Below, piece by piece: positions 1 through 64,000 of a stretch of 64,000 nt of DNA; positions within the stretch are counted from its first letter, which is position 1, and each line of letters begins with the position of its first letter. The position numbers were made by a program, and so were the translations under genes. Under the pieces are notes generated by a model. That model was not told the DNA's origin. It made no database searches and saw nothing but the letters and a program-made list of their open reading frames with translations. This stretch comes from Bacteroidales bacterium (GTDB lineage Bacteria > Bacteroidota > Bacteroidia > Bacteroidales > WCHB1-69), in NCBI GenBank assembly GCA_024400835.1, contig JAKSMC010000015.1:1859-65858 (forward strand), given 5' to 3'.

Positions 1-580
1 TGAGAAAAGGTTGAAACAACTGAACCGCAGTGAAACCATTCCGTTCGCCTTCCGTGTCTATGCCGTTTATGACGTAGAGCAGGAACTGACCGATAAGGAG
101 CTGCACAAACTGATTGACAACCTTAATCCCGATCTACGCACCATTGAAACATTTGACGGCAAGGAAAGAGTGAAAGAGTTCTATGCAATGTCGGCAGAAG
201 ATGCCTACCTGCTTTTGGAATGTATTGCCAAAATCAGCGGAACACAAGACCGACTGAAACGGATGCAGCCCGAAGGCCACGAAATCATAGACGAACAAAT
301 CGCCAAAGAAATCAAAGAAACCGCAAGACGTGGAGCGTTCCGTTTCAGCGAATGCGATATACCAGTGGGCAGCATACTGACATTTGTAGATGATGACCAA
401 ATCAAGGTAGAAGTGCTGGACGACAGACACATTAAATACAATGGCGAAACAACTTCATTGTCGGCATTGGCGCAAAGACTGAAGGGATTTGACCACGCAG
501 TTCAAGGAACATTGTGGTTCAAGTACCAAGGAGAAAAGTTAACCGACAGAAGGGAACGATTGGAAAAAGAAAAACAATAA
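1..580 (+). CDS. GIY-YIG/T5orf172-type nuclease family protein, 5'-partial
   Basis: The frame is open to the window edge (E-K-R-L-K-Q-L-N-RSETIPFAFRVYAVY), a segment typical of T5orf172/GIY-YIG proteins. The C-terminus (SLSALAQ...QGTLWFKYQGEKL) is RAMA/DUF4357-like. Lies next to hsdR. Confidence 0.6.
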   Translation, partial: EKRLKQLNRSETIPFAFRVYAVYDVEQELTDKELHKLIDNLNPDLRTIETFDGKERVKEFYAMSAEDAYLLLECIAKISGTQDRLKRMQPEGHEIIDEQIAKEIKETARRGAFRFSECDIPVGSILTFVDDDQIKVEVLDDRHIKYNGETTSLSALAQRLKGFDHAVQGTLWFKYQGEKLTDRRERLEKEKQ

Positions 581-583
581 ACT

Positions 584-1484
584 ATGTTTGAGGCACAGAA
601 CAAACAACTCACGCTGCAAGACAAATTCGATTTGGCAAAGAAACTGTCTGAAGGCGGAACCGCAAACACAGGGTTCTGCATAGATGGTCAGGTTTATAAT
701 GCCTACTTGACCAATGATGAATGGAGTGATTTTGTAAAAACTATGCCAACCGAAATTGCAATTTTTTTTGACAATGGACAAGGCGGGGATATGAGAGAAC
801 GAAAAACTTGCTTTGGTAATTATATTCCGCCTAAGATGTCGTCTTATGGTTCGTCAAGTCGAATGCTTTATGAATTGGCAAAAGACATTCCCGATTTCAT
901 TTTCAAGTACAAGATGCCGGCAATCATTGGCGGCAAAGCACATTTGGATGGGTATTTGAAAAAAGGCAACATATATATGGACGCAAAATGCCGTGAAATA
1001 TATGGAGGCCAAGGAGATGTGAAAAATGTTTATGACCCCTATTACGCTTACTTGTTCCGAAAAACATTGCTGCGATATTTTCGATATGGTAAACTGGGGC
1101 ACAAAGGAAGTAATGTATTTAAATTTGAAACAGATACTATGCCACTTTCTTTGTATTGCCAACTATCACTTGTGCAACGGCATTGCACCAGTAAACTTCA
1201 TATATTTGGTTTACGAACCAACGACAGCACTTCTGTCTTACTTGACGAAAGAAGAAAGTTCTAAAATACAAGAGATATGGAATCAAGATAAGCAGGAAGC
1301 AGAAAGTATTGATTTCAAGCGTTTGTATCGTATTGCCGCATTATTTCTTCACGAAGAACAAGGGATAGCACCCAATATCACAACTGAACAAATTGCAGAA
1401 ATGAGCGAATCATTTACATTCACATTCTGTACCCAACACGATTTCATTGATAATATAAACCGATTAAGTAATGGTACAATATAA
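584..1484 (+). pseudogene. Frameshifted putative PD-(D/E)xK restriction-endonuclease-like gene (PGN_0703-like)
   Basis: Two overlapping ORFs, 584-1264 (SSSRM, AHLDG...DAKCRE) and 1026-1484 (LKQILCHFLCI..FIYLVYEP), read as N- and C-halves of one protein. The frame switch is near 1050-1110. Confidence 0.5.
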
Positions 1485-4400
1485 CCTTATAGCCGAAACC
1501 CCCGAATGCACCGTAGTCAGCGACTACCAAGCACCCTACAACTCCCGTTCCACAACCTACCAGAGTGAAGCGGCATTGGAAAAGGCGTTCATTGAGGAAC
1601 TTCAAAAGCAGGCATACGACTACCTGCCAATCAAGTCGGAGCAGGAACTGATATTCAACCTTCGCAATCAGTTGGAAGAACTGAACGATTATCTGTTCAC
1701 CCCGACCGAATGGGAACGCTTTTATACCTCCGTTATCGCCAAAGCGGACAGCGGCATTGTGGAGAAGACCACATTGATTCAGGAAGACTGCGTACAGGTG
1801 CTGAAAAAGGATGACGGAACTTTCAAGAATATCAAACTGATAGACAAAGACCACATTCACAACAACCATCTGCAAGTTATCAACCAGTATGTCCCCGAAG
1901 GCGGAACGGCTGCCAATCGTTATGACGTGAGCATATTGGTCAATGGTCTGCCGTTAGTTCACATTGAACTGAAACGCCGAGGTGTGGACATAAAGGAAGC
2001 GTTCAATCAGATCAACCGCTATCAGCGTGAAAGTTTTTGGAGCGGATGCGGATTGTTCGAGTTCGTACAGATATTCGTGATCAGCAACGGAACTTACACC
2101 AAGTATTATTCCAATACCACCCGTTTCGCCCATATCAAAGAGCAGGCAGGCAAACAGAATCATAAAGGCAAACGCACCAGCAATTCATTCGAGTTCACAA
2201 GCTGGTGGGCGGATGCCAACAACACGCCGATAACCGACCTGATGGACTTCGCCAGGACTTTCTTTGCCAAGCATACGATTCTGAACCTGCTGACCAAATA
2301 CTGCGTGTTCACCGAAGAAAGACTGCTGCTGGCGATGCGTCCATACCAGATTGTCGCCACGGAAAGGATAATCAGCAAAATCAACATTGCCACCCAATAC
2401 AAGAAGTTCGCACCGGCGGAAAGCGGTGGGTACATTTGGCACACCACAGGCAGCGGCAAGACACTGACTTCGTTCAAGACAGCCCAAATCGCAAGCAAAC
2501 TTCCGTACATTGACAAAGTGCTGTTCGTGGTCGATAGAAAGGATTTGGACTATCAGACGATGAAGGAGTATGACCGCTTTGAAAAGGGAGCGGCCAATGG
2601 CAATACCAGTACGGCGATTTTGAAAAAGCAGTTGGAAGACGACAACTGCCGCATTATCATTACCACCATACAGAAGCTATCCATATTCACCAAGAAGAAC
2701 ACGGGGCACGAAGTGTTCAAGAAGCATTTGGTGCTGATATTTGACGAATGCCACCGCAGCCAGTTCGGCGACATGCACCGCCTCATTACCAAGCATTTCA
2801 AACAGTGCCATTTGTTCGGATTCACTGGCACGCCTATCTTTGCCGTAAACTCCAGTTCCAGTGCCGCCGCCGACCTCAAAACCACAGCCCAGGCATTCGG
2901 TGAGAAACTGCACACCTATACCATTGTGGATGCTATCAATGACAAGAACGTGCTGCCGTTCCGCGTGGACTACATTAAGACAATCAAGGAAGAAGAAAAT
3001 ATCATAGACAAGATGGTCAACGACATTGACCGAGAGAAAGCCCTGTTGTCGAAAGAGCGAATCAGCAATGTCGTCGCATACATATTGGAGCACTTCAATC
3101 AGAAGACCAAGCGCAACGAATACTACCAGTTGAAGGAGCGGAGACTGCGTGGATTCAACTCCATATTCTGCGTTCAATCCATTGAGGCTGCGAAACTGTA
3201 CTACACGGAGTTCAAGAAACAGATGGCATTGCTGCCGTCAGACCAGCAGTTGAAAATCGCAACCATTTACAGCTACGCTGCTAATGAGGCGGATGACGAA
3301 AACGGCTTTATGGGTGATGAGAACAACGAAGACACCGCCAGCTTGGATATGGTCAGCAAGGACTTTCTGCAACAGGCGGTTTACGACTACAACCAAATCT
3401 TCAGCACCAACTACGGCATATCCGCCGACAAGTTCCAAAACTATTATAAGGACCTGTCGCAGCGGGTCAAGAACCGCGAGGTTGATTTGCTGATTGTGGT
3501 CAATATGTTCCTAACGGGCTTTGACGCAACCACGTTAAACACATTGTGGGTTGATAAGAACCTGCGTCTGCACGGTTTGTTGCAGGCGTATTCCCGCACC
3601 AACCGAATCCTTAATTCCGTCAAGACTTTCGGCAACATTGTCTGCTTCCGCAATTTGGAAGACGCGACCAATGAGAGCATAGGATTGTTTGGGGACAAAG
3701 ACGCAGGCGGCATTGTACTGTTGAAGACCTTTGAAGACTACTACGAAGGCTATACCGATAAGAAAGACAAGGAACATAAGGGATACAAGGTGCTGATTGA
3801 AGAATTGCAGGAAAGATTCCCCGTCGGCAAACTGATAATCGGCGAGCAGAATCAAAAGGACTTCGTCAGATTATACAACGCAATCCTGAAACTGAAAAAC
3901 ATACTCTCCTCCTTCGACAAGTTTGAAGGAAACGAAATCCTGACAGACCGTGATTTTCAGGACTACCACAGCACCTACATTGACATTTACAACACCCTTC
4001 GTCCGCCAGTCGGCCAAAAGGAGAATATCAATGACGACCTCGTGTTTGAGATGGAATTGATTAAGCAGGTGGAGATCAACATTGACTATATCCTTATGCT
4101 GATAAAGAAGTATCACGACAGCCACTTGCAAGACAAAGAAATCGTGGTCAATATCAACAAGGCAGTCAATTCCAGCATTGATTTGAGAAACAAGAAGCAA
4201 TTGATCGAGCAGTTCATTGACAGTCTTACCCCGACCAGCGATGTGGACAGCGATTGGCGGTTGTATGTTCAGCAGCAGAAGGAGGCCGAACTGAATGCCA
4301 TTATTGCGGAGGAAAAGTTGAAGGAAGAAGAGACGAAAGCGTTTATCGAAAATGCCTTCAAAGATGGCGAGTTGCAGACCACGGGAACGGCATTCGCAGG

Positions 4401-4512
4401 CATACTGCCGCCCGTATCAAGGTTCTCTCCAACGCAGGAACGCACCCAGAAGCGGGAACGCATATTGGAAAGAATCAAAGCATTCTTTGAACGGTTCAGA
4501 GACATCATATAA
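1471..4512 (+). CDS. hsdR: Type I restriction enzyme R subunit (EcoR124I-like)
   Basis: 1013 aa. RYD..VNGLPLVHIELK nuclease motif, HTTGSGKT Walker A, DECH box, FTGTP, MFLTGFDA and QAYSRTNR helicase motifs. Confidence 0.95.
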   Translation: MVQYNLIAETPECTVVSDYQAPYNSRSTTYQSEAALEKAFIEELQKQAYDYLPIKSEQELIFNLRNQLEELNDYLFTPTEWERFYTSVIAKADSGIVEKTTLIQEDCVQVLKKDDGTFKNIKLIDKDHIHNNHLQVINQYVPEGGTAANRYDVSILVNGLPLVHIELKRRGVDIKEAFNQINRYQRESFWSGCGLFEFVQIFVISNGTYTKYYSNTTRFAHIKEQAGKQNHKGKRTSNSFEFTSWWADANNTPITDLMDFARTFFAKHTILNLLTKYCVFTEERLLLAMRPYQIVATERIISKINIATQYKKFAPAESGGYIWHTTGSGKTLTSFKTAQIASKLPYIDKVLFVVDRKDLDYQTMKEYDRFEKGAANGNTSTAILKKQLEDDNCRIIITTIQKLSIFTKKNTGHEVFKKHLVLIFDECHRSQFGDMHRLITKHFKQCHLFGFTGTPIFAVNSSSSAAADLKTTAQAFGEKLHTYTIVDAINDKNVLPFRVDYIKTIKEEENIIDKMVNDIDREKALLSKERISNVVAYILEHFNQKTKRNEYYQLKERRLRGFNSIFCVQSIEAAKLYYTEFKKQMALLPSDQQLKIATIYSYAANEADDENGFMGDENNEDTASLDMVSKDFLQQAVYDYNQIFSTNYGISADKFQNYYKDLSQRVKNREVDLLIVVNMFLTGFDATTLNTLWVDKNLRLHGLLQAYSRTNRILNSVKTFGNIVCFRNLEDATNESIGLFGDKDAGGIVLLKTFEDYYEGYTDKKDKEHKGYKVLIEELQERFPVGKLIIGEQNQKDFVRLYNAILKLKNILSSFDKFEGNEILTDRDFQDYHSTYIDIYNTLRPPVGQKENINDDLVFEMELIKQVEINIDYILMLIKKYHDSHLQDKEIVVNINKAVNSSIDLRNKKQLIEQFIDSLTPTSDVDSDWRLYVQQQKEAELNAIIAEEKLKEEETKAFIENAFKDGELQTTGTAFAGILPPVSRFSPTQERTQKRERILERIKAFFERFRDII

Positions 4513-4582
4513 CATTTCCTCCTTCTGCTTCCTCTCTTGTTTTTTATTATCTTCGCCTCCTCAACAATCAAATCACAACAAA

Positions 4583-5206
4583 ATGAAAAAGTTCTTAATA
4601 TCAGTACTTTGCATTTTATTATTCGTTCCAAATTGCGTACAAGCGCAGCACCTTCACAGCGATTTGTATAACGGAATCGGCCTCAATGCAGGACCGGTGT
4701 CTGGTATGGGAGCCCTCATTTACGGAAGCGTGGGATTCTGGGAAGCATTGGGCAGCGGCATTTCCAAGAAGGCCTCCAAAATGGATATGTACGGACATTA
4801 CGGGCTACATTATTATTATCAAGTGAAACCCTGGTGTCAGATCGGAGTGAAAGCCACCGTCGAGAGTATGAAGATGACCCATTTCACCGACACCACGCGC
4901 CTGGTCATTAAAGACCAATATGTAATGTCTTTCATAACCCTTATGCCCAGCGTACGTTTCACCTACCTAAACCGTCCTTGGGTACGCCTCTATTCAGGCA
5001 TTGATGTGGGCTGCAGCTATCTGTTTGACAGCCGCGACCGCGCTTCCAGCAAGGAGGATAACGAAGAGAGCGGCAACAACAAATTCCTGTTTGCCTGCAA
5101 CATCTCCCCCATCGGGCTCGAAGTCGGCAAAAAGTTCTACGGCCTGCTGGAAACCAACATCGGCTACGACTCCTTCGTCAAAATCGGCATCGGCGCTCGA
5201 TTCTAA
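4583..5206 (+). CDS. Outer-membrane beta-barrel protein (hypothetical)
   Basis: Signal peptide MKKFLISVLCILLF..VQA from ATG 4583, amphipathic strands, C-terminal Phe (IGIGARF). Confidence 0.65.
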   Translation: MKKFLISVLCILLFVPNCVQAQHLHSDLYNGIGLNAGPVSGMGALIYGSVGFWEALGSGISKKASKMDMYGHYGLHYYYQVKPWCQIGVKATVESMKMTHFTDTTRLVIKDQYVMSFITLMPSVRFTYLNRPWVRLYSGIDVGCSYLFDSRDRASSKEDNEESGNNKFLFACNISPIGLEVGKKFYGLLETNIGYDSFVKIGIGARF

Positions 5207-5236
5207 TGCAGGAAAAACGTATTCAATTGCGTTCCT

Positions 5237-6250
5237 CTATTTCACCTTGCATCTGGTATTGACGATGTAGTCGGCGATGGATTCGATGACATCCGGTTCC
5301 AAGTACAATGGGATCTGCGGCATCTCCGGAAGCAGTCTTTCAAAGACCACATACATCTCGTATTCCTTGTTGTCGAAAGCATATTGGAGCGTTTTCAATG
5401 CAATATCCTTCTTTACCAGCTTCTTATCCATAGTCACCAAGATGGCGGCAATGGCTTCTTTTTCCTGCAACAAACCGAGATTGTCCGGTCCCATAGACTC
5501 TGCATAACCTGGCTCGTAAGCCCATACGGCCTTCACCAAGGCATAAGGCATCCAATAGTCTTTGTAGGTCACTTTGATAATGTCCTTCTCCTTTTTGGAA
5601 TCGTAAGCTTCATCCAACTTGTAAAGCGGTCTGAGATACCAATCCTTGTACTCCTTTTTATTGTATTTGTAAATTTCCTGCAATTTGGTCGTGAGTCGCG
5701 GATTGTTGCGGTTGAGGACCTTGGCGATGGAGATTTCCTTCATAGCCTTGCCGAAATCTTCTTTGAAAAGCAACGTGTTGCCCAAAGCCCAGTGAGCAAG
5801 ATAATCAATGTAGTTGTTGTCAATAGCTCTCTGATACCATTCCTGGGCATTGTCCAAATCGCGTTCGTGGAAATAAGTGTCTCCGATATAGACCATGGCC
5901 TTGTAATAAGTCGGGCACAGTTCCAGCACCTTTTGATAGTTCTTTCGTGCCGCAGGATAGTTCTTCTGCTGGAAAAAATCCTCCGCATCGTCGAAATAGC
6001 CGGAAGCCTCTTTGGAGAGTTCGTAATTCTTAATCTCATAATGGACACCGTCTTCTTTCACACGGTAGATGTCGTTGGAAATCAGATTTTCCGCATAGTC
6101 GGGAACATCAAACTCGGTACCATTAGATATCGAATAACTCAAGCTAGATTGTTCCATGATTTCGAGGATTTCCTGAATGGTGTGCAAATCTTGTGCACTC
6201 AGGAAAAACACAGACAGCATCATGATAAAGGATAACATTATTCTTTTCAT
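5237..6250 (-). CDS. Secreted tetratricopeptide-repeat protein
   Basis: Signal peptide; TPR-pattern helices (ARKNYQKVLELCP, AMVYIGDTY, AHWALGNTL). Confidence 0.8.
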   Translation of the reverse strand: MKRIMLSFIMMLSVFFLSAQDLHTIQEILEIMEQSSLSYSISNGTEFDVPDYAENLISNDIYRVKEDGVHYEIKNYELSKEASGYFDDAEDFFQQKNYPAARKNYQKVLELCPTYYKAMVYIGDTYFHERDLDNAQEWYQRAIDNNYIDYLAHWALGNTLLFKEDFGKAMKEISIAKVLNRNNPRLTTKLQEIYKYNKKEYKDWYLRPLYKLDEAYDSKKEKDIIKVTYKDYWMPYALVKAVWAYEPGYAESMGPDNLGLLQEKEAIAAILVTMDKKLVKKDIALKTLQYAFDNKEYEMYVVFERLLPEMPQIPLYLEPDVIESIADYIVNTRCKVK

Positions 6251-6442
6251 ATAATAAAATTTTGAGGTTAATATTCAGAGTAAGGAGGAGCGAGTGCAAT
6301 GAGCAGAGAAACGAGATAGAATCGTCTTTTTAAAGAGGTGGCAAATATAGAAAAAAAGGTAATCGACACATTCATTTCAACAATAATTATCCTTTTAGCT
6401 TTTTTGCTATTTTTGCAGCCTAATTCAAACCACAACCAACCT

Positions 6443-7810
6443 ATGATAAGTTTCGAAAATATACACAAGCCAAATTGGAAATATACGGCTCTGCGTCCCT
6501 ATATAGAACTGATGCACAACTATGTGTTTTACAAAAACTTTTACGTATTGCACCGTGAACGTATCCCGAAGGATGCGCCCATTGTCGCTATTTCCAACCA
6601 CCAAAACGGGCTCAGTGATGCGCTCGGCATTCTTTTCACCTTTTCAAAAGACAAACGACACCCTGTGTTCATTGCCCGTGGCGATATTTTCAAGAATCCC
6701 GTCGCAGCCAAAGGACTGTACTTTCTGCGTATCATGCCGGCCTTCCGTCGCCAAGACGTGGGCTATGCCAATGTGAAGCACAACGAGGAAATTTTCGATC
6801 AGTCGGCAAAAATCCTGAATGACAACGGCGTGGTCGCTCTTTTCCCCGAAGCCGGGCATCAGGACAGGCATTTCTTAGGCACCTTCAAGAAGGGATTTGC
6901 CCGTATGGCATTCCGAGCCGCTGCCATGCGCGACTTCAAAGAGCCTGTATATGTGCTGCCGATGTCCAATCACTACACCAACTATTTCAGCGTACAAGGG
7001 CAGTTGGTGATGACTGTCGGCGAGCCCATCGACATTTCCTATTTATACGACACCTACAAAGAGAAGCCCGACTTGGCGCTCAAGCAACTGACGGACCGTG
7101 CCCGCGAGGTGGTCGAAAGCCTGATGCTGAACATCAAAACCAAGGAATATTACGAAGAGTACGAAATGCTCTGCGAAATCTTCAGCCGTGAGATGCTCGT
7201 CAAAGAGGGTGTCGCGTTCAACCACCTGCCCAGCCAGCTCGACGCGAGCAAACGAATCGTCGCCCGTCTGGAAAAACTGGAGCAAGAAGATCCGGAGAAG
7301 CACACCAAAATCATGGATGACACGTACCAGTATATCCGCTCTATCGAGAAGCTGAATCTGCGCGACTGGGTATTTGCCAAGAAGATGTCCTTCTGGAGTC
7401 TGCTCGGCAATTTCCTGTTGTCCCTCATCCTGGCTCCCATCGTCATCGTAGGCTGGCTGCTGTATCTGATACCTTTTAATGCAAGTTATCTGATAACCAG
7501 AAATATCGAAGACCAGATGCTGCACTCCTCCTTCCATTTTGCGATTTGGACATTGGTATCTTACCCTATCTGGTTCATCATCTTATCTCTAATCATCGGC
7601 TTCACCACTCACCTGTGGTGGATTATCCCCATCTTATTCGTTGTCTGCCTGCTGACCGTCATCTACTATTTCCGCGGCAAAACACTCATCAAAAAGATGC
7701 ATAACCGCCTCCGCCGTTTCGTGTTCTGGTATCGCGGCGACTATCGATACAAAAAGGCTGTGAAATGCAGAGAGGAAATTGTGAAGATGATGCACGAGAT
7801 TATGGGATAA
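6443..7810 (+). CDS. PlsC-family glycerolipid acyltransferase with C-terminal TM helices
   Basis: NHQNGLSD (HX4D), FIARGD and LFPEAG motifs. ATG 6443 follows a TATTTTTG promoter-like motif. Confidence 0.85.
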   Translation: MISFENIHKPNWKYTALRPYIELMHNYVFYKNFYVLHRERIPKDAPIVAISNHQNGLSDALGILFTFSKDKRHPVFIARGDIFKNPVAAKGLYFLRIMPAFRRQDVGYANVKHNEEIFDQSAKILNDNGVVALFPEAGHQDRHFLGTFKKGFARMAFRAAAMRDFKEPVYVLPMSNHYTNYFSVQGQLVMTVGEPIDISYLYDTYKEKPDLALKQLTDRAREVVESLMLNIKTKEYYEEYEMLCEIFSREMLVKEGVAFNHLPSQLDASKRIVARLEKLEQEDPEKHTKIMDDTYQYIRSIEKLNLRDWVFAKKMSFWSLLGNFLLSLILAPIVIVGWLLYLIPFNASYLITRNIEDQMLHSSFHFAIWTLVSYPIWFIILSLIIGFTTHLWWIIPILFVVCLLTVIYYFRGKTLIKKMHNRLRRFVFWYRGDYRYKKAVKCREEIVKMMHEIMG

Positions 7811-7945
7811 AGCCATTAGCCATTGGCTGCTGGCTATTAGCATTTTGAACTTTGACATTGACTTTTGGGAGTTCCTCTTAAACCTTAAACCTTAAACTAT
7901 AAACCTTTAACTTCTCACTTCTCACCTCTCACTTCTCACTTTAAA
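7811..7945. repeat. Intergenic microsatellite mosaic (GCCATTA / TTGACx / AAACCTT / TCTCACT blocks)
   Basis: Tandem 6-7-mers read directly from the sequence; the same blocks recur at other spacers. Confidence 0.8.
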
Positions 7946-7954
7946 CATAAAACT

Positions 7955-10312
7955 ATGACGCTCAAAGAACTATCCACAGGAAAATCGGCTGTTGTCCAGT
8001 CTGTCGGAGGGGAAGGCCCCAACCGGCAACATTTTTTGGACATGGGCCTCATTCCAGGCGTTATTGTCACATTGGTGAAATACGCTCCCATGGGCGACCC
8101 CATGGAATTGATAATCCAAGGCTACTCACTCACTTTGCGTTTAGCCGATGCGGAACAGATTACCGTTGTGCCATGTGACGTCCAAAAAGACCACGGCCCC
8201 AGGCCCGATATTGACAACACACCGTACATTGACTCCCTGCATGAGCACAACTCGCACCCGGGATTCGGTGAAAGCGGCAAATTCCATTCCAAAGAAGACG
8301 AGCACGAGCTCCCCAAAGGCGCCAAACTGACCTTCGCACTTGCCGGGCAGCAGAACTGCGGCAAGACCACTCTTTTCAACCAAATAACAGGTTCGAACCA
8401 GCACGTCGGCAATTTCCCCGGGGTCACAGTCGACCGCAAGGAAGGCGTCATCAAAGGGCATCCGGAGACCTCCATCACGGACCTTCCCGGCATCTATTCC
8501 TTATCTCCTTACACAGAAGAGGAGGTGGTTTCCCGCCGTTTTATTTTAGATGAAAAGCCCAAGGGCATCATCAATGTCGTTGACGCTTCGAACATCGAGC
8601 GCCACCTCTACCTCACCATGCAGTTGATGGAGTTAGACGTTCCTATGGTACTGGCCCTGAACATGATGGATGAGGTTCGCAACAACGGAGGCAGCATCCG
8701 TGTCAACGAGATGGAAAAGATCTTGGGGATACCTGTTGTGCCCATTGCCGCGGCACAGAACGAAGGCATTGACGAATTGGTCGAGCACGCCATACACGTG
8801 GCCAAGTACCAGGAAATCCATGCGCGCCAGGACTTCTGCGACAAGGACGAAGCCGGCGGTGCCGTCCACCGCTGTCTGCACAGCATCATGCACCTGATAG
8901 AAGACCATGCCCAGCGCGCCGGCATTCCCGTGCGCTTTGCGGCAGGCAAATTAGTGGAAGGTGACCATACCATCTTAGAGGCCCTGAAATTGGACCAAAA
9001 CGAAAAGGAAATGCTGGAGCACATCCTTGTGCAGTTGGAAGACGAACGCGGTTTGGACCCGTCCGCCGCCATGGCCGACATGCGGTTCTCCTTCATCCAC
9101 AAGCTGTGTTCGCACACCGTCGTGAAACCAGAGGAAAGCAAGGAGCGCATCCGCAGCAAGAAAATCGACGAATTCCTGACCGGCAAATGGACGGCAATCC
9201 CCTCCTTCATCATTGTGATGTGTTTGGTCATCTGGCTCTCCATCGACGTTTTGGGTTCTCCGCTGCAGAACCTGCTCGATCGTGGTTTCTCCTCTCTTTC
9301 AAACATCTGCCGAACAACCATGCTCCAAAACCACGTCAGCCCCACCATCATATCGCTCGTCACCGACGGTATTTTCAGCGGTGTGGGCTGCGTGCTGAGC
9401 TTCATGCCCATCATCATCATCCTGTTCTTCTTTCTGAGCCTTATTGAAGACAGCGGCTATATGGCGCGCATCGCGTTTGTGACCGACAAGTTGCTGCGCC
9501 GCATCGGTCTTTCCGGGCGCAGCATTGTGCCTTTGCTCATCGGCTTCGGCTGCTCCGTACCCGCCATCATGGCCACCCGGACGCTGCCGTCCGCCCGCGA
9601 CCGTCTGAAAACCATCCTGCTCACGCCATTTATGAGTTGTTCGGCCAAGATACCCATCTACGCATTCTTCACTGCGACATTCTTCCCGGGCCACGGCGGG
9701 CTCATCCTCACCGGGCTCTATCTGCTCAGCATACTTATCGGAGTCGTCCTTGCCTTGATTTCCAAGCACTTCAGCGACAACAGCCAGGCTGCCCCGTTCG
9801 TCATGGAATTGCCCAATTATCGAATGCCGAAAGCCAAGAATGTGGCCCATTTGCTGTGGGACAAGACCAAGGACTTCGTGCAGAAGGCCTTCACCGTAAT
9901 CTTTGTGGCCACCATCATCATCTGGTTCCTGCAGACCTTCAACTTCAGATTCGAGATGGTTGAAAACGGGGAAGGCAGCATCTTAGCCTGGATAGCAGGA
10001 GGCATAGCCCCGCTCTTCAAGCCCATCGGATTGGGAGACTGGCGCATTGTCACCGCATTGATAACCGGATTTTTAGCCAAGGAGAGTGTTGTCGCCACAA
10101 TTGGAGTTTTGAATGTAGCCCCCATGTTGACCACGGCATCCGCGGTTTCAATGTTGATATTCTGCTTGTTATACACGCCGTGTGTGGCCGCCATTGCCGC
10201 CGTCAAACGAGAACTCGGCAGCAAATGGACCATCTTCGTTGTCATCTTCCAATGCGTCATCGCATGGATTTTCGCCCTCATCGCCTACCTCATTGCGGGA
10301 GCCTTGATATAA
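7955..10312 (+). CDS. feoB: FeoA-FeoB fusion ferrous iron transporter
   Basis: N-terminal FeoA (LDMGLIPG, APMGDP), G-domain GQQNCGKT / GNFPGVT / DLPG / NMMD, membrane domain with PFMSCSAK and LYTPC. Confidence 0.95.
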   Translation: MTLKELSTGKSAVVQSVGGEGPNRQHFLDMGLIPGVIVTLVKYAPMGDPMELIIQGYSLTLRLADAEQITVVPCDVQKDHGPRPDIDNTPYIDSLHEHNSHPGFGESGKFHSKEDEHELPKGAKLTFALAGQQNCGKTTLFNQITGSNQHVGNFPGVTVDRKEGVIKGHPETSITDLPGIYSLSPYTEEEVVSRRFILDEKPKGIINVVDASNIERHLYLTMQLMELDVPMVLALNMMDEVRNNGGSIRVNEMEKILGIPVVPIAAAQNEGIDELVEHAIHVAKYQEIHARQDFCDKDEAGGAVHRCLHSIMHLIEDHAQRAGIPVRFAAGKLVEGDHTILEALKLDQNEKEMLEHILVQLEDERGLDPSAAMADMRFSFIHKLCSHTVVKPEESKERIRSKKIDEFLTGKWTAIPSFIIVMCLVIWLSIDVLGSPLQNLLDRGFSSLSNICRTTMLQNHVSPTIISLVTDGIFSGVGCVLSFMPIIIILFFFLSLIEDSGYMARIAFVTDKLLRRIGLSGRSIVPLLIGFGCSVPAIMATRTLPSARDRLKTILLTPFMSCSAKIPIYAFFTATFFPGHGGLILTGLYLLSILIGVVLALISKHFSDNSQAAPFVMELPNYRMPKAKNVAHLLWDKTKDFVQKAFTVIFVATIIIWFLQTFNFRFEMVENGEGSILAWIAGGIAPLFKPIGLGDWRIVTALITGFLAKESVVATIGVLNVAPMLTTASAVSMLIFCLLYTPCVAAIAAVKRELGSKWTIFVVIFQCVIAWIFALIAYLIAGALI

Positions 10313-10354
10313 TTCCCGTGAACAGTCCAGGTTCAAGGTTTAATGTTTAAAGGG

Positions 10355-10729
10355 CTAATTGCTCATAAAAGCACGGCCGACGTAGAAGAGCAGGAAGCCT
10401 GCTACGATGCTGGCGCAGAGGTAGCCGATGGCGACGAAAAGTTGGCCGCTATCCATTAGGCGATAGGTGTCAGCCATAAATGTGGAAAACGTAGTGAAGG
10501 CTCCGCAGAGGCCTGCTGTGAGCAACAGGTACACGCCGGCATTCAGATGGGTGTACTTTTCACCCAAGCCCATAAACAAGCCCAGCAGGAAACAGCCCAC
10601 CACATTGACGATAAAAGTGCCCCACGGAAGGGCGGTCCAATGCCAGCGATTGCAAAGTATACCAACAAGATAGCGCAATGCGGCACCGACAGATCCGCCC
10701 AACATCACCCACAATATATTTTTAAGCAT
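10355..10729 (-). CDS. crcB: Fluoride efflux channel FluC/CrcB
   Basis: 124 aa with GGSVGAALRY, GTFIVNVVGCF and GLCGAFTTFSTF motifs. Confidence 0.95.
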   Translation of the reverse strand: MLKNILWVMLGGSVGAALRYLVGILCNRWHWTALPWGTFIVNVVGCFLLGLFMGLGEKYTHLNAGVYLLLTAGLCGAFTTFSTFMADTYRLMDSGQLFVAIGYLCASIVAGFLLFYVGRAFMSN

Positions 10730-10764
10730 ATTCCTTGTGTTTTAAACGGTCGCAAAAATACAAA

Positions 10765-10875
10765 TAATGCGATAATGTGCTAATGTGCTAATGTGCTAAT
10801 GCGATAATTATACATATATACTCTTTAAACCTTAAACTTTAAACCTTGAATCTTGTGCCTTGAAACCTGAAACTA
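10765..10875. repeat. Intergenic microsatellite mosaic (TAATGTGC/TAATGCGA octamers, AAACCTT, GAAACYT)
   Basis: Tandem units visible between divergent crcB and EEP genes. Confidence 0.8.
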
Positions 10876-10882
10876 TTTTTTG

Positions 10883-10890
10883 TATCTTTG
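10883..10890 (+). promoter_or_regulatory. Bacteroidetes sigma-A -7 element (TAnnTTTG)
   Basis: TATCTTTG 28 nt before ATG 10918. Equivalent motifs precede many genes here (e.g. 18694, 25419, 28828, 41561). Confidence 0.6.
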
Positions 10891-10917
10891 CAACCTTATT
10901 TTTCAAGGTGTAAAAGC

Positions 10918-11814
10918 ATGAAAAGAGCACTATTAACCAGCATACTATTCTTTGCGATTCTTCTTGTGAGCGCACAACAACCGCAACGAAATCCAGAGTC
11001 CGAAAGCAGGACTTACAAAGTCATGTCGTTCAACATCCGCATGAGTGGATTTTCCCAAAGTGATGGCATCAATGCCTGGAGCAACCGCAAAGAGGCTGTC
11101 ATCAACATGATTCATGACGTGGACGCCGACTTTTTCGGTGTGCAGGAAATGCTGCCCGACCAGAAGCAGTATCTTCGCAAGCACCTCAAAGAATATGGCA
11201 TGGTGGGTGTCGGCCGCGACGATGGCAAGAACGAAGGCGAATGCATGGCCATTTTCTACAAGAAAAAAGACTTCAAACTGATAAAAGGACGCACCTTCTG
11301 GCTGAGCGAAACGCCCGAGGCCGTTTCCAAAGGCTGGGACGCAGCCTGCAAAAGAACGCTGACCTACACTTGCCTGCAAGACAAGAGAAACAATCAGAAC
11401 ATCTACTATTTCAACACACATCTTGACCACATGGGCAAAATAGCAAGACGCGAGTCCGTGAAGCTCATCTGCCGCATCATTGATTCCATCTGCCCACAGA
11501 AGGAACTCGTGCCTGTGATTCTGAGCGGCGACATGAACTCCACCATTGAGGATGACATCTTCAGACCTTTTGAAAAGAACGGGATGGCGGCCTCCCGCAA
11601 CAAAGCGAAAAAGAGCAGTTCCTTAGACACATACAATGCCTACGACAAAGACGGCACCTTCGTCACGAACAAAGGAGCCCACGTGATTGACCACTTCTTC
11701 AACAGCGCATGCGTTGAAGTAGCCGAATTCCAAACTAATGTCAAAGACTACGGGGTGCCTTATATATCAGACCACTACCCTATCATCCTCACATTCAGCA
11801 TAAAGAAAAAATAA
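10918..11814 (+). CDS. Secreted endonuclease/exonuclease/phosphatase (EEP) family protein
   Basis: Signal peptide; MSFNIR, GVQE, NTHLDH, GDMN and SDHYP motifs. Confidence 0.9.
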   Translation: MKRALLTSILFFAILLVSAQQPQRNPESESRTYKVMSFNIRMSGFSQSDGINAWSNRKEAVINMIHDVDADFFGVQEMLPDQKQYLRKHLKEYGMVGVGRDDGKNEGECMAIFYKKKDFKLIKGRTFWLSETPEAVSKGWDAACKRTLTYTCLQDKRNNQNIYYFNTHLDHMGKIARRESVKLICRIIDSICPQKELVPVILSGDMNSTIEDDIFRPFEKNGMAASRNKAKKSSSLDTYNAYDKDGTFVTNKGAHVIDHFFNSACVEVAEFQTNVKDYGVPYISDHYPIILTFSIKKK

Positions 11815-11868
11815 ACAGACATCACAATATAGAACTAATTAGAACGTTACTCAAACGTTATTTTGATT

Positions 11869-12801
11869 ATGAAAAAGACGATACTCTTCTCCATTTTAGC
11901 ATGTATGATTGCCTGTCTGTCAAGTTGTGACAAGACAGATCTGACGCCGGCATATATATACATCACCGCTGAGGACCTTGAAAACTGCGTGAACGTCAGC
12001 ACGTTCAACACAGACCACGACCTCCATTTCGACAGCGAGCAACTCAGCGCCCTGCAGCAGCACTCCTTCACGCACGTAAACGTGACGGTCAACAACAAGA
12101 ATCTCGGCTGTTGGCAGCTCCCGTGTAAAGTCCCCGTGCTGGGCGTCAATGAAAACGACTCCTCGACTTTGGAAATCGTGCCCTGCTTCAAAATGACGGG
12201 TATGAACCACACCATCAAAGGTTATCCGTTTTTCGACAGACTCAAGCAGAAAATAATGCTCAGAAAGAACGAAACCTACAATGTATCCAGCAATCCTCCG
12301 AAGTTCAAATACAGCACTTACACGCGTTTTCCAATGTTTGAGACCTTTTCAAACAGTTCGTCCTTCACTCCCACAGATTCCACCAACACGCACGGTTTCT
12401 TTCCGACGGAGGTGGACGGAAGAACCGTTGGCGAACTTGTTTTGGAAGACGAGAATGCCAGTTTCGATTTGAAATCTGTGGGCCTCACCTTGCCCACCTA
12501 CAACTATCGTGTGTTCCTCGAAGTGAACTACAAGACCGAAGGAGACATTGAAATCGGCATGCAGCTTTCCACAGCGCACAACCCCAACACCGTATATCCG
12601 TTAGGCGGCATTTTCGCATCCAACGGCGAGTGGAAGACCATCTATTTCGAACTGACCAACATCATTCACAATTACAACAATTACTCTGGGGCGGCAGCCA
12701 CTGTAGGCACTTTGTTTTTCAGCGGCATCGGCAATGCCGGCGGCGCCCCGACTCATTTTTACATTGACAACGTAAAAGTCATTTATCAACCTGGTTCCTA
12801 A
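11869..12801 (+). CDS. Hypothetical lipoprotein
   Basis: Lipobox LSSC; beta-rich C-terminus ending FYIDNVKV. Confidence 0.7.
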   Translation: MKKTILFSILACMIACLSSCDKTDLTPAYIYITAEDLENCVNVSTFNTDHDLHFDSEQLSALQQHSFTHVNVTVNNKNLGCWQLPCKVPVLGVNENDSSTLEIVPCFKMTGMNHTIKGYPFFDRLKQKIMLRKNETYNVSSNPPKFKYSTYTRFPMFETFSNSSSFTPTDSTNTHGFFPTEVDGRTVGELVLEDENASFDLKSVGLTLPTYNYRVFLEVNYKTEGDIEIGMQLSTAHNPNTVYPLGGIFASNGEWKTIYFELTNIIHNYNNYSGAAATVGTLFFSGIGNAGGAPTHFYIDNVKVIYQPGS

Positions 12802-12807
12802 TCCTTC

Positions 12808-14229
12808 ATGAACAAAAAGAGACTCACCTTTCTATACATCTTATTCGACGTACTCGCATCCATTATCACCTGGGGGTGCTTCTACATTTACCGCAAGCAT
12901 ATCGGCGAAGGTCTTGATTTCAGTGCCATCGGCAACGCCATGGCCGGCGACCCCAAATTCTTCTGGGGCCTGCTGCTCTGTCCTATTTACTGGATAATCC
13001 TCCATGCCTTTATCGGCTATTACAATAAGATTTATAGAAAATCACGGTTGAACGAGTTGGGCACCACCTTGGGAATCACTTTATTTGGCGCCCTTATTTT
13101 CTTCTTCGCCTTTATTTTGGATGACATCGTAACCACGCCGAACGACTACGTGCGCTACATGCTGTTCCTTTTTGCCGTACAATTTCTGACTACGTACATT
13201 CCGCGCGTCATCATTACCACACGCATCAACCACAAGATTCACGACGGCGAGATCGGCTTCAACACTATCATCATCGGCAATGACGAAAAAGCGCTTCAGG
13301 CATATAACACGGTGACACAGCAAAATCCGCGCTCCGGCAACCTGTTAGTCGGATACGTCAAGGTTGAAGAAGGCACTGAAGATGTTTTGGACGGCAAGCT
13401 CAACTGCTTGGGCACCATTTCCAAACTGGCAGACATCATCAACGACAACCATATCGAAGAACTGATCATCGCGCTGCACAACGGCCAACGCAAATACATC
13501 GAGCAGGTCGTGCTCATGGCGCGAGACAACCACAACCTCACGCTCAGCGTAATACCACAGCATCAGGATTTCGTGCTCGGCACAGTGAAGACGAACTCCG
13601 TGATGTACGAGCCGCTGATATCCATCACACCGGAATATCTGCCTACCTGGCAGCGATTCATCAAGCGCGGCTGCGACTTCATCTTCTCCCTTATCGCGCT
13701 CATCCTTTTGCTGCCGCTGTACATCTTCTTAGCCATCGGAGTGAAGAAGTCCTCCCCGGGACCTATCTTCTATAAGCAGGAACGTATCGGTTTCAGAGGA
13801 AAGCCTTTCAATATTATCAAGTTCCGTTCGATGCGCCAAGATGCCGAAGAATCAGGCCCGATGCTATCCTCCAAGTCGGACGACCGCATCACCAAATTCG
13901 GCAAGTTCATGCGCCAGTATCGTTTGGACGAGACCCCGCAGTTCTACAACGTGCTCATCGGCGATATGTCATTGGTAGGCCCGCGCCCGGAACGCCAATA
14001 TTATATTGATAAAATCACAGAACGTGCGCCCTACTACAAACTGCTGCTCGGCATCAAACCCGGCATCACATCCTGGGGGCAGGTCAAATTCGGCTATGCT
14101 GAAAATGTGGACGAAATGATTGAGCGCCTCCGCTGGGACATTCTCTACATTGAGAACATGTCTCTCCAAATGGACATCAAAATCCTCATCTACACCGTAC
14201 TTATCGTCTTAAAGAAAGAAGGCAAATAG
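12808..14229 (+). CDS. Polyprenyl-phosphate glycosylphosphotransferase (WcaJ/WbaP-type sugar transferase)
   Basis: N-terminal TM helices; KFRSM, DDRIT, LDETPQ..NVL.GDMSLVGPRPE and KPGIT motifs. Confidence 0.92.
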   Translation: MNKKRLTFLYILFDVLASIITWGCFYIYRKHIGEGLDFSAIGNAMAGDPKFFWGLLLCPIYWIILHAFIGYYNKIYRKSRLNELGTTLGITLFGALIFFFAFILDDIVTTPNDYVRYMLFLFAVQFLTTYIPRVIITTRINHKIHDGEIGFNTIIIGNDEKALQAYNTVTQQNPRSGNLLVGYVKVEEGTEDVLDGKLNCLGTISKLADIINDNHIEELIIALHNGQRKYIEQVVLMARDNHNLTLSVIPQHQDFVLGTVKTNSVMYEPLISITPEYLPTWQRFIKRGCDFIFSLIALILLLPLYIFLAIGVKKSSPGPIFYKQERIGFRGKPFNIIKFRSMRQDAEESGPMLSSKSDDRITKFGKFMRQYRLDETPQFYNVLIGDMSLVGPRPERQYYIDKITERAPYYKLLLGIKPGITSWGQVKFGYAENVDEMIERLRWDILYIENMSLQMDIKILIYTVLIVLKKEGK

Positions 14230-14258
14230 ATCTGCCAACACTTTTGGTGACATCTCTT

Positions 14259-15515
14259 ATGAAAAAAATTTTTTCCTTATTCTTTTTATTAACAGTTTTC
14301 GGACTCTCCTCCGGCTACTGTCAAAACAGCCTCTCCGCCAGGAAAATCGACCAACTGCTCAACTTCTATGCTAAAGCGATGGCTGAGGAATGCCCCATCG
14401 CTTTAAACGACAAGGGCAATATCACAGACCTTCGTTATAAGGACAAGGAATTCTATATGGACATTGTCCTGTACGAAAATCCAACATTCTTCAAATCTGT
14501 ATCTGACAATCCTGCATTATATAAAAAAACCTATGCCGCAGCTTGGTACTATCTCCTGCAAGAAGTCTGTAATGCTGACTTCCGCTATAAAGGTTTAACC
14601 CTTACAGAAGAGCAACTCTATTCACACATCACGGGAACCAATATTTTGATAATTGAAAAGAACACGCACAAAAGTATAGAGCTCAAAATTCCCACCGCAG
14701 ACATTATCAAAGCCAAAGATTACAAATTTGGAGAGTTCCTGGAAGACGAAATCAATCGCGAAGACTTTATTCAAAACATCACCGAAGAACAATATAAGGA
14801 AAGCGTCCGTGAAGAATCCAAGTCAACGTGCCCTATGGAGATGGGAAATATAACTATGGACAGCATGCAGTACGACAACAAAACACTCACCTATTACTAT
14901 TCATTGTCGTCAAAGAACCTTTTAACTAGTGACATAGGCGATTTAAAAGAAAAACTCGCAAGGCAGATCAAATCGAGAGGTCTGGACATTCCCCTTTACA
15001 AAAACATATTAAAATTCAATGCTGGAATTGCCTACAACTACTATATATACGATCTCGATAGTAATTACAACATACGTTTTGAGCCCGAGGAATTGGCTGC
15101 ATTGCTTTCGATAACGGATGAGGAGTCCTCAGCAAATTCAATCGAGGCATTGAAAGATCTTTGCTACAATCAAAATCTTGCATGTCCGACAAAAATAGAC
15201 GACCTCACCATACTGGATTCCGCCACACTTTCCAACAATCGACTTATTTTTCACTATACAGTTACGGAACATGCGCAATATACAATCAGTACTATGCAAG
15301 AGAACAAAGATCTGATTAAGGCAAGTTTTATAACATCTTTGGAAAACCCCGACAATCCCATTGGATCATACTTCATAAAATCCTGTGCAAAAGCCCAATA
15401 CGGGATTACGCACATCTACAGCACCCAAGATCACATGAAGACTGCTACAATAGATATTTCTGCAGAAGAAATTAAAGATATTTCAAAATCGATTCCAGAC
15501 GTCAACAATGATTAG
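14259..15515 (+). CDS. Secreted hypothetical protein with three CP-initiated repeat domains
   Basis: Signal peptide; repeats ECPIALND..ITDLRY, TCPMEMG..TMDSMQY, ACPTKIDD.TILDSA. Confidence 0.65.
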   Translation: MKKIFSLFFLLTVFGLSSGYCQNSLSARKIDQLLNFYAKAMAEECPIALNDKGNITDLRYKDKEFYMDIVLYENPTFFKSVSDNPALYKKTYAAAWYYLLQEVCNADFRYKGLTLTEEQLYSHITGTNILIIEKNTHKSIELKIPTADIIKAKDYKFGEFLEDEINREDFIQNITEEQYKESVREESKSTCPMEMGNITMDSMQYDNKTLTYYYSLSSKNLLTSDIGDLKEKLARQIKSRGLDIPLYKNILKFNAGIAYNYYIYDLDSNYNIRFEPEELAALLSITDEESSANSIEALKDLCYNQNLACPTKIDDLTILDSATLSNNRLIFHYTVTEHAQYTISTMQENKDLIKASFITSLENPDNPIGSYFIKSCAKAQYGITHIYSTQDHMKTATIDISAEEIKDISKSIPDVNND

Positions 15516-16143
15516 GAACATTATTTTCGATTTCGGCGGAGTGCTTTACGACATCCGCTATCAGAACATACCAGAGGCATTCGAGCGCTGCGGGCTGCAC
15601 AATTTCGAAGAAATCTACAGCAAGCAACATCAGAATGACGTGATGGACCAATACGAAGAAGGACTCATCAGTACAGAAGCGCTCCGCACGTACATTCACT
15701 CCCTGACAGACAGCACACTCACAGACCAGCAGATCGACGACTGCTGGAACGCCATCTTGTTAGGATTTCCCACGAGACACGAAGAGATGCTGCGCAATGT
15801 CAGCCAGCAGTACAATCTGTACCTATTCAGCAACACCAACCAACTCAACTACGAGCAGTTCCGCGCCGCAATGCGCGAGCAGTTCGGGTTCGACATCTTC
15901 GACAAATATTTCCAACGTTGCTATTTTTCCCAACTCATGCACATCCGCAAGCCCAAGGAAGAGGGCTTCCGCAAAATCATAGCCGAGAACAATTTAGTAC
16001 CCGCAGATACACTTTTCATTGACGACTCGCCACAACACCTCGTCGGGGCGCGCGCCTGCGGTTTGCAAACCATCCACCTCCAAGACGGCATGGATGTGAC
16101 AGAACTGTTTGATGAAAGCGGCAAACTGAAAGCCGGATTTTAG
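15508..16143 (+). CDS. HAD-family phosphatase (YihX-like)
   Basis: IIFDFGGV, FSNTN, RKP and FIDD motifs. Confidence 0.9.
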   Translation: MIRNIIFDFGGVLYDIRYQNIPEAFERCGLHNFEEIYSKQHQNDVMDQYEEGLISTEALRTYIHSLTDSTLTDQQIDDCWNAILLGFPTRHEEMLRNVSQQYNLYLFSNTNQLNYEQFRAAMREQFGFDIFDKYFQRCYFSQLMHIRKPKEEGFRKIIAENNLVPADTLFIDDSPQHLVGARACGLQTIHLQDGMDVTELFDESGKLKAGF

Positions 16144-17081
16144 TTCTCCTTGGCACGGCTCGTCGTCACCAAATAAACGCCAATGAGGATGAGCACAAGT
16201 GCCACGGGCTTGTTCCAAGTGAAGATATCCTGACCGAAAGCAATAGCCACGCAGGCCGTCACCACGGGTTGCAGGTTGCTGTACATGCTCACTGTCGTCG
16301 GGCGGATGAAGCGCAGGCTGACCGGCAGCAGGAAATAAGATACGACCGTGGCGAAAATCAGGACAGTGAACAAGCTGACATAGACGATGGCCGGTGCAGA
16401 TTCAAAGAAGATAGGGCAGCTTTCCGCTGAAAAGAAAGGAACAGCCATAGGCACGCAGATGATGCTGCCATACAGGAAAATCCATTTCATCATAGTGATA
16501 GGACTGTACCGTTTGGAGATGCCGCGGGTAAGCACCAGGTAACTGCCATAAAACAGGATGTTCACGAAGCAGAGGAGCAGTCCGAGCGGTGTGGCATTGG
16601 CATCCACGCCGATGGAAAACAGCACAATCATCAGAGCCCCGCCGATACCGACAAGCACGCCGAGGGACTTCCGCACGGAAATCGGCTCTTTCAGGAACAG
16701 TGCGGCCAAGAGCATCACTAATAGCGGACTGGTAGCGGACACCAACGAGACGTAGCAGGGAGACGTGAAGCGGAACGCCTCGGAAAAGGCAATCAAAGTG
16801 CCGGCAAGCACCACCCCACCCCACACGAAGATCCACATATCGTGCGAGGGCACGCGCTCCCGAACATAGTCGGTACCGAGCCGCGCGCGACCGCGGGCGT
16901 CCTGCCAAAGGGCCAAAAGCCAGAAGCCCGCAGTGCCAAACAGCATGCGCACTGCAGTAAACACGGCGGGAGCCATGTACGTGGGAACCACCGCCTTGGA
17001 ACAGTTCGGATTAATGCCGAAAATGATATATACGGCTAACGCGGCCAGATGGCCAATCCACTTTTTGCTGTTATTTTCCAT
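16140..17081 (-). CDS. DMT/EamA-family transporter
   Basis: About 10 TM helices in two EamA repeats (LFLKEP, NLQPV). Confidence 0.9.
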   Translation of the reverse strand: MENNSKKWIGHLAALAVYIIFGINPNCSKAVVPTYMAPAVFTAVRMLFGTAGFWLLALWQDARGRARLGTDYVRERVPSHDMWIFVWGGVVLAGTLIAFSEAFRFTSPCYVSLVSATSPLLVMLLAALFLKEPISVRKSLGVLVGIGGALMIVLFSIGVDANATPLGLLLCFVNILFYGSYLVLTRGISKRYSPITMMKWIFLYGSIICVPMAVPFFSAESCPIFFESAPAIVYVSLFTVLIFATVVSYFLLPVSLRFIRPTTVSMYSNLQPVVTACVAIAFGQDIFTWNKPVALVLILIGVYLVTTSRAKEN

Positions 17082-17092
17082 TGCTTTTTCTG

Positions 17093-17190
17093 CTTTTAGC
17101 CGTTAGCTCTTTATACCTTAAACCTTAAACTTTGACATTGACTTTTTTTTGGGCCTCACTTGAAACCTGAAACTTGAAGCTTGAAACCAA
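17093..17190. repeat. Intergenic microsatellite mosaic (GCCGTTA / AAACCTT / TTGACx / GAAACYT)
   Basis: Same block vocabulary as 7811-7945 and 18466-18630. Confidence 0.75.
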
Positions 17191-17252
17191 AATTGCACGT
17201 TGCATGTCAGCCACGCAACGTGCAATTTACTATTTGGGAGCCGACTGAAAAA

Positions 17253-18413
17253 TTAGTTCTTCAGGGCTGCGATTTCTTTGATAGCATTGATACAGGTGTC
17301 GATTTCCTCTTCTGTGTTGAATGCACCGACACTCAAGCGGACAGTACCGTCGATTGGCAGCGTTCCGAGGCGTTCGTGAACGAGCGGAGCGCACTGCAGA
17401 CCGGTACGGCAAGCGATATCGTAATCGACATCCAGCATCGTACCAACATCCATAGCTTCGAAGCCGCGGACGTTGAGAGAGAGCACCGGATTCTGGTTCT
17501 CAACGGAGGTGGCGCAGTAAACGGTAACGCCTTCTACATTGCGCACACCGTCAACGAGACGCTTCCAGAGTTTCATTTCCTGGTCGTGGATATTCTGGAT
17601 GCCCTTTTCGGTGATCCATTTCACGCCACGGTAAAGGCCGCTGATACCCAACATATTCATAGTACCTGCTTCCAGACGGTAAGGATATTCGTCCAAGTGT
17701 GTACGGACAGCGGAACGGACGCCCGTGCCACCGAAGCGGGTTTGGCGAACTTCGACGCCTTCGCTCACGTAGGAGCCGCCGATACCGGTCGGTCCCATCA
17801 GGCACTTGTGGCCCGTGAAAGCGTATGCGGACACGCCGTAGTCAATCATATTCATCTCTACAGCACCTGCGCCTTGGCTACCGTCAACGACGAAAATCAG
17901 GCCGTTTTCCTGGCAGACCTTACCGATTTCTTTGATCGGTTGAACCGTACCGATGACGTTGGAGCATTGGGTGCAGACCACCATCTTGGTATTGGATTTG
18001 ATAGCCTTCTTGAAATCATCAGGATGAACGTAGCCAGCCTCATCAAACGGGAGATAGGTAACCTCGATGATGCCTTGTTGCTCGAGGCAGTACAACGGAC
18101 GGAGCACGGAGTTGTGTTCCAACATCGTGGTAATGACGTGAGAGCCTTTTTGAGCAAGACCCTGGATGAGGATATTCAGAGAATCGGTTGCGTTATAGCT
18201 GAATGTCAGGCGGCGTTCGTCGACCTTGGCGCCACCGTTGAACAACTGGGAGAGCAAGCGACGGGTGTCCGTCAGAAGTTCACCGGTTTCGATACCAGCG
18301 TCGTAGCCGGCACGCCCGGGGCTCACACCATGTTCACGGTAAAACACATCCATAAAATCGTAAACCTCTTTGGGTTTAGGATAAGAAGTTGCTGAATTGT
18401 CTAAGTAAATCAT
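17253..18413 (-). CDS. Class V PLP aminotransferase / cysteine desulfurase family protein
   Basis: IYLDNSATS, EHNSV, DGSQ, TGHK (PLP Lys) and RTGLQCAP (catalytic Cys). Confidence 0.9.
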   Translation of the reverse strand: MIYLDNSATSYPKPKEVYDFMDVFYREHGVSPGRAGYDAGIETGELLTDTRRLLSQLFNGGAKVDERRLTFSYNATDSLNILIQGLAQKGSHVITTMLEHNSVLRPLYCLEQQGIIEVTYLPFDEAGYVHPDDFKKAIKSNTKMVVCTQCSNVIGTVQPIKEIGKVCQENGLIFVVDGSQGAGAVEMNMIDYGVSAYAFTGHKCLMGPTGIGGSYVSEGVEVRQTRFGGTGVRSAVRTHLDEYPYRLEAGTMNMLGISGLYRGVKWITEKGIQNIHDQEMKLWKRLVDGVRNVEGVTVYCATSVENQNPVLSLNVRGFEAMDVGTMLDVDYDIACRTGLQCAPLVHERLGTLPIDGTVRLSVGAFNTEEEIDTCINAIKEIAALKN

Positions 18414-18465
18414 AAGCGTTGTTTTTAAAAACGGCCGCAAAGATACAATTTATTTTGAGACTCCG

Positions 18466-18630
18466 CACCTCTCACTTCTCACTTTGACTATTGACTTTGA
18501 CGTTGACTTTTGGGGAGTCTCTGTTTAAACTTTAAACCTTAAACTTTAAACATTTGCTATCAAGAACGGCCCTTGCACACCTGAGTGATTTTCTTGAAAC
18601 TTGAAACCTGAAACTTGAAACCTGGAAACC
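18466..18630. repeat. Intergenic microsatellite mosaic (TCTCACT / TTGACx / AAACYTT / GAAACYT)
   Basis: Tandem units read directly. Confidence 0.8.
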
Positions 18631-18741
18631 ATCCTGACAGCCATGCTGAAAAAATAACAAAATATTTGTAGTAATTCGTTTCTGCATTTTTTCTATCTTT
18701 GCGCGCTTTTTTTGAAAATACAAACTTAACTCCACATAACA

Positions 18742-19692
18742 ATGAAAAAGATCTTAGTCATTGGTGCCTGCGGACAAATCGGTTCCGAATTGACACCCGC
18801 ATTACGCAAACAATACGGCACAGACAACGTCATTGCCGCTGATATGATTTATCCTTTGAAGGGCGATTTGGCTGATGCCGGTCCTTCATGCAAAATCGAC
18901 GCAACAAATGCACAGGACATCGCTGATGCTGTGAAGAAATACAACATCGACGCCATCTTCAATCTGGCTGCCATTCTGTCTGCCAAGGCTGAAGCCAATC
19001 CTATGTTAGGTTGGAACGTCGGTATCGGCGCACTGCTCAACTGCTTGGAAGTATCCCGCGAATTCGGCTGTTCACTTTTCACCCCGAGTTCTATCGGCGC
19101 ATTCGGTCCTGACACTCCGCACGACATGACTCCTCAAGATACGATTCAAAGACCGCGCACCATCTACGGTGTGACGAAAGTCACTGGCGAGTTGCTCAGC
19201 GACTACTACTTCAAACGCTTCGGTGTTGACACCCGTTCAGTACGTTTCCCGGGCCTCATCTCCAACGTCACCCTTCCTGGCGGCGGCACCACCGACTACG
19301 CCGTTGAAATCTACTACGCAGCAGTCAAAGGCGAAAAGTTCACCTGCCCTATCGCCAAAGGCACCTATATGGATATGATGTATATGCCGGACGCATTGAA
19401 GGCCGCTATGGACCTGATGGAAGCTGATCCTTCCAAGCTCATCCACAGAAACTCCTTCAACATCACCGCCATGAGCTTCGAACCGGAACAGATTTACGCT
19501 GAAATCAAAAAGCACATCCCGAACTTCGAAATGGAATACAAGTTTGACGAACTCCGCCAAGGCATCGCAGACTCCTGGCCAAACTGCATGGATGACCACT
19601 GCGCTCGCGAAGAATGGGGCTTCAAGCCGACCTACGACCTCGCTTCTATGACAGAAGATATGCTCAAAGTCCTCGGCGAGAAATACAAATAA
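18742..19692 (+). CDS. NAD-dependent epimerase/dehydratase family; probable SDR-type L-threonine 3-dehydrogenase
   Basis: GACGQIG, PSSIGAFG, YGVTK, GGGTTDYA and MMYMPD, matching GalE-like ThrDH. Confidence 0.85.
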   Translation: MKKILVIGACGQIGSELTPALRKQYGTDNVIAADMIYPLKGDLADAGPSCKIDATNAQDIADAVKKYNIDAIFNLAAILSAKAEANPMLGWNVGIGALLNCLEVSREFGCSLFTPSSIGAFGPDTPHDMTPQDTIQRPRTIYGVTKVTGELLSDYYFKRFGVDTRSVRFPGLISNVTLPGGGTTDYAVEIYYAAVKGEKFTCPIAKGTYMDMMYMPDALKAAMDLMEADPSKLIHRNSFNITAMSFEPEQIYAEIKKHIPNFEMEYKFDELRQGIADSWPNCMDDHCAREEWGFKPTYDLASMTEDMLKVLGEKYK

Positions 19693-19715
19693 CATCGACT
19701 TTGACTATTGACATT

Positions 19716-19747
19716 AACGGGCAGCCCTTTCGGACTGCCCGTTTTTT
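19716..19747 (+). terminator. Rho-independent terminator
   Basis: AACGGGCAG / CTGCCCGTT stem followed by a T-run. Confidence 0.8.
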
Positions 19748-19793
19748 GTTTTCCGCATCGCGTTATTTGTAAAAAACGCGGCGCTCCCCCCCG

Positions 19794-22700
19794 TTATTCG
19801 TGAATCTTCAATTTACAGTCCTGTTCATCAATCTGCCCCGACGCCTTCAATTGCTGCACGGCATCCTTGAATGCCGTATCCACATTGGCACCCCGACGGG
19901 TGAAGCCTAACTTCTTGGCGGCTAGCAGCGTCAGACTGTCCATCTGGATGGCAAATTGCTCCTGGATGGACTCTAAGACCACGTTTTTGATTTCAGCCAT
20001 CGGCACATCCGTGATGTCTCGACTGCTGTTGGGACGATACCACGGATAATTGTTGCTGTCTTCCTCGGTAAGCCAAATGGTCTGACCTTGGTTTTCGAAC
20101 TCAACGAAGAACGAGCGACTGATAACCTCCGCCAGTGTACGCTGCAAGGTGGGCGTCACACGCCCCAGCTCACGCAACGCGCATACTCTGCGACAAAGCA
20201 ATGCAAAACTGATAGGCTGTTCCACCTTCAGGATATTCTCAACCAATGCTTTATCTGAAAAATGAGCCGCTTCTGCTGGCGTCAAGTTTATTTCCTGATA
20301 AGGCTTTGCATGGTTGGATTCCATTGCCATTACAACCGCCTCTTTCGAGACATCGAACACCTGCTTTACTGGTGCCGGCTCGTTGGGCTTATCACTCTGC
20401 ATACGCTCCACAATTCTGTCAAGCACGCGTTGCGGGTTATTGAACCAATCCACGCTCCAGACGCGCATCACCTGCCAGTTGAGCGAGTTCAGGACAGAAG
20501 GTTGTACAATCTCGCGGTCGCGGGTGGTCTGCGTGTCACGATAGCCCGTGCCATCCAACAAGATGCCTAATTTGTAAGCATCAGGTGAGGATTTCTCCGC
20601 AATGGCCACATCCACTTTGAAGTGGGAGCGGCCGATTTCCGTGTCTGCCACATAGCCCATCTTCTTCAACTCCTTGGCAATCTGCTCGGCCACAATCACA
20701 TCTTGCGTATCCACGGAGGTCGCTACAGAAGTGACCAACGACTGTGTTTCAGCATATTCCAAGAAGTGCTTCAACCCCTCAACGCCTTTGGCCTTGGAGC
20801 GGCGAAGGTCGACCTGTGCGGCGCGCAAGGTCGAGTATACGATCATCTCCTGACGGGCACGGCTTACCGCTACATTCAGACGGCGTTCGCCACCACTGTT
20901 GTTCAGCGGTCCGAAGTTCATAGACACTTTGCCCTCTTTGTCTGGACCATAGCCGATGGAGAAGAGGATGACATCGCGCTCGTCGCCCTGTACATTCTCC
21001 AAGTTCTTGACAAAGATCGGCTCGTACATGGCATCGGCAGCCTCATGCAACTCCTTGTTCTGATCCAACAAGTCCACCAGAAGGTCTTCGATAAGGCTTT
21101 GTTGCACGACACTGAAGGCGATGACGCCAATGCTCTGCTGACAGAGCTTCGGGTCGCTCAAGCGGTGCTTGATTTCGTTCACGATGGCTTCCGCCTCCTT
21201 ACGGTTGCTGCGTTTGCCGCCTTTGTCGTAATAACCATCCACCGGAACATACTTGACCTTGGTGGTATGGTCATCCACAGACGGAAAGGTGATGAGCGAG
21301 CCATCATAGTATTCGTTATTGGAGAAGGCAATCAAACTTTCATGGCGGGAGCGGTAGTGCCAGTTGAGCTGCAGCGACGGCATCTCCAAGGTTCTACAAT
21401 CTTCCAAGATGCTTTCCATATCGTCGATGGCGGCCTCTTCCTCATCCACGTTGGTGGAAGAGAAGAAACTGGTCGGCGGCATCTGCTTCGGGTCGCCCAC
21501 TACGATGAGGGCCTTGCCACGGGCAATAGCGCCCACCGCTTCGCTGGTCGGCATCTGGGAGGCCTCGTCAAACACGACCAAGTCGAACTTGTCTTGCGTG
21601 AGGTCCAGATACTGCGCCACGCTCATCGGACTCATCAGCATACAGGGACACAGACGCGGCAGAAGAGTCGGAATCTGGTCGAAGAGGTCGCGCAGAGAGA
21701 GGCCGCGACCGCCATTGCTGACGTTACGGTTGAGCAGTCCGATTTCGCTGCTGGCATCCACATTGTCGCTCACTCTCGGCACGCGGGCCGCCAATCGAGC
21801 ATAGAGCTCTTTCTGCGTGAGCATCTGGAATTCTTCGGTCAGGCGGGCGTAAATCTTCACCCTTTCGTCGAAGATCATGCCCTCAAATGCGGACAGCAAT
21901 GGAGAAGACTCCATCTTGACCATCGCCTTCTGTTGGAAGAAGGTCTTTATGAAACTGTCGCGCAAATCGGCGGGCGTAAACTCGCCGTTTTCAAAGGCCT
22001 CCACCACACTGGCGAGTCCCTTCGTCTTCAGCTCTTCAGCGTATAGTGACCAGTGCAGCCAGTCGCGCATCTGCGGAGCGTTGTCAATCCAACGCTGCAA
22101 ATCTTGGCAAGCCGCCTGCATGCGCTCCTCTTTCGGCAGCACATCCTCTTCGCCCGTTTCCTGGAAATAGCAGGTCATGATGCTGCGTACCTTCTCGATT
22201 TCGTTGTGCTTCCGCTGATAGGAGATCAGATTCTCCAACAGAGCGTCAATGTCATTTTCAACAATATATTGATTATAGGTTTGCAGTTTCTTGATAAAGT
22301 TCTTCTTGGCAAAGATGCGGGGCAGGAACCACTTCGCCTTCGCCTTGCGCCATTCGTCATACAGAGCCTTGGAATCCGTTTGGAAGATGGACGGATCATT
22401 GTCGCGCAGCAACTGTTCCCGCAGCGACTTCGTATCCTTCAGTTCCTCACGACGTTGCCGGCAGTCGGACAGATACTGCAAATCCTCCTTCATGCGGGCC
22501 GTAAGTTCTGACGATGGTTTGCGTTCCTCATTATCCAAGCGGAGGCCTTTCAGTGGATGCTTGGAAGGTTGTCCGACGAGTTTCACCACAGCGTCCAGTT
22601 TGCCGCCCAAAAGTTCTTCAACAGCAGCAAAACCCTCTTTGGCTACCAGCTGGTCCAACGTCGGGTTGAGCACCTCGCCCTTCAGCAGTTCAGCGTTCAC

Positions 22701-25103
22701 CGATTCATAGCGCAGAATGCAGTCGTAGAGGGAAAGTCCGTCGGCAGAATCCACATCGTGAAGCCCCTTCATATAGGTAATGAGGTTTTTGCGTTCCTCA
22801 AAGATGCGGTCGGCCGTATCTTTGTAGTTAGCGGGCGGCACGATATGGGCCACCTTAAGGGCTTTGTCGAGTTGTTCCAACACATGGCGTTTGGAAGCCT
22901 TGTTGGAGTGCAGTTCCAGGCAGAATGGGTCGAGGCCGATTTTGGCCAGACGGCTTTGCACCACGCTGAGGGCGGCCATCTTCTCGGCCACGAAAAGCAC
23001 GCGTTTGCCCTGATAGAGGGCGTTAGCAATCAGGTTCGTGATCGTCTGCGACTTGCCGGTGCCCGGAGGACCGTAGAGGATAAAGGAGTGTCCCTTGCCC
23101 CCTTCGATAACGGCGGCCAGCTGTGAGGAGTCCACCGGTACGGGCAGCGCCACCTCGGCAGGAGTAAGCGTCTGGTCGATGGTCTTCAAGTCCGTCGTCA
23201 GCGGTTCCGGTTTCCAAGTCAGGCGGTTCTCCACCAGGCTGTTGACGATATCATTCTGTTTGAGTTTCTCGCGGTTGTTGTGTACATCGTTCCACATCAG
23301 GAACTTGCTGAACGAGAAGGTGCCGAGCAGGCATTCCTCCTCCACATCCCAGCGGTTCTGGTTTTTCAAGGCGTCGCGCAGGGCGGCGAATATGAGAGGC
23401 ACATTCACACCGCTCTCGTCTTTCGGCAATGGACTAAGGCCATTCACCGAAATATCGTAATTCTGACGGAGGAACTCCATCAGTGTGATGTTAAGGGTAA
23501 TATCCTCCTCCCGGGTGCGGATGTAGTAATTTCCTTTTTTATAGACCATCTCCACCGGCAGCAGCAACAGCGGTGCATAGCGCGGCACCTCACTCTGCGG
23601 GGTCTCAAACCAGCGCAGCGTGCCTATGGTGAGGAACAGCGAGTTGGCGCCGGTCTCCTCAATGGCGTTGCGCGCCGCACGATAGATGTTCTTGAGCGTT
23701 GCCGCAGATTCGCTTTCCGTCTGATAGGTGTGCAAGCGGTGGTGTTCGATATCATTACGCACCAGATCTTTGAAACCGTCCAGCAATTTAGAACGGATCA
23801 GGCGCTCGGAGTTGTCAACATGGATATCCATGTCCGGTTTGGGCAGGATGCAGTACTCCTCGCCATCCTGCAGATGGTCTTCGATGCGATCCACATCGAA
23901 CGAGATGAATTGGACGGCCTTGCGGCGTAAATACAGGTTTAGCAGAGAGTTACGCAGAGAGAAGTCCAGCAGTTTGCGTTCCCAGATATCGAACTTCGTC
24001 AGCTCGCGTTGTGATTCGCTGAACTGGGAAAGGTCGTAGCGGTCGTGCTCGCGGATTTCCACCATGCAGGCATCATGTTCCACGCCTTCGCTTTCGAAGC
24101 CGGCGTTGTTTTGCGTGCGGGTCGGCAGCGGCAGGAAGCGTTCCAGGCGGCAGCGGCGGACATCAACAAACATCTCAAACTCTTCGTGTTTAGCAAGATG
24201 TTGTTCGGCAGCGTGCACAGCACCTTCAAAAGATGCTTGCTCATTGGTAACAATCGTGCTTTCCAACACCATCATCTCGTCAATGCCGCGCGAGCACTTC
24301 TTTTCGAGGAAAGAAGCATCATCGCAAATGCTGTAAGGACAGCTGTCATCCACCAGCCAGACAGCCAAGTAGGCGTGTCTATTTTGAAGGACGATTCCGC
24401 AGTTGATGCCCACACTTTCCAAAACGGAGGCAAAGAGCAGCGACAATTCAATACAATTGCCAATTTTGGTAGTCATGACCTGCTCGGGCATCGTAATGCG
24501 CTGGCCCACGGTCTCATAGCTGGCCGGCGACTCCTTATAGATGATGCCGGACTGGTGGATAGCGGCAAAGATGGCAGCCACCTGCGTACGAACATCCTGA
24601 CTATTGCCCGTTTGGTAGGCAACAAAAGCGGATTGGTTCGTGATAGTCTTCAGAATGCTCGCCGCCTTGACCACCAACGATTGGACCATCGGGTGGTTGG
24701 GCGTCACAAAGGAGACCAACGTTTGCGGCAGCACTGTAGTCCCCAACCACTGGTCGTACGCCATCAGCTCCAACGGATAGACCTGCTCAAACACTTTTTC
24801 CTCACCGGCCATCACCGTAATGGTGAACTCCGTCATCATCCGCTCGGTCAAGGCGACCAGTTGCTGGAGGTCCGGAACGATTTCAAAATCAGAAAAACGG
24901 AACGTCGCCTGGCCTTTGAGAGAAGGCAAGAGTGTGCTTTCGCTTTTACGCACGTATGCGCCCTCGCACAGCACTTTCAGGTCATTCACGGGCTCGTCCG
25001 TCGGGTTGAAGACTTCCACAAACTGACAGACGGGAATTCTATTGTGAAACAAGGCGTAGTTGACGACTTTGAAATATTCCAGTTGTACTTGAATGCTATT
25101 CAT
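19794..25103 (-). CDS. DUF4011 - SF1 (UPF1-like) helicase - Vsr/MTES_1575-like nuclease - DUF3320 protein (Hhe-type defence protein)
   Basis: 1769 aa. WERKLLDFSLRNSLLN (DUF4011), GPPGTGKSQT, DEASQ, GDPKQMPP, HYRS, VQGDERD, RRLNVAVSRAR; C-terminal VDVAI..LDG..RDRE..W.VMRVWS nuclease. Confidence 0.88.
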   Translation of the reverse strand: MNSIQVQLEYFKVVNYALFHNRIPVCQFVEVFNPTDEPVNDLKVLCEGAYVRKSESTLLPSLKGQATFRFSDFEIVPDLQQLVALTERMMTEFTITVMAGEEKVFEQVYPLELMAYDQWLGTTVLPQTLVSFVTPNHPMVQSLVVKAASILKTITNQSAFVAYQTGNSQDVRTQVAAIFAAIHQSGIIYKESPASYETVGQRITMPEQVMTTKIGNCIELSLLFASVLESVGINCGIVLQNRHAYLAVWLVDDSCPYSICDDASFLEKKCSRGIDEMMVLESTIVTNEQASFEGAVHAAEQHLAKHEEFEMFVDVRRCRLERFLPLPTRTQNNAGFESEGVEHDACMVEIREHDRYDLSQFSESQRELTKFDIWERKLLDFSLRNSLLNLYLRRKAVQFISFDVDRIEDHLQDGEEYCILPKPDMDIHVDNSERLIRSKLLDGFKDLVRNDIEHHRLHTYQTESESAATLKNIYRAARNAIEETGANSLFLTIGTLRWFETPQSEVPRYAPLLLLPVEMVYKKGNYYIRTREEDITLNITLMEFLRQNYDISVNGLSPLPKDESGVNVPLIFAALRDALKNQNRWDVEEECLLGTFSFSKFLMWNDVHNNREKLKQNDIVNSLVENRLTWKPEPLTTDLKTIDQTLTPAEVALPVPVDSSQLAAVIEGGKGHSFILYGPPGTGKSQTITNLIANALYQGKRVLFVAEKMAALSVVQSRLAKIGLDPFCLELHSNKASKRHVLEQLDKALKVAHIVPPANYKDTADRIFEERKNLITYMKGLHDVDSADGLSLYDCILRYESVNAELLKGEVLNPTLDQLVAKEGFAAVEELLGGKLDAVVKLVGQPSKHPLKGLRLDNEERKPSSELTARMKEDLQYLSDCRQRREELKDTKSLREQLLRDNDPSIFQTDSKALYDEWRKAKAKWFLPRIFAKKNFIKKLQTYNQYIVENDIDALLENLISYQRKHNEIEKVRSIMTCYFQETGEEDVLPKEERMQAACQDLQRWIDNAPQMRDWLHWSLYAEELKTKGLASVVEAFENGEFTPADLRDSFIKTFFQQKAMVKMESSPLLSAFEGMIFDERVKIYARLTEEFQMLTQKELYARLAARVPRVSDNVDASSEIGLLNRNVSNGGRGLSLRDLFDQIPTLLPRLCPCMLMSPMSVAQYLDLTQDKFDLVVFDEASQMPTSEAVGAIARGKALIVVGDPKQMPPTSFFSSTNVDEEEAAIDDMESILEDCRTLEMPSLQLNWHYRSRHESLIAFSNNEYYDGSLITFPSVDDHTTKVKYVPVDGYYDKGGKRSNRKEAEAIVNEIKHRLSDPKLCQQSIGVIAFSVVQQSLIEDLLVDLLDQNKELHEAADAMYEPIFVKNLENVQGDERDVILFSIGYGPDKEGKVSMNFGPLNNSGGERRLNVAVSRARQEMIVYSTLRAAQVDLRRSKAKGVEGLKHFLEYAETQSLVTSVATSVDTQDVIVAEQIAKELKKMGYVADTEIGRSHFKVDVAIAEKSSPDAYKLGILLDGTGYRDTQTTRDREIVQPSVLNSLNWQVMRVWSVDWFNNPQRVLDRIVERMQSDKPNEPAPVKQVFDVSKEAVVMAMESNHAKPYQEINLTPAEAAHFSDKALVENILKVEQPISFALLCRRVCALRELGRVTPTLQRTLAEVISRSFFVEFENQGQTIWLTEEDSNNYPWYRPNSSRDITDVPMAEIKNVVLESIQEQFAIQMDSLTLLAAKKLGFTRRGANVDTAFKDAVQQLKASGQIDEQDCKLKIHE

Positions 25104-25232
25104 GACAGGGTTTTATTTGGTTGAAAGAATCTTTAAAATAAGGAGGGCAAAAATAAGAAAATAATCGTTGGCAAAAACAGAATCGTATTGTTTTTTCGGG
25201 ATGTGAAATTTGCCATAATGTCGCCGTATATT

Positions 25233-25308
25233 GTAGAGACGGTGCGCGACGCATCGGTAGAGACGGTGTGCGACGCGTTTGTAGAGACGGTGTGCACACC
25301 GTCTCTAC
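25233..25308. repeat. REP array: two half-REP units (24-bp period) plus perfect palindrome GTAGAGACGGTGTGCACACCGTCTCTAC (25281-25308)
   Basis: GTAGAGACG at 25233, 25257 and 25281. Confidence 0.92.
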
Positions 25309-25446
25309 GGTGGATCATCGAAAAATTCCACGTTTGTAAAAACGTCATCCAACCGCCATTTGTTTTTTAATCATTAATATTTGTTAAATATTTGTTTTGT
25401 TTAAATTAAAAAAAACATTATATTTGCAATCAGAAAACAAAATAAT

Positions 25447-26145
25447 ATGTCAGACGATAAATTCATAAACAAATACCGTATTCCATCGGCCCGTGCGCCC
25501 TGGCACGGATATGATGGCGGGGCATATTTCGTCACGATATGCACGCAACAACGGAAACATTATTTCGGGGAAATTGGGAAACAAATATTATGCGACGCAT
25601 CGGTAGAGACGGTGCGCGACGCATCGGTAGAGACGGTGTGCACACCGTCTCTACGGCAGGGCGAACCGCAAATGCAATTATCCCCCATCGGGAAATACGC
25701 CCACGAACAATTTGCGAATGTCACCGAACATTATCCATACGCCGAAATCCCGTTGTTCGTCATAATGCCCAACCATATCCACGCCGTGGTGTTGGTGGAT
25801 GGAAAATGTTGGGAATCAAATAAAAATCCCCCGATGAAATGCAAAGACGGCGTCCCGAAATGTAGAGACGGTGTGCACACCGTCTCTACAAACGCGGCAC
25901 GATGGAAATCATTCATTGTTAATAAATCAATGCAAAACATTTCACGACAAAAAGGGCCATTATCCGTCATTATTGGCGGTCTGAAACGGTCAATCACGCG
26001 TTACGCAAATGAACACCACATCCCATTCGCCTGGCAAACCCGTTTCCACGATCATATCATCCGCAATCAGGATGAAATGAACCGCATTGCGTTGTACATT
26101 GAACAAAATGTCGCGAAATGGGACGAGGATGAATTTGCGAAATAA
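25447..26145 (+). CDS. REP-associated tyrosine transposase (RAYT/TnpA-REP, Y1 HUH family) no. 1
   Basis: YRIPSAR..W.Y..G.YFVTICT, MPNHIH (HUH), WQTRFHDHIIR, catalytic YI..N. Surrounded by GTAG palindromes; no tnpB. Confidence 0.9.
   Translation: MSDDKFINKYRIPSARAPWHGYDGGAYFVTICTQQRKHYFGEIGKQILCDASVETVRDASVETVCTPSLRQGEPQMQLSPIGKYAHEQFANVTEHYPYAEIPLFVIMPNHIHAVVLVDGKCWESNKNPPMKCKDGVPKCRDGVHTVSTNAARWKSFIVNKSMQNISRQKGPLSVIIGGLKRSITRYANEHHIPFAWQTRFHDHIIRNQDEMNRIALYIEQNVAKWDEDEFAK
25591..25654. repeat. In-frame REP array inside RAYT1 (full REP 25627-25654)
   Basis: Encodes CDASVETVRDASVETVCTPSL; near-identical to the upstream array. Confidence 0.92.
25841..25890. repeat. In-frame REP inside RAYT1 (25862-25889) with degenerate half copy 21 bp upstream
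   Basis: Encodes CKDGVPKCRDGVHTVST, downstream of the HUH motif. Confidence 0.9.
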
Positions 26146-26179
26146 TGCAGGGACGTGACGGACAATTGCGGCGACGGAC

Positions 26180-26229
26180 GATTGGGGATTGTAGAGACGC
26201 GGTGCACCACGTCTCTACAATCCCCAATC
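26180..26229. repeat. REP (26191-26218, centre CGGTGCACCA) with 11-bp extended inverted arms
   Basis: GATTGGGGATT-REP-AATCCCCAATC between convergent genes. Confidence 0.9.
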
Positions 26230-26247
26230 AACCACGCCCCCTATACA

Positions 26248-26874
26248 TTACAACCACCGTGCCACGCATCTAAACCCATAACGGGTTTCGGTCGTTTCCG
26301 TCGGCAGCGTGAAAATCAGCCATTGCAAACAATTGTCGCAATCCCCTGCTGTAGAGACGGTGTGCACACCGTCTCTACAACCACAATGCACACCGTCTCT
26401 ACCATCATTGTTTTGGATGGTAAAAAAATTGTCCGCATTCTGTTCCGAATTCCATTCCCGCAATTTCAGCTGCACCAGCATATATTCCGCCACGCGGTCG
26501 GTGCGCCAGCAGCAGTAGGCGCGGGCCTGCTCGGGGTTCACCCCAAACACAGGGAAGTGCCTATATGCTGGATTCGTCAGATAAGCCGTCGGTTCGGTAA
26601 ACGAGACCTGCTGGCGAATGATGTTCGTGTCGGGCATAGCGGCGAGGTATTCGGGAGACTCCTTGCCGTAAATTTGCGCCAACCAGAACTGGTATTCCAT
26701 CCAATCGATCACGAGGATGTCATCTTTATCGTAATAAATGGAATCCGCAACCATTTGCATATTCACGCCAGCCGGGACCTTCTTCTGGTAATTCTTCAGG
26801 GTTAGGTGCTGCGCCGAAAGCGTCAAGTTGCCAGCAAACAGCAACAACATCAAAAAGGGGGAACATTTCATCAT
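26248..26874 (-). CDS. Secreted FGE-sulfatase/SUMF1 (GldK-like) domain protein with in-frame REP
   Basis: Signal peptide; FPVFGVNPEQARAYCCWRT, TLPTE and YGFRCV motifs. Confidence 0.65.
   Translation of the reverse strand: MMKCSPFLMLLLFAGNLTLSAQHLTLKNYQKKVPAGVNMQMVADSIYYDKDDILVIDWMEYQFWLAQIYGKESPEYLAAMPDTNIIRQQVSFTEPTAYLTNPAYRHFPVFGVNPEQARAYCCWRTDRVAEYMLVQLKLREWNSEQNADNFFTIQNNDGRDGVHCGCRDGVHTVSTAGDCDNCLQWLIFTLPTETTETRYGFRCVARWL
26350..26402. repeat. In-frame REP (26351-26378) plus half copy (26387-26402, 24-bp period)
   Basis: Encodes GRDGVHCGCRDGVHTVST on the minus strand. Confidence 0.92.
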
Positions 26875-27084
26875 AGCCACAAAATTTCAGTTCACAGATC
26901 ACTATTCACTAATATTTAAACGTAAAAAAGGAAGGAAATCTTGGGGCAATTGACAGAAACTGTCAAAAACACATTGATTTTAGGATAATTGCACAAAGAT
27001 AGCGATTAATTGCTATTTTTGCGCTGTTTTTTGCCAATTATGAAATTGAAATTGTAAAACAGGCGCCGGTTGTCGTACGGCGCA

Positions 27085-27118
27085 ATCGTAGAGACGGTGT
27101 GCACACCGTCTCTACGAT
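27085..27118. repeat. REP palindrome upstream of hsdM (core 27088-27115)
   Basis: ATC-GTAGAGACGGTGTGCACACCGTCTCTAC-GAT, a perfect 34-bp palindrome. Confidence 0.92.
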
Positions 27119-27174
27119 GGGAAACGACGAAAAAACGAGGTTTTAATGCCCTATTTTAATTAAAACACAAAGGA

Positions 27175-28788
27175 ATGGCTAAAAAAATCATACAACCCAA
27201 AAGTATGGAAGAGGCGCTGTGGGAAGCGTGCAATAAGCTCCGCGGTTCCATTGAAAGTTCAGAATACAAACACGTGGTGCTCAGCTTAATATTCTTGAAA
27301 TATGCCGGCGATCATTTCGAAAAGCGCCGTCAGGAAATTGTGGCGGAAGGACACGAGGCCTTCGACGACAACGTGGCTTTCTATGCCGCCAAGAACGTGT
27401 TCTACCTGGCGCCCGAGAGCCGTTGGGACTACATTATGGAAAACGCCAAGCAGCCCGACATCGCGCTGAAAATCGACAAGGCGCTGTCGGAAGTGGAACG
27501 GCAGAACAAGCAGTTGAAAGGCGCGCTGCCCAACAACTACTACGCCAATCTCGGTCTCGACACTTCCAAATTGGCATCCCTCTTGGATGAAGTGAACAAA
27601 ATCGACACGCTCAAGGACGAAGAGAACGACCTTATCGGACGCGTTTATGAATATTTCTTGGGGAAATTCGCCATTGCGGAAGGCAAGGGCAAGGGGGAAT
27701 TCTACACGCCTAAGTGCATTGTAAACCTTATCGCCGAAATGATTGAGCCGTACGAAGGCAAGATTTACGACCCTTGCTGCGGTTCGGGCGGTATGTTCGT
27801 GCAGTCGCTCAAGTTCATCTCCGCGCACCACGGAAACCGCAAGAACGTCTCCATTTACGGACAGGAATACACCAAGACCACCTACAAGCTGGCGAAGATG
27901 AACCTCGCCATCCGTGGCATCGCCTCCAACTTGGGCGAGAGCGAGGCCGACACTTTCCGCAACGACCAGCACCGCGACCTGAAGGCCGACTACATCATGG
28001 CCAATCCGCCGTTCAACCAGAAGGCGTGGCGCGAGGAAAGCGAGCTGACCAACGACCCGCGCTGGGCGGGCTATGACGTGCCACCCACCAGCAACGCCAA
28101 CTACGGCTGGATTCTGAATATGGTGTCAAAGCTGAGCTGCGACGGCGTGGCAGGCTTCATTCTGGCCAACGGGGCGTTGAGCGCCGACGGCACCGAGTAC
28201 GCCATCCGCAAGAAGATGCTGGAACGCGGACTGGTGGAAGCCATCCTCATTCTGCCCCGCAACCTATTCTACACCACCGACATCAGCGTAACGCTGTGGA
28301 TTCTGAACAACAACAAGAAAGCCCGCGTGGCCAACCGCAACGGCGAAGAGGTGCATTACCGCGACCGCGAAAAGGAGGTGCTGTTCATGGACCTGCGCCA
28401 GATGGGTTCGCCATACGAAAAGAAATACGTGCAATTGACGGCCGACGACATTGCCCGTGTGGCACGCACCTACCATACCTGGCAACGCATTCCCTGTAGG
28501 GACGCGGTGCAATGTGGAGACGCGGTGCACCACGTCTCCACAGACAATACCGGCAATTACCACAATATCCCCGAATATTGTTATTCCGCCACCTTCGATG
28601 AAATTGCGGAGAAAAATTTCTCGCTGGTGCCCAGCAAATACATCGAATTCGTGAACCGCGATGAGCAGATCGATTTCGACAGCAAGATGAAACAGTTGCA
28701 AAGCGAAATGAAGGAACTGCTGGCGGAAGAGGAAAAATCGAAGAAAGAACTGAAGGAATTGTTCGAGAAATTGGGATATAAAATTTGA
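27175..28788 (+). CDS. hsdM: Type I RM methyltransferase subunit M
   Basis: GEFYTP, YDPCCGSGGMF (motif I), ANPPF (motif IV). Confidence 0.95.
   Translation: MAKKIIQPKSMEEALWEACNKLRGSIESSEYKHVVLSLIFLKYAGDHFEKRRQEIVAEGHEAFDDNVAFYAAKNVFYLAPESRWDYIMENAKQPDIALKIDKALSEVERQNKQLKGALPNNYYANLGLDTSKLASLLDEVNKIDTLKDEENDLIGRVYEYFLGKFAIAEGKGKGEFYTPKCIVNLIAEMIEPYEGKIYDPCCGSGGMFVQSLKFISAHHGNRKNVSIYGQEYTKTTYKLAKMNLAIRGIASNLGESEADTFRNDQHRDLKADYIMANPPFNQKAWREESELTNDPRWAGYDVPPTSNANYGWILNMVSKLSCDGVAGFILANGALSADGTEYAIRKKMLERGLVEAILILPRNLFYTTDISVTLWILNNNKKARVANRNGEEVHYRDREKEVLFMDLRQMGSPYEKKYVQLTADDIARVARTYHTWQRIPCRDAVQCGDAVHHVSTDNTGNYHNIPEYCYSATFDEIAEKNFSLVPSKYIEFVNRDEQIDFDSKMKQLQSEMKELLAEEEKSKKELKELFEKLGYKI
28495..28542. 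repeat. In-frame variant REP inside hsdM (28514-28541) plus half copy (18-bp period)
   Basis: GTGGAGACGCGGTGCACCACGTCTCCAC; encodes CRDAVQCGDAVHHVST. Confidence 0.88.
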
Positions 28789-28825
28789 TAATTCTTGCTA
28801 ATTGTTGCAAAATTAGCAAGAATTT
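28786..28825. repeat. 40-bp direct repeat copy 1 containing a 14-7-14 palindrome
   Basis: TGATAATTCTTGCTAATTGTTGCAAAATTAGCAAGAATTT, identical to 30154-30193. Confidence 0.92.
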
Positions 28826-28851
28826 TATATCTTTGCCGAAAATTTTTAAAG

Positions 28852-30156
28852 ATGATAGAACGCGCACCAAAGATTGAAAAAAAGGTTCTTAATGATGCCT
28901 TAATGGGAATCAGCAGTCCTGAAATCGAGGCGTTGGTTGATAAAATCAACGACACCTACGAATATTGGGACAAGGTGAAATACAAAGACACCACATCGTT
29001 GGGTATTTCGGCAGAAACTTTATGGAGCCACGTCAAGATTTCGCGTATGAAATCTTGGATTGTGGTATGGAAAAGATACGGAATCCGGCTTGGAGTCACG
29101 AATCAAATGCAGCGCTTATGTCACGAATTTGATATGCTGTTTGGCAGTTTTTGGGAGACAGACGATTCATCCGCCAAGGAGAAGACGTATTATCTGGCCA
29201 GCTCGTTGATGGAAGAGGCCATCTTTTCCAGCAAAATGGAAGGGGCTTCCACCACGCGCCTTAAAGCCAAAGAGATGTTAAAGAAGAACATCTCGCCCAA
29301 GAACAAGTCGCAGCAGATGATTGTGAACAATTATCGTACGATTCAATACATTTCCGAACGTAAAAACGAACCGCTGACGGAAGAAGGCTTGCGGTACATT
29401 CATCAATTGATGACCGAAAACACCTTGGAAAACGCTCACGATGCAGGTCGCTTTAGAACTCAAGAGGATAATGTGGTAGTTGAAGAGGGCATCAGCCACG
29501 AGGTGGTGCACACGCCGCCGCCAGCAGAAGATTTGCCAGATTTCGTTAAAGATTTATGCGTCTTTTTCAACACTAACGACGAAACGAAGTTCATCCATCC
29601 CATCATCAAAGGCATTGTCATTCACTTTATGATTGCCTATATGCATCCTTTTGTAGATGGCAACGGACGTACGGCAAGGGCGCTTTTCTATTGGTATATG
29701 TTGAAGGAGAAATACTGGCTGACGGAATATATGTCCATTTCCAGAATTATTGCGGAATCTAAAAGGTCGTATGAGAAGTCGTTTTTGTACACGGAGTGTG
29801 ACGACAAGGACCTCGGATATTTCGTAACCTATAATCTAAGGGCGCTGCAGCTGTCGTTTGAGCAGTTGAAACAATATATAGAACGTAAGCAGAATGAGAA
29901 AAAAGCCGCCAACGCGTTTATTATGATTGGCGGAATCAATGAGCGGCAGGCGCAAATCATACACTATTTCCAAACCAATCCGGATGCGGTGGTGACAGTA
30001 AAGGAAATGCAAGACAGGTTTATCATCACACAAATGACGGCAAGAAGGGATTTGACCGAACTGGTTGAAAATGGCTATCTTAAAGAGGTGGCCATCAACA
30101 AGGTAAAGCGAGGATATTTAAGAAGCGAGGAATTTGAAGATAAATTTAAAAAATGA
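28852..30156 (+). CDS. Fic-domain protein with C-terminal HTH
   Basis: Canonical HPFVDGNGRTAR; SSKMEG inhibitory-helix-like motif; C-terminal TARRDLTEL HTH. Confidence 0.9.
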   Translation: MIERAPKIEKKVLNDALMGISSPEIEALVDKINDTYEYWDKVKYKDTTSLGISAETLWSHVKISRMKSWIVVWKRYGIRLGVTNQMQRLCHEFDMLFGSFWETDDSSAKEKTYYLASSLMEEAIFSSKMEGASTTRLKAKEMLKKNISPKNKSQQMIVNNYRTIQYISERKNEPLTEEGLRYIHQLMTENTLENAHDAGRFRTQEDNVVVEEGISHEVVHTPPPAEDLPDFVKDLCVFFNTNDETKFIHPIIKGIVIHFMIAYMHPFVDGNGRTARALFYWYMLKEKYWLTEYMSISRIIAESKRSYEKSFLYTECDDKDLGYFVTYNLRALQLSFEQLKQYIERKQNEKKAANAFIMIGGINERQAQIIHYFQTNPDAVVTVKEMQDRFIITQMTARRDLTELVENGYLKEVAINKVKRGYLRSEEFEDKFKK

Positions 30157-30193
30157 TAATTCTTGCTAATTGTTGCAAAATTAGCAAGAATTT
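30154..30193. repeat. 40-bp direct repeat copy 2
   Basis: Identical to 28786-28825; starts on the Fic stop codon TGA. Confidence 0.92.
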
Positions 30194-30209
30194 GCCAATA
30201 TTCATCCTT

Positions 30210-30264
30210 GTAGAGACGTGGCGCAATTTAACGATTGTAGAGACGTTGCGCGCAACGTCTCTAC
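30210..30264. repeat. REP (30237-30264, centre TTGCGCGCAA) plus half copy 27 bp upstream
   Basis: Perfect 28-bp palindrome read directly. Confidence 0.92.
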
Positions 30265-30379
30265 CGACAACCGAAACAAACAAAAACATTCCAATTTTGC
30301 AAACATTGGAAAGAATTGATGAGACAACACGAATGACGAAATTGGCTGTTAACCTAACAATTTGAGACAATTAAAAACG

Positions 30380-31450
30380 ATGGACAATACATTTGAAGAA
30401 TACATACGCCAAGGCGAACCCGACAAATCGCAACGAGCCGAAAACTGGCAGATTGCCATTGGCTTGCAGGATGTGGATGGCTTGAAACCCTCCGCATACT
30501 TGCTCGAAACGGCACAAAAGCACATCGAGGGAGAGCTTACGATGGAAGACGTTAAACAGTGCATTAACGACTATTACCAAACGCAAGACGGCAAGGCTTT
30601 GCTTGCAGAGCGAACCGATGAAGCCGACAAGGTTTCTGCCAACATTGCCGATTTGCTTGCTGAACAGACCTTTTCGTTAGCACCGACGGAATATGCACGC
30701 ATCCATCGTCGGGTGTTTGCAGGCGTGTTTCCGCACGCTGGAGAATATCGTTCATACAATATCACCAAAAACGAATGGGTGCTTGATGGCGACACCGTTA
30801 CTTACGCGCCCTACGAGATGTTGCAGGAGACCGTGGAATTCGACTTTTCGCAGGAAAAGCAATTCAGTTATAAAGGATTGTCGCAACAGGAATCCATTGC
30901 GCACGTCTGCAAATTCATAGCAGGACTTTGGCAGATTCATCCGTTTGCGGAGGGAAACACTCGAACCATGGCAGTTTTTACCATAAAATATCTCAAGAAA
31001 TTTGGTTTTTCCGTAAACAACGATGCTTTCAAGCAGCATGCGTGGTACTTTCGCAATGCGTTGGTGCGTGCCAATTACAACAATCTGCAAAAAGGAATTG
31101 CGGAAACAACCCTATACTTGGAACGATTTTTTGAAAATCTGCTTTTTGGTGGAACCTACGAATTGAAAAACCGTCATTGCCATATACGCTGGAGCGAAGG
31201 CGATGGGCAAAGTGCAAACGGCAGCGATTCAAAGAGCAAAATTTGCACTTTGAATTGCACTTTAGAAGAGACGGCGGTGTTGAATTTCCTGAAAGAAACG
31301 CCCGAAGCAACGCAGAAGCAGATTGCCGAAGCAATTGGAAAATCGGAGCGAACGGTAAAAACCATCACCGTATCGTTGCAACAAAAAGGAAAATTAGCAC
31401 GCAAAAATGGAAAACGTAATGGAACTTGGCAAGTAATAGACAATGAATAA
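30380..31450 (+). CDS. Fic-domain protein (VbhA-like N-terminus, C-terminal wHTH)
   Basis: HPFAEGNTRT Fic motif; AIGLQDVDGL N-terminal segment; ATQKQIAEAIGKSERTVK HTH. Confidence 0.88.
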   Translation: MDNTFEEYIRQGEPDKSQRAENWQIAIGLQDVDGLKPSAYLLETAQKHIEGELTMEDVKQCINDYYQTQDGKALLAERTDEADKVSANIADLLAEQTFSLAPTEYARIHRRVFAGVFPHAGEYRSYNITKNEWVLDGDTVTYAPYEMLQETVEFDFSQEKQFSYKGLSQQESIAHVCKFIAGLWQIHPFAEGNTRTMAVFTIKYLKKFGFSVNNDAFKQHAWYFRNALVRANYNNLQKGIAETTLYLERFFENLLFGGTYELKNRHCHIRWSEGDGQSANGSDSKSKICTLNCTLEETAVLNFLKETPEATQKQIAEAIGKSERTVKTITVSLQQKGKLARKNGKRNGTWQVIDNE

Positions 31451-31538
31451 CACCACCACCACATACAAACCCCTCGGCGACTACATCCGCCCCGTTGACG
31501 TTCGCAACAAAGATTTGAGAAATTCTTTTGGTAATTAG
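31443..31538 (+). pseudogene. 5' relic of hsdS (31 codons)
   Basis: MNNTTTTYKPLGDYIRPVDVRNKDL vs intact HsdS MTKPNTTYKPLGDYIRPVDIRNRDL. 31457-31518 matches 32658-32719 with 6 mismatches by my count. Confidence 0.85.
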
Positions 31539-31564
31539 GAAATAAAACAAAAAGTACAACGACT

Positions 31565-32635
31565 ATGACAGACTTGATACAATATGCAGATTGGCTAAAA
31601 AGCGTAAAGCTCAGGATTCGGCAAAGCCAGATAAAGGCGGCCGTAAAAGTCAACAATGAACTTTTGCGGTTGTACTGGTCGTTGGGGAAAGAAATTGTTG
31701 AATTGCAGAAATCATCTCAGTGGGGCGATTCTTTCCTGCAAAAACTCAGCAAGGATTTAGCCACCGAATTTTCTGACATGAAGGGTTTTTCATATAGGAA
31801 CCTGAAAAGCATCCGACAATGGTATCTATTTTATAGCCAATACGATGCGTTTGGGCAACAATTTGTTTCCCAAATTGCCGAAGGAAATGGGCAGCAATCT
31901 GTTTCCCTATTTGAGCACATCTTTTTTTCAGTGCCATGGGGACATCATCTATACATTATACAAAAGTGCAAAGAGGGGGCCAAGGCAATGTTTTACCTAA
32001 AGAAAACTGTTGAAAATGGGTGGTCGCGTGCAGTTCTGGCTAATTTTTTGGATACAAATCTGTATGAACGGGAAGGCAAGGCCATAACGAATTTTCAACA
32101 AGCACTGCCTCTGGCACAAAGCGATTTGGCCGAACAAACGATAAAGGATCCATATAATTTTGATTTTCTTACATTAACAAAGCCCTTCAACGAAAAGGAA
32201 TTGGAAAACGCATTGATTGATAATGTGACGAAATTCCTGATTGAATTGGGCAAAGGATTTGCGTATGTGGGACGTCAGATTCATTTTGATGTCGGGGGCG
32301 AAACATTCATGCCCGATTTATTGTTCTATCATTTGGATTTGCGATGTTTTGTGGTGATAGAATTGAAAGTCACCGACTTTGACCCTTCCTATTTGGGGCA
32401 GCTCAATTTTTATGTGAATATGATCAACCATCAGATGAAAAAAGAGGTGGACGCACCGACCATAGGACTACTCATCTGCAAAAGCAAGAATGACATAATT
32501 GCAAAATATGCCCTTGAAGGATACAGTCAGCCATTGGGCATATCCCAATTTGAAATGTCGAAGATGATGCCGGATAATTTCAAATCGTCGCTTCCTACCA
32601 TCGAAGAAATAGAATCTGAACTTTCAAAAATATAA
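31565..32635 (+). CDS. YhcG / DUF1016 PD-(D/E)xK nuclease-domain protein
   Basis: LYWSLGKEI, KDPYNFDFL, ELGKGFAYVGRQ, DLLFYH..VVIELK and GQLNFY motifs. Confidence 0.92.
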   Translation: MTDLIQYADWLKSVKLRIRQSQIKAAVKVNNELLRLYWSLGKEIVELQKSSQWGDSFLQKLSKDLATEFSDMKGFSYRNLKSIRQWYLFYSQYDAFGQQFVSQIAEGNGQQSVSLFEHIFFSVPWGHHLYIIQKCKEGAKAMFYLKKTVENGWSRAVLANFLDTNLYEREGKAITNFQQALPLAQSDLAEQTIKDPYNFDFLTLTKPFNEKELENALIDNVTKFLIELGKGFAYVGRQIHFDVGGETFMPDLLFYHLDLRCFVVIELKVTDFDPSYLGQLNFYVNMINHQMKKEVDAPTIGLLICKSKNDIIAKYALEGYSQPLGISQFEMSKMMPDNFKSSLPTIEEIESELSKI

Positions 32636-32643
32636 CGACACGA

Positions 32644-33753
32644 ATGACCAAACCAAACACCACATACAAACCCCTCGGCGATTACATCCGCCCCGTTGAC
32701 ATCCGCAACCGCGATTTGAAGGTGACGACGTTGTTAGGACTGAGCATTGAAAAATGTTTCATTCCGTCCATTGCCAACACCATTGGCACGGATATGTCCA
32801 CCTACAAGGTTGTAATGCCGGGACAATTTGCATACGGTCCCGTAACCTCGCGCAACGGCGACAAGATAACCATTGCGTTATACACAGGCGACGAACCTGC
32901 CATCATTTCACAGGCGTACGTTGTTTTTGAAATCGTTGACCGCGAACAATTGTTGCCCGAATATTTGATGATGTGGTTCCGCCGGCCCGAATTTGATCGG
33001 TATGCGCGATACCATTCGCACGGCAGTGCGCGCGAGATTTTCGACTGGGCGGAGATGTGTGCCACAATGGTTCCCGTTCCTCCGATTTCGGAGCAGCGGG
33101 CGGTAGTGGCAGACTACGAGGCGGTGGCGCGGCGCATAGCGGTAGCCAAGCGCACGATAGCCACCCTGCAAACCACCGCGCAAACCCTGTACCGCAAGAT
33201 GTTTGTTGACGGCATCGACAAAGAGAACCTGCCGGAAGGATGGCGGTGGGGGACGCTGGGTGAGGTGTGCGAAGTGAAAGCTGGTGGCGATGCACCTGCT
33301 ATTGTAATAGAGGAAAGGACGTCAGATTGTCCTTATCCAATCTATGCAAATGGCTTTGAAAAAGATGGTTTGTATGGTTTTACAAATGCCCCTAAAATTA
33401 CAAAACCAAGTTTTACAATTTCAGCAAGAGGCACAATTGGTTATTGTTGCATTAGAAAAGAGCCGTATGTCCCAATTGTTAGGTTAATTGTTGTTATACC
33501 GAATGATGCAAAAATGTTGAATTATTTTGCGATTCATTTTCAAACGACAAAAATTGAAGGCGACGGATCTGTTCAAGGTCAGTTAACCGTGCCGAATGTT
33601 GAAGCATATAAAATAGCAATTCCACCAATGTTATTGCTGCAGTCTTTCAACAAGCAATACGACGTTGTTAGTAAAGGTGTGGAATTGCATTCAAAAGAAA
33701 TTGAGAAATTAACGGAAATACAAACGATAATACTCTCCGGGCTGGGGAGGTAA
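32644..33753 (+). CDS. hsdS: Type I RM specificity subunit S
   Basis: Two TRDs with conserved PVPPISEQ and LPEGWRWGTLGEV spacers. Confidence 0.9.
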   Translation: MTKPNTTYKPLGDYIRPVDIRNRDLKVTTLLGLSIEKCFIPSIANTIGTDMSTYKVVMPGQFAYGPVTSRNGDKITIALYTGDEPAIISQAYVVFEIVDREQLLPEYLMMWFRRPEFDRYARYHSHGSAREIFDWAEMCATMVPVPPISEQRAVVADYEAVARRIAVAKRTIATLQTTAQTLYRKMFVDGIDKENLPEGWRWGTLGEVCEVKAGGDAPAIVIEERTSDCPYPIYANGFEKDGLYGFTNAPKITKPSFTISARGTIGYCCIRKEPYVPIVRLIVVIPNDAKMLNYFAIHFQTTKIEGDGSVQGQLTVPNVEAYKIAIPPMLLLQSFNKQYDVVSKGVELHSKEIEKLTEIQTIILSGLGR

Positions 33754-33770
33754 GAAGGGAGTGATAATAG

Positions 33771-36700
33771 ATGAAAAACGAAGAAAAAGGAATCAAATTT
33801 CCTAGATTTATCAGCAATTCGCCTTGCAAAGAAGATTTATTCAAAGGTAATTCTCATAAAAACATTGCTGAGAACATAGCTCAACTTCTGCAAAACAATG
33901 AGAACTGCAATGTCATAGGCATTGATGGCGGTTGGGGATCTGGAAAATCCAATTTGGTAGAACTAGTGAAAAAATGTCTAGATGTTAATGAAAAGACAAA
34001 AGGAAAGTTCAGATTTTTCCTTTATGATGCATGGGGCCATCAAGACGATTTACAGCGTCGCTCTATTTTAGAGGAACTAACCGAATATTTAACAAAGGGA
34101 AATGAGAAGGAAACGGGAATTTTAGGTTCTGATAAATGGAAAGAAAAACTAAAAGAATTATTAGCGAAGCAACGAGAAGTTAAGACAAAAACTATTCCTA
34201 AAATCAGTTTAGGAATTATTCTGTCAGTATTAGCAGTAGTGATAACACCAGTATTAGAGATTATTACTGATTCAATAGAATCCACGATATGGAAGATCAT
34301 TATTAGGAGTCTCCCGATAGCTTTATTCTTGTTCTTAGTGATTTATTATATCATAAGAAATCTTATGAATTCCAAAGGAAATGGAGTGTGGAATTGTATA
34401 AAATCATCTATGACTGATCTTTTTTATATCTATTCAGATAGACAGAAAGAAGACACTACGTTTGAGACTATTTCAGAAGACGAACCATCATCACGGAAAT
34501 TCAAAGATTGGATGCACGATATTGATAAGGACATTCATGGATATACGCTAATGGTCGTATTTGACAATATGGATCGGCTTCCAAGTCGAAAAGTCCAAGA
34601 ATTATGGTCTGCAATACATACTTTTTTTGCGGATGAAAGTTATGAAAACATTCGTGTAATAGTGCCGTTTGATAGAGAACATATTAAATTTGCATTTAAA
34701 AACGAAGATATTGCTGATAGTAATAAATCTCAAGTCAATGGGTATAAAGTAAAGAGCTTCGGAGATGACTATATAAACAAAACATTTAATGTGGTGTATC
34801 GCGTATCACCTCCAACGATGTCGAATTGGAAAGAATATTTTCAAATGCAGTGGGAATATGCATTTGGCAATGATGGCTGTGTGGACAATTCAGTTACACA
34901 AATATATGATTTGTTGACGCCAGATCAAACGCCTCGTAAAATCATAGCGTTTATTAATGAGTTTGTTACCATAAAGCAGTTAACGGAAGGAGACAATATT
35001 CCAGACAAATACATCGCTTTATTCATTTTAGGGAAAAGCAAAATAACTAACAATCCTAATGAAATACTTACTCCTTCTTATTTAGGACCTTTAGGATTTA
35101 TGTATAAAGATGATGAAAATTTGCCCAAATACATTTCCGCATTATATTATCAATTATCTGCCAATGAGGCAATAGACATTATATACACAGCTAAATTGAA
35201 AAGGGCTTTGGACGAAAATGACACGGAACAAATAAAATCTATCCAAAGTAATCCGACAGTGTTCTACTCCATATTGGAAAATGCAATCACACAGGTTACA
35301 AATATTCCTAATGCTACATTGGCACTTCATATTTGCTTGGCAAACGAAGCGAACGCTAAAACAAGAAGAATATGGGATTGTGTGTATTGTAATGAAAAGA
35401 AGACCGTTGTCAAGGAATATTTACAAGAATATCAAAAAATATTAATTGGGAACATTACACAGAAGGATGAATATTTACATACATTGATAAATGCGTTCTA
35501 TTATATTCAGGATTTTGATGTTAATAAATATTGTGATAGTATTCGTCAATTATCCGAAATAGAAGGAATAGACCCTTTTACTTATTTGTCTGAGAAAGAA
35601 GTCGAGGCCGATACTTTTATAAAGTTTGTAGAACATACCAAAGATACTTTTAGGCAATATAAAATCGTTTGCGGACAAGAAAAAATTAATGCATATTTTT
35701 CCGGATTGAATGTCGATATGTTAAGTACTTTGTCTATTATCCCAATTTTGAGAAGTGACTATGATTTAACAGCGTATTCTGACCATCTTAAATCCTTGAT
35801 TGATGAAAATCTTAATAATAAGGGAAGAATTGAAACAATTTATTCGCGTTTAAAAGAAGTAGAAAAGCCTATTACAAAGATACTTCCAGACACTCAGATT
35901 CACTCGTTTTTCACTTCAACAAATGATTCGGAAGATTTTTATTATGATTTGATTTGTATGAGGATGTCACGGCTGACGAACTTCCACCCAAATTTCCAAA
36001 GGTTTTTCAATCAAGTGTTAAGTTCTTCAGATTCTATTTTGGTAAAAAAAATCGCAGATAGAATAGGGTATTATATTTCTTATGGAGATATCCTTATAAA
36101 TGTTGGGAATATGAATTCTCAACTTTTCAATAATGTTGCAAAGATGCTCACCGAAAAAGGAAATGATTTGTCTTCCATTGACATTGTTGCAATTCTTCAG
36201 AAATATGAAACTATCAAAACTAATTTGTCTGTTGATAAAACAGTCTTGTTTAACCGTTTAGATGAATTATGCGAAGGTGATACATTATCAAATGTAACCA
36301 TTGATGAGTTTCCAACAATTCCTATTGCTTTTTTCGAGGACATTAATAGCGTTGAAAACAATCTGAAAAAACATTGTTATTCATTAGCTGAGGAATATTT
36401 GAACGCTAAATCAAAAGATCAATGGAAACAGTCAATAGTTGATATTGACTTTGATTTCAAATTGCTAAAGATTGTCAAGGCAAAAGTTCAAAATTGTTTT
36501 GATGCTTTTAAAGAGGCGCTTATTGATAAGGCCAAAGGGGAAATTAGTAATTTGACAAAGGAGACGGTTAAATTTCTAATTGAACTATCTGAAAAGAACA
36601 ATAGAGAATTATTATCTGCATTTAATAATGTTAGAGATGTTTTCTGTAACGGAAATGTCGCAATGACAGTTGAATTGTTTGATTTTTATGGAGAATGGCT

Positions 36701-36983
36701 GCTGAAATATTCAAAATTAGAAGAAAAATCAGCTTCGCTAAGAACCATTTTTATTCCGTCTGTTTTGGATAAACAAGAGAATGTTCAATTAATTCTGAAA
36801 TATCAAACAAAGATGATTAATATCGTTAATATTGCTGGAAAGGAAAATACTGACTTTAAAGATAAACTGGAGTCATTATTGAAAGATCACAAAAACGATG
36901 ACCAATTAAAGGAATTTGCGAGTAAAATAGGTATTAAATTGAATTTTCTTGATAAAATTAAAGATGCACTTGATGCTAAATGA
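33771..36983 (+). CDS. KAP-family P-loop NTPase
   Basis: GGWGSGKS Walker A, YDAWGH, two inserted TM helices, VVFDNMDRL Walker B, TPRKI. Strongly AT-rich. Confidence 0.85.
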   Translation: MKNEEKGIKFPRFISNSPCKEDLFKGNSHKNIAENIAQLLQNNENCNVIGIDGGWGSGKSNLVELVKKCLDVNEKTKGKFRFFLYDAWGHQDDLQRRSILEELTEYLTKGNEKETGILGSDKWKEKLKELLAKQREVKTKTIPKISLGIILSVLAVVITPVLEIITDSIESTIWKIIIRSLPIALFLFLVIYYIIRNLMNSKGNGVWNCIKSSMTDLFYIYSDRQKEDTTFETISEDEPSSRKFKDWMHDIDKDIHGYTLMVVFDNMDRLPSRKVQELWSAIHTFFADESYENIRVIVPFDREHIKFAFKNEDIADSNKSQVNGYKVKSFGDDYINKTFNVVYRVSPPTMSNWKEYFQMQWEYAFGNDGCVDNSVTQIYDLLTPDQTPRKIIAFINEFVTIKQLTEGDNIPDKYIALFILGKSKITNNPNEILTPSYLGPLGFMYKDDENLPKYISALYYQLSANEAIDIIYTAKLKRALDENDTEQIKSIQSNPTVFYSILENAITQVTNIPNATLALHICLANEANAKTRRIWDCVYCNEKKTVVKEYLQEYQKILIGNITQKDEYLHTLINAFYYIQDFDVNKYCDSIRQLSEIEGIDPFTYLSEKEVEADTFIKFVEHTKDTFRQYKIVCGQEKINAYFSGLNVDMLSTLSIIPILRSDYDLTAYSDHLKSLIDENLNNKGRIETIYSRLKEVEKPITKILPDTQIHSFFTSTNDSEDFYYDLICMRMSRLTNFHPNFQRFFNQVLSSSDSILVKKIADRIGYYISYGDILINVGNMNSQLFNNVAKMLTEKGNDLSSIDIVAILQKYETIKTNLSVDKTVLFNRLDELCEGDTLSNVTIDEFPTIPIAFFEDINSVENNLKKHCYSLAEEYLNAKSKDQWKQSIVDIDFDFKLLKIVKAKVQNCFDAFKEALIDKAKGEISNLTKETVKFLIELSEKNNRELLSAFNNVRDVFCNGNVAMTVELFDFYGEWLLKYSKLEEKSASLRTIFIPSVLDKQENVQLILKYQTKMINIVNIAGKENTDFKDKLESLLKDHKNDDQLKEFASKIGIKLNFLDKIKDALDAK

Positions 36984-37082
36984 CAAATATGCTAGTGCAG
37001 ATTTTTTTGCTCCAAATATAATATACAAATTACAGATTTACGTCACATATACCAATCCATCCCCTCTAAACACCCCAAATCT

Positions 37083-37190
37083 ATGGACAAACAGAAATAC
37101 AACAACTATCCGCTGACGATCAGTCAGATTTTGGGCCTGATTGAGGCCAACGATATCGCCATTCCGGAAATTCAGCGTCCGTTTGTGTGG
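37083..37190 (+). pseudogene. 5' relic of a DUF262 (GmrS-like) gene
   Basis: LTISQILGLIEANDIAIPEIQRPFVW matches the DUF262 N-terminal P..QR..VW motif; the frame then runs into repeat DNA. Confidence 0.7.
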
Positions 37191-37232
37191 CGCATCAATC
37201 ACGGCGGTGACAAATTTGCGGATATGCATGAT

Positions 37233-37351
37233 GGTTGTGGCGTGGGATTTGGTTGTGACGCATGGTATTGTTGTGACGTACGGTTCGGTTGTGGCGCACG
37301 GTCCGGTTGCGACGCACGGCCGTGTAGAGACGCACGGCCGTGCGTCTCTAC
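37233..37351. repeat. 18-bp degenerate tandem array ending in REP GTAGAGACGCACGGCCGTGCGTCTCTAC (37324-37351)
   Basis: Units start at 37233, 37251, 37269, 37287, 37305 and 37323. Confidence 0.9.
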
Positions 37352-37473
37352 GATGTTGCGGAAAACAAACGATATCGCGGAAAACCCAAACATATTGGTG
37401 GCCGTGAATGATTTTCCAATTCCCAATGTCGTTCAATTGTTCCTGTTTTAACGAAAAATGAAAAAACAATAAA

Positions 37474-38034
37474 ATGCCTGAGAAATTCAAAAACAGATAC
37501 AGAATCCCATCGAATCGGTTGCGCGGATGGAATTATGCCCGAAACGGACATTATTTCATCACTATCGTGACATACGGACGGGAACACCGTTTCGGGGAAA
37601 TTGTGGATGGCCAAATGGTTCTGAACGAAATCGGCAAAATCGTTTACGATGAATTTTTCAAATCGTTTGAAATACGCGAGGAATTGTTTCTGGGCGAATT
37701 TGTATTGATGCCCAATCATTTGCACGCCATCGTCATTTTGGATAAAAACGGATGTGAATTGGACGTAAAAACACCAACGCAATTATACCGCGAACCCCAA
37801 TCGATTTCGTCGTTCGTGGCGGGTTTCAAATCGGCGGCAATAAATAAAATCGACGATTGGATGGCTGAAAATAACCGTTCCATGAAAAAATTCAACAAAA
37901 CCAATCCGTTGTGGCAGGCGAATTACCATGACCACATTATCCGGAACGAACAGGAATACATAAGAATTTCCGAATATATTGTCCATAATCCCGAAAATTG
38001 GGAAGAGGACACATTGAAATCAGATAATCAATAA
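37474..38034 (+). CDS. REP-associated tyrosine transposase (RAYT) no. 2
   Basis: YRIPSNRL.GWNY..NG.YFITIVT, MPNHLH, WQANYHDHIIRN, YIVHNP. Confidence 0.9.
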   Translation: MPEKFKNRYRIPSNRLRGWNYARNGHYFITIVTYGREHRFGEIVDGQMVLNEIGKIVYDEFFKSFEIREELFLGEFVLMPNHLHAIVILDKNGCELDVKTPTQLYREPQSISSFVAGFKSAAINKIDDWMAENNRSMKKFNKTNPLWQANYHDHIIRNEQEYIRISEYIVHNPENWEEDTLKSDNQ

Positions 38035-38046
38035 AACCACAATATC

Positions 38047-41000
38047 ATGCCCTTTACCGAATCCCATTTAGAATCCGCCATCATCGAATTGTTCCAACAA
38101 CAGGAATACGATTACGTGCACGGGGATAACGTGGTGCGGAATACAACGGACGTCATATTGTACACCGACCTGCGCACATTCCTGCAACGCCGTTACCAGC
38201 ACGACGGCATCACCGCCAACGAAATCGAAACGGCTATCGGGCAGCTGACGGCTGCGGCAGGTTCGTCGCTGTACGAGGACAACGCACACACCCTCCGCCT
38301 GCTGATGGACGGTTTCACCATCAAACGCGAAGACAGCAGTCGGCCTAACCTCTTCATCAATCCCATCGATTACGATTTTCCCGAAAACAACATCTTTAAG
38401 GTGGTCAACCAGTTTGAGGTGCAGGGTGACGAAAAACGCATCCCCGACCTGGTGGTTTTCGTCAATGGCATTCCCGTGGTGGTGTTAGAATTTAAAAGCG
38501 CCATCAAGGAGGAGACCACGATTATGGATGCCTACAAGCAGCTGACGGTCCGTTACCAGCGCGACATCCCGTTGCTGTTCAAATACAACGCCTTCGTGGT
38601 CATCAGCGACGGCGTGAACAACAAGTTCGGTTCGCTGTTCGCGGATTATGAATTTTTCTATGCCTGGCGCAAGGTAGAACAGAACGACCGCAGCACCGAC
38701 GGCATAAACTCGCTTTACACGATGCTACAGGGACTTTTCCGCAAGGAACGCCTGTTAGAGGTGATACACAACTTCATCTTCCTGCCCGACACGCCCAAAG
38801 GACAAATGAAAATCGTGTGCCGCTATCCGCAGTATTTTGCAGCCACGGCACTCTATCAGAATATCTTACAGCATTCGCATCAGAACGGCGGCGATGGCAA
38901 GGGCGGCACCTACTTCGGCGCCACCGGCTGCGGCAAGAGCTTCACCATGCTCTTCCTCGCCCGCCTGCTGATGAAAAGCCGCGAGCTGCATAGCCCGACC
39001 ATCCTTTTCATCACCGACCGCACCGATTTGGACGACCAACTCTCCAAACAGGTGCTGAATGCCCGCTGCTTCATCGGCGACGACACCATAAAACAGGTGG
39101 AAAGTCGCGACCAACTGAAGAAACTGCTGCAAGGCCGCACCAGCGGCGGCGTCTTCCTCACCACCATCCAGAAGTTCTCGGAAGATATCAGTCTGCTGTC
39201 GGAGCGCGCCAACATCGTATGCATCAGCGACGAAGCCCACCGCAGTCAGACGGGCCTGGGAATGAAGCTGCGCCTCACCGATGACGGCATCCGCCGCGCA
39301 TACGGCTTCGCCAAATATCTGCACGACAGTCTGCCCAACGCCACCTACGTCGGCTTCACCGGCACGCCCATCGACGCCACCGTCGATGTCTTCGGTCCCG
39401 TGGTGGATGCCTACATGATGTCGGAATCCGTGGCCGACGGCATCACCCGCAAAATCGTCTATGAAGGTCGCGCCTCGAAGGTGATTCTGGATGCCGAGAA
39501 GGTGAAGGAAATTGAAGAATACTACAACCGCTGCGCCGACGAGGGCAGCACCGAATACCAGATTGAGGAGAGCAAGAAGGCGATGACGCGCCTCGATGTC
39601 ATCCTCAGCGACCCCGACCTGCTGATGCGCATCGCCGAAGACTTTGTGGAACATTACGAGCGACGCGTGGAAGAAGGTTCTACCGTGAAAGGCAAGGCGA
39701 TGATTGTCTGCTCCACGCGGCAGATCGCCTACTATCTGTACCAAAACATTATCAAACTGCGTCCCGAATGGGCGGAGGTGAAGGCCTGCTGCGAGGGCGA
39801 GGCACTCTCCGAGCAGGAAAAGAAAACCGTGCTACCCATCGAGCGCGTGAAAATGGTGGTGACCCGCGACAAGAACGACCCGAAAGAACTGTACGACCTA
39901 TTAGGCAGCAACGACTACCGCAAGCAATTGGACGAGCAGTTCAAGGAGGAAAAAAGCAATTTCAAGATTGCCATCGTGGTGGATATGTGGATTACCGGCT
40001 TCGACGTGCCAGCATTGGACACGATGTACTGCTTCAAGCCGCTGCAGCGTCACACGCTCATCCAGACCATCTCGCGCGTTAACCGCGTATATCCCGGCAA
40101 AGACAAGGGTCTGGTGGTCGATTACCTCGGCATCAAGAACAACCTGAACCTTGCCCTGAAGCAATACGGCGGCCAAGGCGACCTGCCGCTGACCTCCTTG
40201 GAAACCATCGAGCAGTCGGTGAAACTGACCAAGGACGAGCTGGACATTCTGCGGCGGATGTTCCACACCTTCGACTTCTCGGCCTACTACACCGGCAAGC
40301 CGTTGGAGCAGTTGGACTGCCTGAACCGCGCCGCCGAGTTCGTGCAGCAAACCAAGGATACGGAAACGCAATTTATGGGCCACACGCGGAAGATGCGCTG
40401 CGCCTACAACATCTGCTGCAACAGCGACCAACTGAGCACGCGGGAAATTGACGACATTCACTTCTTTATGGCCGTACGTTCCATTATCTTCAAGCTCACG
40501 CGAGGCACAGCCGCCGATACCGCCTCGATGAACAAACACGTAGCCGACCTTATCCGTGACGCCCTCATCTCCGAGCAAGTGGAGGAAATCACCAAAATAG
40601 GAGCCAAAGAGGATGAACTCGACCTTTTCTCCGAGCAATATATGGAACGGCTCAACCGTCTGAAACTACCCAACACCAAGGTAAAGCTGATGGAACGTTT
40701 GCTTCGCCAGGTCATCGACCACCTGCAGAAAGTCAACAAGGCCAAAGGTATTGATTTCTCCCAGCGGTTGGAGGCCATTGTCAAGAACTACAACGACCGC
40801 AGCGACAACACCACGTTAGCCAACGAAGTCATCGACGAGGTAGTGTCGCAGATGACCGAACTGTTGGTTGAAATCAACCACGACAAGCAGCAGTCAGAGG
40901 AGATGGGCATCAGCTATGAGGAGAAATCCTTCTACGACATTTTGATGCTGGTGGCGAAAAAGTACAACTTCGAGTATCCTGAAGATAAAGCCATTGCGCT

Positions 41001-41202
41001 GGCCAAGGAGATCAAGATTATCGTAGATGACAAAGCCAAATACACTGACTGGTCACGCCGTGAGGACATCAAAGCCGAGCTAAAGATGAATCTGATTCTC
41101 GTGCTGTCGGAATACGGCTATCCGCCCTTCGTCAACGACGAGGTTTTCAAGGAAATCTTGGAACAGGCGGAGAATTTCAAGAAAAACGAACCTAACCCGT
41201 AG
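38047..41202 (+). CDS. hsdR: Type I restriction enzyme R subunit (DUF3387 C-terminus)
   Basis: RIPD..VNGIPVVVLEFK, ATGCGKS, DEAH, FTGTP, MWITGFD, QTISRVNR. Confidence 0.95.
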   Translation: MPFTESHLESAIIELFQQQEYDYVHGDNVVRNTTDVILYTDLRTFLQRRYQHDGITANEIETAIGQLTAAAGSSLYEDNAHTLRLLMDGFTIKREDSSRPNLFINPIDYDFPENNIFKVVNQFEVQGDEKRIPDLVVFVNGIPVVVLEFKSAIKEETTIMDAYKQLTVRYQRDIPLLFKYNAFVVISDGVNNKFGSLFADYEFFYAWRKVEQNDRSTDGINSLYTMLQGLFRKERLLEVIHNFIFLPDTPKGQMKIVCRYPQYFAATALYQNILQHSHQNGGDGKGGTYFGATGCGKSFTMLFLARLLMKSRELHSPTILFITDRTDLDDQLSKQVLNARCFIGDDTIKQVESRDQLKKLLQGRTSGGVFLTTIQKFSEDISLLSERANIVCISDEAHRSQTGLGMKLRLTDDGIRRAYGFAKYLHDSLPNATYVGFTGTPIDATVDVFGPVVDAYMMSESVADGITRKIVYEGRASKVILDAEKVKEIEEYYNRCADEGSTEYQIEESKKAMTRLDVILSDPDLLMRIAEDFVEHYERRVEEGSTVKGKAMIVCSTRQIAYYLYQNIIKLRPEWAEVKACCEGEALSEQEKKTVLPIERVKMVVTRDKNDPKELYDLLGSNDYRKQLDEQFKEEKSNFKIAIVVDMWITGFDVPALDTMYCFKPLQRHTLIQTISRVNRVYPGKDKGLVVDYLGIKNNLNLALKQYGGQGDLPLTSLETIEQSVKLTKDELDILRRMFHTFDFSAYYTGKPLEQLDCLNRAAEFVQQTKDTETQFMGHTRKMRCAYNICCNSDQLSTREIDDIHFFMAVRSIIFKLTRGTAADTASMNKHVADLIRDALISEQVEEITKIGAKEDELDLFSEQYMERLNRLKLPNTKVKLMERLLRQVIDHLQKVNKAKGIDFSQRLEAIVKNYNDRSDNTTLANEVIDEVVSQMTELLVEINHDKQQSEEMGISYEEKSFYDILMLVAKKYNFEYPEDKAIALAKEIKIIVDDKAKYTDWSRREDIKAELKMNLILVLSEYGYPPFVNDEVFKEILEQAENFKKNEPNP

Positions 41203-41226
41203 AGACGTTGCGCGCAACGTCTCTAC
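41199..41226. repeat. REP (centre TTGCGCGCAA) overlapping the hsdR stop codon
   Basis: TAG 41200-41202 is the TAG of GTAG; identical to 30237-30264. Confidence 0.92.
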
Positions 41227-41251
41227 ACCCGTCAAAATTGGAGCGAGGATT

Positions 41252-41509
41252 GAAGACCACATCGTAGCTCTTACCGACACCGTGATGCGCGTCATTCTGG
41301 AAGCGATGGGCATCCCGAACCTGTGGACCAAACCGACGGATGTGGAGGCCTTGCGCGGCAATCTCGGCACTACGCTGCGATTCTCGGGCATTCCGGAGCT
41401 GAAACAAAACAGCGACGCCATCGTGAGCGAGCTCATCAAGTTGGCGAAAAGCAACGAGAGCGTGCTGAGGAGGGGGGGTGTTGCTCTCAAAAAAATAGAT
41501 AAATCTTGA
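41252..41509 (+). pseudogene. Probable 3' relic of a different hsdR
   Basis: IPNLWTKPTDVEALRGNL..TLRFSGIPEL....AIVSELIKLAKSN resembles C-termini of some HsdR proteins (recalled, unverified). Codon usage looks coding but there is no clear start. Confidence 0.45.
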
Positions 41510-41519
41510 TTTTGTTCAT

Positions 41520-41596
41520 AAAATGTGTAAATACACATTGATTTATGTTCATAAAATGTGTAATTTTGCAGAAAATTTTCTACACAAAATGTGTAA
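41520..41596 (+). promoter_or_regulatory. Three AAAATGTGTAA boxes at exact 33-bp spacing, putative operator array
   Basis: Copies at 41520, 41553 and 41586; the second overlaps TAATTTTG (-7 motif). Confidence 0.55.
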
Positions 41597-41602
41597 ATAT
41601 TT

Positions 41603-42931
41603 ATGAAACGAAAGATTATCAAGTATTTACAAGACTGGAAAGCACAAAAGGACAGAAAGCCGCTGATCGTGAATGGTGCCCGGCAGGTGGGCAAGACCTA
41701 TTCCGTACGCGAATTTGGTCAGAGTTATGCTTCTTTCATAGAAATCAACTTTATCACGCAGCCGGAATACAAACGCATTTTCGAAAACGGCTACGCGCCA
41801 GATGAGATCATTAAATCCATCACACTCATCAATCAGAAATGCCAAATCATTCCCAATGATACGCTCATTTTTTTTGATGAATTGCAGGAATTTCCTGATT
41901 GCGCGACTTCATTGAAATTCTTCAAAGAGGACGGGCGATACGATGTCATCTGCTCCGGTTCGCTGATGGGATTGAACTACAAGGAAATCACATCCAACAG
42001 TGTGGGCTACAAAACAGATGTCACACTCTATTCCCTCGACTTTGAAGAATATCTGTGGGCATTGGGATATACGGAAGCACAAGTGGATAATATGCAGGAA
42101 CATCTTACCTCACTCACCCCGTTTTCTTCGCTGGAACTGGACACGTATTTCAAAATTTTCACCGATTACGTCATTACAGGCGGTATGCCGGAAGTGGTCA
42201 ACGATTTCTTGGGACAAGGAAATTTTTCCAACACATTGGCTCTCCAAAAGCAACTTTGCCTGGATTATGAACAAGACATCATCAAATATGCCGTCGGAAT
42301 AGAAAAGGCAAGAATCCGCAACGTATATCGCAACATTCCGGTTTTCTTAGCCAAGGAGAACAAGAAGTTCCAGATTTCAAAAGTAGCTCCGGATGCGCGT
42401 TCCCGCAACTATCGAGGCAGCGTTGACTGGCTGTGTGATGCCGGAATCGTTCACCGATGCTATGCGCTCAACCACCCCGAACTGCCGTTAAAAGGCAACT
42501 ACGACGAATTGAAATTCAAACTCTACTTTCACGACAACGGCCTGCTGATGGCCTCTTTGGACGAGGAAAGCAGCGATGACTTGCGGCGAAACCGCAACTT
42601 CGGAGTTTACAAAGGTGCGATATATGAAAACATCATTGCCGAAGCCTTGGTGAAATGCGGACTGCCGCTTTATTACTACAAAAAAGAGAACGCTCAGCTG
42701 GAAATGGACTTTTTCATCCGCGATGCCGAGCATCTGATTCCGATAGAGGTTAAAGCTAAAAACGGCAGCACCATTTCTCTCAATAATTTGATTCATAGCG
42801 CATCGTATCCCCATATCACATTCGGAATAAAACTTAGCAACAATAATATTGGCTATAACGGCAGGTTTTACACTTTCCCTTATTTTTGTGCATTTCTGTT
42901 AAAAAAATGGTTATCCTATGAAAATCGGTAG
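41603..42931 (+). CDS. AAA_14 ATPase with DUF4143 domain
   Basis: GARQVGKT, FFDELQ, SGS, GGMPE, KLYFHDNGL, EMDF...IPIEVK. Confidence 0.9.
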   Translation: MKRKIIKYLQDWKAQKDRKPLIVNGARQVGKTYSVREFGQSYASFIEINFITQPEYKRIFENGYAPDEIIKSITLINQKCQIIPNDTLIFFDELQEFPDCATSLKFFKEDGRYDVICSGSLMGLNYKEITSNSVGYKTDVTLYSLDFEEYLWALGYTEAQVDNMQEHLTSLTPFSSLELDTYFKIFTDYVITGGMPEVVNDFLGQGNFSNTLALQKQLCLDYEQDIIKYAVGIEKARIRNVYRNIPVFLAKENKKFQISKVAPDARSRNYRGSVDWLCDAGIVHRCYALNHPELPLKGNYDELKFKLYFHDNGLLMASLDEESSDDLRRNRNFGVYKGAIYENIIAEALVKCGLPLYYYKKENAQLEMDFFIRDAEHLIPIEVKAKNGSTISLNNLIHSASYPHITFGIKLSNNNIGYNGRFYTFPYFCAFLLKKWLSYENR

Positions 42932-43017
42932 TTTGGGCATAGCAATCCGTCGCTCGGCACGCAAGAAAACTATTACGGTCAATGTTGAGCGCGACAGTAG
43001 TATGAATGCCGCAGCAA

Positions 43018-43052
43018 ACAAACCTGAAACCTGAAACTTGAAACCTGAAACC
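43018..43052. repeat. GAAACYT heptamer tract
   Basis: aaacctgaaacctgaaacttgaaacctgaaacc. Confidence 0.75.
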
Positions 43053-43091
43053 AAAAGAGCGTCCCCCACGAATCGCAGAGGACGCTCTTTT
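43053..43091. terminator. Bidirectional terminator
   Basis: AAAAGAGCGTCC / GGACGCTCTTTT arms between convergent genes. Confidence 0.75.
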
Positions 43092-43141
43092 TTGTTTATT
43101 ATTCAATCAGTTCACTGTTTTCAGTTCACTGACCTCTATTC

Positions 43142-45373
43142 TTACAACAAGGAGAATGCTACGGTAAGACCAGCCATTACGATGGATACCATACTCATCA
43201 ATTTGATAAGGATGTTCAAGGAAGGACCGGATGTGTCTTTGAACGGGTCACCAACGGTGTCGCCAACGACAGTAGCCTTGTGGTTGTCAGAACCCTTGCC
43301 ACCGAAGTTGCCTTCTTCGACATACTTCTTAGCATTGTCCCATGCACCACCGGAGTTGGCCATGAAGATAGCCAATACGAAACCACAACCCAGACCGCCA
43401 ACAAGCAGACCGAGAACACCTGCCACGCCGAGGATGACACCCGTCAAAATCGGAGCGAGGATGGCGAGGATGGACGGCAACAACATTTCGTGTTGTGCAC
43501 CCTTTGTGGAGATAGCCACGCAACGTGCGTAGTCAGGAGTACCTTCACCCGTGAGGATACCCTTGATTTCACGGAACTGACGACGAACTTCTTCTACCAT
43601 CTTCTGGGCAGCACGACCAACAGCGTTCATCGTGAGACCGCAGAACAAGAAGGCCATCATAGAACCGATGAATACGCCAACGAGCACTTTCGGGTTCATC
43701 AAGCTGACATTGTACCAGCTCATAAAGTCGATAAGAGTAGCATTGGAGAGTTCTTCAGCTGTCTTTTCAACGCCTTCAGCGACGTATGCCAAACCGTCAG
43801 ATGCGCCATCAGCGATACGGATGAGGGCCATCTTGATTTCTTCTACATAGGAAGCAAGCAATGCGAGAGCGGTCAAAGCAGCAGAACCGATGGCGAAACC
43901 TTTACCTGTAGCAGCGGTAGTGTTGCCAAGTGCGTCGAGAGCGTCAGTACGTTTACGAACTTCAGGTTCAAGACCGCTCATTTCAGCGTTACCACCAGCA
44001 TTGTCGGCGATAGGACCGTAAGCATCCGTTGCCAAAGTGATACCGAGCGTAGAAAGCATACCTACAGCAGCAATACCGATACCGTACAAACCGAGAGAGA
44101 GGTTTTGAGCGGTGAAAGCGATTTGGAAACCGTTAGCGCACAAGAAAGCGAGGATGATAGCCACGCCAATGGTGAGCACTGGAATAACGGTAGAAATCAT
44201 ACCGAGACCAAGACCGGAAATGATAACGGTAGCAGGACCAGTTTGAGAAGATTCAGCCACCTTTTGGGTAGGTTTGTAAGATTGAGAAGTGTAATATTCA
44301 GTGGATTTACCAATGATTACACCAGCGAGAAGACCAACGACGACAGAAAGGGAAACGTGCCACCACATAGCATCTTGCGTACCGAAAACGAGTGCGAAGA
44401 TTACGAAAGTAGCGATAGCGATAAGGATAGCAGCAGTGTTGGTACCACGGCTGAGGGCCTTAAGCAATTGGGTCATGTTAGCTTCTTCTTTCGTACGAAC
44501 GATGAAGATACCGATGATAGAAAGGATAACGCCGACAGCAGCAATCATCATTGGAGCGAGGATAGATTTCATCTGCATTTCAGCACCGATGGTAGCGAAA
44601 GCAGCAGCACCGAGAGCCATCGTAGAGAGGATGGAGCCAGCGTATGATTCGTAAAGGTCAGCGCCCATACCGGCAACGTCGCCTACGTTGTCACCAACGT
44701 TATCAGCGATAGTAGCGGGGTTACGTGGGTCATCTTCAGGGATGTTGAATTCCGTCTTACCAACGAGGTCGGCGCCAACGTCAGCAGCCTTGGTGTAGAT
44801 ACCGCCGCCAACACGAGCGAAGAGAGCCTGTGTGGAAGCACCCATACCGAAGGTCAGCATCGTAGTGGTGATGATGACGAGATGGTTGGTTTCAGGAATG
44901 CAGGCGTTGAGGATGAGGAACCATGCGGAGACGTCCAAAAGGGCGAGACCAACAACCGTGAGGCCCATGACAGCACCACTACGGAAAGCCACTTGCAAAC
45001 CTTTGTTCAAGGATTGGCGAGCGCCGTTAGCGGTACGTGCAGAAGCATAGGTGGCGGTCTTCATACCGAGGAAGCCTGCCAAACCGGAGAAGAAACCACC
45101 GGTGAGGAATGCGAACCACACCCAGCCGTTCTGCAAATCGAACAGGGACATTACAAAGAACAAAACAGCCAAGATGACGAACACGATGGTCACCACTTTG
45201 TACTGTTGTTTCAAATAAGCCATAGCGCCTTTGCGCACGTGAGCTGCAATTTCGCGCATTGTAGGAGTACCTTCATCTTCTTTCAACATTCTGCGATAGA
45301 AGAAAAATGCAAAACCCAGCGCTACGATGGATGCGATGAACACAATCCATACATACTTTACAAGATTTTCCAT
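43142..45373 (-). CDS. hppA: Membrane-bound cation-translocating pyrophosphatase (K+-dependent, Na+ or Na+/H+ type)
   Basis: [25 protein letters not shown] (Ala indicates K+-dependence), [10 protein letters not shown]. Confidence 0.95.
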
Positions 45374-45502
45374 AAATAAAATTGTTTTAAAGTGTTAATA
45401 ATTAGAATTATATAATATTTCTTACTTTTTTTCACGAAAAGCGCAAAAATAAAAAAAATACTATATAAATAATACTTTGCTAAAAAGTATGGCGAAGGAG
45501 AG

Positions 45503-45545
45503 TTTAAGGTTTAAAGCTAATGGCTAACAGCTAACGACTAATGGC
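45503..45545. repeat. Microsatellite mosaic, reverse orientation (AAGGTTT / CTAAyrg)
   Basis: Reverse complement of the blocks at 7811 and 17093. Confidence 0.65.
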
Positions 45546-45593
45546 AAACATTACCTCTATTTTTGTATCTTTGCGCCCCTAAAAAATTCTATT

Positions 45594-46820
45594 ATGAATA
45601 ACAAGTACAAACTCGTATGCACCAAGTGCGGAAAGGTCATCGAAGACTTTGCACAATGGTTTGAAATGAACCAGCAATGTGACTGCGGATGCAAGCGCGC
45701 AGATGTAGTTTACTCTGCTGATTACCATAAGATTACAGAACTCACAAAAGCCGAACACAGGCCTGAGAACTTCTATCACTACTTCGATTTCCTGCCTGTG
45801 ATGGACAAGGCGAACATCGTCTCCTTTGGCGAAGGTGCCATCCCCATCGAGGAGTGGGATTTCTTAGAAAAATTTGCCAAAGAGAAATACGGCATCGACT
45901 GCAAGGCTATGGTCTATCGCAACGACCTGAACGGCGGCACCAACACTTTCAAAGACATAGCCGCATCATTGGCAGCGTCCGTCTTCAAAGAGAACGGCGT
46001 TAAGGAGTTCTGCGTGGCCTCCACCGGCAACACCGCAACGGCCTACAGCCGCTATTTAGCCAAAGCCGGCATCAAGTTCACCGTGTTCGTTCCCAACGAC
46101 GTATGTCCTGACACCGTAGAAGCCATCCGTTCCTACGGTCAGAACGTGGTCATCAGCGAAGGCAACTACGGAGCCGCCAAGAAAGAGGCTGCCGACTTCC
46201 ATCAGAAGAACCACGTACTGATGTCCGCCGGCAACATCGACCCGCTGCGCGTGGAGGGCAAAAAGACTATGGTGTTCGAATATCTCCGCCAGATCGGCAA
46301 GATGCCCGACGTCTATATCCAAGCCGTAGCCGGCGGCACGGGCCCCATCGCTTTGGACAAAGGCGTGCGCGATATGCAGACCACGTTCCCAGACGTGAAG
46401 CTGCCCCGTATGCTGCTCATCCAACAGGACACCTGCGACCCGATGGTCCAAGGCTGGAACAATGCCGTGGCCAACAACTTCCCCGAAGGTTATGAGAACG
46501 ACTACCCCGTCATTGCCAACCCGAAGACGATGGTATCCATCCTCTCCACAGGCAATCCCGGGATGTTCCCCATCGTAGCCCCAATCGTGAGAAAGAGCGG
46601 CGGCACGTTCCTGCAAGTCAAGGAAAGCGACCTCGTGGATTTCGGCAAGCTGGTCAAGAAAGAGCGCGGCATCTACTTCGGACCTGCCTCCATCGTCTGC
46701 CTCGCCGGATTCTTCAAAGCATTGGAAAGCGGACAAATCCATAACGGAGAGACGGTTCTGCTCAACACCGGCGAAGGTGCGGCAAGGGCACAGTTCTTCA
46801 AGGATCTGATTGACAAATAG
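45594..46820 (+). CDS. Threonine synthase-like PLP-dependent enzyme
   Basis: N-terminal CxxC..CxC, TNTFKD (PLP Lys), ASTGNT, RVEGKKT, LNTG. Confidence 0.75.
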   Translation: MNNKYKLVCTKCGKVIEDFAQWFEMNQQCDCGCKRADVVYSADYHKITELTKAEHRPENFYHYFDFLPVMDKANIVSFGEGAIPIEEWDFLEKFAKEKYGIDCKAMVYRNDLNGGTNTFKDIAASLAASVFKENGVKEFCVASTGNTATAYSRYLAKAGIKFTVFVPNDVCPDTVEAIRSYGQNVVISEGNYGAAKKEAADFHQKNHVLMSAGNIDPLRVEGKKTMVFEYLRQIGKMPDVYIQAVAGGTGPIALDKGVRDMQTTFPDVKLPRMLLIQQDTCDPMVQGWNNAVANNFPEGYENDYPVIANPKTMVSILSTGNPGMFPIVAPIVRKSGGTFLQVKESDLVDFGKLVKKERGIYFGPASIVCLAGFFKALESGQIHNGETVLLNTGEGAARAQFFKDLIDK

Positions 46821-46927
46821 GCATTTTTCAACAAAAAGAGCCGACGAAACGTCATTGCGTCTTAAAAAGTTCTATGCGTCTTTGCGAGATAGACTTTGCG
46901 CCTCTGCGGTAAAAAACATTCTGACTA

Positions 46928-47728
46928 ATGAAGAAATATGCAAATAAAGTAGTGTGGATTACGGGGTCTTCGTCCGGGATAGGACGGGCCACGGCCATGC
47001 GTTTCGCCCAAGAGGGTGCCACTTTGATTCTGACAGCGCTCGAAGCCGACCTGCTGCAAGACGTGAGAACGGAATGTCTGAGCCTCGGCTCACCATCCGT
47101 CACCACCCTGCCCTTCGACCTGTCGCAGATTGACGATCTGCCCAGATTGGCAGAAAACGCCCTGAGCGCCTACGGGCATATAGACGTATTCTACAACAAC
47201 GCCGGCATCAGCCAACGCGGCACCACGGTGGAAACGGACATGAAGGTCATCCGCAAGGTTATGGACATCGACTACTTCGCGCCCGTCATCCTCACCAAGG
47301 CAGTGCTGCCCAGAATGATTGAGCAAGGCGGCGGTCAATTAGCGGTCACCACGAGCATCAACGGCTGTTTCGGGTTCCCGCTGCGCTGCGCCTACTCGTC
47401 GGCCAAGCACGCATTGTACGGCTTTTTCGAGACAATCGCCGCTGAAAACTACAAGGACAACATCCGCGTCACCATCGTCACGCCGGGCCGCGTGCAAACC
47501 AACATTTCCCTAAACGCACTGGAAAAAGACGGCAGCAAACACGGCAAGATGGACGCAGGACAGGCCAACGGCATAACCCCGGAAAAGGCCGCTGACAAAA
47601 TCGTCAACGCCATCTACAAAAAGAAAAACGAAGTCCTCGTCGGCAGCGGCGAACTCGTAATGGTCTATATCAAGCGCTTCTTCCCGAGGCTTTGCGCCAA
47701 AATCGCCAGAAGCATTAACGCGATGTGA
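46928..47728 (+). CDS. Short-chain dehydrogenase/reductase
   Basis: TGSSSGIG, NNAG, YSSAK. Confidence 0.92.
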   Translation: MKKYANKVVWITGSSSGIGRATAMRFAQEGATLILTALEADLLQDVRTECLSLGSPSVTTLPFDLSQIDDLPRLAENALSAYGHIDVFYNNAGISQRGTTVETDMKVIRKVMDIDYFAPVILTKAVLPRMIEQGGGQLAVTTSINGCFGFPLRCAYSSAKHALYGFFETIAAENYKDNIRVTIVTPGRVQTNISLNALEKDGSKHGKMDAGQANGITPEKAADKIVNAIYKKKNEVLVGSGELVMVYIKRFFPRLCAKIARSINAM

Positions 47729-47803
47729 CAAGCTAAATTCAAAATCTAAAAATCTATAGGGACGCATCGAACACGTCCACAACGACAAAAAACATACAAC
47801 CCA

Positions 47804-48832
47804 ATGAGAAGTTTCGGCAGTGACAACAATTCCGGAGTTCATCCGAAGATTATGGAAGCCTTGATGCTTGCCAACTCCGACCATTCCCTGGCCTACGGAG
47901 ACGACTTATGGACAGAGCAGGCAATAGCAGATCTGAAAGCCTGTTTTGGCGAAAACGCAGAACCATTCTTTGTTTTTAACGGAACAGGCGCTAACGTCTG
48001 CGCCATCCGTGCGTGTTGCAGGCCCTGGGAGTCCGTAATCTGTGCCAAGAGTGCGCACATAGCCGTCGACGAATGCGGAGCGCCCGGGTATCTGAGCGGT
48101 GCCGCCGTCAAAGAAATTGACACACCCAACGGCAAACTAACGCCCGAATTGGTCAAGCCCCAGTTGCACGGCTTCGGCTTCGAGCACCATTCTCAACCCA
48201 AGCTCATCTACATCTCACAGGTCAGCGAACTCGGCACGGTATATACAACCGACGAAATTCGCGCTTTGGCAGATTTCGCCCACTCCTACGGCATGTACCT
48301 CCATATGGATGGCGCACGCATTGCCAACGCGGCTGTCGCCTTAGGCAAAACCGTCAAGGAGATATCCGTAGACTGCGGCGTGGACATTCTCAGTTTCGGC
48401 GGCACCAAAAACGGCTGCATGATGGCCGAATCCGTCATCTCCTTCCGCCCCGAGCTTGCTGAAAATATGAAGTACCTCCGCAAGCAGTCCAGCCAACTTT
48501 GCTCCAAGATGCGTTATCTTTCCGCCCAATTCTCTGCCTACGTCAAAGACGGGCTGCTATATCGCAACGCGCAAAACGCCAATGATATGGCAAAACTACT
48601 TCGAGCAGAACTTGAAACGCTCGGATGCGAATTCACACAGCAGACGGATGCCAACACCCTGTTGCTGAAAATGCGCCCCGAAATTGCAGACGAGTTAGTG
48701 AAAAATCATTTCTTCTACGTCTGGGACGAAGACACCAACGAAATCCGTTTCGTTACATCCTGGGACACAACGGCACAGGACATCCAGGAAATGATTACAG
48801 ACTTGAAAGCACTTTTATCAAGCAATAAATAA
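47804..48832 (+). CDS. ltaE: Low-specificity L-threonine aldolase
   Basis: FGSDN, YGDD, GTGAN, HMDGARIAN, GGTKNG, SKMR. Confidence 0.88.
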   Translation: MRSFGSDNNSGVHPKIMEALMLANSDHSLAYGDDLWTEQAIADLKACFGENAEPFFVFNGTGANVCAIRACCRPWESVICAKSAHIAVDECGAPGYLSGAAVKEIDTPNGKLTPELVKPQLHGFGFEHHSQPKLIYISQVSELGTVYTTDEIRALADFAHSYGMYLHMDGARIANAAVALGKTVKEISVDCGVDILSFGGTKNGCMMAESVISFRPELAENMKYLRKQSSQLCSKMRYLSAQFSAYVKDGLLYRNAQNANDMAKLLRAELETLGCEFTQQTDANTLLLKMRPEIADELVKNHFFYVWDEDTNEIRFVTSWDTTAQDIQEMITDLKALLSSNK

Positions 48833-48849
48833 TTAAAAAACATATCCTC

Positions 48850-50256
48850 ATGAAAAAATTATTCCTTATCTCATTAGCCGTCAGCAGCATCCTCTTTGCT
48901 GGCGCACAGAACATCAACAAGAACGGCGGGCTGTCCAAGGACCAAATCAAGGCGCTGCAGAGTTCTTATAAATCCACAGGTGCCGACAAAGCGCTTCGCA
49001 ACGCCGTAGTCACCAACGACATCAACAAGTTGGCCAAAAACTACGACAACAACACCGCCTTCGACGCACATTTCTCCAACCAAGTGCCCTCCAAGGCCAT
49101 CACCGACCAGGAATCTTCCGGCCGCTGCTGGATGTTCACGGGTATGAACGTATTACGCGCAAAAGCCATCAAAAAGTACGACCTTCCGTCCGACTTCCAA
49201 TTCTCCCAGTGCTACACATTCTTCTGGGACCAACTCGAGAAATCAAATCTCTTCCTGCAGGCAATCCTCGACAACCGCGCCAAATCTATGGAAGATGAGA
49301 ACGTGAAATGGCTGTTCCAAAATCCGCTGAGCGACGGCGGCCAGTTCACCGGTATTGCCAACTTGGTGACCAAATACGGCATCATGCCCAAAGAAGCCAT
49401 GCCTGAGACATACAGCACGAATCACACTTCGCAAATCTCCTCTCTCATCAAACTGAAACTGCGCGAAGACGCTCTCGTACTGCGCGACATGGCTAACAAC
49501 AAAAGCACCACAGAAAAGCAACTTCAAGACAAGAAGATGGAGATGCTGCAGACTGTTTACAGAATGCTCGCAGTATCCTTTGGCGAACCGCCTGCCGAGT
49601 TCACCTGGACACAGCGCGACTCCAAAGGCAATGTGGTCAGCACGGAGACATACACCCCGAAATCCTTCGCCGAAAAATTCGCCAACGAAGATTTCAGCAC
49701 CTATTATATGGTCATGAACGACCCGACCCGCGATTACTACAAGGTTTATGAAATCGAATACGACCGCCACGTCTATGACGGACAAAACTGGAAATTCCTC
49801 AACCTGCCGATGAACGAAATCGCCGATATGGCCATCGCATCCATCAAGGACAGCACCAACATGTACTTCTCCTGCGATGTCGGCAAATTCCTCGACCGCG
49901 ACTTAGGCTATATGGACGTCAACAACTACGATTACGGTTCCCTTTTCGGCACCACCTTCAATATGGACAAAAAGCAACGTATCGCCACCTACGCCAGCAT
50001 GTCATCACACGCCATGACCCTCTGCGCTGTCGATCTCGACAAAGACGGCAAGCCGCTCAAATGGATGGTTGAAAACAGTTGGGGCAGCAAATACGGCCAC
50101 AACGGCTTCCTCATCATGACCAACGAATGGTTCAACGAATATATGTTCCGCTTGGTTGTGGAATCCAAATATATTCCTGCAGCCACCCTTAAACTTTTCG
50201 ATCAAAAACCTATCATGCTCCCCGCTTGGGACCCATTGTTTGCCCCAGAAGAGTAA
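48850..50256 (+). CDS. pepC: Aminopeptidase C (C1B, bleomycin hydrolase family), secreted
   Basis: QESSGRCW, HAM and VENSWG catalytic motifs; signal peptide. Confidence 0.9.
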   Translation: MKKLFLISLAVSSILFAGAQNINKNGGLSKDQIKALQSSYKSTGADKALRNAVVTNDINKLAKNYDNNTAFDAHFSNQVPSKAITDQESSGRCWMFTGMNVLRAKAIKKYDLPSDFQFSQCYTFFWDQLEKSNLFLQAILDNRAKSMEDENVKWLFQNPLSDGGQFTGIANLVTKYGIMPKEAMPETYSTNHTSQISSLIKLKLREDALVLRDMANNKSTTEKQLQDKKMEMLQTVYRMLAVSFGEPPAEFTWTQRDSKGNVVSTETYTPKSFAEKFANEDFSTYYMVMNDPTRDYYKVYEIEYDRHVYDGQNWKFLNLPMNEIADMAIASIKDSTNMYFSCDVGKFLDRDLGYMDVNNYDYGSLFGTTFNMDKKQRIATYASMSSHAMTLCAVDLDKDGKPLKWMVENSWGSKYGHNGFLIMTNEWFNEYMFRLVVESKYIPAATLKLFDQKPIMLPAWDPLFAPEE

Positions 50257-50292
50257 TTTATTAGGTTTTAATCATTTATAAAAATATCAATT

Positions 50293-50712
50293 ATGAAAAA
50301 GACGTTCATCACACTGCTCATCATTTTTTTCGGAACAGCAGTATTCGCTCAGAAAGCCGATGATATCTGCGGTATTTTTCACTCTGTAGATCCTTTCTCC
50401 AAAGAAGGTTCCCAATGTGAAATCTACAAAGCAGCAGACGGCACTTACGAAGCAAAAGTCGTTTGGGTTGAAAATCCTAAAAAGAAAAACCAACTCGGTT
50501 TGGTGTTCATGACCGGCCTTACTTATAATGCCAAAGATAAAGAATATCAAAACGGCAAATTGAAATATCCGGGTAAAAAGGGAACTTACAAAACCTACAT
50601 CCGCATGGTCAATGACAACAAGACGCTGAAGATGCGCGGTTACCTCGGCGTATCCGTCTTCGGCATGACCGTTGACTGGACCCGCGAATCCAAAATCAGA
50701 ACGCAAAAATAA
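50293..50712 (+). CDS. DUF2147-family secreted protein
   Basis: ADDICG..., YEAKVVW, GKLKYP, LKMRGYLG...WTR pattern. Confidence 0.75.
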   Translation: MKKTFITLLIIFFGTAVFAQKADDICGIFHSVDPFSKEGSQCEIYKAADGTYEAKVVWVENPKKKNQLGLVFMTGLTYNAKDKEYQNGKLKYPGKKGTYKTYIRMVNDNKTLKMRGYLGVSVFGMTVDWTRESKIRTQK

Positions 50713-50723
50713 CCGGCAACCCA

Positions 50724-50775
50724 TCATAACGAAAGCAGGTGCTTCGAGAAATCGGAGCACCTGCTTTCGTTATGA
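50724..50775. terminator. Long hairpin between convergent genes (probable terminator)
   Basis: 20-bp perfect arms TCATAACGAAAGCAGGTGCT / AGCACCTGCTTTCGTTATGA. Confidence 0.7.
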
Positions 50776-50776
50776 A

Positions 50777-50830
50777 GTTTAAGGTTTAAGGTTTAAAGTT
50801 TAACAGATAAAGGCAAATGGCTAACGGCCA
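50777..50830. repeat. Microsatellite mosaic, reverse orientation
   Basis: gtttaaggtttaaggtttaaagtttaa...atggctaacggc. Confidence 0.7.
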
Positions 50831-50832
50831 TC

Positions 50833-51822
50833 CTACCTTCTGAACTTGCCGATAATGTATTGCGCAATTTGAACAGCATTGGTAGCAGCGCCTTTGCGGA
50901 GGTTGTCACCGACGACCCACAGGTTCAAAGTTTTAGGCTGGGTATAGTCACGGCGCACACGGCCGACAAAGACTTCGTCCTTTTCGTGCGCGAACCAAGG
51001 CATCGGATAGATGTTGTTGGCAGGATCATCTTGCACGACCAAGCCAGGCATATTATTCAACAAGTCATAAACCTCCTTGATGTCATATTCATTATAGAAC
51101 TCCACATTGACAGCTTCGGAGTGGCCGCCCATAACGGGAACGCGGACCACCGTTGAGGTCACTTGGATTTCGGGGTCACGCAAGATCTTGCGCGTCTCAT
51201 TCAGCAATTTGGTCTCTTCCGTAGTATAGCCGTTATCCTCAAAAGAGCCGCCGTGAGGGAAGAGATTCAAGTCGATTTGGTACGGATAGGCCTTCTCGCA
51301 CTCCTCACCGGCGCGTTCCTTGGTAAGTTGGTTGACAGCCTTCATACCCGTACCGGTAATGGACTGATACGTAGATACGACTATTCTCTTGATTTTGTAT
51401 TTGGCATGCAACGGAGCCAAAGCCATCAGCATCACAATGGTAGAGCAGTTCGGGTTGGCAATGATTCTGTCTTCCGCAGTAATGACGTCACCGTTGATTT
51501 CGGGAACCACCAACGGGATTTCCAGATAGCTGCGCCACGCCGAAGAGTTATCGATGACGACAGTGCCGTTCTTGGCAAACAACGGAGCATATTGGAGGGA
51601 CGGACCGCTGCCGGCTGAGAAAATCGCAAAATCGGGGACTGCGGCAATGGCGTCATCCACGGACACGATTTTACACTCTTTCCCTGCAAATGTAACAGTT
51701 TTGCCTACAGATTTCGCAGATGCGGCGGGTATAAACTCACAATCTCCAAATCCTCTTTCTTCTAATACTTTACGCATAACGCCACCGACCAATCCCGTGG
51801 CTCCGACCAATGCAATTTTCAT
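50833..51822 (-). CDS. asd: Aspartate-semialdehyde dehydrogenase
   Basis: GATGLVG, DNSSAWR, IANPNCST, RVPV..GHSE, DNLRKGAATNAVQIA. Confidence 0.97.
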   Translation of the reverse strand: MKIALVGATGLVGGVMRKVLEERGFGDCEFIPAASAKSVGKTVTFAGKECKIVSVDDAIAAVPDFAIFSAGSGPSLQYAPLFAKNGTVVIDNSSAWRSYLEIPLVVPEINGDVITAEDRIIANPNCSTIVMLMALAPLHAKYKIKRIVVSTYQSITGTGMKAVNQLTKERAGEECEKAYPYQIDLNLFPHGGSFEDNGYTTEETKLLNETRKILRDPEIQVTSTVVRVPVMGGHSEAVNVEFYNEYDIKEVYDLLNNMPGLVVQDDPANNIYPMPWFAHEKDEVFVGRVRRDYTQPKTLNLWVVGDNLRKGAATNAVQIAQYIIGKFRR

Positions 51823-51915
51823 AATTATTTACAATTTATTAAAAGTTATTAACAAAAGATTGACTTTAGATGGCAAAGATAGTATTTTTGCGGAATGAAA
51901 CACTGCAAAAGGGTT

Positions 51916-53634
51916 ATGAAAAAGGGAAAATATATCATCATACTATTGTTAACAACAACGATCGTTCAAAATTGTTGTAACGGACAGAATATCAGCAGAT
52001 ACGATGTAGTAATCAGCGAAATAATGGCCGACCCTGCCCCGACAGTCGGCCTGCCAGAAGCGGAATACATAGAACTGCACAACCGAAAAGGAACGGCCGT
52101 AGCGCTCAACAATTGGAGCATCAGCATCGGAAACACGAACAAAACGCTACCGACAATCTACCTGGACAGTGCCGGGTACGCCATAGTCACAGCAGCAAAA
52201 TATACCGAAAGCTTCGTGCCCATTTGCAGCAACATATACACACTGTCATCGCTCAGTTTGACTGATGGCGGGCAGACATTGATCTTATATAATGAAAATA
52301 GAGATGTCATACATTCAGTATCATACAAAAAGAGTTGGCACACGGAAAGTATCAAACAAGACGGCGGATGGGCTTTGGAAATGCTCGACGAACGATATCC
52401 GTGTCTCGGGAAAGGAAACTGGAATTCCTCGACCGCAGAGGCAGGCGGCACGCCCAGCGCTCCGAATGCATCCGCTCGGGACATAGAAGATTTCACGCCA
52501 CCGTCAATGGAACGAGTGACCTTATTGGACAGCACCACCATCCGCGTCTTCTTCACCAAAAGCGTATTGCCCTCCTACCCCATCAGTACTGACATTTTTT
52601 CATTATCGCCAAACATCCCCATAGATGCAATAAAGGAGGTTCCACCCAATTTCTCAGCCTTAGACATATCGCTGTCCGAGGCACTGCATCCAAACGTCCA
52701 TTATCTTCTAACGGCAAACGGGGCACTTTGCGACTGCGCAGGCAATGTTATGAGACTGGAAAGTCTTCCCGTAGGCATAGCATCCATTCCGAATGCCGGC
52801 GACATTGTCATCAACGAAGTGCTTGCCCATCCCTATAGCGGCACAGACGCAGACTTCATCGAAATCTTCAACAGATCTTCAAAAATCATTGATTTAAAGA
52901 ATGTAAAGATAGGTTCCGGTGGGGACACAATGCCGAACAAGGCCGTTTGTGCCGTGTCGAGCGGGCGGCAGCTGTTCCCACAGGAATATTGTGCACTATG
53001 TAAAGATCGGGAGCTCACCCTGCAACAATACGACTGTCCTGTTTCTCAGGCCCTGCAGCAGTGCGACTCGCTGCCCGCATACGCTATCGCCAGCGGTGTC
53101 GTCTATCTTTCCACAACAGGCCTTCGAACCATCGACAGATTCGCCTACAGTGATGAGATGCATTACAGCGGACTGACGAGCAGCGAAGGTGTGAGCCTTG
53201 AACGGCTCAACGCGGAGGCGCCCACACAGGACGATAGCAACTGGCACTCGGCAGCCTCCACGTCCGGTTTTGCCACTCCCGGCTATCGCAACTCGCAAAC
53301 CAATGACGGCGAAACAACTGAAGGCATCAGCATCGTCCCGGAAGTGTTTTCTCCAGACAATGACGGATTTGACGATTACACCGAATTTGAGCTGACGTTT
53401 CCTGACATTGAAAACCGAGTGTCTGTCCTGATTTTCAACAAGAGGGGCGCGCTCGTCCGGCATTTGGCGAACAACGAGCCTTGCGGCAACATCGTTCATT
53501 ACCGTTGGGACGGCACCGACGACCGCAACGTCCCATTGCCCTCAGACCTCTACGTGGCCGTCATCCAATGGTGGAACGGAAACGGGAAGACAAAGAGCGT
53601 AAGAAAAAGCGTGGGCATCGTGAAATATGAATAG
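51916..53634 (+). CDS. Lamin-tail-domain protein with T9SS type B (CHU_C) C-terminal domain
   Basis: Two LTDs (VVISEIMADP..EYIEL; IVINEVL..DFIEI); FSPDNDGFDD...WDG. Confidence 0.85.
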   Translation: MKKGKYIIILLLTTTIVQNCCNGQNISRYDVVISEIMADPAPTVGLPEAEYIELHNRKGTAVALNNWSISIGNTNKTLPTIYLDSAGYAIVTAAKYTESFVPICSNIYTLSSLSLTDGGQTLILYNENRDVIHSVSYKKSWHTESIKQDGGWALEMLDERYPCLGKGNWNSSTAEAGGTPSAPNASARDIEDFTPPSMERVTLLDSTTIRVFFTKSVLPSYPISTDIFSLSPNIPIDAIKEVPPNFSALDISLSEALHPNVHYLLTANGALCDCAGNVMRLESLPVGIASIPNAGDIVINEVLAHPYSGTDADFIEIFNRSSKIIDLKNVKIGSGGDTMPNKAVCAVSSGRQLFPQEYCALCKDRELTLQQYDCPVSQALQQCDSLPAYAIASGVVYLSTTGLRTIDRFAYSDEMHYSGLTSSEGVSLERLNAEAPTQDDSNWHSAASTSGFATPGYRNSQTNDGETTEGISIVPEVFSPDNDGFDDYTEFELTFPDIENRVSVLIFNKRGALVRHLANNEPCGNIVHYRWDGTDDRNVPLPSDLYVAVIQWWNGNGKTKSVRKSVGIVKYE

Positions 53635-53691
53635 TGGGAAGCGTCAAGCGAGTGGCTTTTTTTGCTACTTTTGCGCCCTCATTTTTTCAGT

Positions 53692-54459
53692 ATGCAGATC
53701 ACGCTTTTAGGAACCGGAACATCACAGGGAGTGCCCGTCGTAGGGTGCCAGTGCGCCACGTGCCAGTCGGAGGACCCGCGCGACAAGCGCCTCCGCACTT
53801 CCGCGTACGTTGAAGTCGGCGAGGTGAAGTTCCTCATTGACGCCGGGCCCGATTTGCGCCAGCAGTTGCTGAACAACCACATCACGCAGGTTGACGCCAT
53901 CCTGGTCACGCACGAGCACAAAGATCATCTTGCCGGATTGGACGACATCCGTCCGGTATATTTCATGCGCAAACAGCCTATGGAGGTGTACGGTCTGCAG
54001 CGCGTGATGAACGTCATCCGCAAGGATTTCGACTATGCCTTCAAGACGAACCCCTACCCTGGCGCACCGTCCTTCGTCCTGCACAACGTACGGGATGACA
54101 GTTTCTTCATCAACGGCATTGAAATCCAGCCCATACACGTGCGTCACCTCACACTGCCCATCTTAGGATACCGCATCGGCAAGCTCGCATACATCACAGA
54201 TGCCAGTTTCATTGCGGAAACAGAGATGAGAAAGTTGCAAGGCCTTGACACCTTGGTCATCAACGCCCTGCGCATTCGAGAGCATTATTCCCATTTCAAC
54301 CTCGAGCAGGCACTGAACATCATCAAAATCCTGCAACCACGGCAAGCATTCCTAACCCACGTTTCTGACAAGATGGGCTGCTACAAAGACATTGAGCCGC
54401 TGCTTCCCGACAACGTCACATTAGGCTATGACGGCCTCGTAGCCACAGTGGAAGAATAG
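53692..54459 (+). CDS. MBL-fold metallo-hydrolase (PhnP-like)
   Basis: LGTGTSQGVP, C.C..C, THEHKDH, YITD, HYSH. Confidence 0.9.
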   Translation: MQITLLGTGTSQGVPVVGCQCATCQSEDPRDKRLRTSAYVEVGEVKFLIDAGPDLRQQLLNNHITQVDAILVTHEHKDHLAGLDDIRPVYFMRKQPMEVYGLQRVMNVIRKDFDYAFKTNPYPGAPSFVLHNVRDDSFFINGIEIQPIHVRHLTLPILGYRIGKLAYITDASFIAETEMRKLQGLDTLVINALRIREHYSHFNLEQALNIIKILQPRQAFLTHVSDKMGCYKDIEPLLPDNVTLGYDGLVATVEE

Positions 54460-54694
54460 CATTCGCCATTCCTCTCCAAGTCGCGACCTGTACTGCATTA
54501 TAACATTCCCGTGGATTACAGAGAATCCCTCCCTTCGAGGTAACTAAAGGTACGATTGCGCCGTGATTCTCCCTTATTTTTAATTCAACAAATATTTGTC
54601 CCTTATTTTAACATTCAATTGCTAAATTTTCATTTTTTAGCCAATGCATTTTTTTTATATTTGCGCCCTTTTTAGAAACTAAAAATATCTTAAT

Positions 54695-57244
54695 ATGAAG
54701 AAAACTTTACTATGGCTCTTTGCCATTCTAATGTCCTGTGGTATAGGATATTCACAAGACACTGGAAAGGCCAAGGGCAAAAAGCAGAAGGCCGCTGTCA
54801 CAGATTCTCTGGGCACTTCAAATTCCTACAACGACAACTCCTCTGACTTAAGCGAAGGTCAGGAAGACGACAGCGAAAACGGCACCAGCAACTACGTGCC
54901 CGGTTTGTTGCATTCATCTCAGGATGTCTATCTCAACAACACCTCCTACACATTCAGCATCGCCTATTTCCGTAACCGCGGTTTGGACAACAGATACCAG
55001 GATGTGTGCATGAACGGTTTTTCCATGAACAGTTTGGTCACTGGGCGTGCCACCTATTCACAGTGGGGCGGTCTGAACCACATTTTCCGCTATCCGGAAG
55101 CGCTGAACAACCTTGACGCGCCGTCCTTCGTATTCGGAGATCTCGGCGGAGCTTCCAACTACAACCTCAGGGCATCCAACTTCCGCAGACAGGTCAGAGC
55201 CTCCTACTCGCTCACGAACCGCACATACAGCAACCGTTTCATTGTGACGGGAGCTACTGGCGTTATGAAGAACGGATGGTCCGTAGCCGGCTGTCTGTCC
55301 GCCCGTTTCGGCAATGCGCTGTCATACGTAGAAGGCACCTCCTACAACAGTTTTGGCGGATTCATCGCAGCGGAGAAGAAGCTCAACTCCGAGAACTGGC
55401 TGAACCTTGCCGCCTTCATGTCACACACGGCACGCGGCATGCAGTCCAACTCAGTGCAGGAGGCCTATGATTTGTTAGGCGACAACTACTACAACGCCAA
55501 CTGGGGCTGGTACCAAGGCAAGCAGCGCAACGCTCGCGTCCGCACCGTATGCGAACCCGTCATCCTGCTCACCCACACCTACGCGCCCAAGAGCAACAAG
55601 ATAAACATCAGTTCCACCCTCGGCGCCACTTTCGGACGCAACAACACCACGTCTCTGAACTGGTACGACGTGCCAGACCCGCGTCCAGACTACTACCGCT
55701 ATCTGCCCTCCTATCAGATTGACAACGGCGACACATCCGGATTCTACAACAACATCCTCAACTACTGGCAGTCCAACGACGAATCCTACACGCAAGTCAA
55801 CTGGGACAAGATGTACGAGGTCAACCAACTGGCCGCCGCACAAGGCAAGCGCGCACAGTACATGGTTGAGAACCGCATCTACGACCACTTCCAATTCGGC
55901 GGCAGTTCAAACCTAACTGCTTCACTCACCGAGCACATCAAACTGAATGCCGGCGTTGACTTCCGCGGTATGAAGCAGAAGAACTACAAGACCATCAACG
56001 ACCTGTTGGGCGGCGCCTACTGGTTAGATGTTGATAAATACTCCGAAGGCGACTTCCCAGATGATTTCAACGTACAATACAACGACTTGAACCACAAGGA
56101 CGACACGCTGTACGAAGGTGACGTTTTCGGTTACAGTTACGACTACCACATTTACACCCAACGCGCATTCGCATCCGTGCAGTTCACCTACAACCACTTG
56201 GAATTCCACGTAGGCGGACAAATCGGCGGCACCGAATTCTGGCGCTACGGTAATATGAGAAACGGCCGTTTCCAAGACGAGTCCTACGGCAAATCCGAGA
56301 CCAAAGCATTCTTGGAAGGTGCGGGCAAACTCGGCATCACATACAAAATCAACGGACGTAACTACCTCGTGTTAAACGCCATTGCAGAATCACAGGCGCC
56401 CAGCGTGCTGAACGCATTCGTCGCTCCGCGTATCAGAAACAAATATGTTGAAAATCTCCAGAACGAGAAAGACTATTCCGCTGATTTCTCCTACGTGTTG
56501 AGTTATCCTGCTGTCAAGTTGAGAGTGACCGGCTACTTCGCCCAAATCCAAGACGCCACACGTCTCATCAGTTTCTATCACGACGACTACGCCAGCATGG
56601 TCAACTACTCCATCTCCGGCATTGACGAACGCCACCTCGGCATCGAACTCGGCGCGGAAATCAAGTTAGGCACGATGTTCTCATTGATTCTGGCCGGCAA
56701 CTACGGAGACTATCGCTACTCCGACAGAGCCGATGTCACCATGAACGCTGAAAACGGCACAGACATCGAAGGCGATGTCAACAGAACTGTATATTGGAAG
56801 AACTACCACGTGAGCGGCACACCGCAAGCTGCCGGTACCATCGGCCTCAAATTCAATCACAAATACTGGTGGGTGAACATTAACGCCAACTACTTTGACA
56901 AGATTTACTGCGACTTGAACCCTGAAAGAAGAACGACTACCGCCACAGGTTCTCTCTACTACACCAATCCGGAGCTCTATCACGCCATCGCAGATCAAAG
57001 CCGCATGAAAGGACAGTTCACCTTGGACCTCTCCGTCAGCAAGTCCTGGCGCATCCAACGCAAATACAACATCGGTTTCAACTTCAGCATCACCAACCTG
57101 CTGAACAACAAGAACCTGGTGACCACCGCTTGGGAACAGTACCGTTTCGACTACACCGACTACAATGTCAACAAGTTCGGTAACAAGTACTACTACGCTT
57201 TCGGCACAACCTTCTACCTGGGCATCAACTTCACATTCAACTAG
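54695..57244 (+). CDS. TonB-dependent receptor-like outer-membrane protein
   Basis: Signal peptide, plug-like RG..N...MNG, long amphipathic barrel, NLLNN and an aromatic C-terminus. Confidence 0.8.
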   Translation: MKKTLLWLFAILMSCGIGYSQDTGKAKGKKQKAAVTDSLGTSNSYNDNSSDLSEGQEDDSENGTSNYVPGLLHSSQDVYLNNTSYTFSIAYFRNRGLDNRYQDVCMNGFSMNSLVTGRATYSQWGGLNHIFRYPEALNNLDAPSFVFGDLGGASNYNLRASNFRRQVRASYSLTNRTYSNRFIVTGATGVMKNGWSVAGCLSARFGNALSYVEGTSYNSFGGFIAAEKKLNSENWLNLAAFMSHTARGMQSNSVQEAYDLLGDNYYNANWGWYQGKQRNARVRTVCEPVILLTHTYAPKSNKINISSTLGATFGRNNTTSLNWYDVPDPRPDYYRYLPSYQIDNGDTSGFYNNILNYWQSNDESYTQVNWDKMYEVNQLAAAQGKRAQYMVENRIYDHFQFGGSSNLTASLTEHIKLNAGVDFRGMKQKNYKTINDLLGGAYWLDVDKYSEGDFPDDFNVQYNDLNHKDDTLYEGDVFGYSYDYHIYTQRAFASVQFTYNHLEFHVGGQIGGTEFWRYGNMRNGRFQDESYGKSETKAFLEGAGKLGITYKINGRNYLVLNAIAESQAPSVLNAFVAPRIRNKYVENLQNEKDYSADFSYVLSYPAVKLRVTGYFAQIQDATRLISFYHDDYASMVNYSISGIDERHLGIELGAEIKLGTMFSLILAGNYGDYRYSDRADVTMNAENGTDIEGDVNRTVYWKNYHVSGTPQAAGTIGLKFNHKYWWVNINANYFDKIYCDLNPERRTTTATGSLYYTNPELYHAIADQSRMKGQFTLDLSVSKSWRIQRKYNIGFNFSITNLLNNKNLVTTAWEQYRFDYTDYNVNKFGNKYYYAFGTTFYLGINFTFN

Positions 57245-57286
57245 TAGAAACGTTCACATCGGTCAAACAGATAAAACAAGCATAAA

Positions 57287-58531
57287 ATGAAAATCTTACA
57301 CAAACTCAGTATATTCATGTTGGCAGTCGGATTATTTGCAGCCTGCGGTGACCCGGACGTCGCGCCCATCCCCACTTTTGACGGCGTTGCCAACACCACC
57401 ATCGCTGAACTTTTAGCGATGCACGAAATCACCTCCACCAATTCCTACGACTCCATTCCGGCAGGAACCATCATTTCCGGTATCGTGACCACCTCTGACC
57501 AGCACGGCAACTGCTACAAATACATCAACATCGAAGACGGCACCGGCGGCATCCAAATCAAGATTGCCAACACCGCACTCTACAACAAGTTCCAAGTCGG
57601 CCAACGCGTTTTCGTGAAATGCGACGGATTAGTCATCGGCGACTACTACAAACTGCCCCAACTCGGCTACTGGGCCAACGACGCTATGCAGGCGATCCCT
57701 TCCGGCAAGATCAACCGCTACATCTTCTGCGACGGCATCCCCAGTGAGTTCGAACCCACCATCACGATGACCACCATCCCCTATGCCGACCAAATCCCCG
57801 CCTCCTGGTACAACCGCTTGGTGAAGATTGAAAACTGCTCTTTCGTCGAAGGCGGTCAGGCCACCTATTCCCTGCCGAACAGTTCAACTTCCCACGACAT
57901 CAAGTTGGCAGACGGTTCCATCATCACGATGAGGACCAGCAACTACGCAGACTTCATCAACGAGACGCTTCCCGAGGGCACCGGCACAGTGGTCGGTATT
58001 CTGACACGCTACAACAACTACGTACAGTTGGTCATCCGCGATCTCGATGACGTACAAGGATTCGTCGCTCCTGCCCATACTGAAGACATCTTCACGGTGA
58101 ACTACTCCAACGCATTCAACGAAGGTTGGACGAAGGTCACATCAGGCAGCGAGTGGTCAACGCTCACCAACAGCAGTTTCAACGGATTCTTTGTCAACGC
58201 CAACACCGCAACCGACAGCTGGCTCATCTCCCCGACCGTCAACATCAGCAACGTGGCAAGTCCGAGACTCTCCTTCAACCAACGCTGTCCGGCCGGTGGC
58301 AACAACGAGACCATGAAATTGTACTGCACCACCAACTACACGGGTGACGTAAATACCACGAACTGGGTCGAAGTGCCGATGAGCAGCCTCAGCACCAGCA
58401 CGTCAAGTTTTGTCTATGAAATTCCCGAAACGGTTCAAAGTTCGAACTTCAGATTCGCCTACCGCTACCACGGCAGCAATAGTTCCTGGTACATCAGCAA
58501 CATCGCCGTTTCCGCACTTGTAACCAAATAA
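57287..58531 (+). CDS. DUF5689-like (OB-fold) lipoprotein
   Basis: Lipobox FAAC; TIAEL, GIVTTSDQHGNCYK..IEDGTGGI, RTSNYADF; C-terminal WLISP domain. Confidence 0.75.
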   Translation: MKILHKLSIFMLAVGLFAACGDPDVAPIPTFDGVANTTIAELLAMHEITSTNSYDSIPAGTIISGIVTTSDQHGNCYKYINIEDGTGGIQIKIANTALYNKFQVGQRVFVKCDGLVIGDYYKLPQLGYWANDAMQAIPSGKINRYIFCDGIPSEFEPTITMTTIPYADQIPASWYNRLVKIENCSFVEGGQATYSLPNSSTSHDIKLADGSIITMRTSNYADFINETLPEGTGTVVGILTRYNNYVQLVIRDLDDVQGFVAPAHTEDIFTVNYSNAFNEGWTKVTSGSEWSTLTNSSFNGFFVNANTATDSWLISPTVNISNVASPRLSFNQRCPAGGNNETMKLYCTTNYTGDVNTTNWVEVPMSSLSTSTSSFVYEIPETVQSSNFRFAYRYHGSNSSWYISNIAVSALVTK

Positions 58532-58542
58532 TTGAGAAGATT

Positions 58543-59835
58543 ATGAAAAAGAACATCATATTTTTAAGTTTCGCTTTTGTAGCCCTGCTCTTTGCATCTT
58601 GCAACAAGTGGGAAGAACCAGAATTCGTCGTGCCAGTCTATGAGGGCCCGGCTGCAAACCACACCATTGCGGACATCAAAGCCATGCACCCGATGCTCGG
58701 CACGGGCGCCCAAGACTCCATTTGTCGCTGGGACGAGCCCTTCATCGTAAAAGCGGTCGTCGTCAGTTCCGACCAAGGCGGCAACTGCTACAAATACATG
58801 ACCGTACAAGATGAAACCGGCGGCATCGAGATTTCCATCGACAGAACCGGACTTTACAACGACTACCCTGTCGGCCAAACCGTCTATATTGACTGCCGCG
58901 GCCTGATTGTTGGCGACTACCACAACAAATATCAAATCGGCTGGAAATACAATGGCTCAGTCGGACGTATCAACCAGAACGCTTTGGGCCGTTACATCCA
59001 CAAAGACGGGCTTCCTAACCCGAACCATCCGTTCCTCGCAAATCCCATCGAAGTAACAGGCGCCAACCAACTTTCCGCAGAAAACGCCAACTGCTTCGTC
59101 AAAATTGACGGCTGCATGTTTGACAGGAAATATGACGGACAGCCGTTAGCCAACGACGATATCACCATGGACCGCGAAGTCTACATCAACGGTGCCACCG
59201 TAATCGTAAGAACTTCCAACTACGCAAACTTCCGTTCCATCGTCATCGATGCCGACAAGCCCTATTGTCTTTATGGAATTTTAAGCGTTTACAATTCCGA
59301 ATACCAGCTCACCTTGCGCACCAAAGAGGATGTCCAATTCGCATATGTTCCGCAAGAAACCGTACTTTCAAACCTGACGTTCAACGAAAACTTCCAGACA
59401 TCAGGCGGCTGGTCCACACAAGGAGCCGACAATGCCTGGATTTACCAAGTGTTCAACGGCAACCAGTTCGTCTATCACAATGCGGCAAACGCAGCTTGTG
59501 ACGACTGGCTGATATCGCCTGCCATTTCCATTTCCGACCTGAACAACGTCACAATGGTTGTAGATCATCAGAACAACGTTGCTGGCAGTCCGGCCACCTA
59601 CTATCAGGTTTATTACTCCACTTCCTACAATGGAGGCGCGTTCAACGAAAGCGACTGGACACCGTTCAATCCGAACATCACGAACTATCCGAGTTCCTTC
59701 GGGCCGAGCAACAGCATTGACGCATCCGTCATCAACAGTCCGAATTTCAGAATAGCCTTCCGCTATCGTAAGGACGGTTCCGCATCCGGCACCCGCTGGT
59801 CTATCCGAGGCGTGAAATTCGTCAGAGTCGAATAA
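58543..59835 (+). CDS. DUF5689-like (OB-fold) lipoprotein, paralog
   Basis: Lipobox FASC; TIADIK, VVSSDQGGNCYK..VQDETGGI, RTSNYANF, DDWLISP. Confidence 0.75.
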   Translation: MKKNIIFLSFAFVALLFASCNKWEEPEFVVPVYEGPAANHTIADIKAMHPMLGTGAQDSICRWDEPFIVKAVVVSSDQGGNCYKYMTVQDETGGIEISIDRTGLYNDYPVGQTVYIDCRGLIVGDYHNKYQIGWKYNGSVGRINQNALGRYIHKDGLPNPNHPFLANPIEVTGANQLSAENANCFVKIDGCMFDRKYDGQPLANDDITMDREVYINGATVIVRTSNYANFRSIVIDADKPYCLYGILSVYNSEYQLTLRTKEDVQFAYVPQETVLSNLTFNENFQTSGGWSTQGADNAWIYQVFNGNQFVYHNAANAACDDWLISPAISISDLNNVTMVVDHQNNVAGSPATYYQVYYSTSYNGGAFNESDWTPFNPNITNYPSSFGPSNSIDASVINSPNFRIAFRYRKDGSASGTRWSIRGVKFVRVE

Positions 59836-59855
59836 GAGATCCCCCTTTATATTGC

Positions 59856-59883
59856 AAAGGCCGTTCCGATGGAGCGGCCTTTT
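59856..59883 (+). terminator. Rho-independent terminator
   Basis: AAAGGCCGTTCC-GAT-GGAGCGGCCTTTT. Confidence 0.75.
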
Positions 59884-60117
59884 ATTTTGGCATTAACGGA
59901 GGCGACGGCCGCGGCCTTGCGGCAGCGATTGGAGCCCATTTACTTGCGTGCGGGGTGGGCAAACGGGAGTTATTATATGGAAGGGAATCTGGGCAAATCG
60001 GAAACAAGTTGTGCGTCCGACGGCGCATTGTGGGTGGGGAGCAAGTTAGGGCGAAAAGCGCGACGGCACAGCGCAGGAAGGTGCGTCGGCGGTGCCGGGC
60101 CGCCCAAAAGAATAAGA

Positions 60118-60150
60118 CAAAAAAAAATGTCGGGCACAAACCCGACATTT
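60118..60150 (-). terminator. Rho-independent terminator
   Basis: AAATGTCGGG / CCCGACATTT with an A-run on + (U-tail on -). Confidence 0.75.
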
Positions 60151-60172
60151 CTATTTTGAAACAAACCTGAGA

Positions 60173-61969
60173 TTAGTATTTCACGATCTTAGCAACGCCG
60201 ATGATTTCGTTGTTCATATAAAGTCTTGCGAAATAAACACCGTTGTTGAGATTGGAAACGTTGATACGATTGTCAGCAGCAGTCTCGTTAGCCACGAACT
60301 TGCCGTTGATGTCGAAAATCATAACGTTTTCAATCGGAGTGTTGATTTGGAAATTAACCATATCATTAGCAGGGTTAGGATAAACAGACACAGCATTTTC
60401 GTAATCGCGGATACCCGTTTGGAAGTCGTTGCCGGAACGAGGAACGATATAGTATCTGTAGTCAGGATAGTTGCTGCCGATTTTGCTGGTAGAGAAGTTA
60501 AAGCCAATCAGATTTACGGTACTTGGAATAGTAGCTCCGATATAGTCTGCATCTTGGAAATAGGGATAAACAGCAGTTGCCGTAACACCGTTTTGAGTGA
60601 TTTCGTAGGTGTTCAGAACTGCGAAAGTATTGCCGGCGTCGGTAAAAGAAACATTGTTCATTTTCATCAGTTCAGCCTGGTGTTGGATCATGAAAGATTG
60701 GTCGTTGAGTTGAGTGAGTGTAACTTCCATAGGAGTAACGTCATTGAAAGAAGAAACCATTGTTTCGTATGCCTGGGTCGGTTTAAATTCGAGGAACCCA
60801 TAGTAGTTGGTCAGAGTACCGTAAATACCGGAGATCTTATCGCCAACTTCAACAGGGGCACCGAGTTTGTTGTTAGGATCGAATACGAGTATTGCACCTG
60901 TGGCATCTTGGATAACCTTTTGGTTGTTGTATGCAGCGACAGCGGTAACGACGACTTCACCGGTGAGCTTGTATTCCACATTGTCAGCATTGTTCACCGT
61001 AACATCAGTATAATCGAGTTTACTTCTCAAATCTGCTATAGTAGCGCATTGGAATTCTTGTGAAACACCGTAAGTGAAAGTGATGGTGTCAGGTTCCATG
61101 ATGTTGCCGGCAGCGTCAGCGACATTGTTGACGATCAAAGTGAAGGTGTTGCCTTCAGCCATCGGGGTGGTAGTCAAAGCAACCATATTGCCCGTCAAAG
61201 CGGCATTGGAAACAGTAACACCGTTGTCGAGAACATAGTTTGCGGTGTTTTCAGCAGTAGTTGCGGAGACAGCCTCGTTGAAAGTCACATTGACATTAGT
61301 GGCACTGGTAGGAACTACAGAGGAGATAGTCGGGCCCCAAACATCCGGGCCTGCAGGATAAGCATTGATTTGGACATTGTCGAAACGGTTGTTACCGCTG
61401 CCAGAAGTACAGCCGGAAGGAGTGATTCTGATATAGGCATCAGCTTGGTCGGAGAGAGCAGCGACACCTGTGAAATCAACGGTGATAGCCGTATAAGTAC
61501 TGCTGTAATCAGCAGTGTTCAAGGTATTGAAGACAACGAAATTCGTACCATCGGTACTATATTCGAATTTCAAAGAGTTAAAACCAGTACCACTTCTTCT
61601 ATAGCCGAAAGAGAGGACAGGGTTTTGGAATCCGGTTGTTGAGAAGTTAAAGACAAAAGATTTGTCGTTAGCTGTAGAATTTCTGATGGCCAGGTCGAAA
61701 GAGTTAGCATAACCCTCCAGGGCATTCACGGTAGTTCCGCTGAAACGGTTCAATTCGGAAGCAGCCGTCCAAGAAGAGGAGCCGTGAGTTCCATCGAAAT
61801 AGAGACCGGCAGTGCCTTGTTGAAGGCCATCTTCAGACATAATTACAACTTGAGTGTTGGGCGCTGTGTCCAACTGGCTAAACGGGAAATAAGCCAAATT
61901 AACGATGCTTTGTGCGGAGAGGCCTAAAGCCAGGCACAGGAGCATAAAAATTGCAGAAAATTTTTTCAT
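60173..61969 (-). CDS. T9SS type A cargo protein (Ig-like plus OB-fold-like domain)
   Basis: Signal peptide; VTFNEAV Ig-like region; TIADLR..IQDATGAI region; C-terminal VYPNPA...GVYF...KIVK. Confidence 0.85.
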   Translation of the reverse strand: MKKFSAIFMLLCLALGLSAQSIVNLAYFPFSQLDTAPNTQVVIMSEDGLQQGTAGLYFDGTHGSSSWTAASELNRFSGTTVNALEGYANSFDLAIRNSTANDKSFVFNFSTTGFQNPVLSFGYRRSGTGFNSLKFEYSTDGTNFVVFNTLNTADYSSTYTAITVDFTGVAALSDQADAYIRITPSGCTSGSGNNRFDNVQINAYPAGPDVWGPTISSVVPTSATNVNVTFNEAVSATTAENTANYVLDNGVTVSNAALTGNMVALTTTPMAEGNTFTLIVNNVADAAGNIMEPDTITFTYGVSQEFQCATIADLRSKLDYTDVTVNNADNVEYKLTGEVVVTAVAAYNNQKVIQDATGAILVFDPNNKLGAPVEVGDKISGIYGTLTNYYGFLEFKPTQAYETMVSSFNDVTPMEVTLTQLNDQSFMIQHQAELMKMNNVSFTDAGNTFAVLNTYEITQNGVTATAVYPYFQDADYIGATIPSTVNLIGFNFSTSKIGSNYPDYRYYIVPRSGNDFQTGIRDYENAVSVYPNPANDMVNFQINTPIENVMIFDINGKFVANETAADNRINVSNLNNGVYFARLYMNNEIIGVAKIVKY

Positions 61970-62117
61970 ACTATGATATTTTAATTAATAATTGATTGTT
62001 AAAATTTTTGGGGCGCAAAGATACAAAAAAGGACAAAGCATACAATATTCATATAGGTTAAAAAAACATTTTTCAAATTCACGCATTTTTTATATTTTTG
62101 CAGCCTCAAAAAAAAAC

Positions 62118-62204
62118 GGAAAGTTGGCCGAGCGGTTGAAGGCAGCGGTTTCGAAAACCGCCATAGTGTAACAGCTATCAGGGGTTCGAATCCCTTACTT
62201 TCCG
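62118..62204 (+). tRNA. tRNA-Ser(CGA)
   Basis: Acceptor GGAAAGT/ACTTTCC, anticodon arm GCGGT-TTCGAAA-ACCGC, long variable arm, GGTTCGAATCC T-arm, discriminator G. CCA not encoded. Confidence 0.95.
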
Positions 62205-62330
62205 CAAAACAAAGGGGGGGTGACTAAAAAACAATGTTCACTCCCTTTTTTATTTGGCAACAAGTATTCAGGTCTCTTTTTTATTTATTTTTGCATCGCC
62301 TTTCCAAGGTTCAGCTTCTATTATAACTAA

Positions 62331-63029
62331 ATGAATATGAGAAAAATCACACTATTGCTGCTCGTGTTCCTGAGTGGCGCGGCAATCGGCCTGGCGCAAA
62401 CAGCCTGTCCCACGGCCACGGATGTGGACGGCAACAGTTACAAGACGATCGTCATCGGCAGCCAATGCTGGATGGCGGAGAACATGCGTGCCGCACACAA
62501 TCGTAGCGGCCAGGAAATCATGCTGACGGAGCAGAAAAGCGACAGCACGCCGTACCGCTACTGTCCGAACGGCCGCGTGCGCAACGTGAAGACCTACGGC
62601 TATCTCTACAACTGGGAAGCCGCGAAAGTGGTGTGCCCCGACGGCTGGCATCTGCCTTCTGATGCGGAGTGGACCCAGATGACCGAATATGTGAGCAGCC
62701 AAGGCCAGTATGCCTGCGCGGGCAATGCAGAGAGCAATGCCAAGGCATTGGCCGCCACTTCCCACTGGAAGCGATGCCAGAAGAGTTGCACCGCTGGCAA
62801 CCATCCTGAAGAGAACAACGCAACAGGCTTTGCGGTCCTCCCTGCCGGAGGCTACTACAATGGCGGATATGGCTATTTCGGCAAAGGCACTTTCTTCTGG
62901 ACCTCCACCGAATCGGCAAACGACAGCGCATATAAACGCTACTTGGATTACGACGCCCCCAGCATGGTACGCTACACCTACCTCAAATTGGGCGGCGGCG
63001 CCGTCAGATGCGTGAAAAGTGAAAAGTGA
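62331..63029 (+). CDS. FISUMP (Fibrobacter succinogenes major paralogous) domain protein
   Basis: DVDGNSYKTIVIGSQCWMAEN, YGYLYNW, CPDGWHLPS..EW, FWTST, VRCVK. Confidence 0.9.
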   Translation: MNMRKITLLLLVFLSGAAIGLAQTACPTATDVDGNSYKTIVIGSQCWMAENMRAAHNRSGQEIMLTEQKSDSTPYRYCPNGRVRNVKTYGYLYNWEAAKVVCPDGWHLPSDAEWTQMTEYVSSQGQYACAGNAESNAKALAATSHWKRCQKSCTAGNHPEENNATGFAVLPAGGYYNGGYGYFGKGTFFWTSTESANDSAYKRYLDYDAPSMVRYTYLKLGGGAVRCVKSEK

Positions 63030-63076
63030 GAAGTTTACCCCCATATACCATTCTACCCATCTATTCTATTAACATC

Positions 63077-63841
63077 ATGAAACTCATCAGTTGGAACGTC
63101 AACGGCCTGCGCGCCGTATATCAAAAAGATTTCACTAAGACCTTCGAGTCACTCGATGCCGACATTTTCTGCATTCAGGAGACGAAGATGCAGGAAGGTC
63201 AGCTCGACGTAGCATTCGACGGTTACGAGAGCTATTGGTCTTATGCAGAGAAGAAAGGCTACTCGGGCACGGCAGTCTTCACCCGCATCAAGCCGCTCCG
63301 CCGCGTGGACGTACCGGTCCTCGACCCCGAAGTTTTCCCGGGCAATGAAGGACGGATCATCGTGCTCGAGTACGACAAGTTCTTCCTCGTAAACTGCTAC
63401 ACGCCCAATGCGCAAGACGGTCTGAAGCGCCTGGACTTCCGCATGAAATGGGAAGGCTACCTGCGCCAGTTCCTCATGCAGCTTGACGCACAGAAACCCG
63501 TGCTCTACTGCGGTGACCTCAATGTGGCGCATCAGGAGATAGACCTCAAGAATCCCAAAACGAACCATCAGAATGCCGGTTTCTCCGACGAGGAACGCGG
63601 CGAGATGACGGCCCTTCTTTCCTCCGGTTTTACGGACACGTTCCGCCACCTCTACCCCACACTCACGGAAGCCTACTCTTGGTGGTCATACCGTTTCCAC
63701 GCCCGCGAGAAGAACGCGGGGTGGCGCATCGACTACTTCATCTGCTCTTCCCGCGTGGCACCGCAAATAGAGGAGGCCGCCATCCACAACGAGATTTTCG
63801 GCAGCGACCACTGCCCCGTCGAACTTCGGATTTCATTGTAG
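63077..63841 (+). CDS. xth: Exodeoxyribonuclease III (AP endonuclease)
   Basis: SWNVNGLRA, QETK, GYSG, YTPN, GDLNVAH, GWRIDY, SDHCP. Confidence 0.95.
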   Translation: MKLISWNVNGLRAVYQKDFTKTFESLDADIFCIQETKMQEGQLDVAFDGYESYWSYAEKKGYSGTAVFTRIKPLRRVDVPVLDPEVFPGNEGRIIVLEYDKFFLVNCYTPNAQDGLKRLDFRMKWEGYLRQFLMQLDAQKPVLYCGDLNVAHQEIDLKNPKTNHQNAGFSDEERGEMTALLSSGFTDTFRHLYPTLTEAYSWWSYRFHAREKNAGWRIDYFICSSRVAPQIEEAAIHNEIFGSDHCPVELRISL

Positions 63842-63930
63842 AATAGTGATCTGTGAACTGTGGTCTGTCTGGAATTTTGTCCCGTTGGCAACAACAAATC
63901 GAATTTTCGCCATATAAAAGCTATTGATGT

Positions 63931-64000
63931 ATGAAAAAGGTCTTTTTTTTCTTGTTCCTTCTGGCTGTTTCCGTCACTTACGGACAGAGCGGCCGTGTGT
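63931..64000 (+). CDS. Secreted protein, 3'-partial
   Basis: ATG followed by signal-peptide-like MKKVFFFLFLLAVSVTYG; runs off the window. Confidence 0.5.
   Translation, partial: MKKVFFFLFLLAVSVTYGQSGRV

Follow-up and report, generated by a model that had tools for sequence, protein, structure and literature searches.

We propose, at a probability of about 80%, that two REPtrons (each one a RAYT/TnpAREP gene together with the double-foot REPs cognate to it) are lodged in a mosaic defense island, and that REPs cluster there around the only RAYTs of the genome. Just two RAYT genes were found in this 98%-complete assembly of a gut Bacteroidales bacterium, and both lie in the 25233-41226 span of the window (i.e., the whole 64-kb stretch of DNA that was analyzed). 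The REPs would thus have piled up here because the two RAYT genes reside here, without being reserved for defense genes, and the REP excess in the island is probably explained by where the enzymes are located and not by a role in defense. In this mosaic, a ProA/Hhe helicase neighbors a type I restriction-modification (RM) operon that carries Fic, YhcG, and KAP cassettes (Table 1).

Table 1. Features of the REP-bearing island, with positions in the window
Feature	Position	Strand	Basis or remark
ProA/Hhe-type anti-phage helicase, left neighbor	19794..25103	-	NCBIfam ProA 1814 bits (cut-off 1500); PADLOC PDC-S37, Hhe; context outside the REP system
Two left-arm half copies (25233, 25257; 24-nt period), then full REP 25281-25308, center GTGTGCACAC	25233..25308	.	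Pattern search; upstream of RAYT1
RAYT1, 232 aa; HUH = H110-I-H112, WQ 196-197, Tyr217	25447..26145	+	Alignment, NCBIfam, AlphaFold
In-frame REP composite in RAYT1: 24-nt tandem half-arm and full REP at 25627	25592..25654	.
In-frame REP in RAYT1 loop past the HUH motif, peptide RDGVHTVST	25862..25889	.	Translation
REP, center CGGTGCACCA, downstream of RAYT1	26191..26218	.	Flanking palindrome longer by 7 nt
GldJ-like ORF, 210 aa, REP-coded C-terminal tail	26248..26880	-	Weak NCBIfam GldJ match, aa 42-153; REP peptides in translated tail
Full REP, center GTGTGCACAC, right arm duplicated 24 nt on	26351..26402	.	In 3' tail of GldJ-like minus-strand ORF
REP, center GTGTGCACAC	27088..27115	.	60 nt upstream of hsdM
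hsdM, type I methyltransferase	27175..28788	+	Pfam N6_Mtase, HsdM_N; PADLOC MTase_I
Half arm and full REP (GTGG...CCAC, center CGGTGCACCA; full copy 28514)	28490..28541	.	In frame in HsdM loop
Fic-HTH gene 1 (SoFic-like)	28795..30156	+	Profile search, PADLOC; cassette flanked by 50-nt direct repeats (family D4)
Half arm and full REP, center TTGCGCGCAA	30210..30264	.	Between both Fic genes
Fic-HTH gene 2 (PDC-S72) and YhcG/DUF1016 PDDEXK nuclease (PDC-S02) cassette	30362..32635	+	Profile search, PADLOC
hsdS	32644..33753	+	Profile search, PADLOC
KAP-family NTPase, low-GC cassette (0.33-0.37)	33771..36983	+	Profile search, PADLOC
About 5 decaying 18-nt half-arm units, the last a full REP 37324-37351, center CACGGCCGTG	37233..37351	.	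Upstream of RAYT2
RAYT2, 186 aa, no internal REP	37474..38034	+	Stop codon 12 nt ahead of hsdR start
hsdR, type I restriction subunit	38047..41202	+	PADLOC REase_I 1155 bits
REP, center TTGCGCGCAA	41199..41226	.	hsdR stop codon = TAG within its GTAG

REP palindromes and RAYT enzymes of the island

The repeats of the window are "double-foot" REPs, with a GTAG foot on the 5' side and a CTAC foot on the 3' side. Exact matches to GTAGAGACG-N10-CGTCTCTAC occurred at nine places in the 64 kb (25281, 25627, 25862, 26191, 26351, 27088, 30237, 37324, and 41199), and when up to three mismatches were allowed, the GTGG...CCAC variant at 28514 (two mismatches) and a half-arm at 25257 joined the set, with no further REP. 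All ten palindromes listed in the sequence-only reading were thereby recovered, together with its counts of four center types (GTGTGCACAC ×5, CGGTGCACCA ×2, TTGCGCGCAA ×2, and CACGGCCGTG ×1) and its placement of the copies at gene junctions or in frame (25627 and 25862 in RAYT1, 28514 in hsdM, 41199 at the hsdR stop); apart from these four and 26351, the window palindromes are intergenic. DNA folding of the four center types gave in each case a hairpin of 12-14 bp (-12 to -14.5 kcal/mol, z -5.0 to -6.9). Most palindromes are also flanked by tandem one-arm copies (one to ~5, repeating every 24 or 18 nt) that the sequence-only reading had missed; in the 25233..25308 array, either left arm is available to the right arm for pairing.

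Chance or an assembly artifact is hardly credible as the source of this pattern. The exact motif had an expectation of 0.00 matches across 100 dinucleotide shuffles, control patterns yielded 0 copies in all 55 genomes of the genus, and a like arrangement is present in independent assemblies (G022 and G071). The assembly is admittedly a 60-contig draft, and copy numbers elsewhere may be undercounted, since short-read contigs break at REPs; however, no full REP of this genome lies less than 400 nt from a contig end.

Both ORFs are REP-associated tyrosine transposases by sequence and structural modeling, in agreement with the sequence-only reading. In an alignment of 40 sequences, the HUH and WQ motifs and the catalytic Tyr show no variation. 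The AlphaFold core of RAYT1 (pLDDT >90) has E. coli TnpAREP (4er8) as its top structural match, at ~15% sequence identity, followed by IS608 and ISDra2 TnpA, and the catalytic Tyr region of RAYT2 can be aligned to 4er8. Both ORFs matched NCBIfam REP_Tyr_transpos (E values of 8e-15 and 2e-19), with scores of 55 (RAYT1: 55.1 bits) and 70 that do not reach the curated cut-off of 80. Pfam Y1_Tnp gave no hit in RAYT1 and a score of 19.8 in RAYT2, below the cut-off of 23.

REPs within RAYT genes and their center types

REPs accumulate beside RAYT genes and in frame within them. The composite in RAYT1 (25592..25654) forms a 28-aa insert past 'FGEI' and ahead of the HUH motif, modeled as an extended beta-hairpin (pLDDT 70-84); it is missing in RAYT2 and in homologues from relatives, whose matches split at ~aa 46 and 74. 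This position is a second insertion hot spot, used by RAYT1 itself and by 40 of 120 RAYT1 homologues. The post-HUH loop of RAYT1 (aa 125-165, pLDDT 41-56) is the place of a REP peptide in 88/120 RAYT1 homologues. An in-frame REP peptide is likewise present in 108 of the 120 best RAYT2 homologues, and in 106 of these it falls within the HUH-to-WQ loop. Center types differ between the two RAYT clades: all 109 of the 109 REP-coded peptides in the 120 RAYT2 homologues are of the CACGGCCGTG type, as found upstream of RAYT2, and the RAYT1 homologue set shows other types and never CACGGCCGTG. The earlier suggestion of a cognate REP type for each RAYT was thus borne out. In the neighboring hsd genes, REPs are few and occur only where they keep the frame (HsdM loop) or at a gene end (hsdR stop).

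By analogy with TnpAREP of E. coli, Stenotrophomonas, and Marinomonas, the HUH-Tyr enzyme would bind the GTAG-footed hairpin on single-stranded DNA, cut at a dinucleotide beside it via a 5'-phosphotyrosine link, and then rejoin the strands. Such cutting and rejoining may seed REP copies preferentially close to the RAYT's own gene, with tandem half-arm arrays as possible by-products of aberrant strand transfer or slippage at the hairpin, and selection would afterwards keep only in-frame or intergenic copies.

The clustering of REPs by a RAYT is repeated in a second genome (G071), which counts for our preferred reading: it has 19 REPs, of which 10 are packed into 7.3 kb around a RAYT1-clade gene upstream of hsdR. 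Counting against it, three REPs of the island (28514, 30237, and 41199) are separated by 2.4-4.1 kb from the closest end of a RAYT gene. Across 40 RAYT loci in relatives (7-kb flanks), nearly all REPs are ~300 nt or less from the gene and only 3 are more than 1 kb away, so a spread in cis over several kilobases is an assumption of ours. Further points on that side are the scores of both RAYTs below curated cut-offs and two related islands (G013 and G015) that hold REPs with no RAYT found by the RAYT1 query.

REP distribution across the genome, the genus, and related islands

It had been suggested that the RAYTs and REPs act as a local remodeling system for the defense locus rather than as genome-wide repeats. 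The pattern proposed for a genome-wide count returned 15 copies, 10 of them in the span, and allowing N9-12 added two outside it, giving 17 full copies with 7 outside; a looser search (GAGACG-N8-12-CGTCTC) found 33 copies on 17 contigs. The local excess is pronounced (10/17 full copies in 16 kb of 3.0 Mb, i.e., 0.53% of the genome; binomial P ~3e-19). The REPs are therefore confined to the island within the window but not genome-wide, as all seven outside copies adjoin housekeeping genes (e.g., lplA/cdaA, asnS/rpoN, and a T9SS cargo gene with a symporter), and none of six other RM loci in this genome contains a REP, half-sites included. Across the genus, 50 of 55 genomes carry the family (1-244 copies each; 0-244 overall), and in the five relatives whose REP places were listed, the copies are spread over many contigs. 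Collectively, the REPs belong to a genus-wide repeat family, dispersed where places were listed, and are not defense-specific, and the proposed opposition to genome-wide repeats is not supported.

A dedicated device for remodeling or diversifying the type I RM and defense island is accordingly unlikely, although several observations speak for it. Of the ten copies that are not adjacent to a RAYT, three are still inside the 14-kb RM span (P 1e-5). In a sample of 200 RAYT loci from elsewhere, 16 have type I RM genes next to them, invariably on the same strand; the RAYT immediately precedes hsdR in 8 cases and an HsdM-like methyltransferase gene in 5, at a mutual RAYT identity of only 28-70%. Such adjacency was seen 9 times in the first two samples, ~5-fold more than the 1.8 cases that N6_Mtase density would predict (P 1e-4). 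We regard the stereotyped position of RAYTs by type I RM genes as a new lead. On the other hand, the flanks of the remaining 184 sampled loci hold no hsd gene, and RAYTs are absent from PADLOC.

Comparison of related islands partly linked their differences to REPs. The REP site in the hsdM loop is filled in three of five related hsdM genes (G000, G013, and G015) and empty in two (G022 and G007), and empty-site alleles also occur on metagenome contigs at least 90% alike. The loop REPs stand in two different reading frames, so at least two independent insertions took place. The difference between genomes in the hsdR C-terminus and stop falls exactly at the REP, where G013 has a decayed REP together with 395 nt of different sequence. 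In G022, a decayed REP occupies the site of the 27088 copy, the REP upstream of RAYT2 is shared but its array is 36 nt shorter, and RAYT2 itself has gained an in-frame REP. The large cassette differences, however, have direct repeats of the hsdM and hsdS ends, and not REPs, at their borders: the Fic2 and YhcG cassette (30362..32635) is absent in G013 and some metagenome contigs, and KAP is replaced by HNH/AbiH/Abi_alpha or GmrSD/AbiH/AAA_21/RloB. Since the hsdS-hsdR gap of related islands holds such varied cargo (GmrSD, AbiH, AAA_21, RloB, HNH, or Abi_alpha), the RAYT in this gap may be one more tolerated passenger. Ahead of the 37233 array, a short GmrSD-N-like remnant from 37083 was seen in one pairwise match (E 0.001), with no Pfam hit.

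Import of the whole island from a REP-rich donor, with REPs inherited along with it and not locally made, is very unlikely. The GC mosaic of the island (0.33-0.55), ~88%-identical hsdM genes in G013 and G022, REP sites common with each (with G013 in hsdM and after Fic1; with G022 upstream of hsdM and of RAYT2), and the 44 REPs of the G013 genome are consistent with it. Yet the centers differ at shared sites although the flanks are ~95% alike, and after Fic1 (30210..30264) G013 carries its own genome-dominant type, which argues that REPs were replaced or converted in place; the housekeeping asnS-rpoN site shows like center turnover across three species. Moreover, most of the six REPs around RAYT1 are of the type coded within RAYT1, which fits local production.

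No RAYT was found with the RAYT1 query in G013 (a 90%-complete assembly) or in G015. The G013 island contains three REPs over a length of 6.4 kb (binomial P 1e-4), and one of the six G015 REPs is in the hsdM loop, a hint that REPs are drawn to, or kept in, the RM island as such. The association with RM is partly supported, by RAYT neighborhoods and by the hsdM loop.

Comparison with known systems

Type I RM loci house varied accessory and defense genes between hsdS and hsdR, known in Campylobacter as restriction-linked ORFs ('rlo'). Varied gap cargo is likewise seen in the islands related to ours, and a RAYT as gap resident is the feature found here; our literature search, including TnpAREP with hsdR, found no published report of it.

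REPs that lie next to the RAYT gene or in frame within it have been described before, in TnpAREP subclass 2.4 (Bertels' RAYT group 4) of Cyanobacteria and Bacteroidetes. There, double-foot REPs flank the gene, and further REPs are inserted in frame into a variable, short-repeat-bearing domain between HuH and Y (Quentin et al. 2018, PMC6006769). Our RAYTs share with it the Bacteroidetes host, the 5' GT[AG]G and 3' C[TC]AC feet, flanking and in-frame REPs, and the WQ motif, a membership judged by features and not by the profile HMMs of that study. They differ in the pre-HUH hot spot and in the type I RM operon setting, which has no mention in the available part of PMC6006769.

E. coli REP/BIME TnpAREP (group 2, 4er8) and the group 3 REPtrons of Stenotrophomonas and Marinomonas likewise have the HUH-Tyr fold; there, the GTAG foot is the guide and recognition element, single-stranded DNA is cleaved and rejoined beside the hairpin, and REPs flank the gene (PMC8266576). 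Their REPs are bulged hairpins in inverted pairs, whereas ours form perfect palindromes of 28 nt, footed at both ends, and also occur within the gene.

GTAG REPs that supply TAG stops to flanking ORFs, in-frame REP/RPE insertions within genes (many for DNA-handling proteins), and different REPs at about one site of homologous genes (recB in two Xanthomonas species) were described by Di Nocera et al. (2013, PMC3733652). TAG stops and in-frame copies are found here too, the host genes being hsdM and, in G071, hsdS and hsdR as well; hsd genes may already be among the decorated genes of that study. Finally, TnpAREP of marine picocyanobacteria adjoins a hypervariable prochlorosin cluster, and a role in diversifying this locus was proposed for it, although the authors noted later that causation has no strong evidence for or against it (Laurenceau et al., bioRxiv 10.1101/2020.03.09.984088). 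In both systems a RAYT stands by one variable cluster, with lanthipeptides as the cargo there and RM here.

RAYT genes and their host island

The best-supported reading of our data is that the window carries two ordinary REPtrons of a published kind, subclass 2.4, with REPs clustered where the enzymes are encoded. The source assembly comprises 60 contigs totaling 3.0 Mb, with an estimated completeness of 98%, and the genes concerned are tabulated below together with the REP half arms (i.e., copies of one REP arm alone). The type I RM system is complete, with hsdM, hsdS, and hsdR all in open frames (Pfam, PADLOC), and 12 nt separate the end of RAYT2 from the start of hsdR. PADLOC defense or candidate-defense families matched all tabulated genes save the GldJ-like ORF, which lay outside the scan, and the two RAYTs, neither of which gave a PADLOC match; the label "defense island" from the sequence-only reading is therefore fair.

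Coordinates of island genes and REP half arms (window positions)
Feature	Position	Strand	Evidence
ProA/Hhe anti-phage helicase	19794-25103	-	NCBIfam/PADLOC matches
24-nt-period arm repeats	25231-25295; 25592-25638; 26351-26402		
RAYT1	25447-26145	+	HUH, WQ, Tyr; fold match
GldJ-like ORF, REP-coded tail	26248-26880	-	family match + translation
hsdM	27175-28788	+	Pfam; PADLOC MTase_I
Single half arms	28490; 30210		
Two Fic-HTH genes	28795-31450	+	Pfam; PADLOC
YhcG-type PDDEXK nuclease	31565-32635	+	Pfam; PADLOC
hsdS	32644-33753	+	Pfam; PADLOC Specificity_I
KAP NTPase, low GC	33771-36983	+	Pfam; PADLOC; GC profile
18-nt-period arm repeat, ~five decaying units	37233-37342		
RAYT2	37474-38034	+	HUH, WQ, Tyr
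hsdR	38047-41202	+	Pfam; PADLOC REase_I

In RAYT1, the HUH motif (H110/H112), W196-Q197, and the catalytic tyrosine (Y217, in a Y-I-x-x-N context) are invariant across a 40-sequence alignment that includes RAYT2, whose Tyr region aligns to 4er8, the E. coli TnpAREP structure with REP bound. The same structure ranked first in the Foldseek search with the RAYT1 AlphaFold model (mean pLDDT 77, core >90; E 1.6e-4, probability 1.00), followed by the IS608 and ISDra2 TnpA transposases; the TM-scores were only 0.35/0.48 because of the inserts. Owing to divergence and inserts, both proteins also score below the family cut-offs, reaching 55.1 (RAYT1; E 8e-15) and 69.9 (RAYT2; E 2e-19) against the 80 bits of NCBIfam NF047646, while for Pfam PF01797 (Y1_Tnp, cut-off 23) RAYT2 scored 19.8 and RAYT1 gave no match. 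The two RAYTs are 31% identical, and a whole-genome tblastn search returned no third one. REPs flank RAYT1 on both sides and RAYT2 on the upstream side.

The mechanism of recognition, cleavage, and rejoining is known from other RAYT groups (PMC8266576). By analogy, RAYT1 and RAYT2 would recognize a GTAG-footed hairpin on single-stranded DNA, then cut and rejoin the DNA through a tyrosine link. They may act preferentially near their own genes, and the half-arm arrays may have arisen through faulty strand transfer or hairpin slippage.

Between 34000 and 38000, the KAP cassette has a GC content of 0.33-0.37 versus ~0.49 around it, and it matches PifA/QatA-like PADLOC models weakly, at the P-loop end. 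Downstream of it, a 122-aa ORF (37083-37451) with an "IPEIQRPFVW" stretch near its start continues without a break into the array of REP half arms. No Pfam family matched this ORF, and it resembles the N-terminus of a full-length GmrSD in the related island of genome G007 (one weak pairwise match, 24 residues, E 0.001); the RAYT2 REPtron could have replaced most of a GmrSD gene. Beyond hsdR, three tandem 33-nt units (73% alike) occupy 41510-41608, just upstream of an ORF starting at 41603.

REP palindromes and their genomic distribution

Exact matches to GTAGAGACG-N10-CGTCTCTAC number nine in the window, all between 25281 and 41226, and none arose in 100 dinucleotide-preserving shuffles. Allowing up to three mismatches added a GTGG/CCAC variant at 28514 and a half arm at 25257, and even then no REP was found in the other 48 kb of the window. 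The nine exact copies and the variant confirm the ten palindromes in four center types counted in the sequence-only reading. All ten carry both feet (5' GT[AG]G, 3' C[TC]AC), and each center type is predicted to form a DNA hairpin, with energies (-12 to -14.5 kcal/mol) much lower than those of shuffled controls. No T runs were seen after the window REPs. In addition, tandem one-arm copies, a feature absent from the sequence-only reading, precede or follow most of the palindromes. As short, stable hairpins with many dispersed and mostly intergenic copies, these elements fall within the REP class, with a low copy number in the source genome (17 full copies); 4 of the 10 local REPs are intragenic. 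Each REP arm includes GAGACG/CGTCTC (e.g., 25284-25289), the recognition site of the type IIS pair BsmBI/Esp3I; the two hexamers occur 455 and 456 times, respectively, in the genome.

The proposal that the REPs are confined to the island fails. Genome-wide, the pattern originally used finds 15 copies, 10 of them in the island span; a spacer of N9-12 brings the full GT[AG]G-footed copies outside the span to 7, all on other contigs, and a looser pattern finds 33 copies on 17 contigs. Of the 14 ORFs scanned around the seven outside copies, 11 have a Pfam match and 3 do not, and none belongs to a recognized defense family in Pfam. These neighbors include a lipoate ligase/CdaA, an ECF sigma factor, a T9SS cargo protein with a dicarboxylate symporter, an asparaginyl/lysyl-type tRNA synthetase with sigma-54, NamZ, a TPR protein, and an AAA_14-DUF4143 ATPase. 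Across 55 genomes from the genus, copy numbers of the REP family run from 0 to 244, with 50 genomes carrying at least one copy, and genomes with listed places have copies on many contigs.

The local excess is nevertheless extreme, with 10 of 17 full copies in 16 kb (P ~3e-19), and persists for copies that do not adjoin a RAYT (3 of 10 in 14 kb, P ~1e-5). The genome has at least six other RM loci (on contigs C20, C45, C54, C13, and C10, plus one where C7 begins), and the six contain no full, loose, or half REP. The C7 locus, a second type I RM locus on the contig of the window, ~20 kb upstream (C7:8-4696; window up to ~2840), matches Methylase_S three times and ResIII/hsdR once.

REP center types, in-frame REPs, and turnover of REP sites

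REP-coded peptides (VET...SL or RD...VST) occur in 100 of the 120 best database homologues of RAYT1, a query biased by the REP peptides that RAYT1 itself contains; the REP-free RAYT2 query gave 108 of its 120 best homologues. Peptides were assigned to centers by translating the four REP types of the window. All 109 peptides of the RAYT2 set are of the CACGGCCGTG type, the one upstream of RAYT2 (103 read VETHGRASL, 4 are the same DNA in another frame, and 2 are one-letter variants). This type is missing among the 139 peptides of the RAYT1 set, which are mainly of the TTGCGCGCAA (48) and GTGTGCACAC (31) types, and the remaining three window center types all go with the RAYT1 clade. At the clade level, the suggested pairing of each RAYT with a cognate REP type is thus borne out. 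The insertions fall at two hot spots and one rarer place: the HUH-to-WQ loop (88/120 proteins in the RAYT1 set, 106/120 in the RAYT2 set), the region before HUH (40/120 and 1/120), and the C-terminus (7/120 and 0/120). Protein databases therefore suffice to determine the REP center type, and its strict agreement with the RAYT clade offers a ready specificity hypothesis for biochemistry.

RAYT1 has two in-frame REPs. The first, a half-plus-full composite, forms a 28-aa insert after "FGEI" that is absent from RAYT2 and from relatives' homologues and is modeled by AlphaFold as a beta-hairpin extension; the second (25862) lies in a disordered loop after the HUH motif. A further half-plus-full composite is in frame in an HsdM loop, and hsdR terminates at the TAG within the last REP. 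Features of all these kinds have been published: Quentin et al. 2018 (PMC6006769) describe, for TnpAREP subclass 2.4, in-frame REPs between HuH and Y in a variable domain with short repeats, and Di Nocera et al. 2013 (PMC3733652) describe GTAG REPs giving TAG stops and in-frame REPs in genes, many of which encode DNA-handling proteins.

Related islands have hsdM genes ~88% (G022, G013) or ~70% (G015, G007) identical to that of the window. The HsdM loop holds half-plus-full composites with different centers in the RD...VST frame in the source genome and G013, holds a single REP in the VET...SL frame in G015, and is empty in G022 and G007. Given the two frames and the empty sites, this loop has received at least two independent REP insertions. 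An in-frame TAG just upstream of the G013 insert (locus L020, G013:C12, ~1000-1010) may mark a pseudogene or an assembly error.

Other sites vary as well. The site after Fic1 is also occupied by a REP in G013, with the center type dominant in that genome, and the flanks are ~95% alike. G022 has a decayed REP upstream of hsdM and, upstream of RAYT2, the REP found there in the window, with an array 36 nt shorter; its RAYT2 also contains an in-frame REP and a half arm, whereas the window RAYT2 has no internal REP. At the end of hsdR, G013 uses a stop codon of its own and carries a decayed REP together with 395 nt of unrelated sequence. Metagenome contigs with a likeness of at least 90% include insert-free hsdM alleles and alleles without Fic2 and YhcG, and those at 90-95% likeness are possibly from related species.

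In-place turnover is not special to the island. At the asnS-rpoN intergenic site, inspected in 30 genomes of the genus (L033-L062), full REPs with identical arms and three different centers occur in the source genome, G013, and G024, and one further genome has a decayed REP. The rest have other GTAG/GTAA-footed hairpins, a GC hairpin with a T run (an ordinary terminator), or nothing, which suggests that a REP and a terminator can take each other's place. Retention of arms with swapped centers between species, both here and in the RM island, points to replacement or conversion in place.

The large differences between islands do not have REPs at their borders. A pair of 50-nt direct repeats of the hsdM end flanks Fic1 (28776-28825 and 30144-30193, 94% alike). 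Both copies contain a 14-bp inverted repeat, and they overlap the stop codons of hsdM and Fic1, respectively; Fic1 thus resembles a cassette that came in through duplication of the 3' end of hsdM. The same 50-nt sequence is also present after Fic1 in G013. YhcG is bounded by 77-nt direct repeats of the hsdS 5' end (31442-31518 and 32643-32719, 84% alike). Fic2 and YhcG are absent from G013 and some metagenome contigs, with breakpoints at ~30320 and 32632-32644, 55-77 nt from the nearest REP. The cargo of the hsdS-to-hsdR gap is KAP in the source genome, HNH/AbiH/Abi_alpha in G022, and GmrSD/AbiH/AAA_21/RloB in G007.

REP-to-REP joints among the mapped reads and contigs (26220 to 41198, 30261 to 41198/41199, and similar) were rejected as deletions, their shorter side being only 26-27 letters; in our view, they reflect REP copies from elsewhere or breaks in assembly. 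Coverage of the KAP region in four runs (nothing, or a depth <1.3 per bin) is a basis for no conclusion, and RNA-library contig depth over hsdM does not count as proof of transcription.

With REPs genus-wide, six other RM loci REP-free, and large differences not REP-bounded, a dedicated device for remodeling the defense locus, the strong form of the earlier proposal, is unsupported.

RAYTs beside type I RM genes and comparison with known TnpAREP groups

The 1.4-kb flanks of nine relatives' RAYT loci held no island genes and are too short to settle the matter. With 7-8-kb flanks, an HsdM-like gene was found at 3 of 40 RAYT loci from 40 relatives. Among species-representative genomes, 6 of 80 loci had an HsdM-like gene and 8 of 80 a homologue of any island protein. 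Hsd genes were present at 7 of 80 metagenome RAYT loci, found by a scan with alignment A1; with RAYT1 as the sole query, the metagenome scan produced 67 pattern matches and no confirmed relative. The first two samples yield 9 RAYT-HsdM cases versus 1.8 expected (P ~1e-4) from the N6_Mtase density (150 matches in ~122 Mb of 40 relatives), a rough null that mixes Pfam HMM counts over whole genomes with tblastn of one HsdM over flanks and is good to an order of magnitude only.

Collectively, in 8 of the 16 RAYT-RM loci the RAYT immediately precedes hsdR in the same orientation (gaps of 26 to ~1250 nt), and hsdM or hsdS usually lies ahead of it; in 5, the gene that the RAYT immediately precedes codes for an HsdM-like methyltransferase. 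With identities of 28-70% among them, these RAYTs represent many lineages. Genome G071 repeats the whole finding of a RAYT and a REP cluster in an RM operon: its order is hsdM, hsdS, a RAYT (63% identical to RAYT1), hsdR, and a partial second RAYT, and 10 of its 19 REPs lie within 7.3 kb at this locus, some in frame in hsdS and hsdR. A literature search, which covered the key papers apart from their supplements, found no link of RAYT/TnpAREP to type I RM or hsdR.

That RAYTs of this Bacteroidota subclass recur in type I RM operons at a stereotyped position (same strand, between hsdM/hsdS and hsdR, often tens of bases from the hsdR start), possibly for a functional reason and not only through tolerance of cargo in the gap, strikes us as rather unlikely. 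Possible reasons would be co-expression with hsdR, stabilization by an addictive RM system, or a supply of hsd gene variation through REP insertion and turnover, an idea that draws on the HsdM loop hit at least twice independently and on the decorated hsdS and hsdR of G071. The recurrence at one type I RM position, at ~5 times the rough density null, and the in-frame REPs in hsd genes remain mildly interesting. If it is more than hitch-hiking, the recurrence would connect restriction systems with a single-strand transposase that is supposedly domesticated.

The main value of the window as an ordinary REPtron pair is that of a clean example of a published, little-studied type. In Quentin et al. 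2018 (PMC6006769), TnpAREP subclass 2.4, from Cyanobacteria and Bacteroidetes, has double-foot REPs and the motifs NH[IFV]H, WQ, and YIxNNP. The corresponding motifs are NHIH, WQ, and YIEQNV in RAYT1 and NHLH, WQ, and YIVHNP in RAYT2. The NHLH of RAYT2 is closer to the motif of subclass 2.6 than to that of 2.4. The double-foot REPs and the in-frame REP between HuH and Y (RAYT1, 25862) are shared with subclass 2.4.
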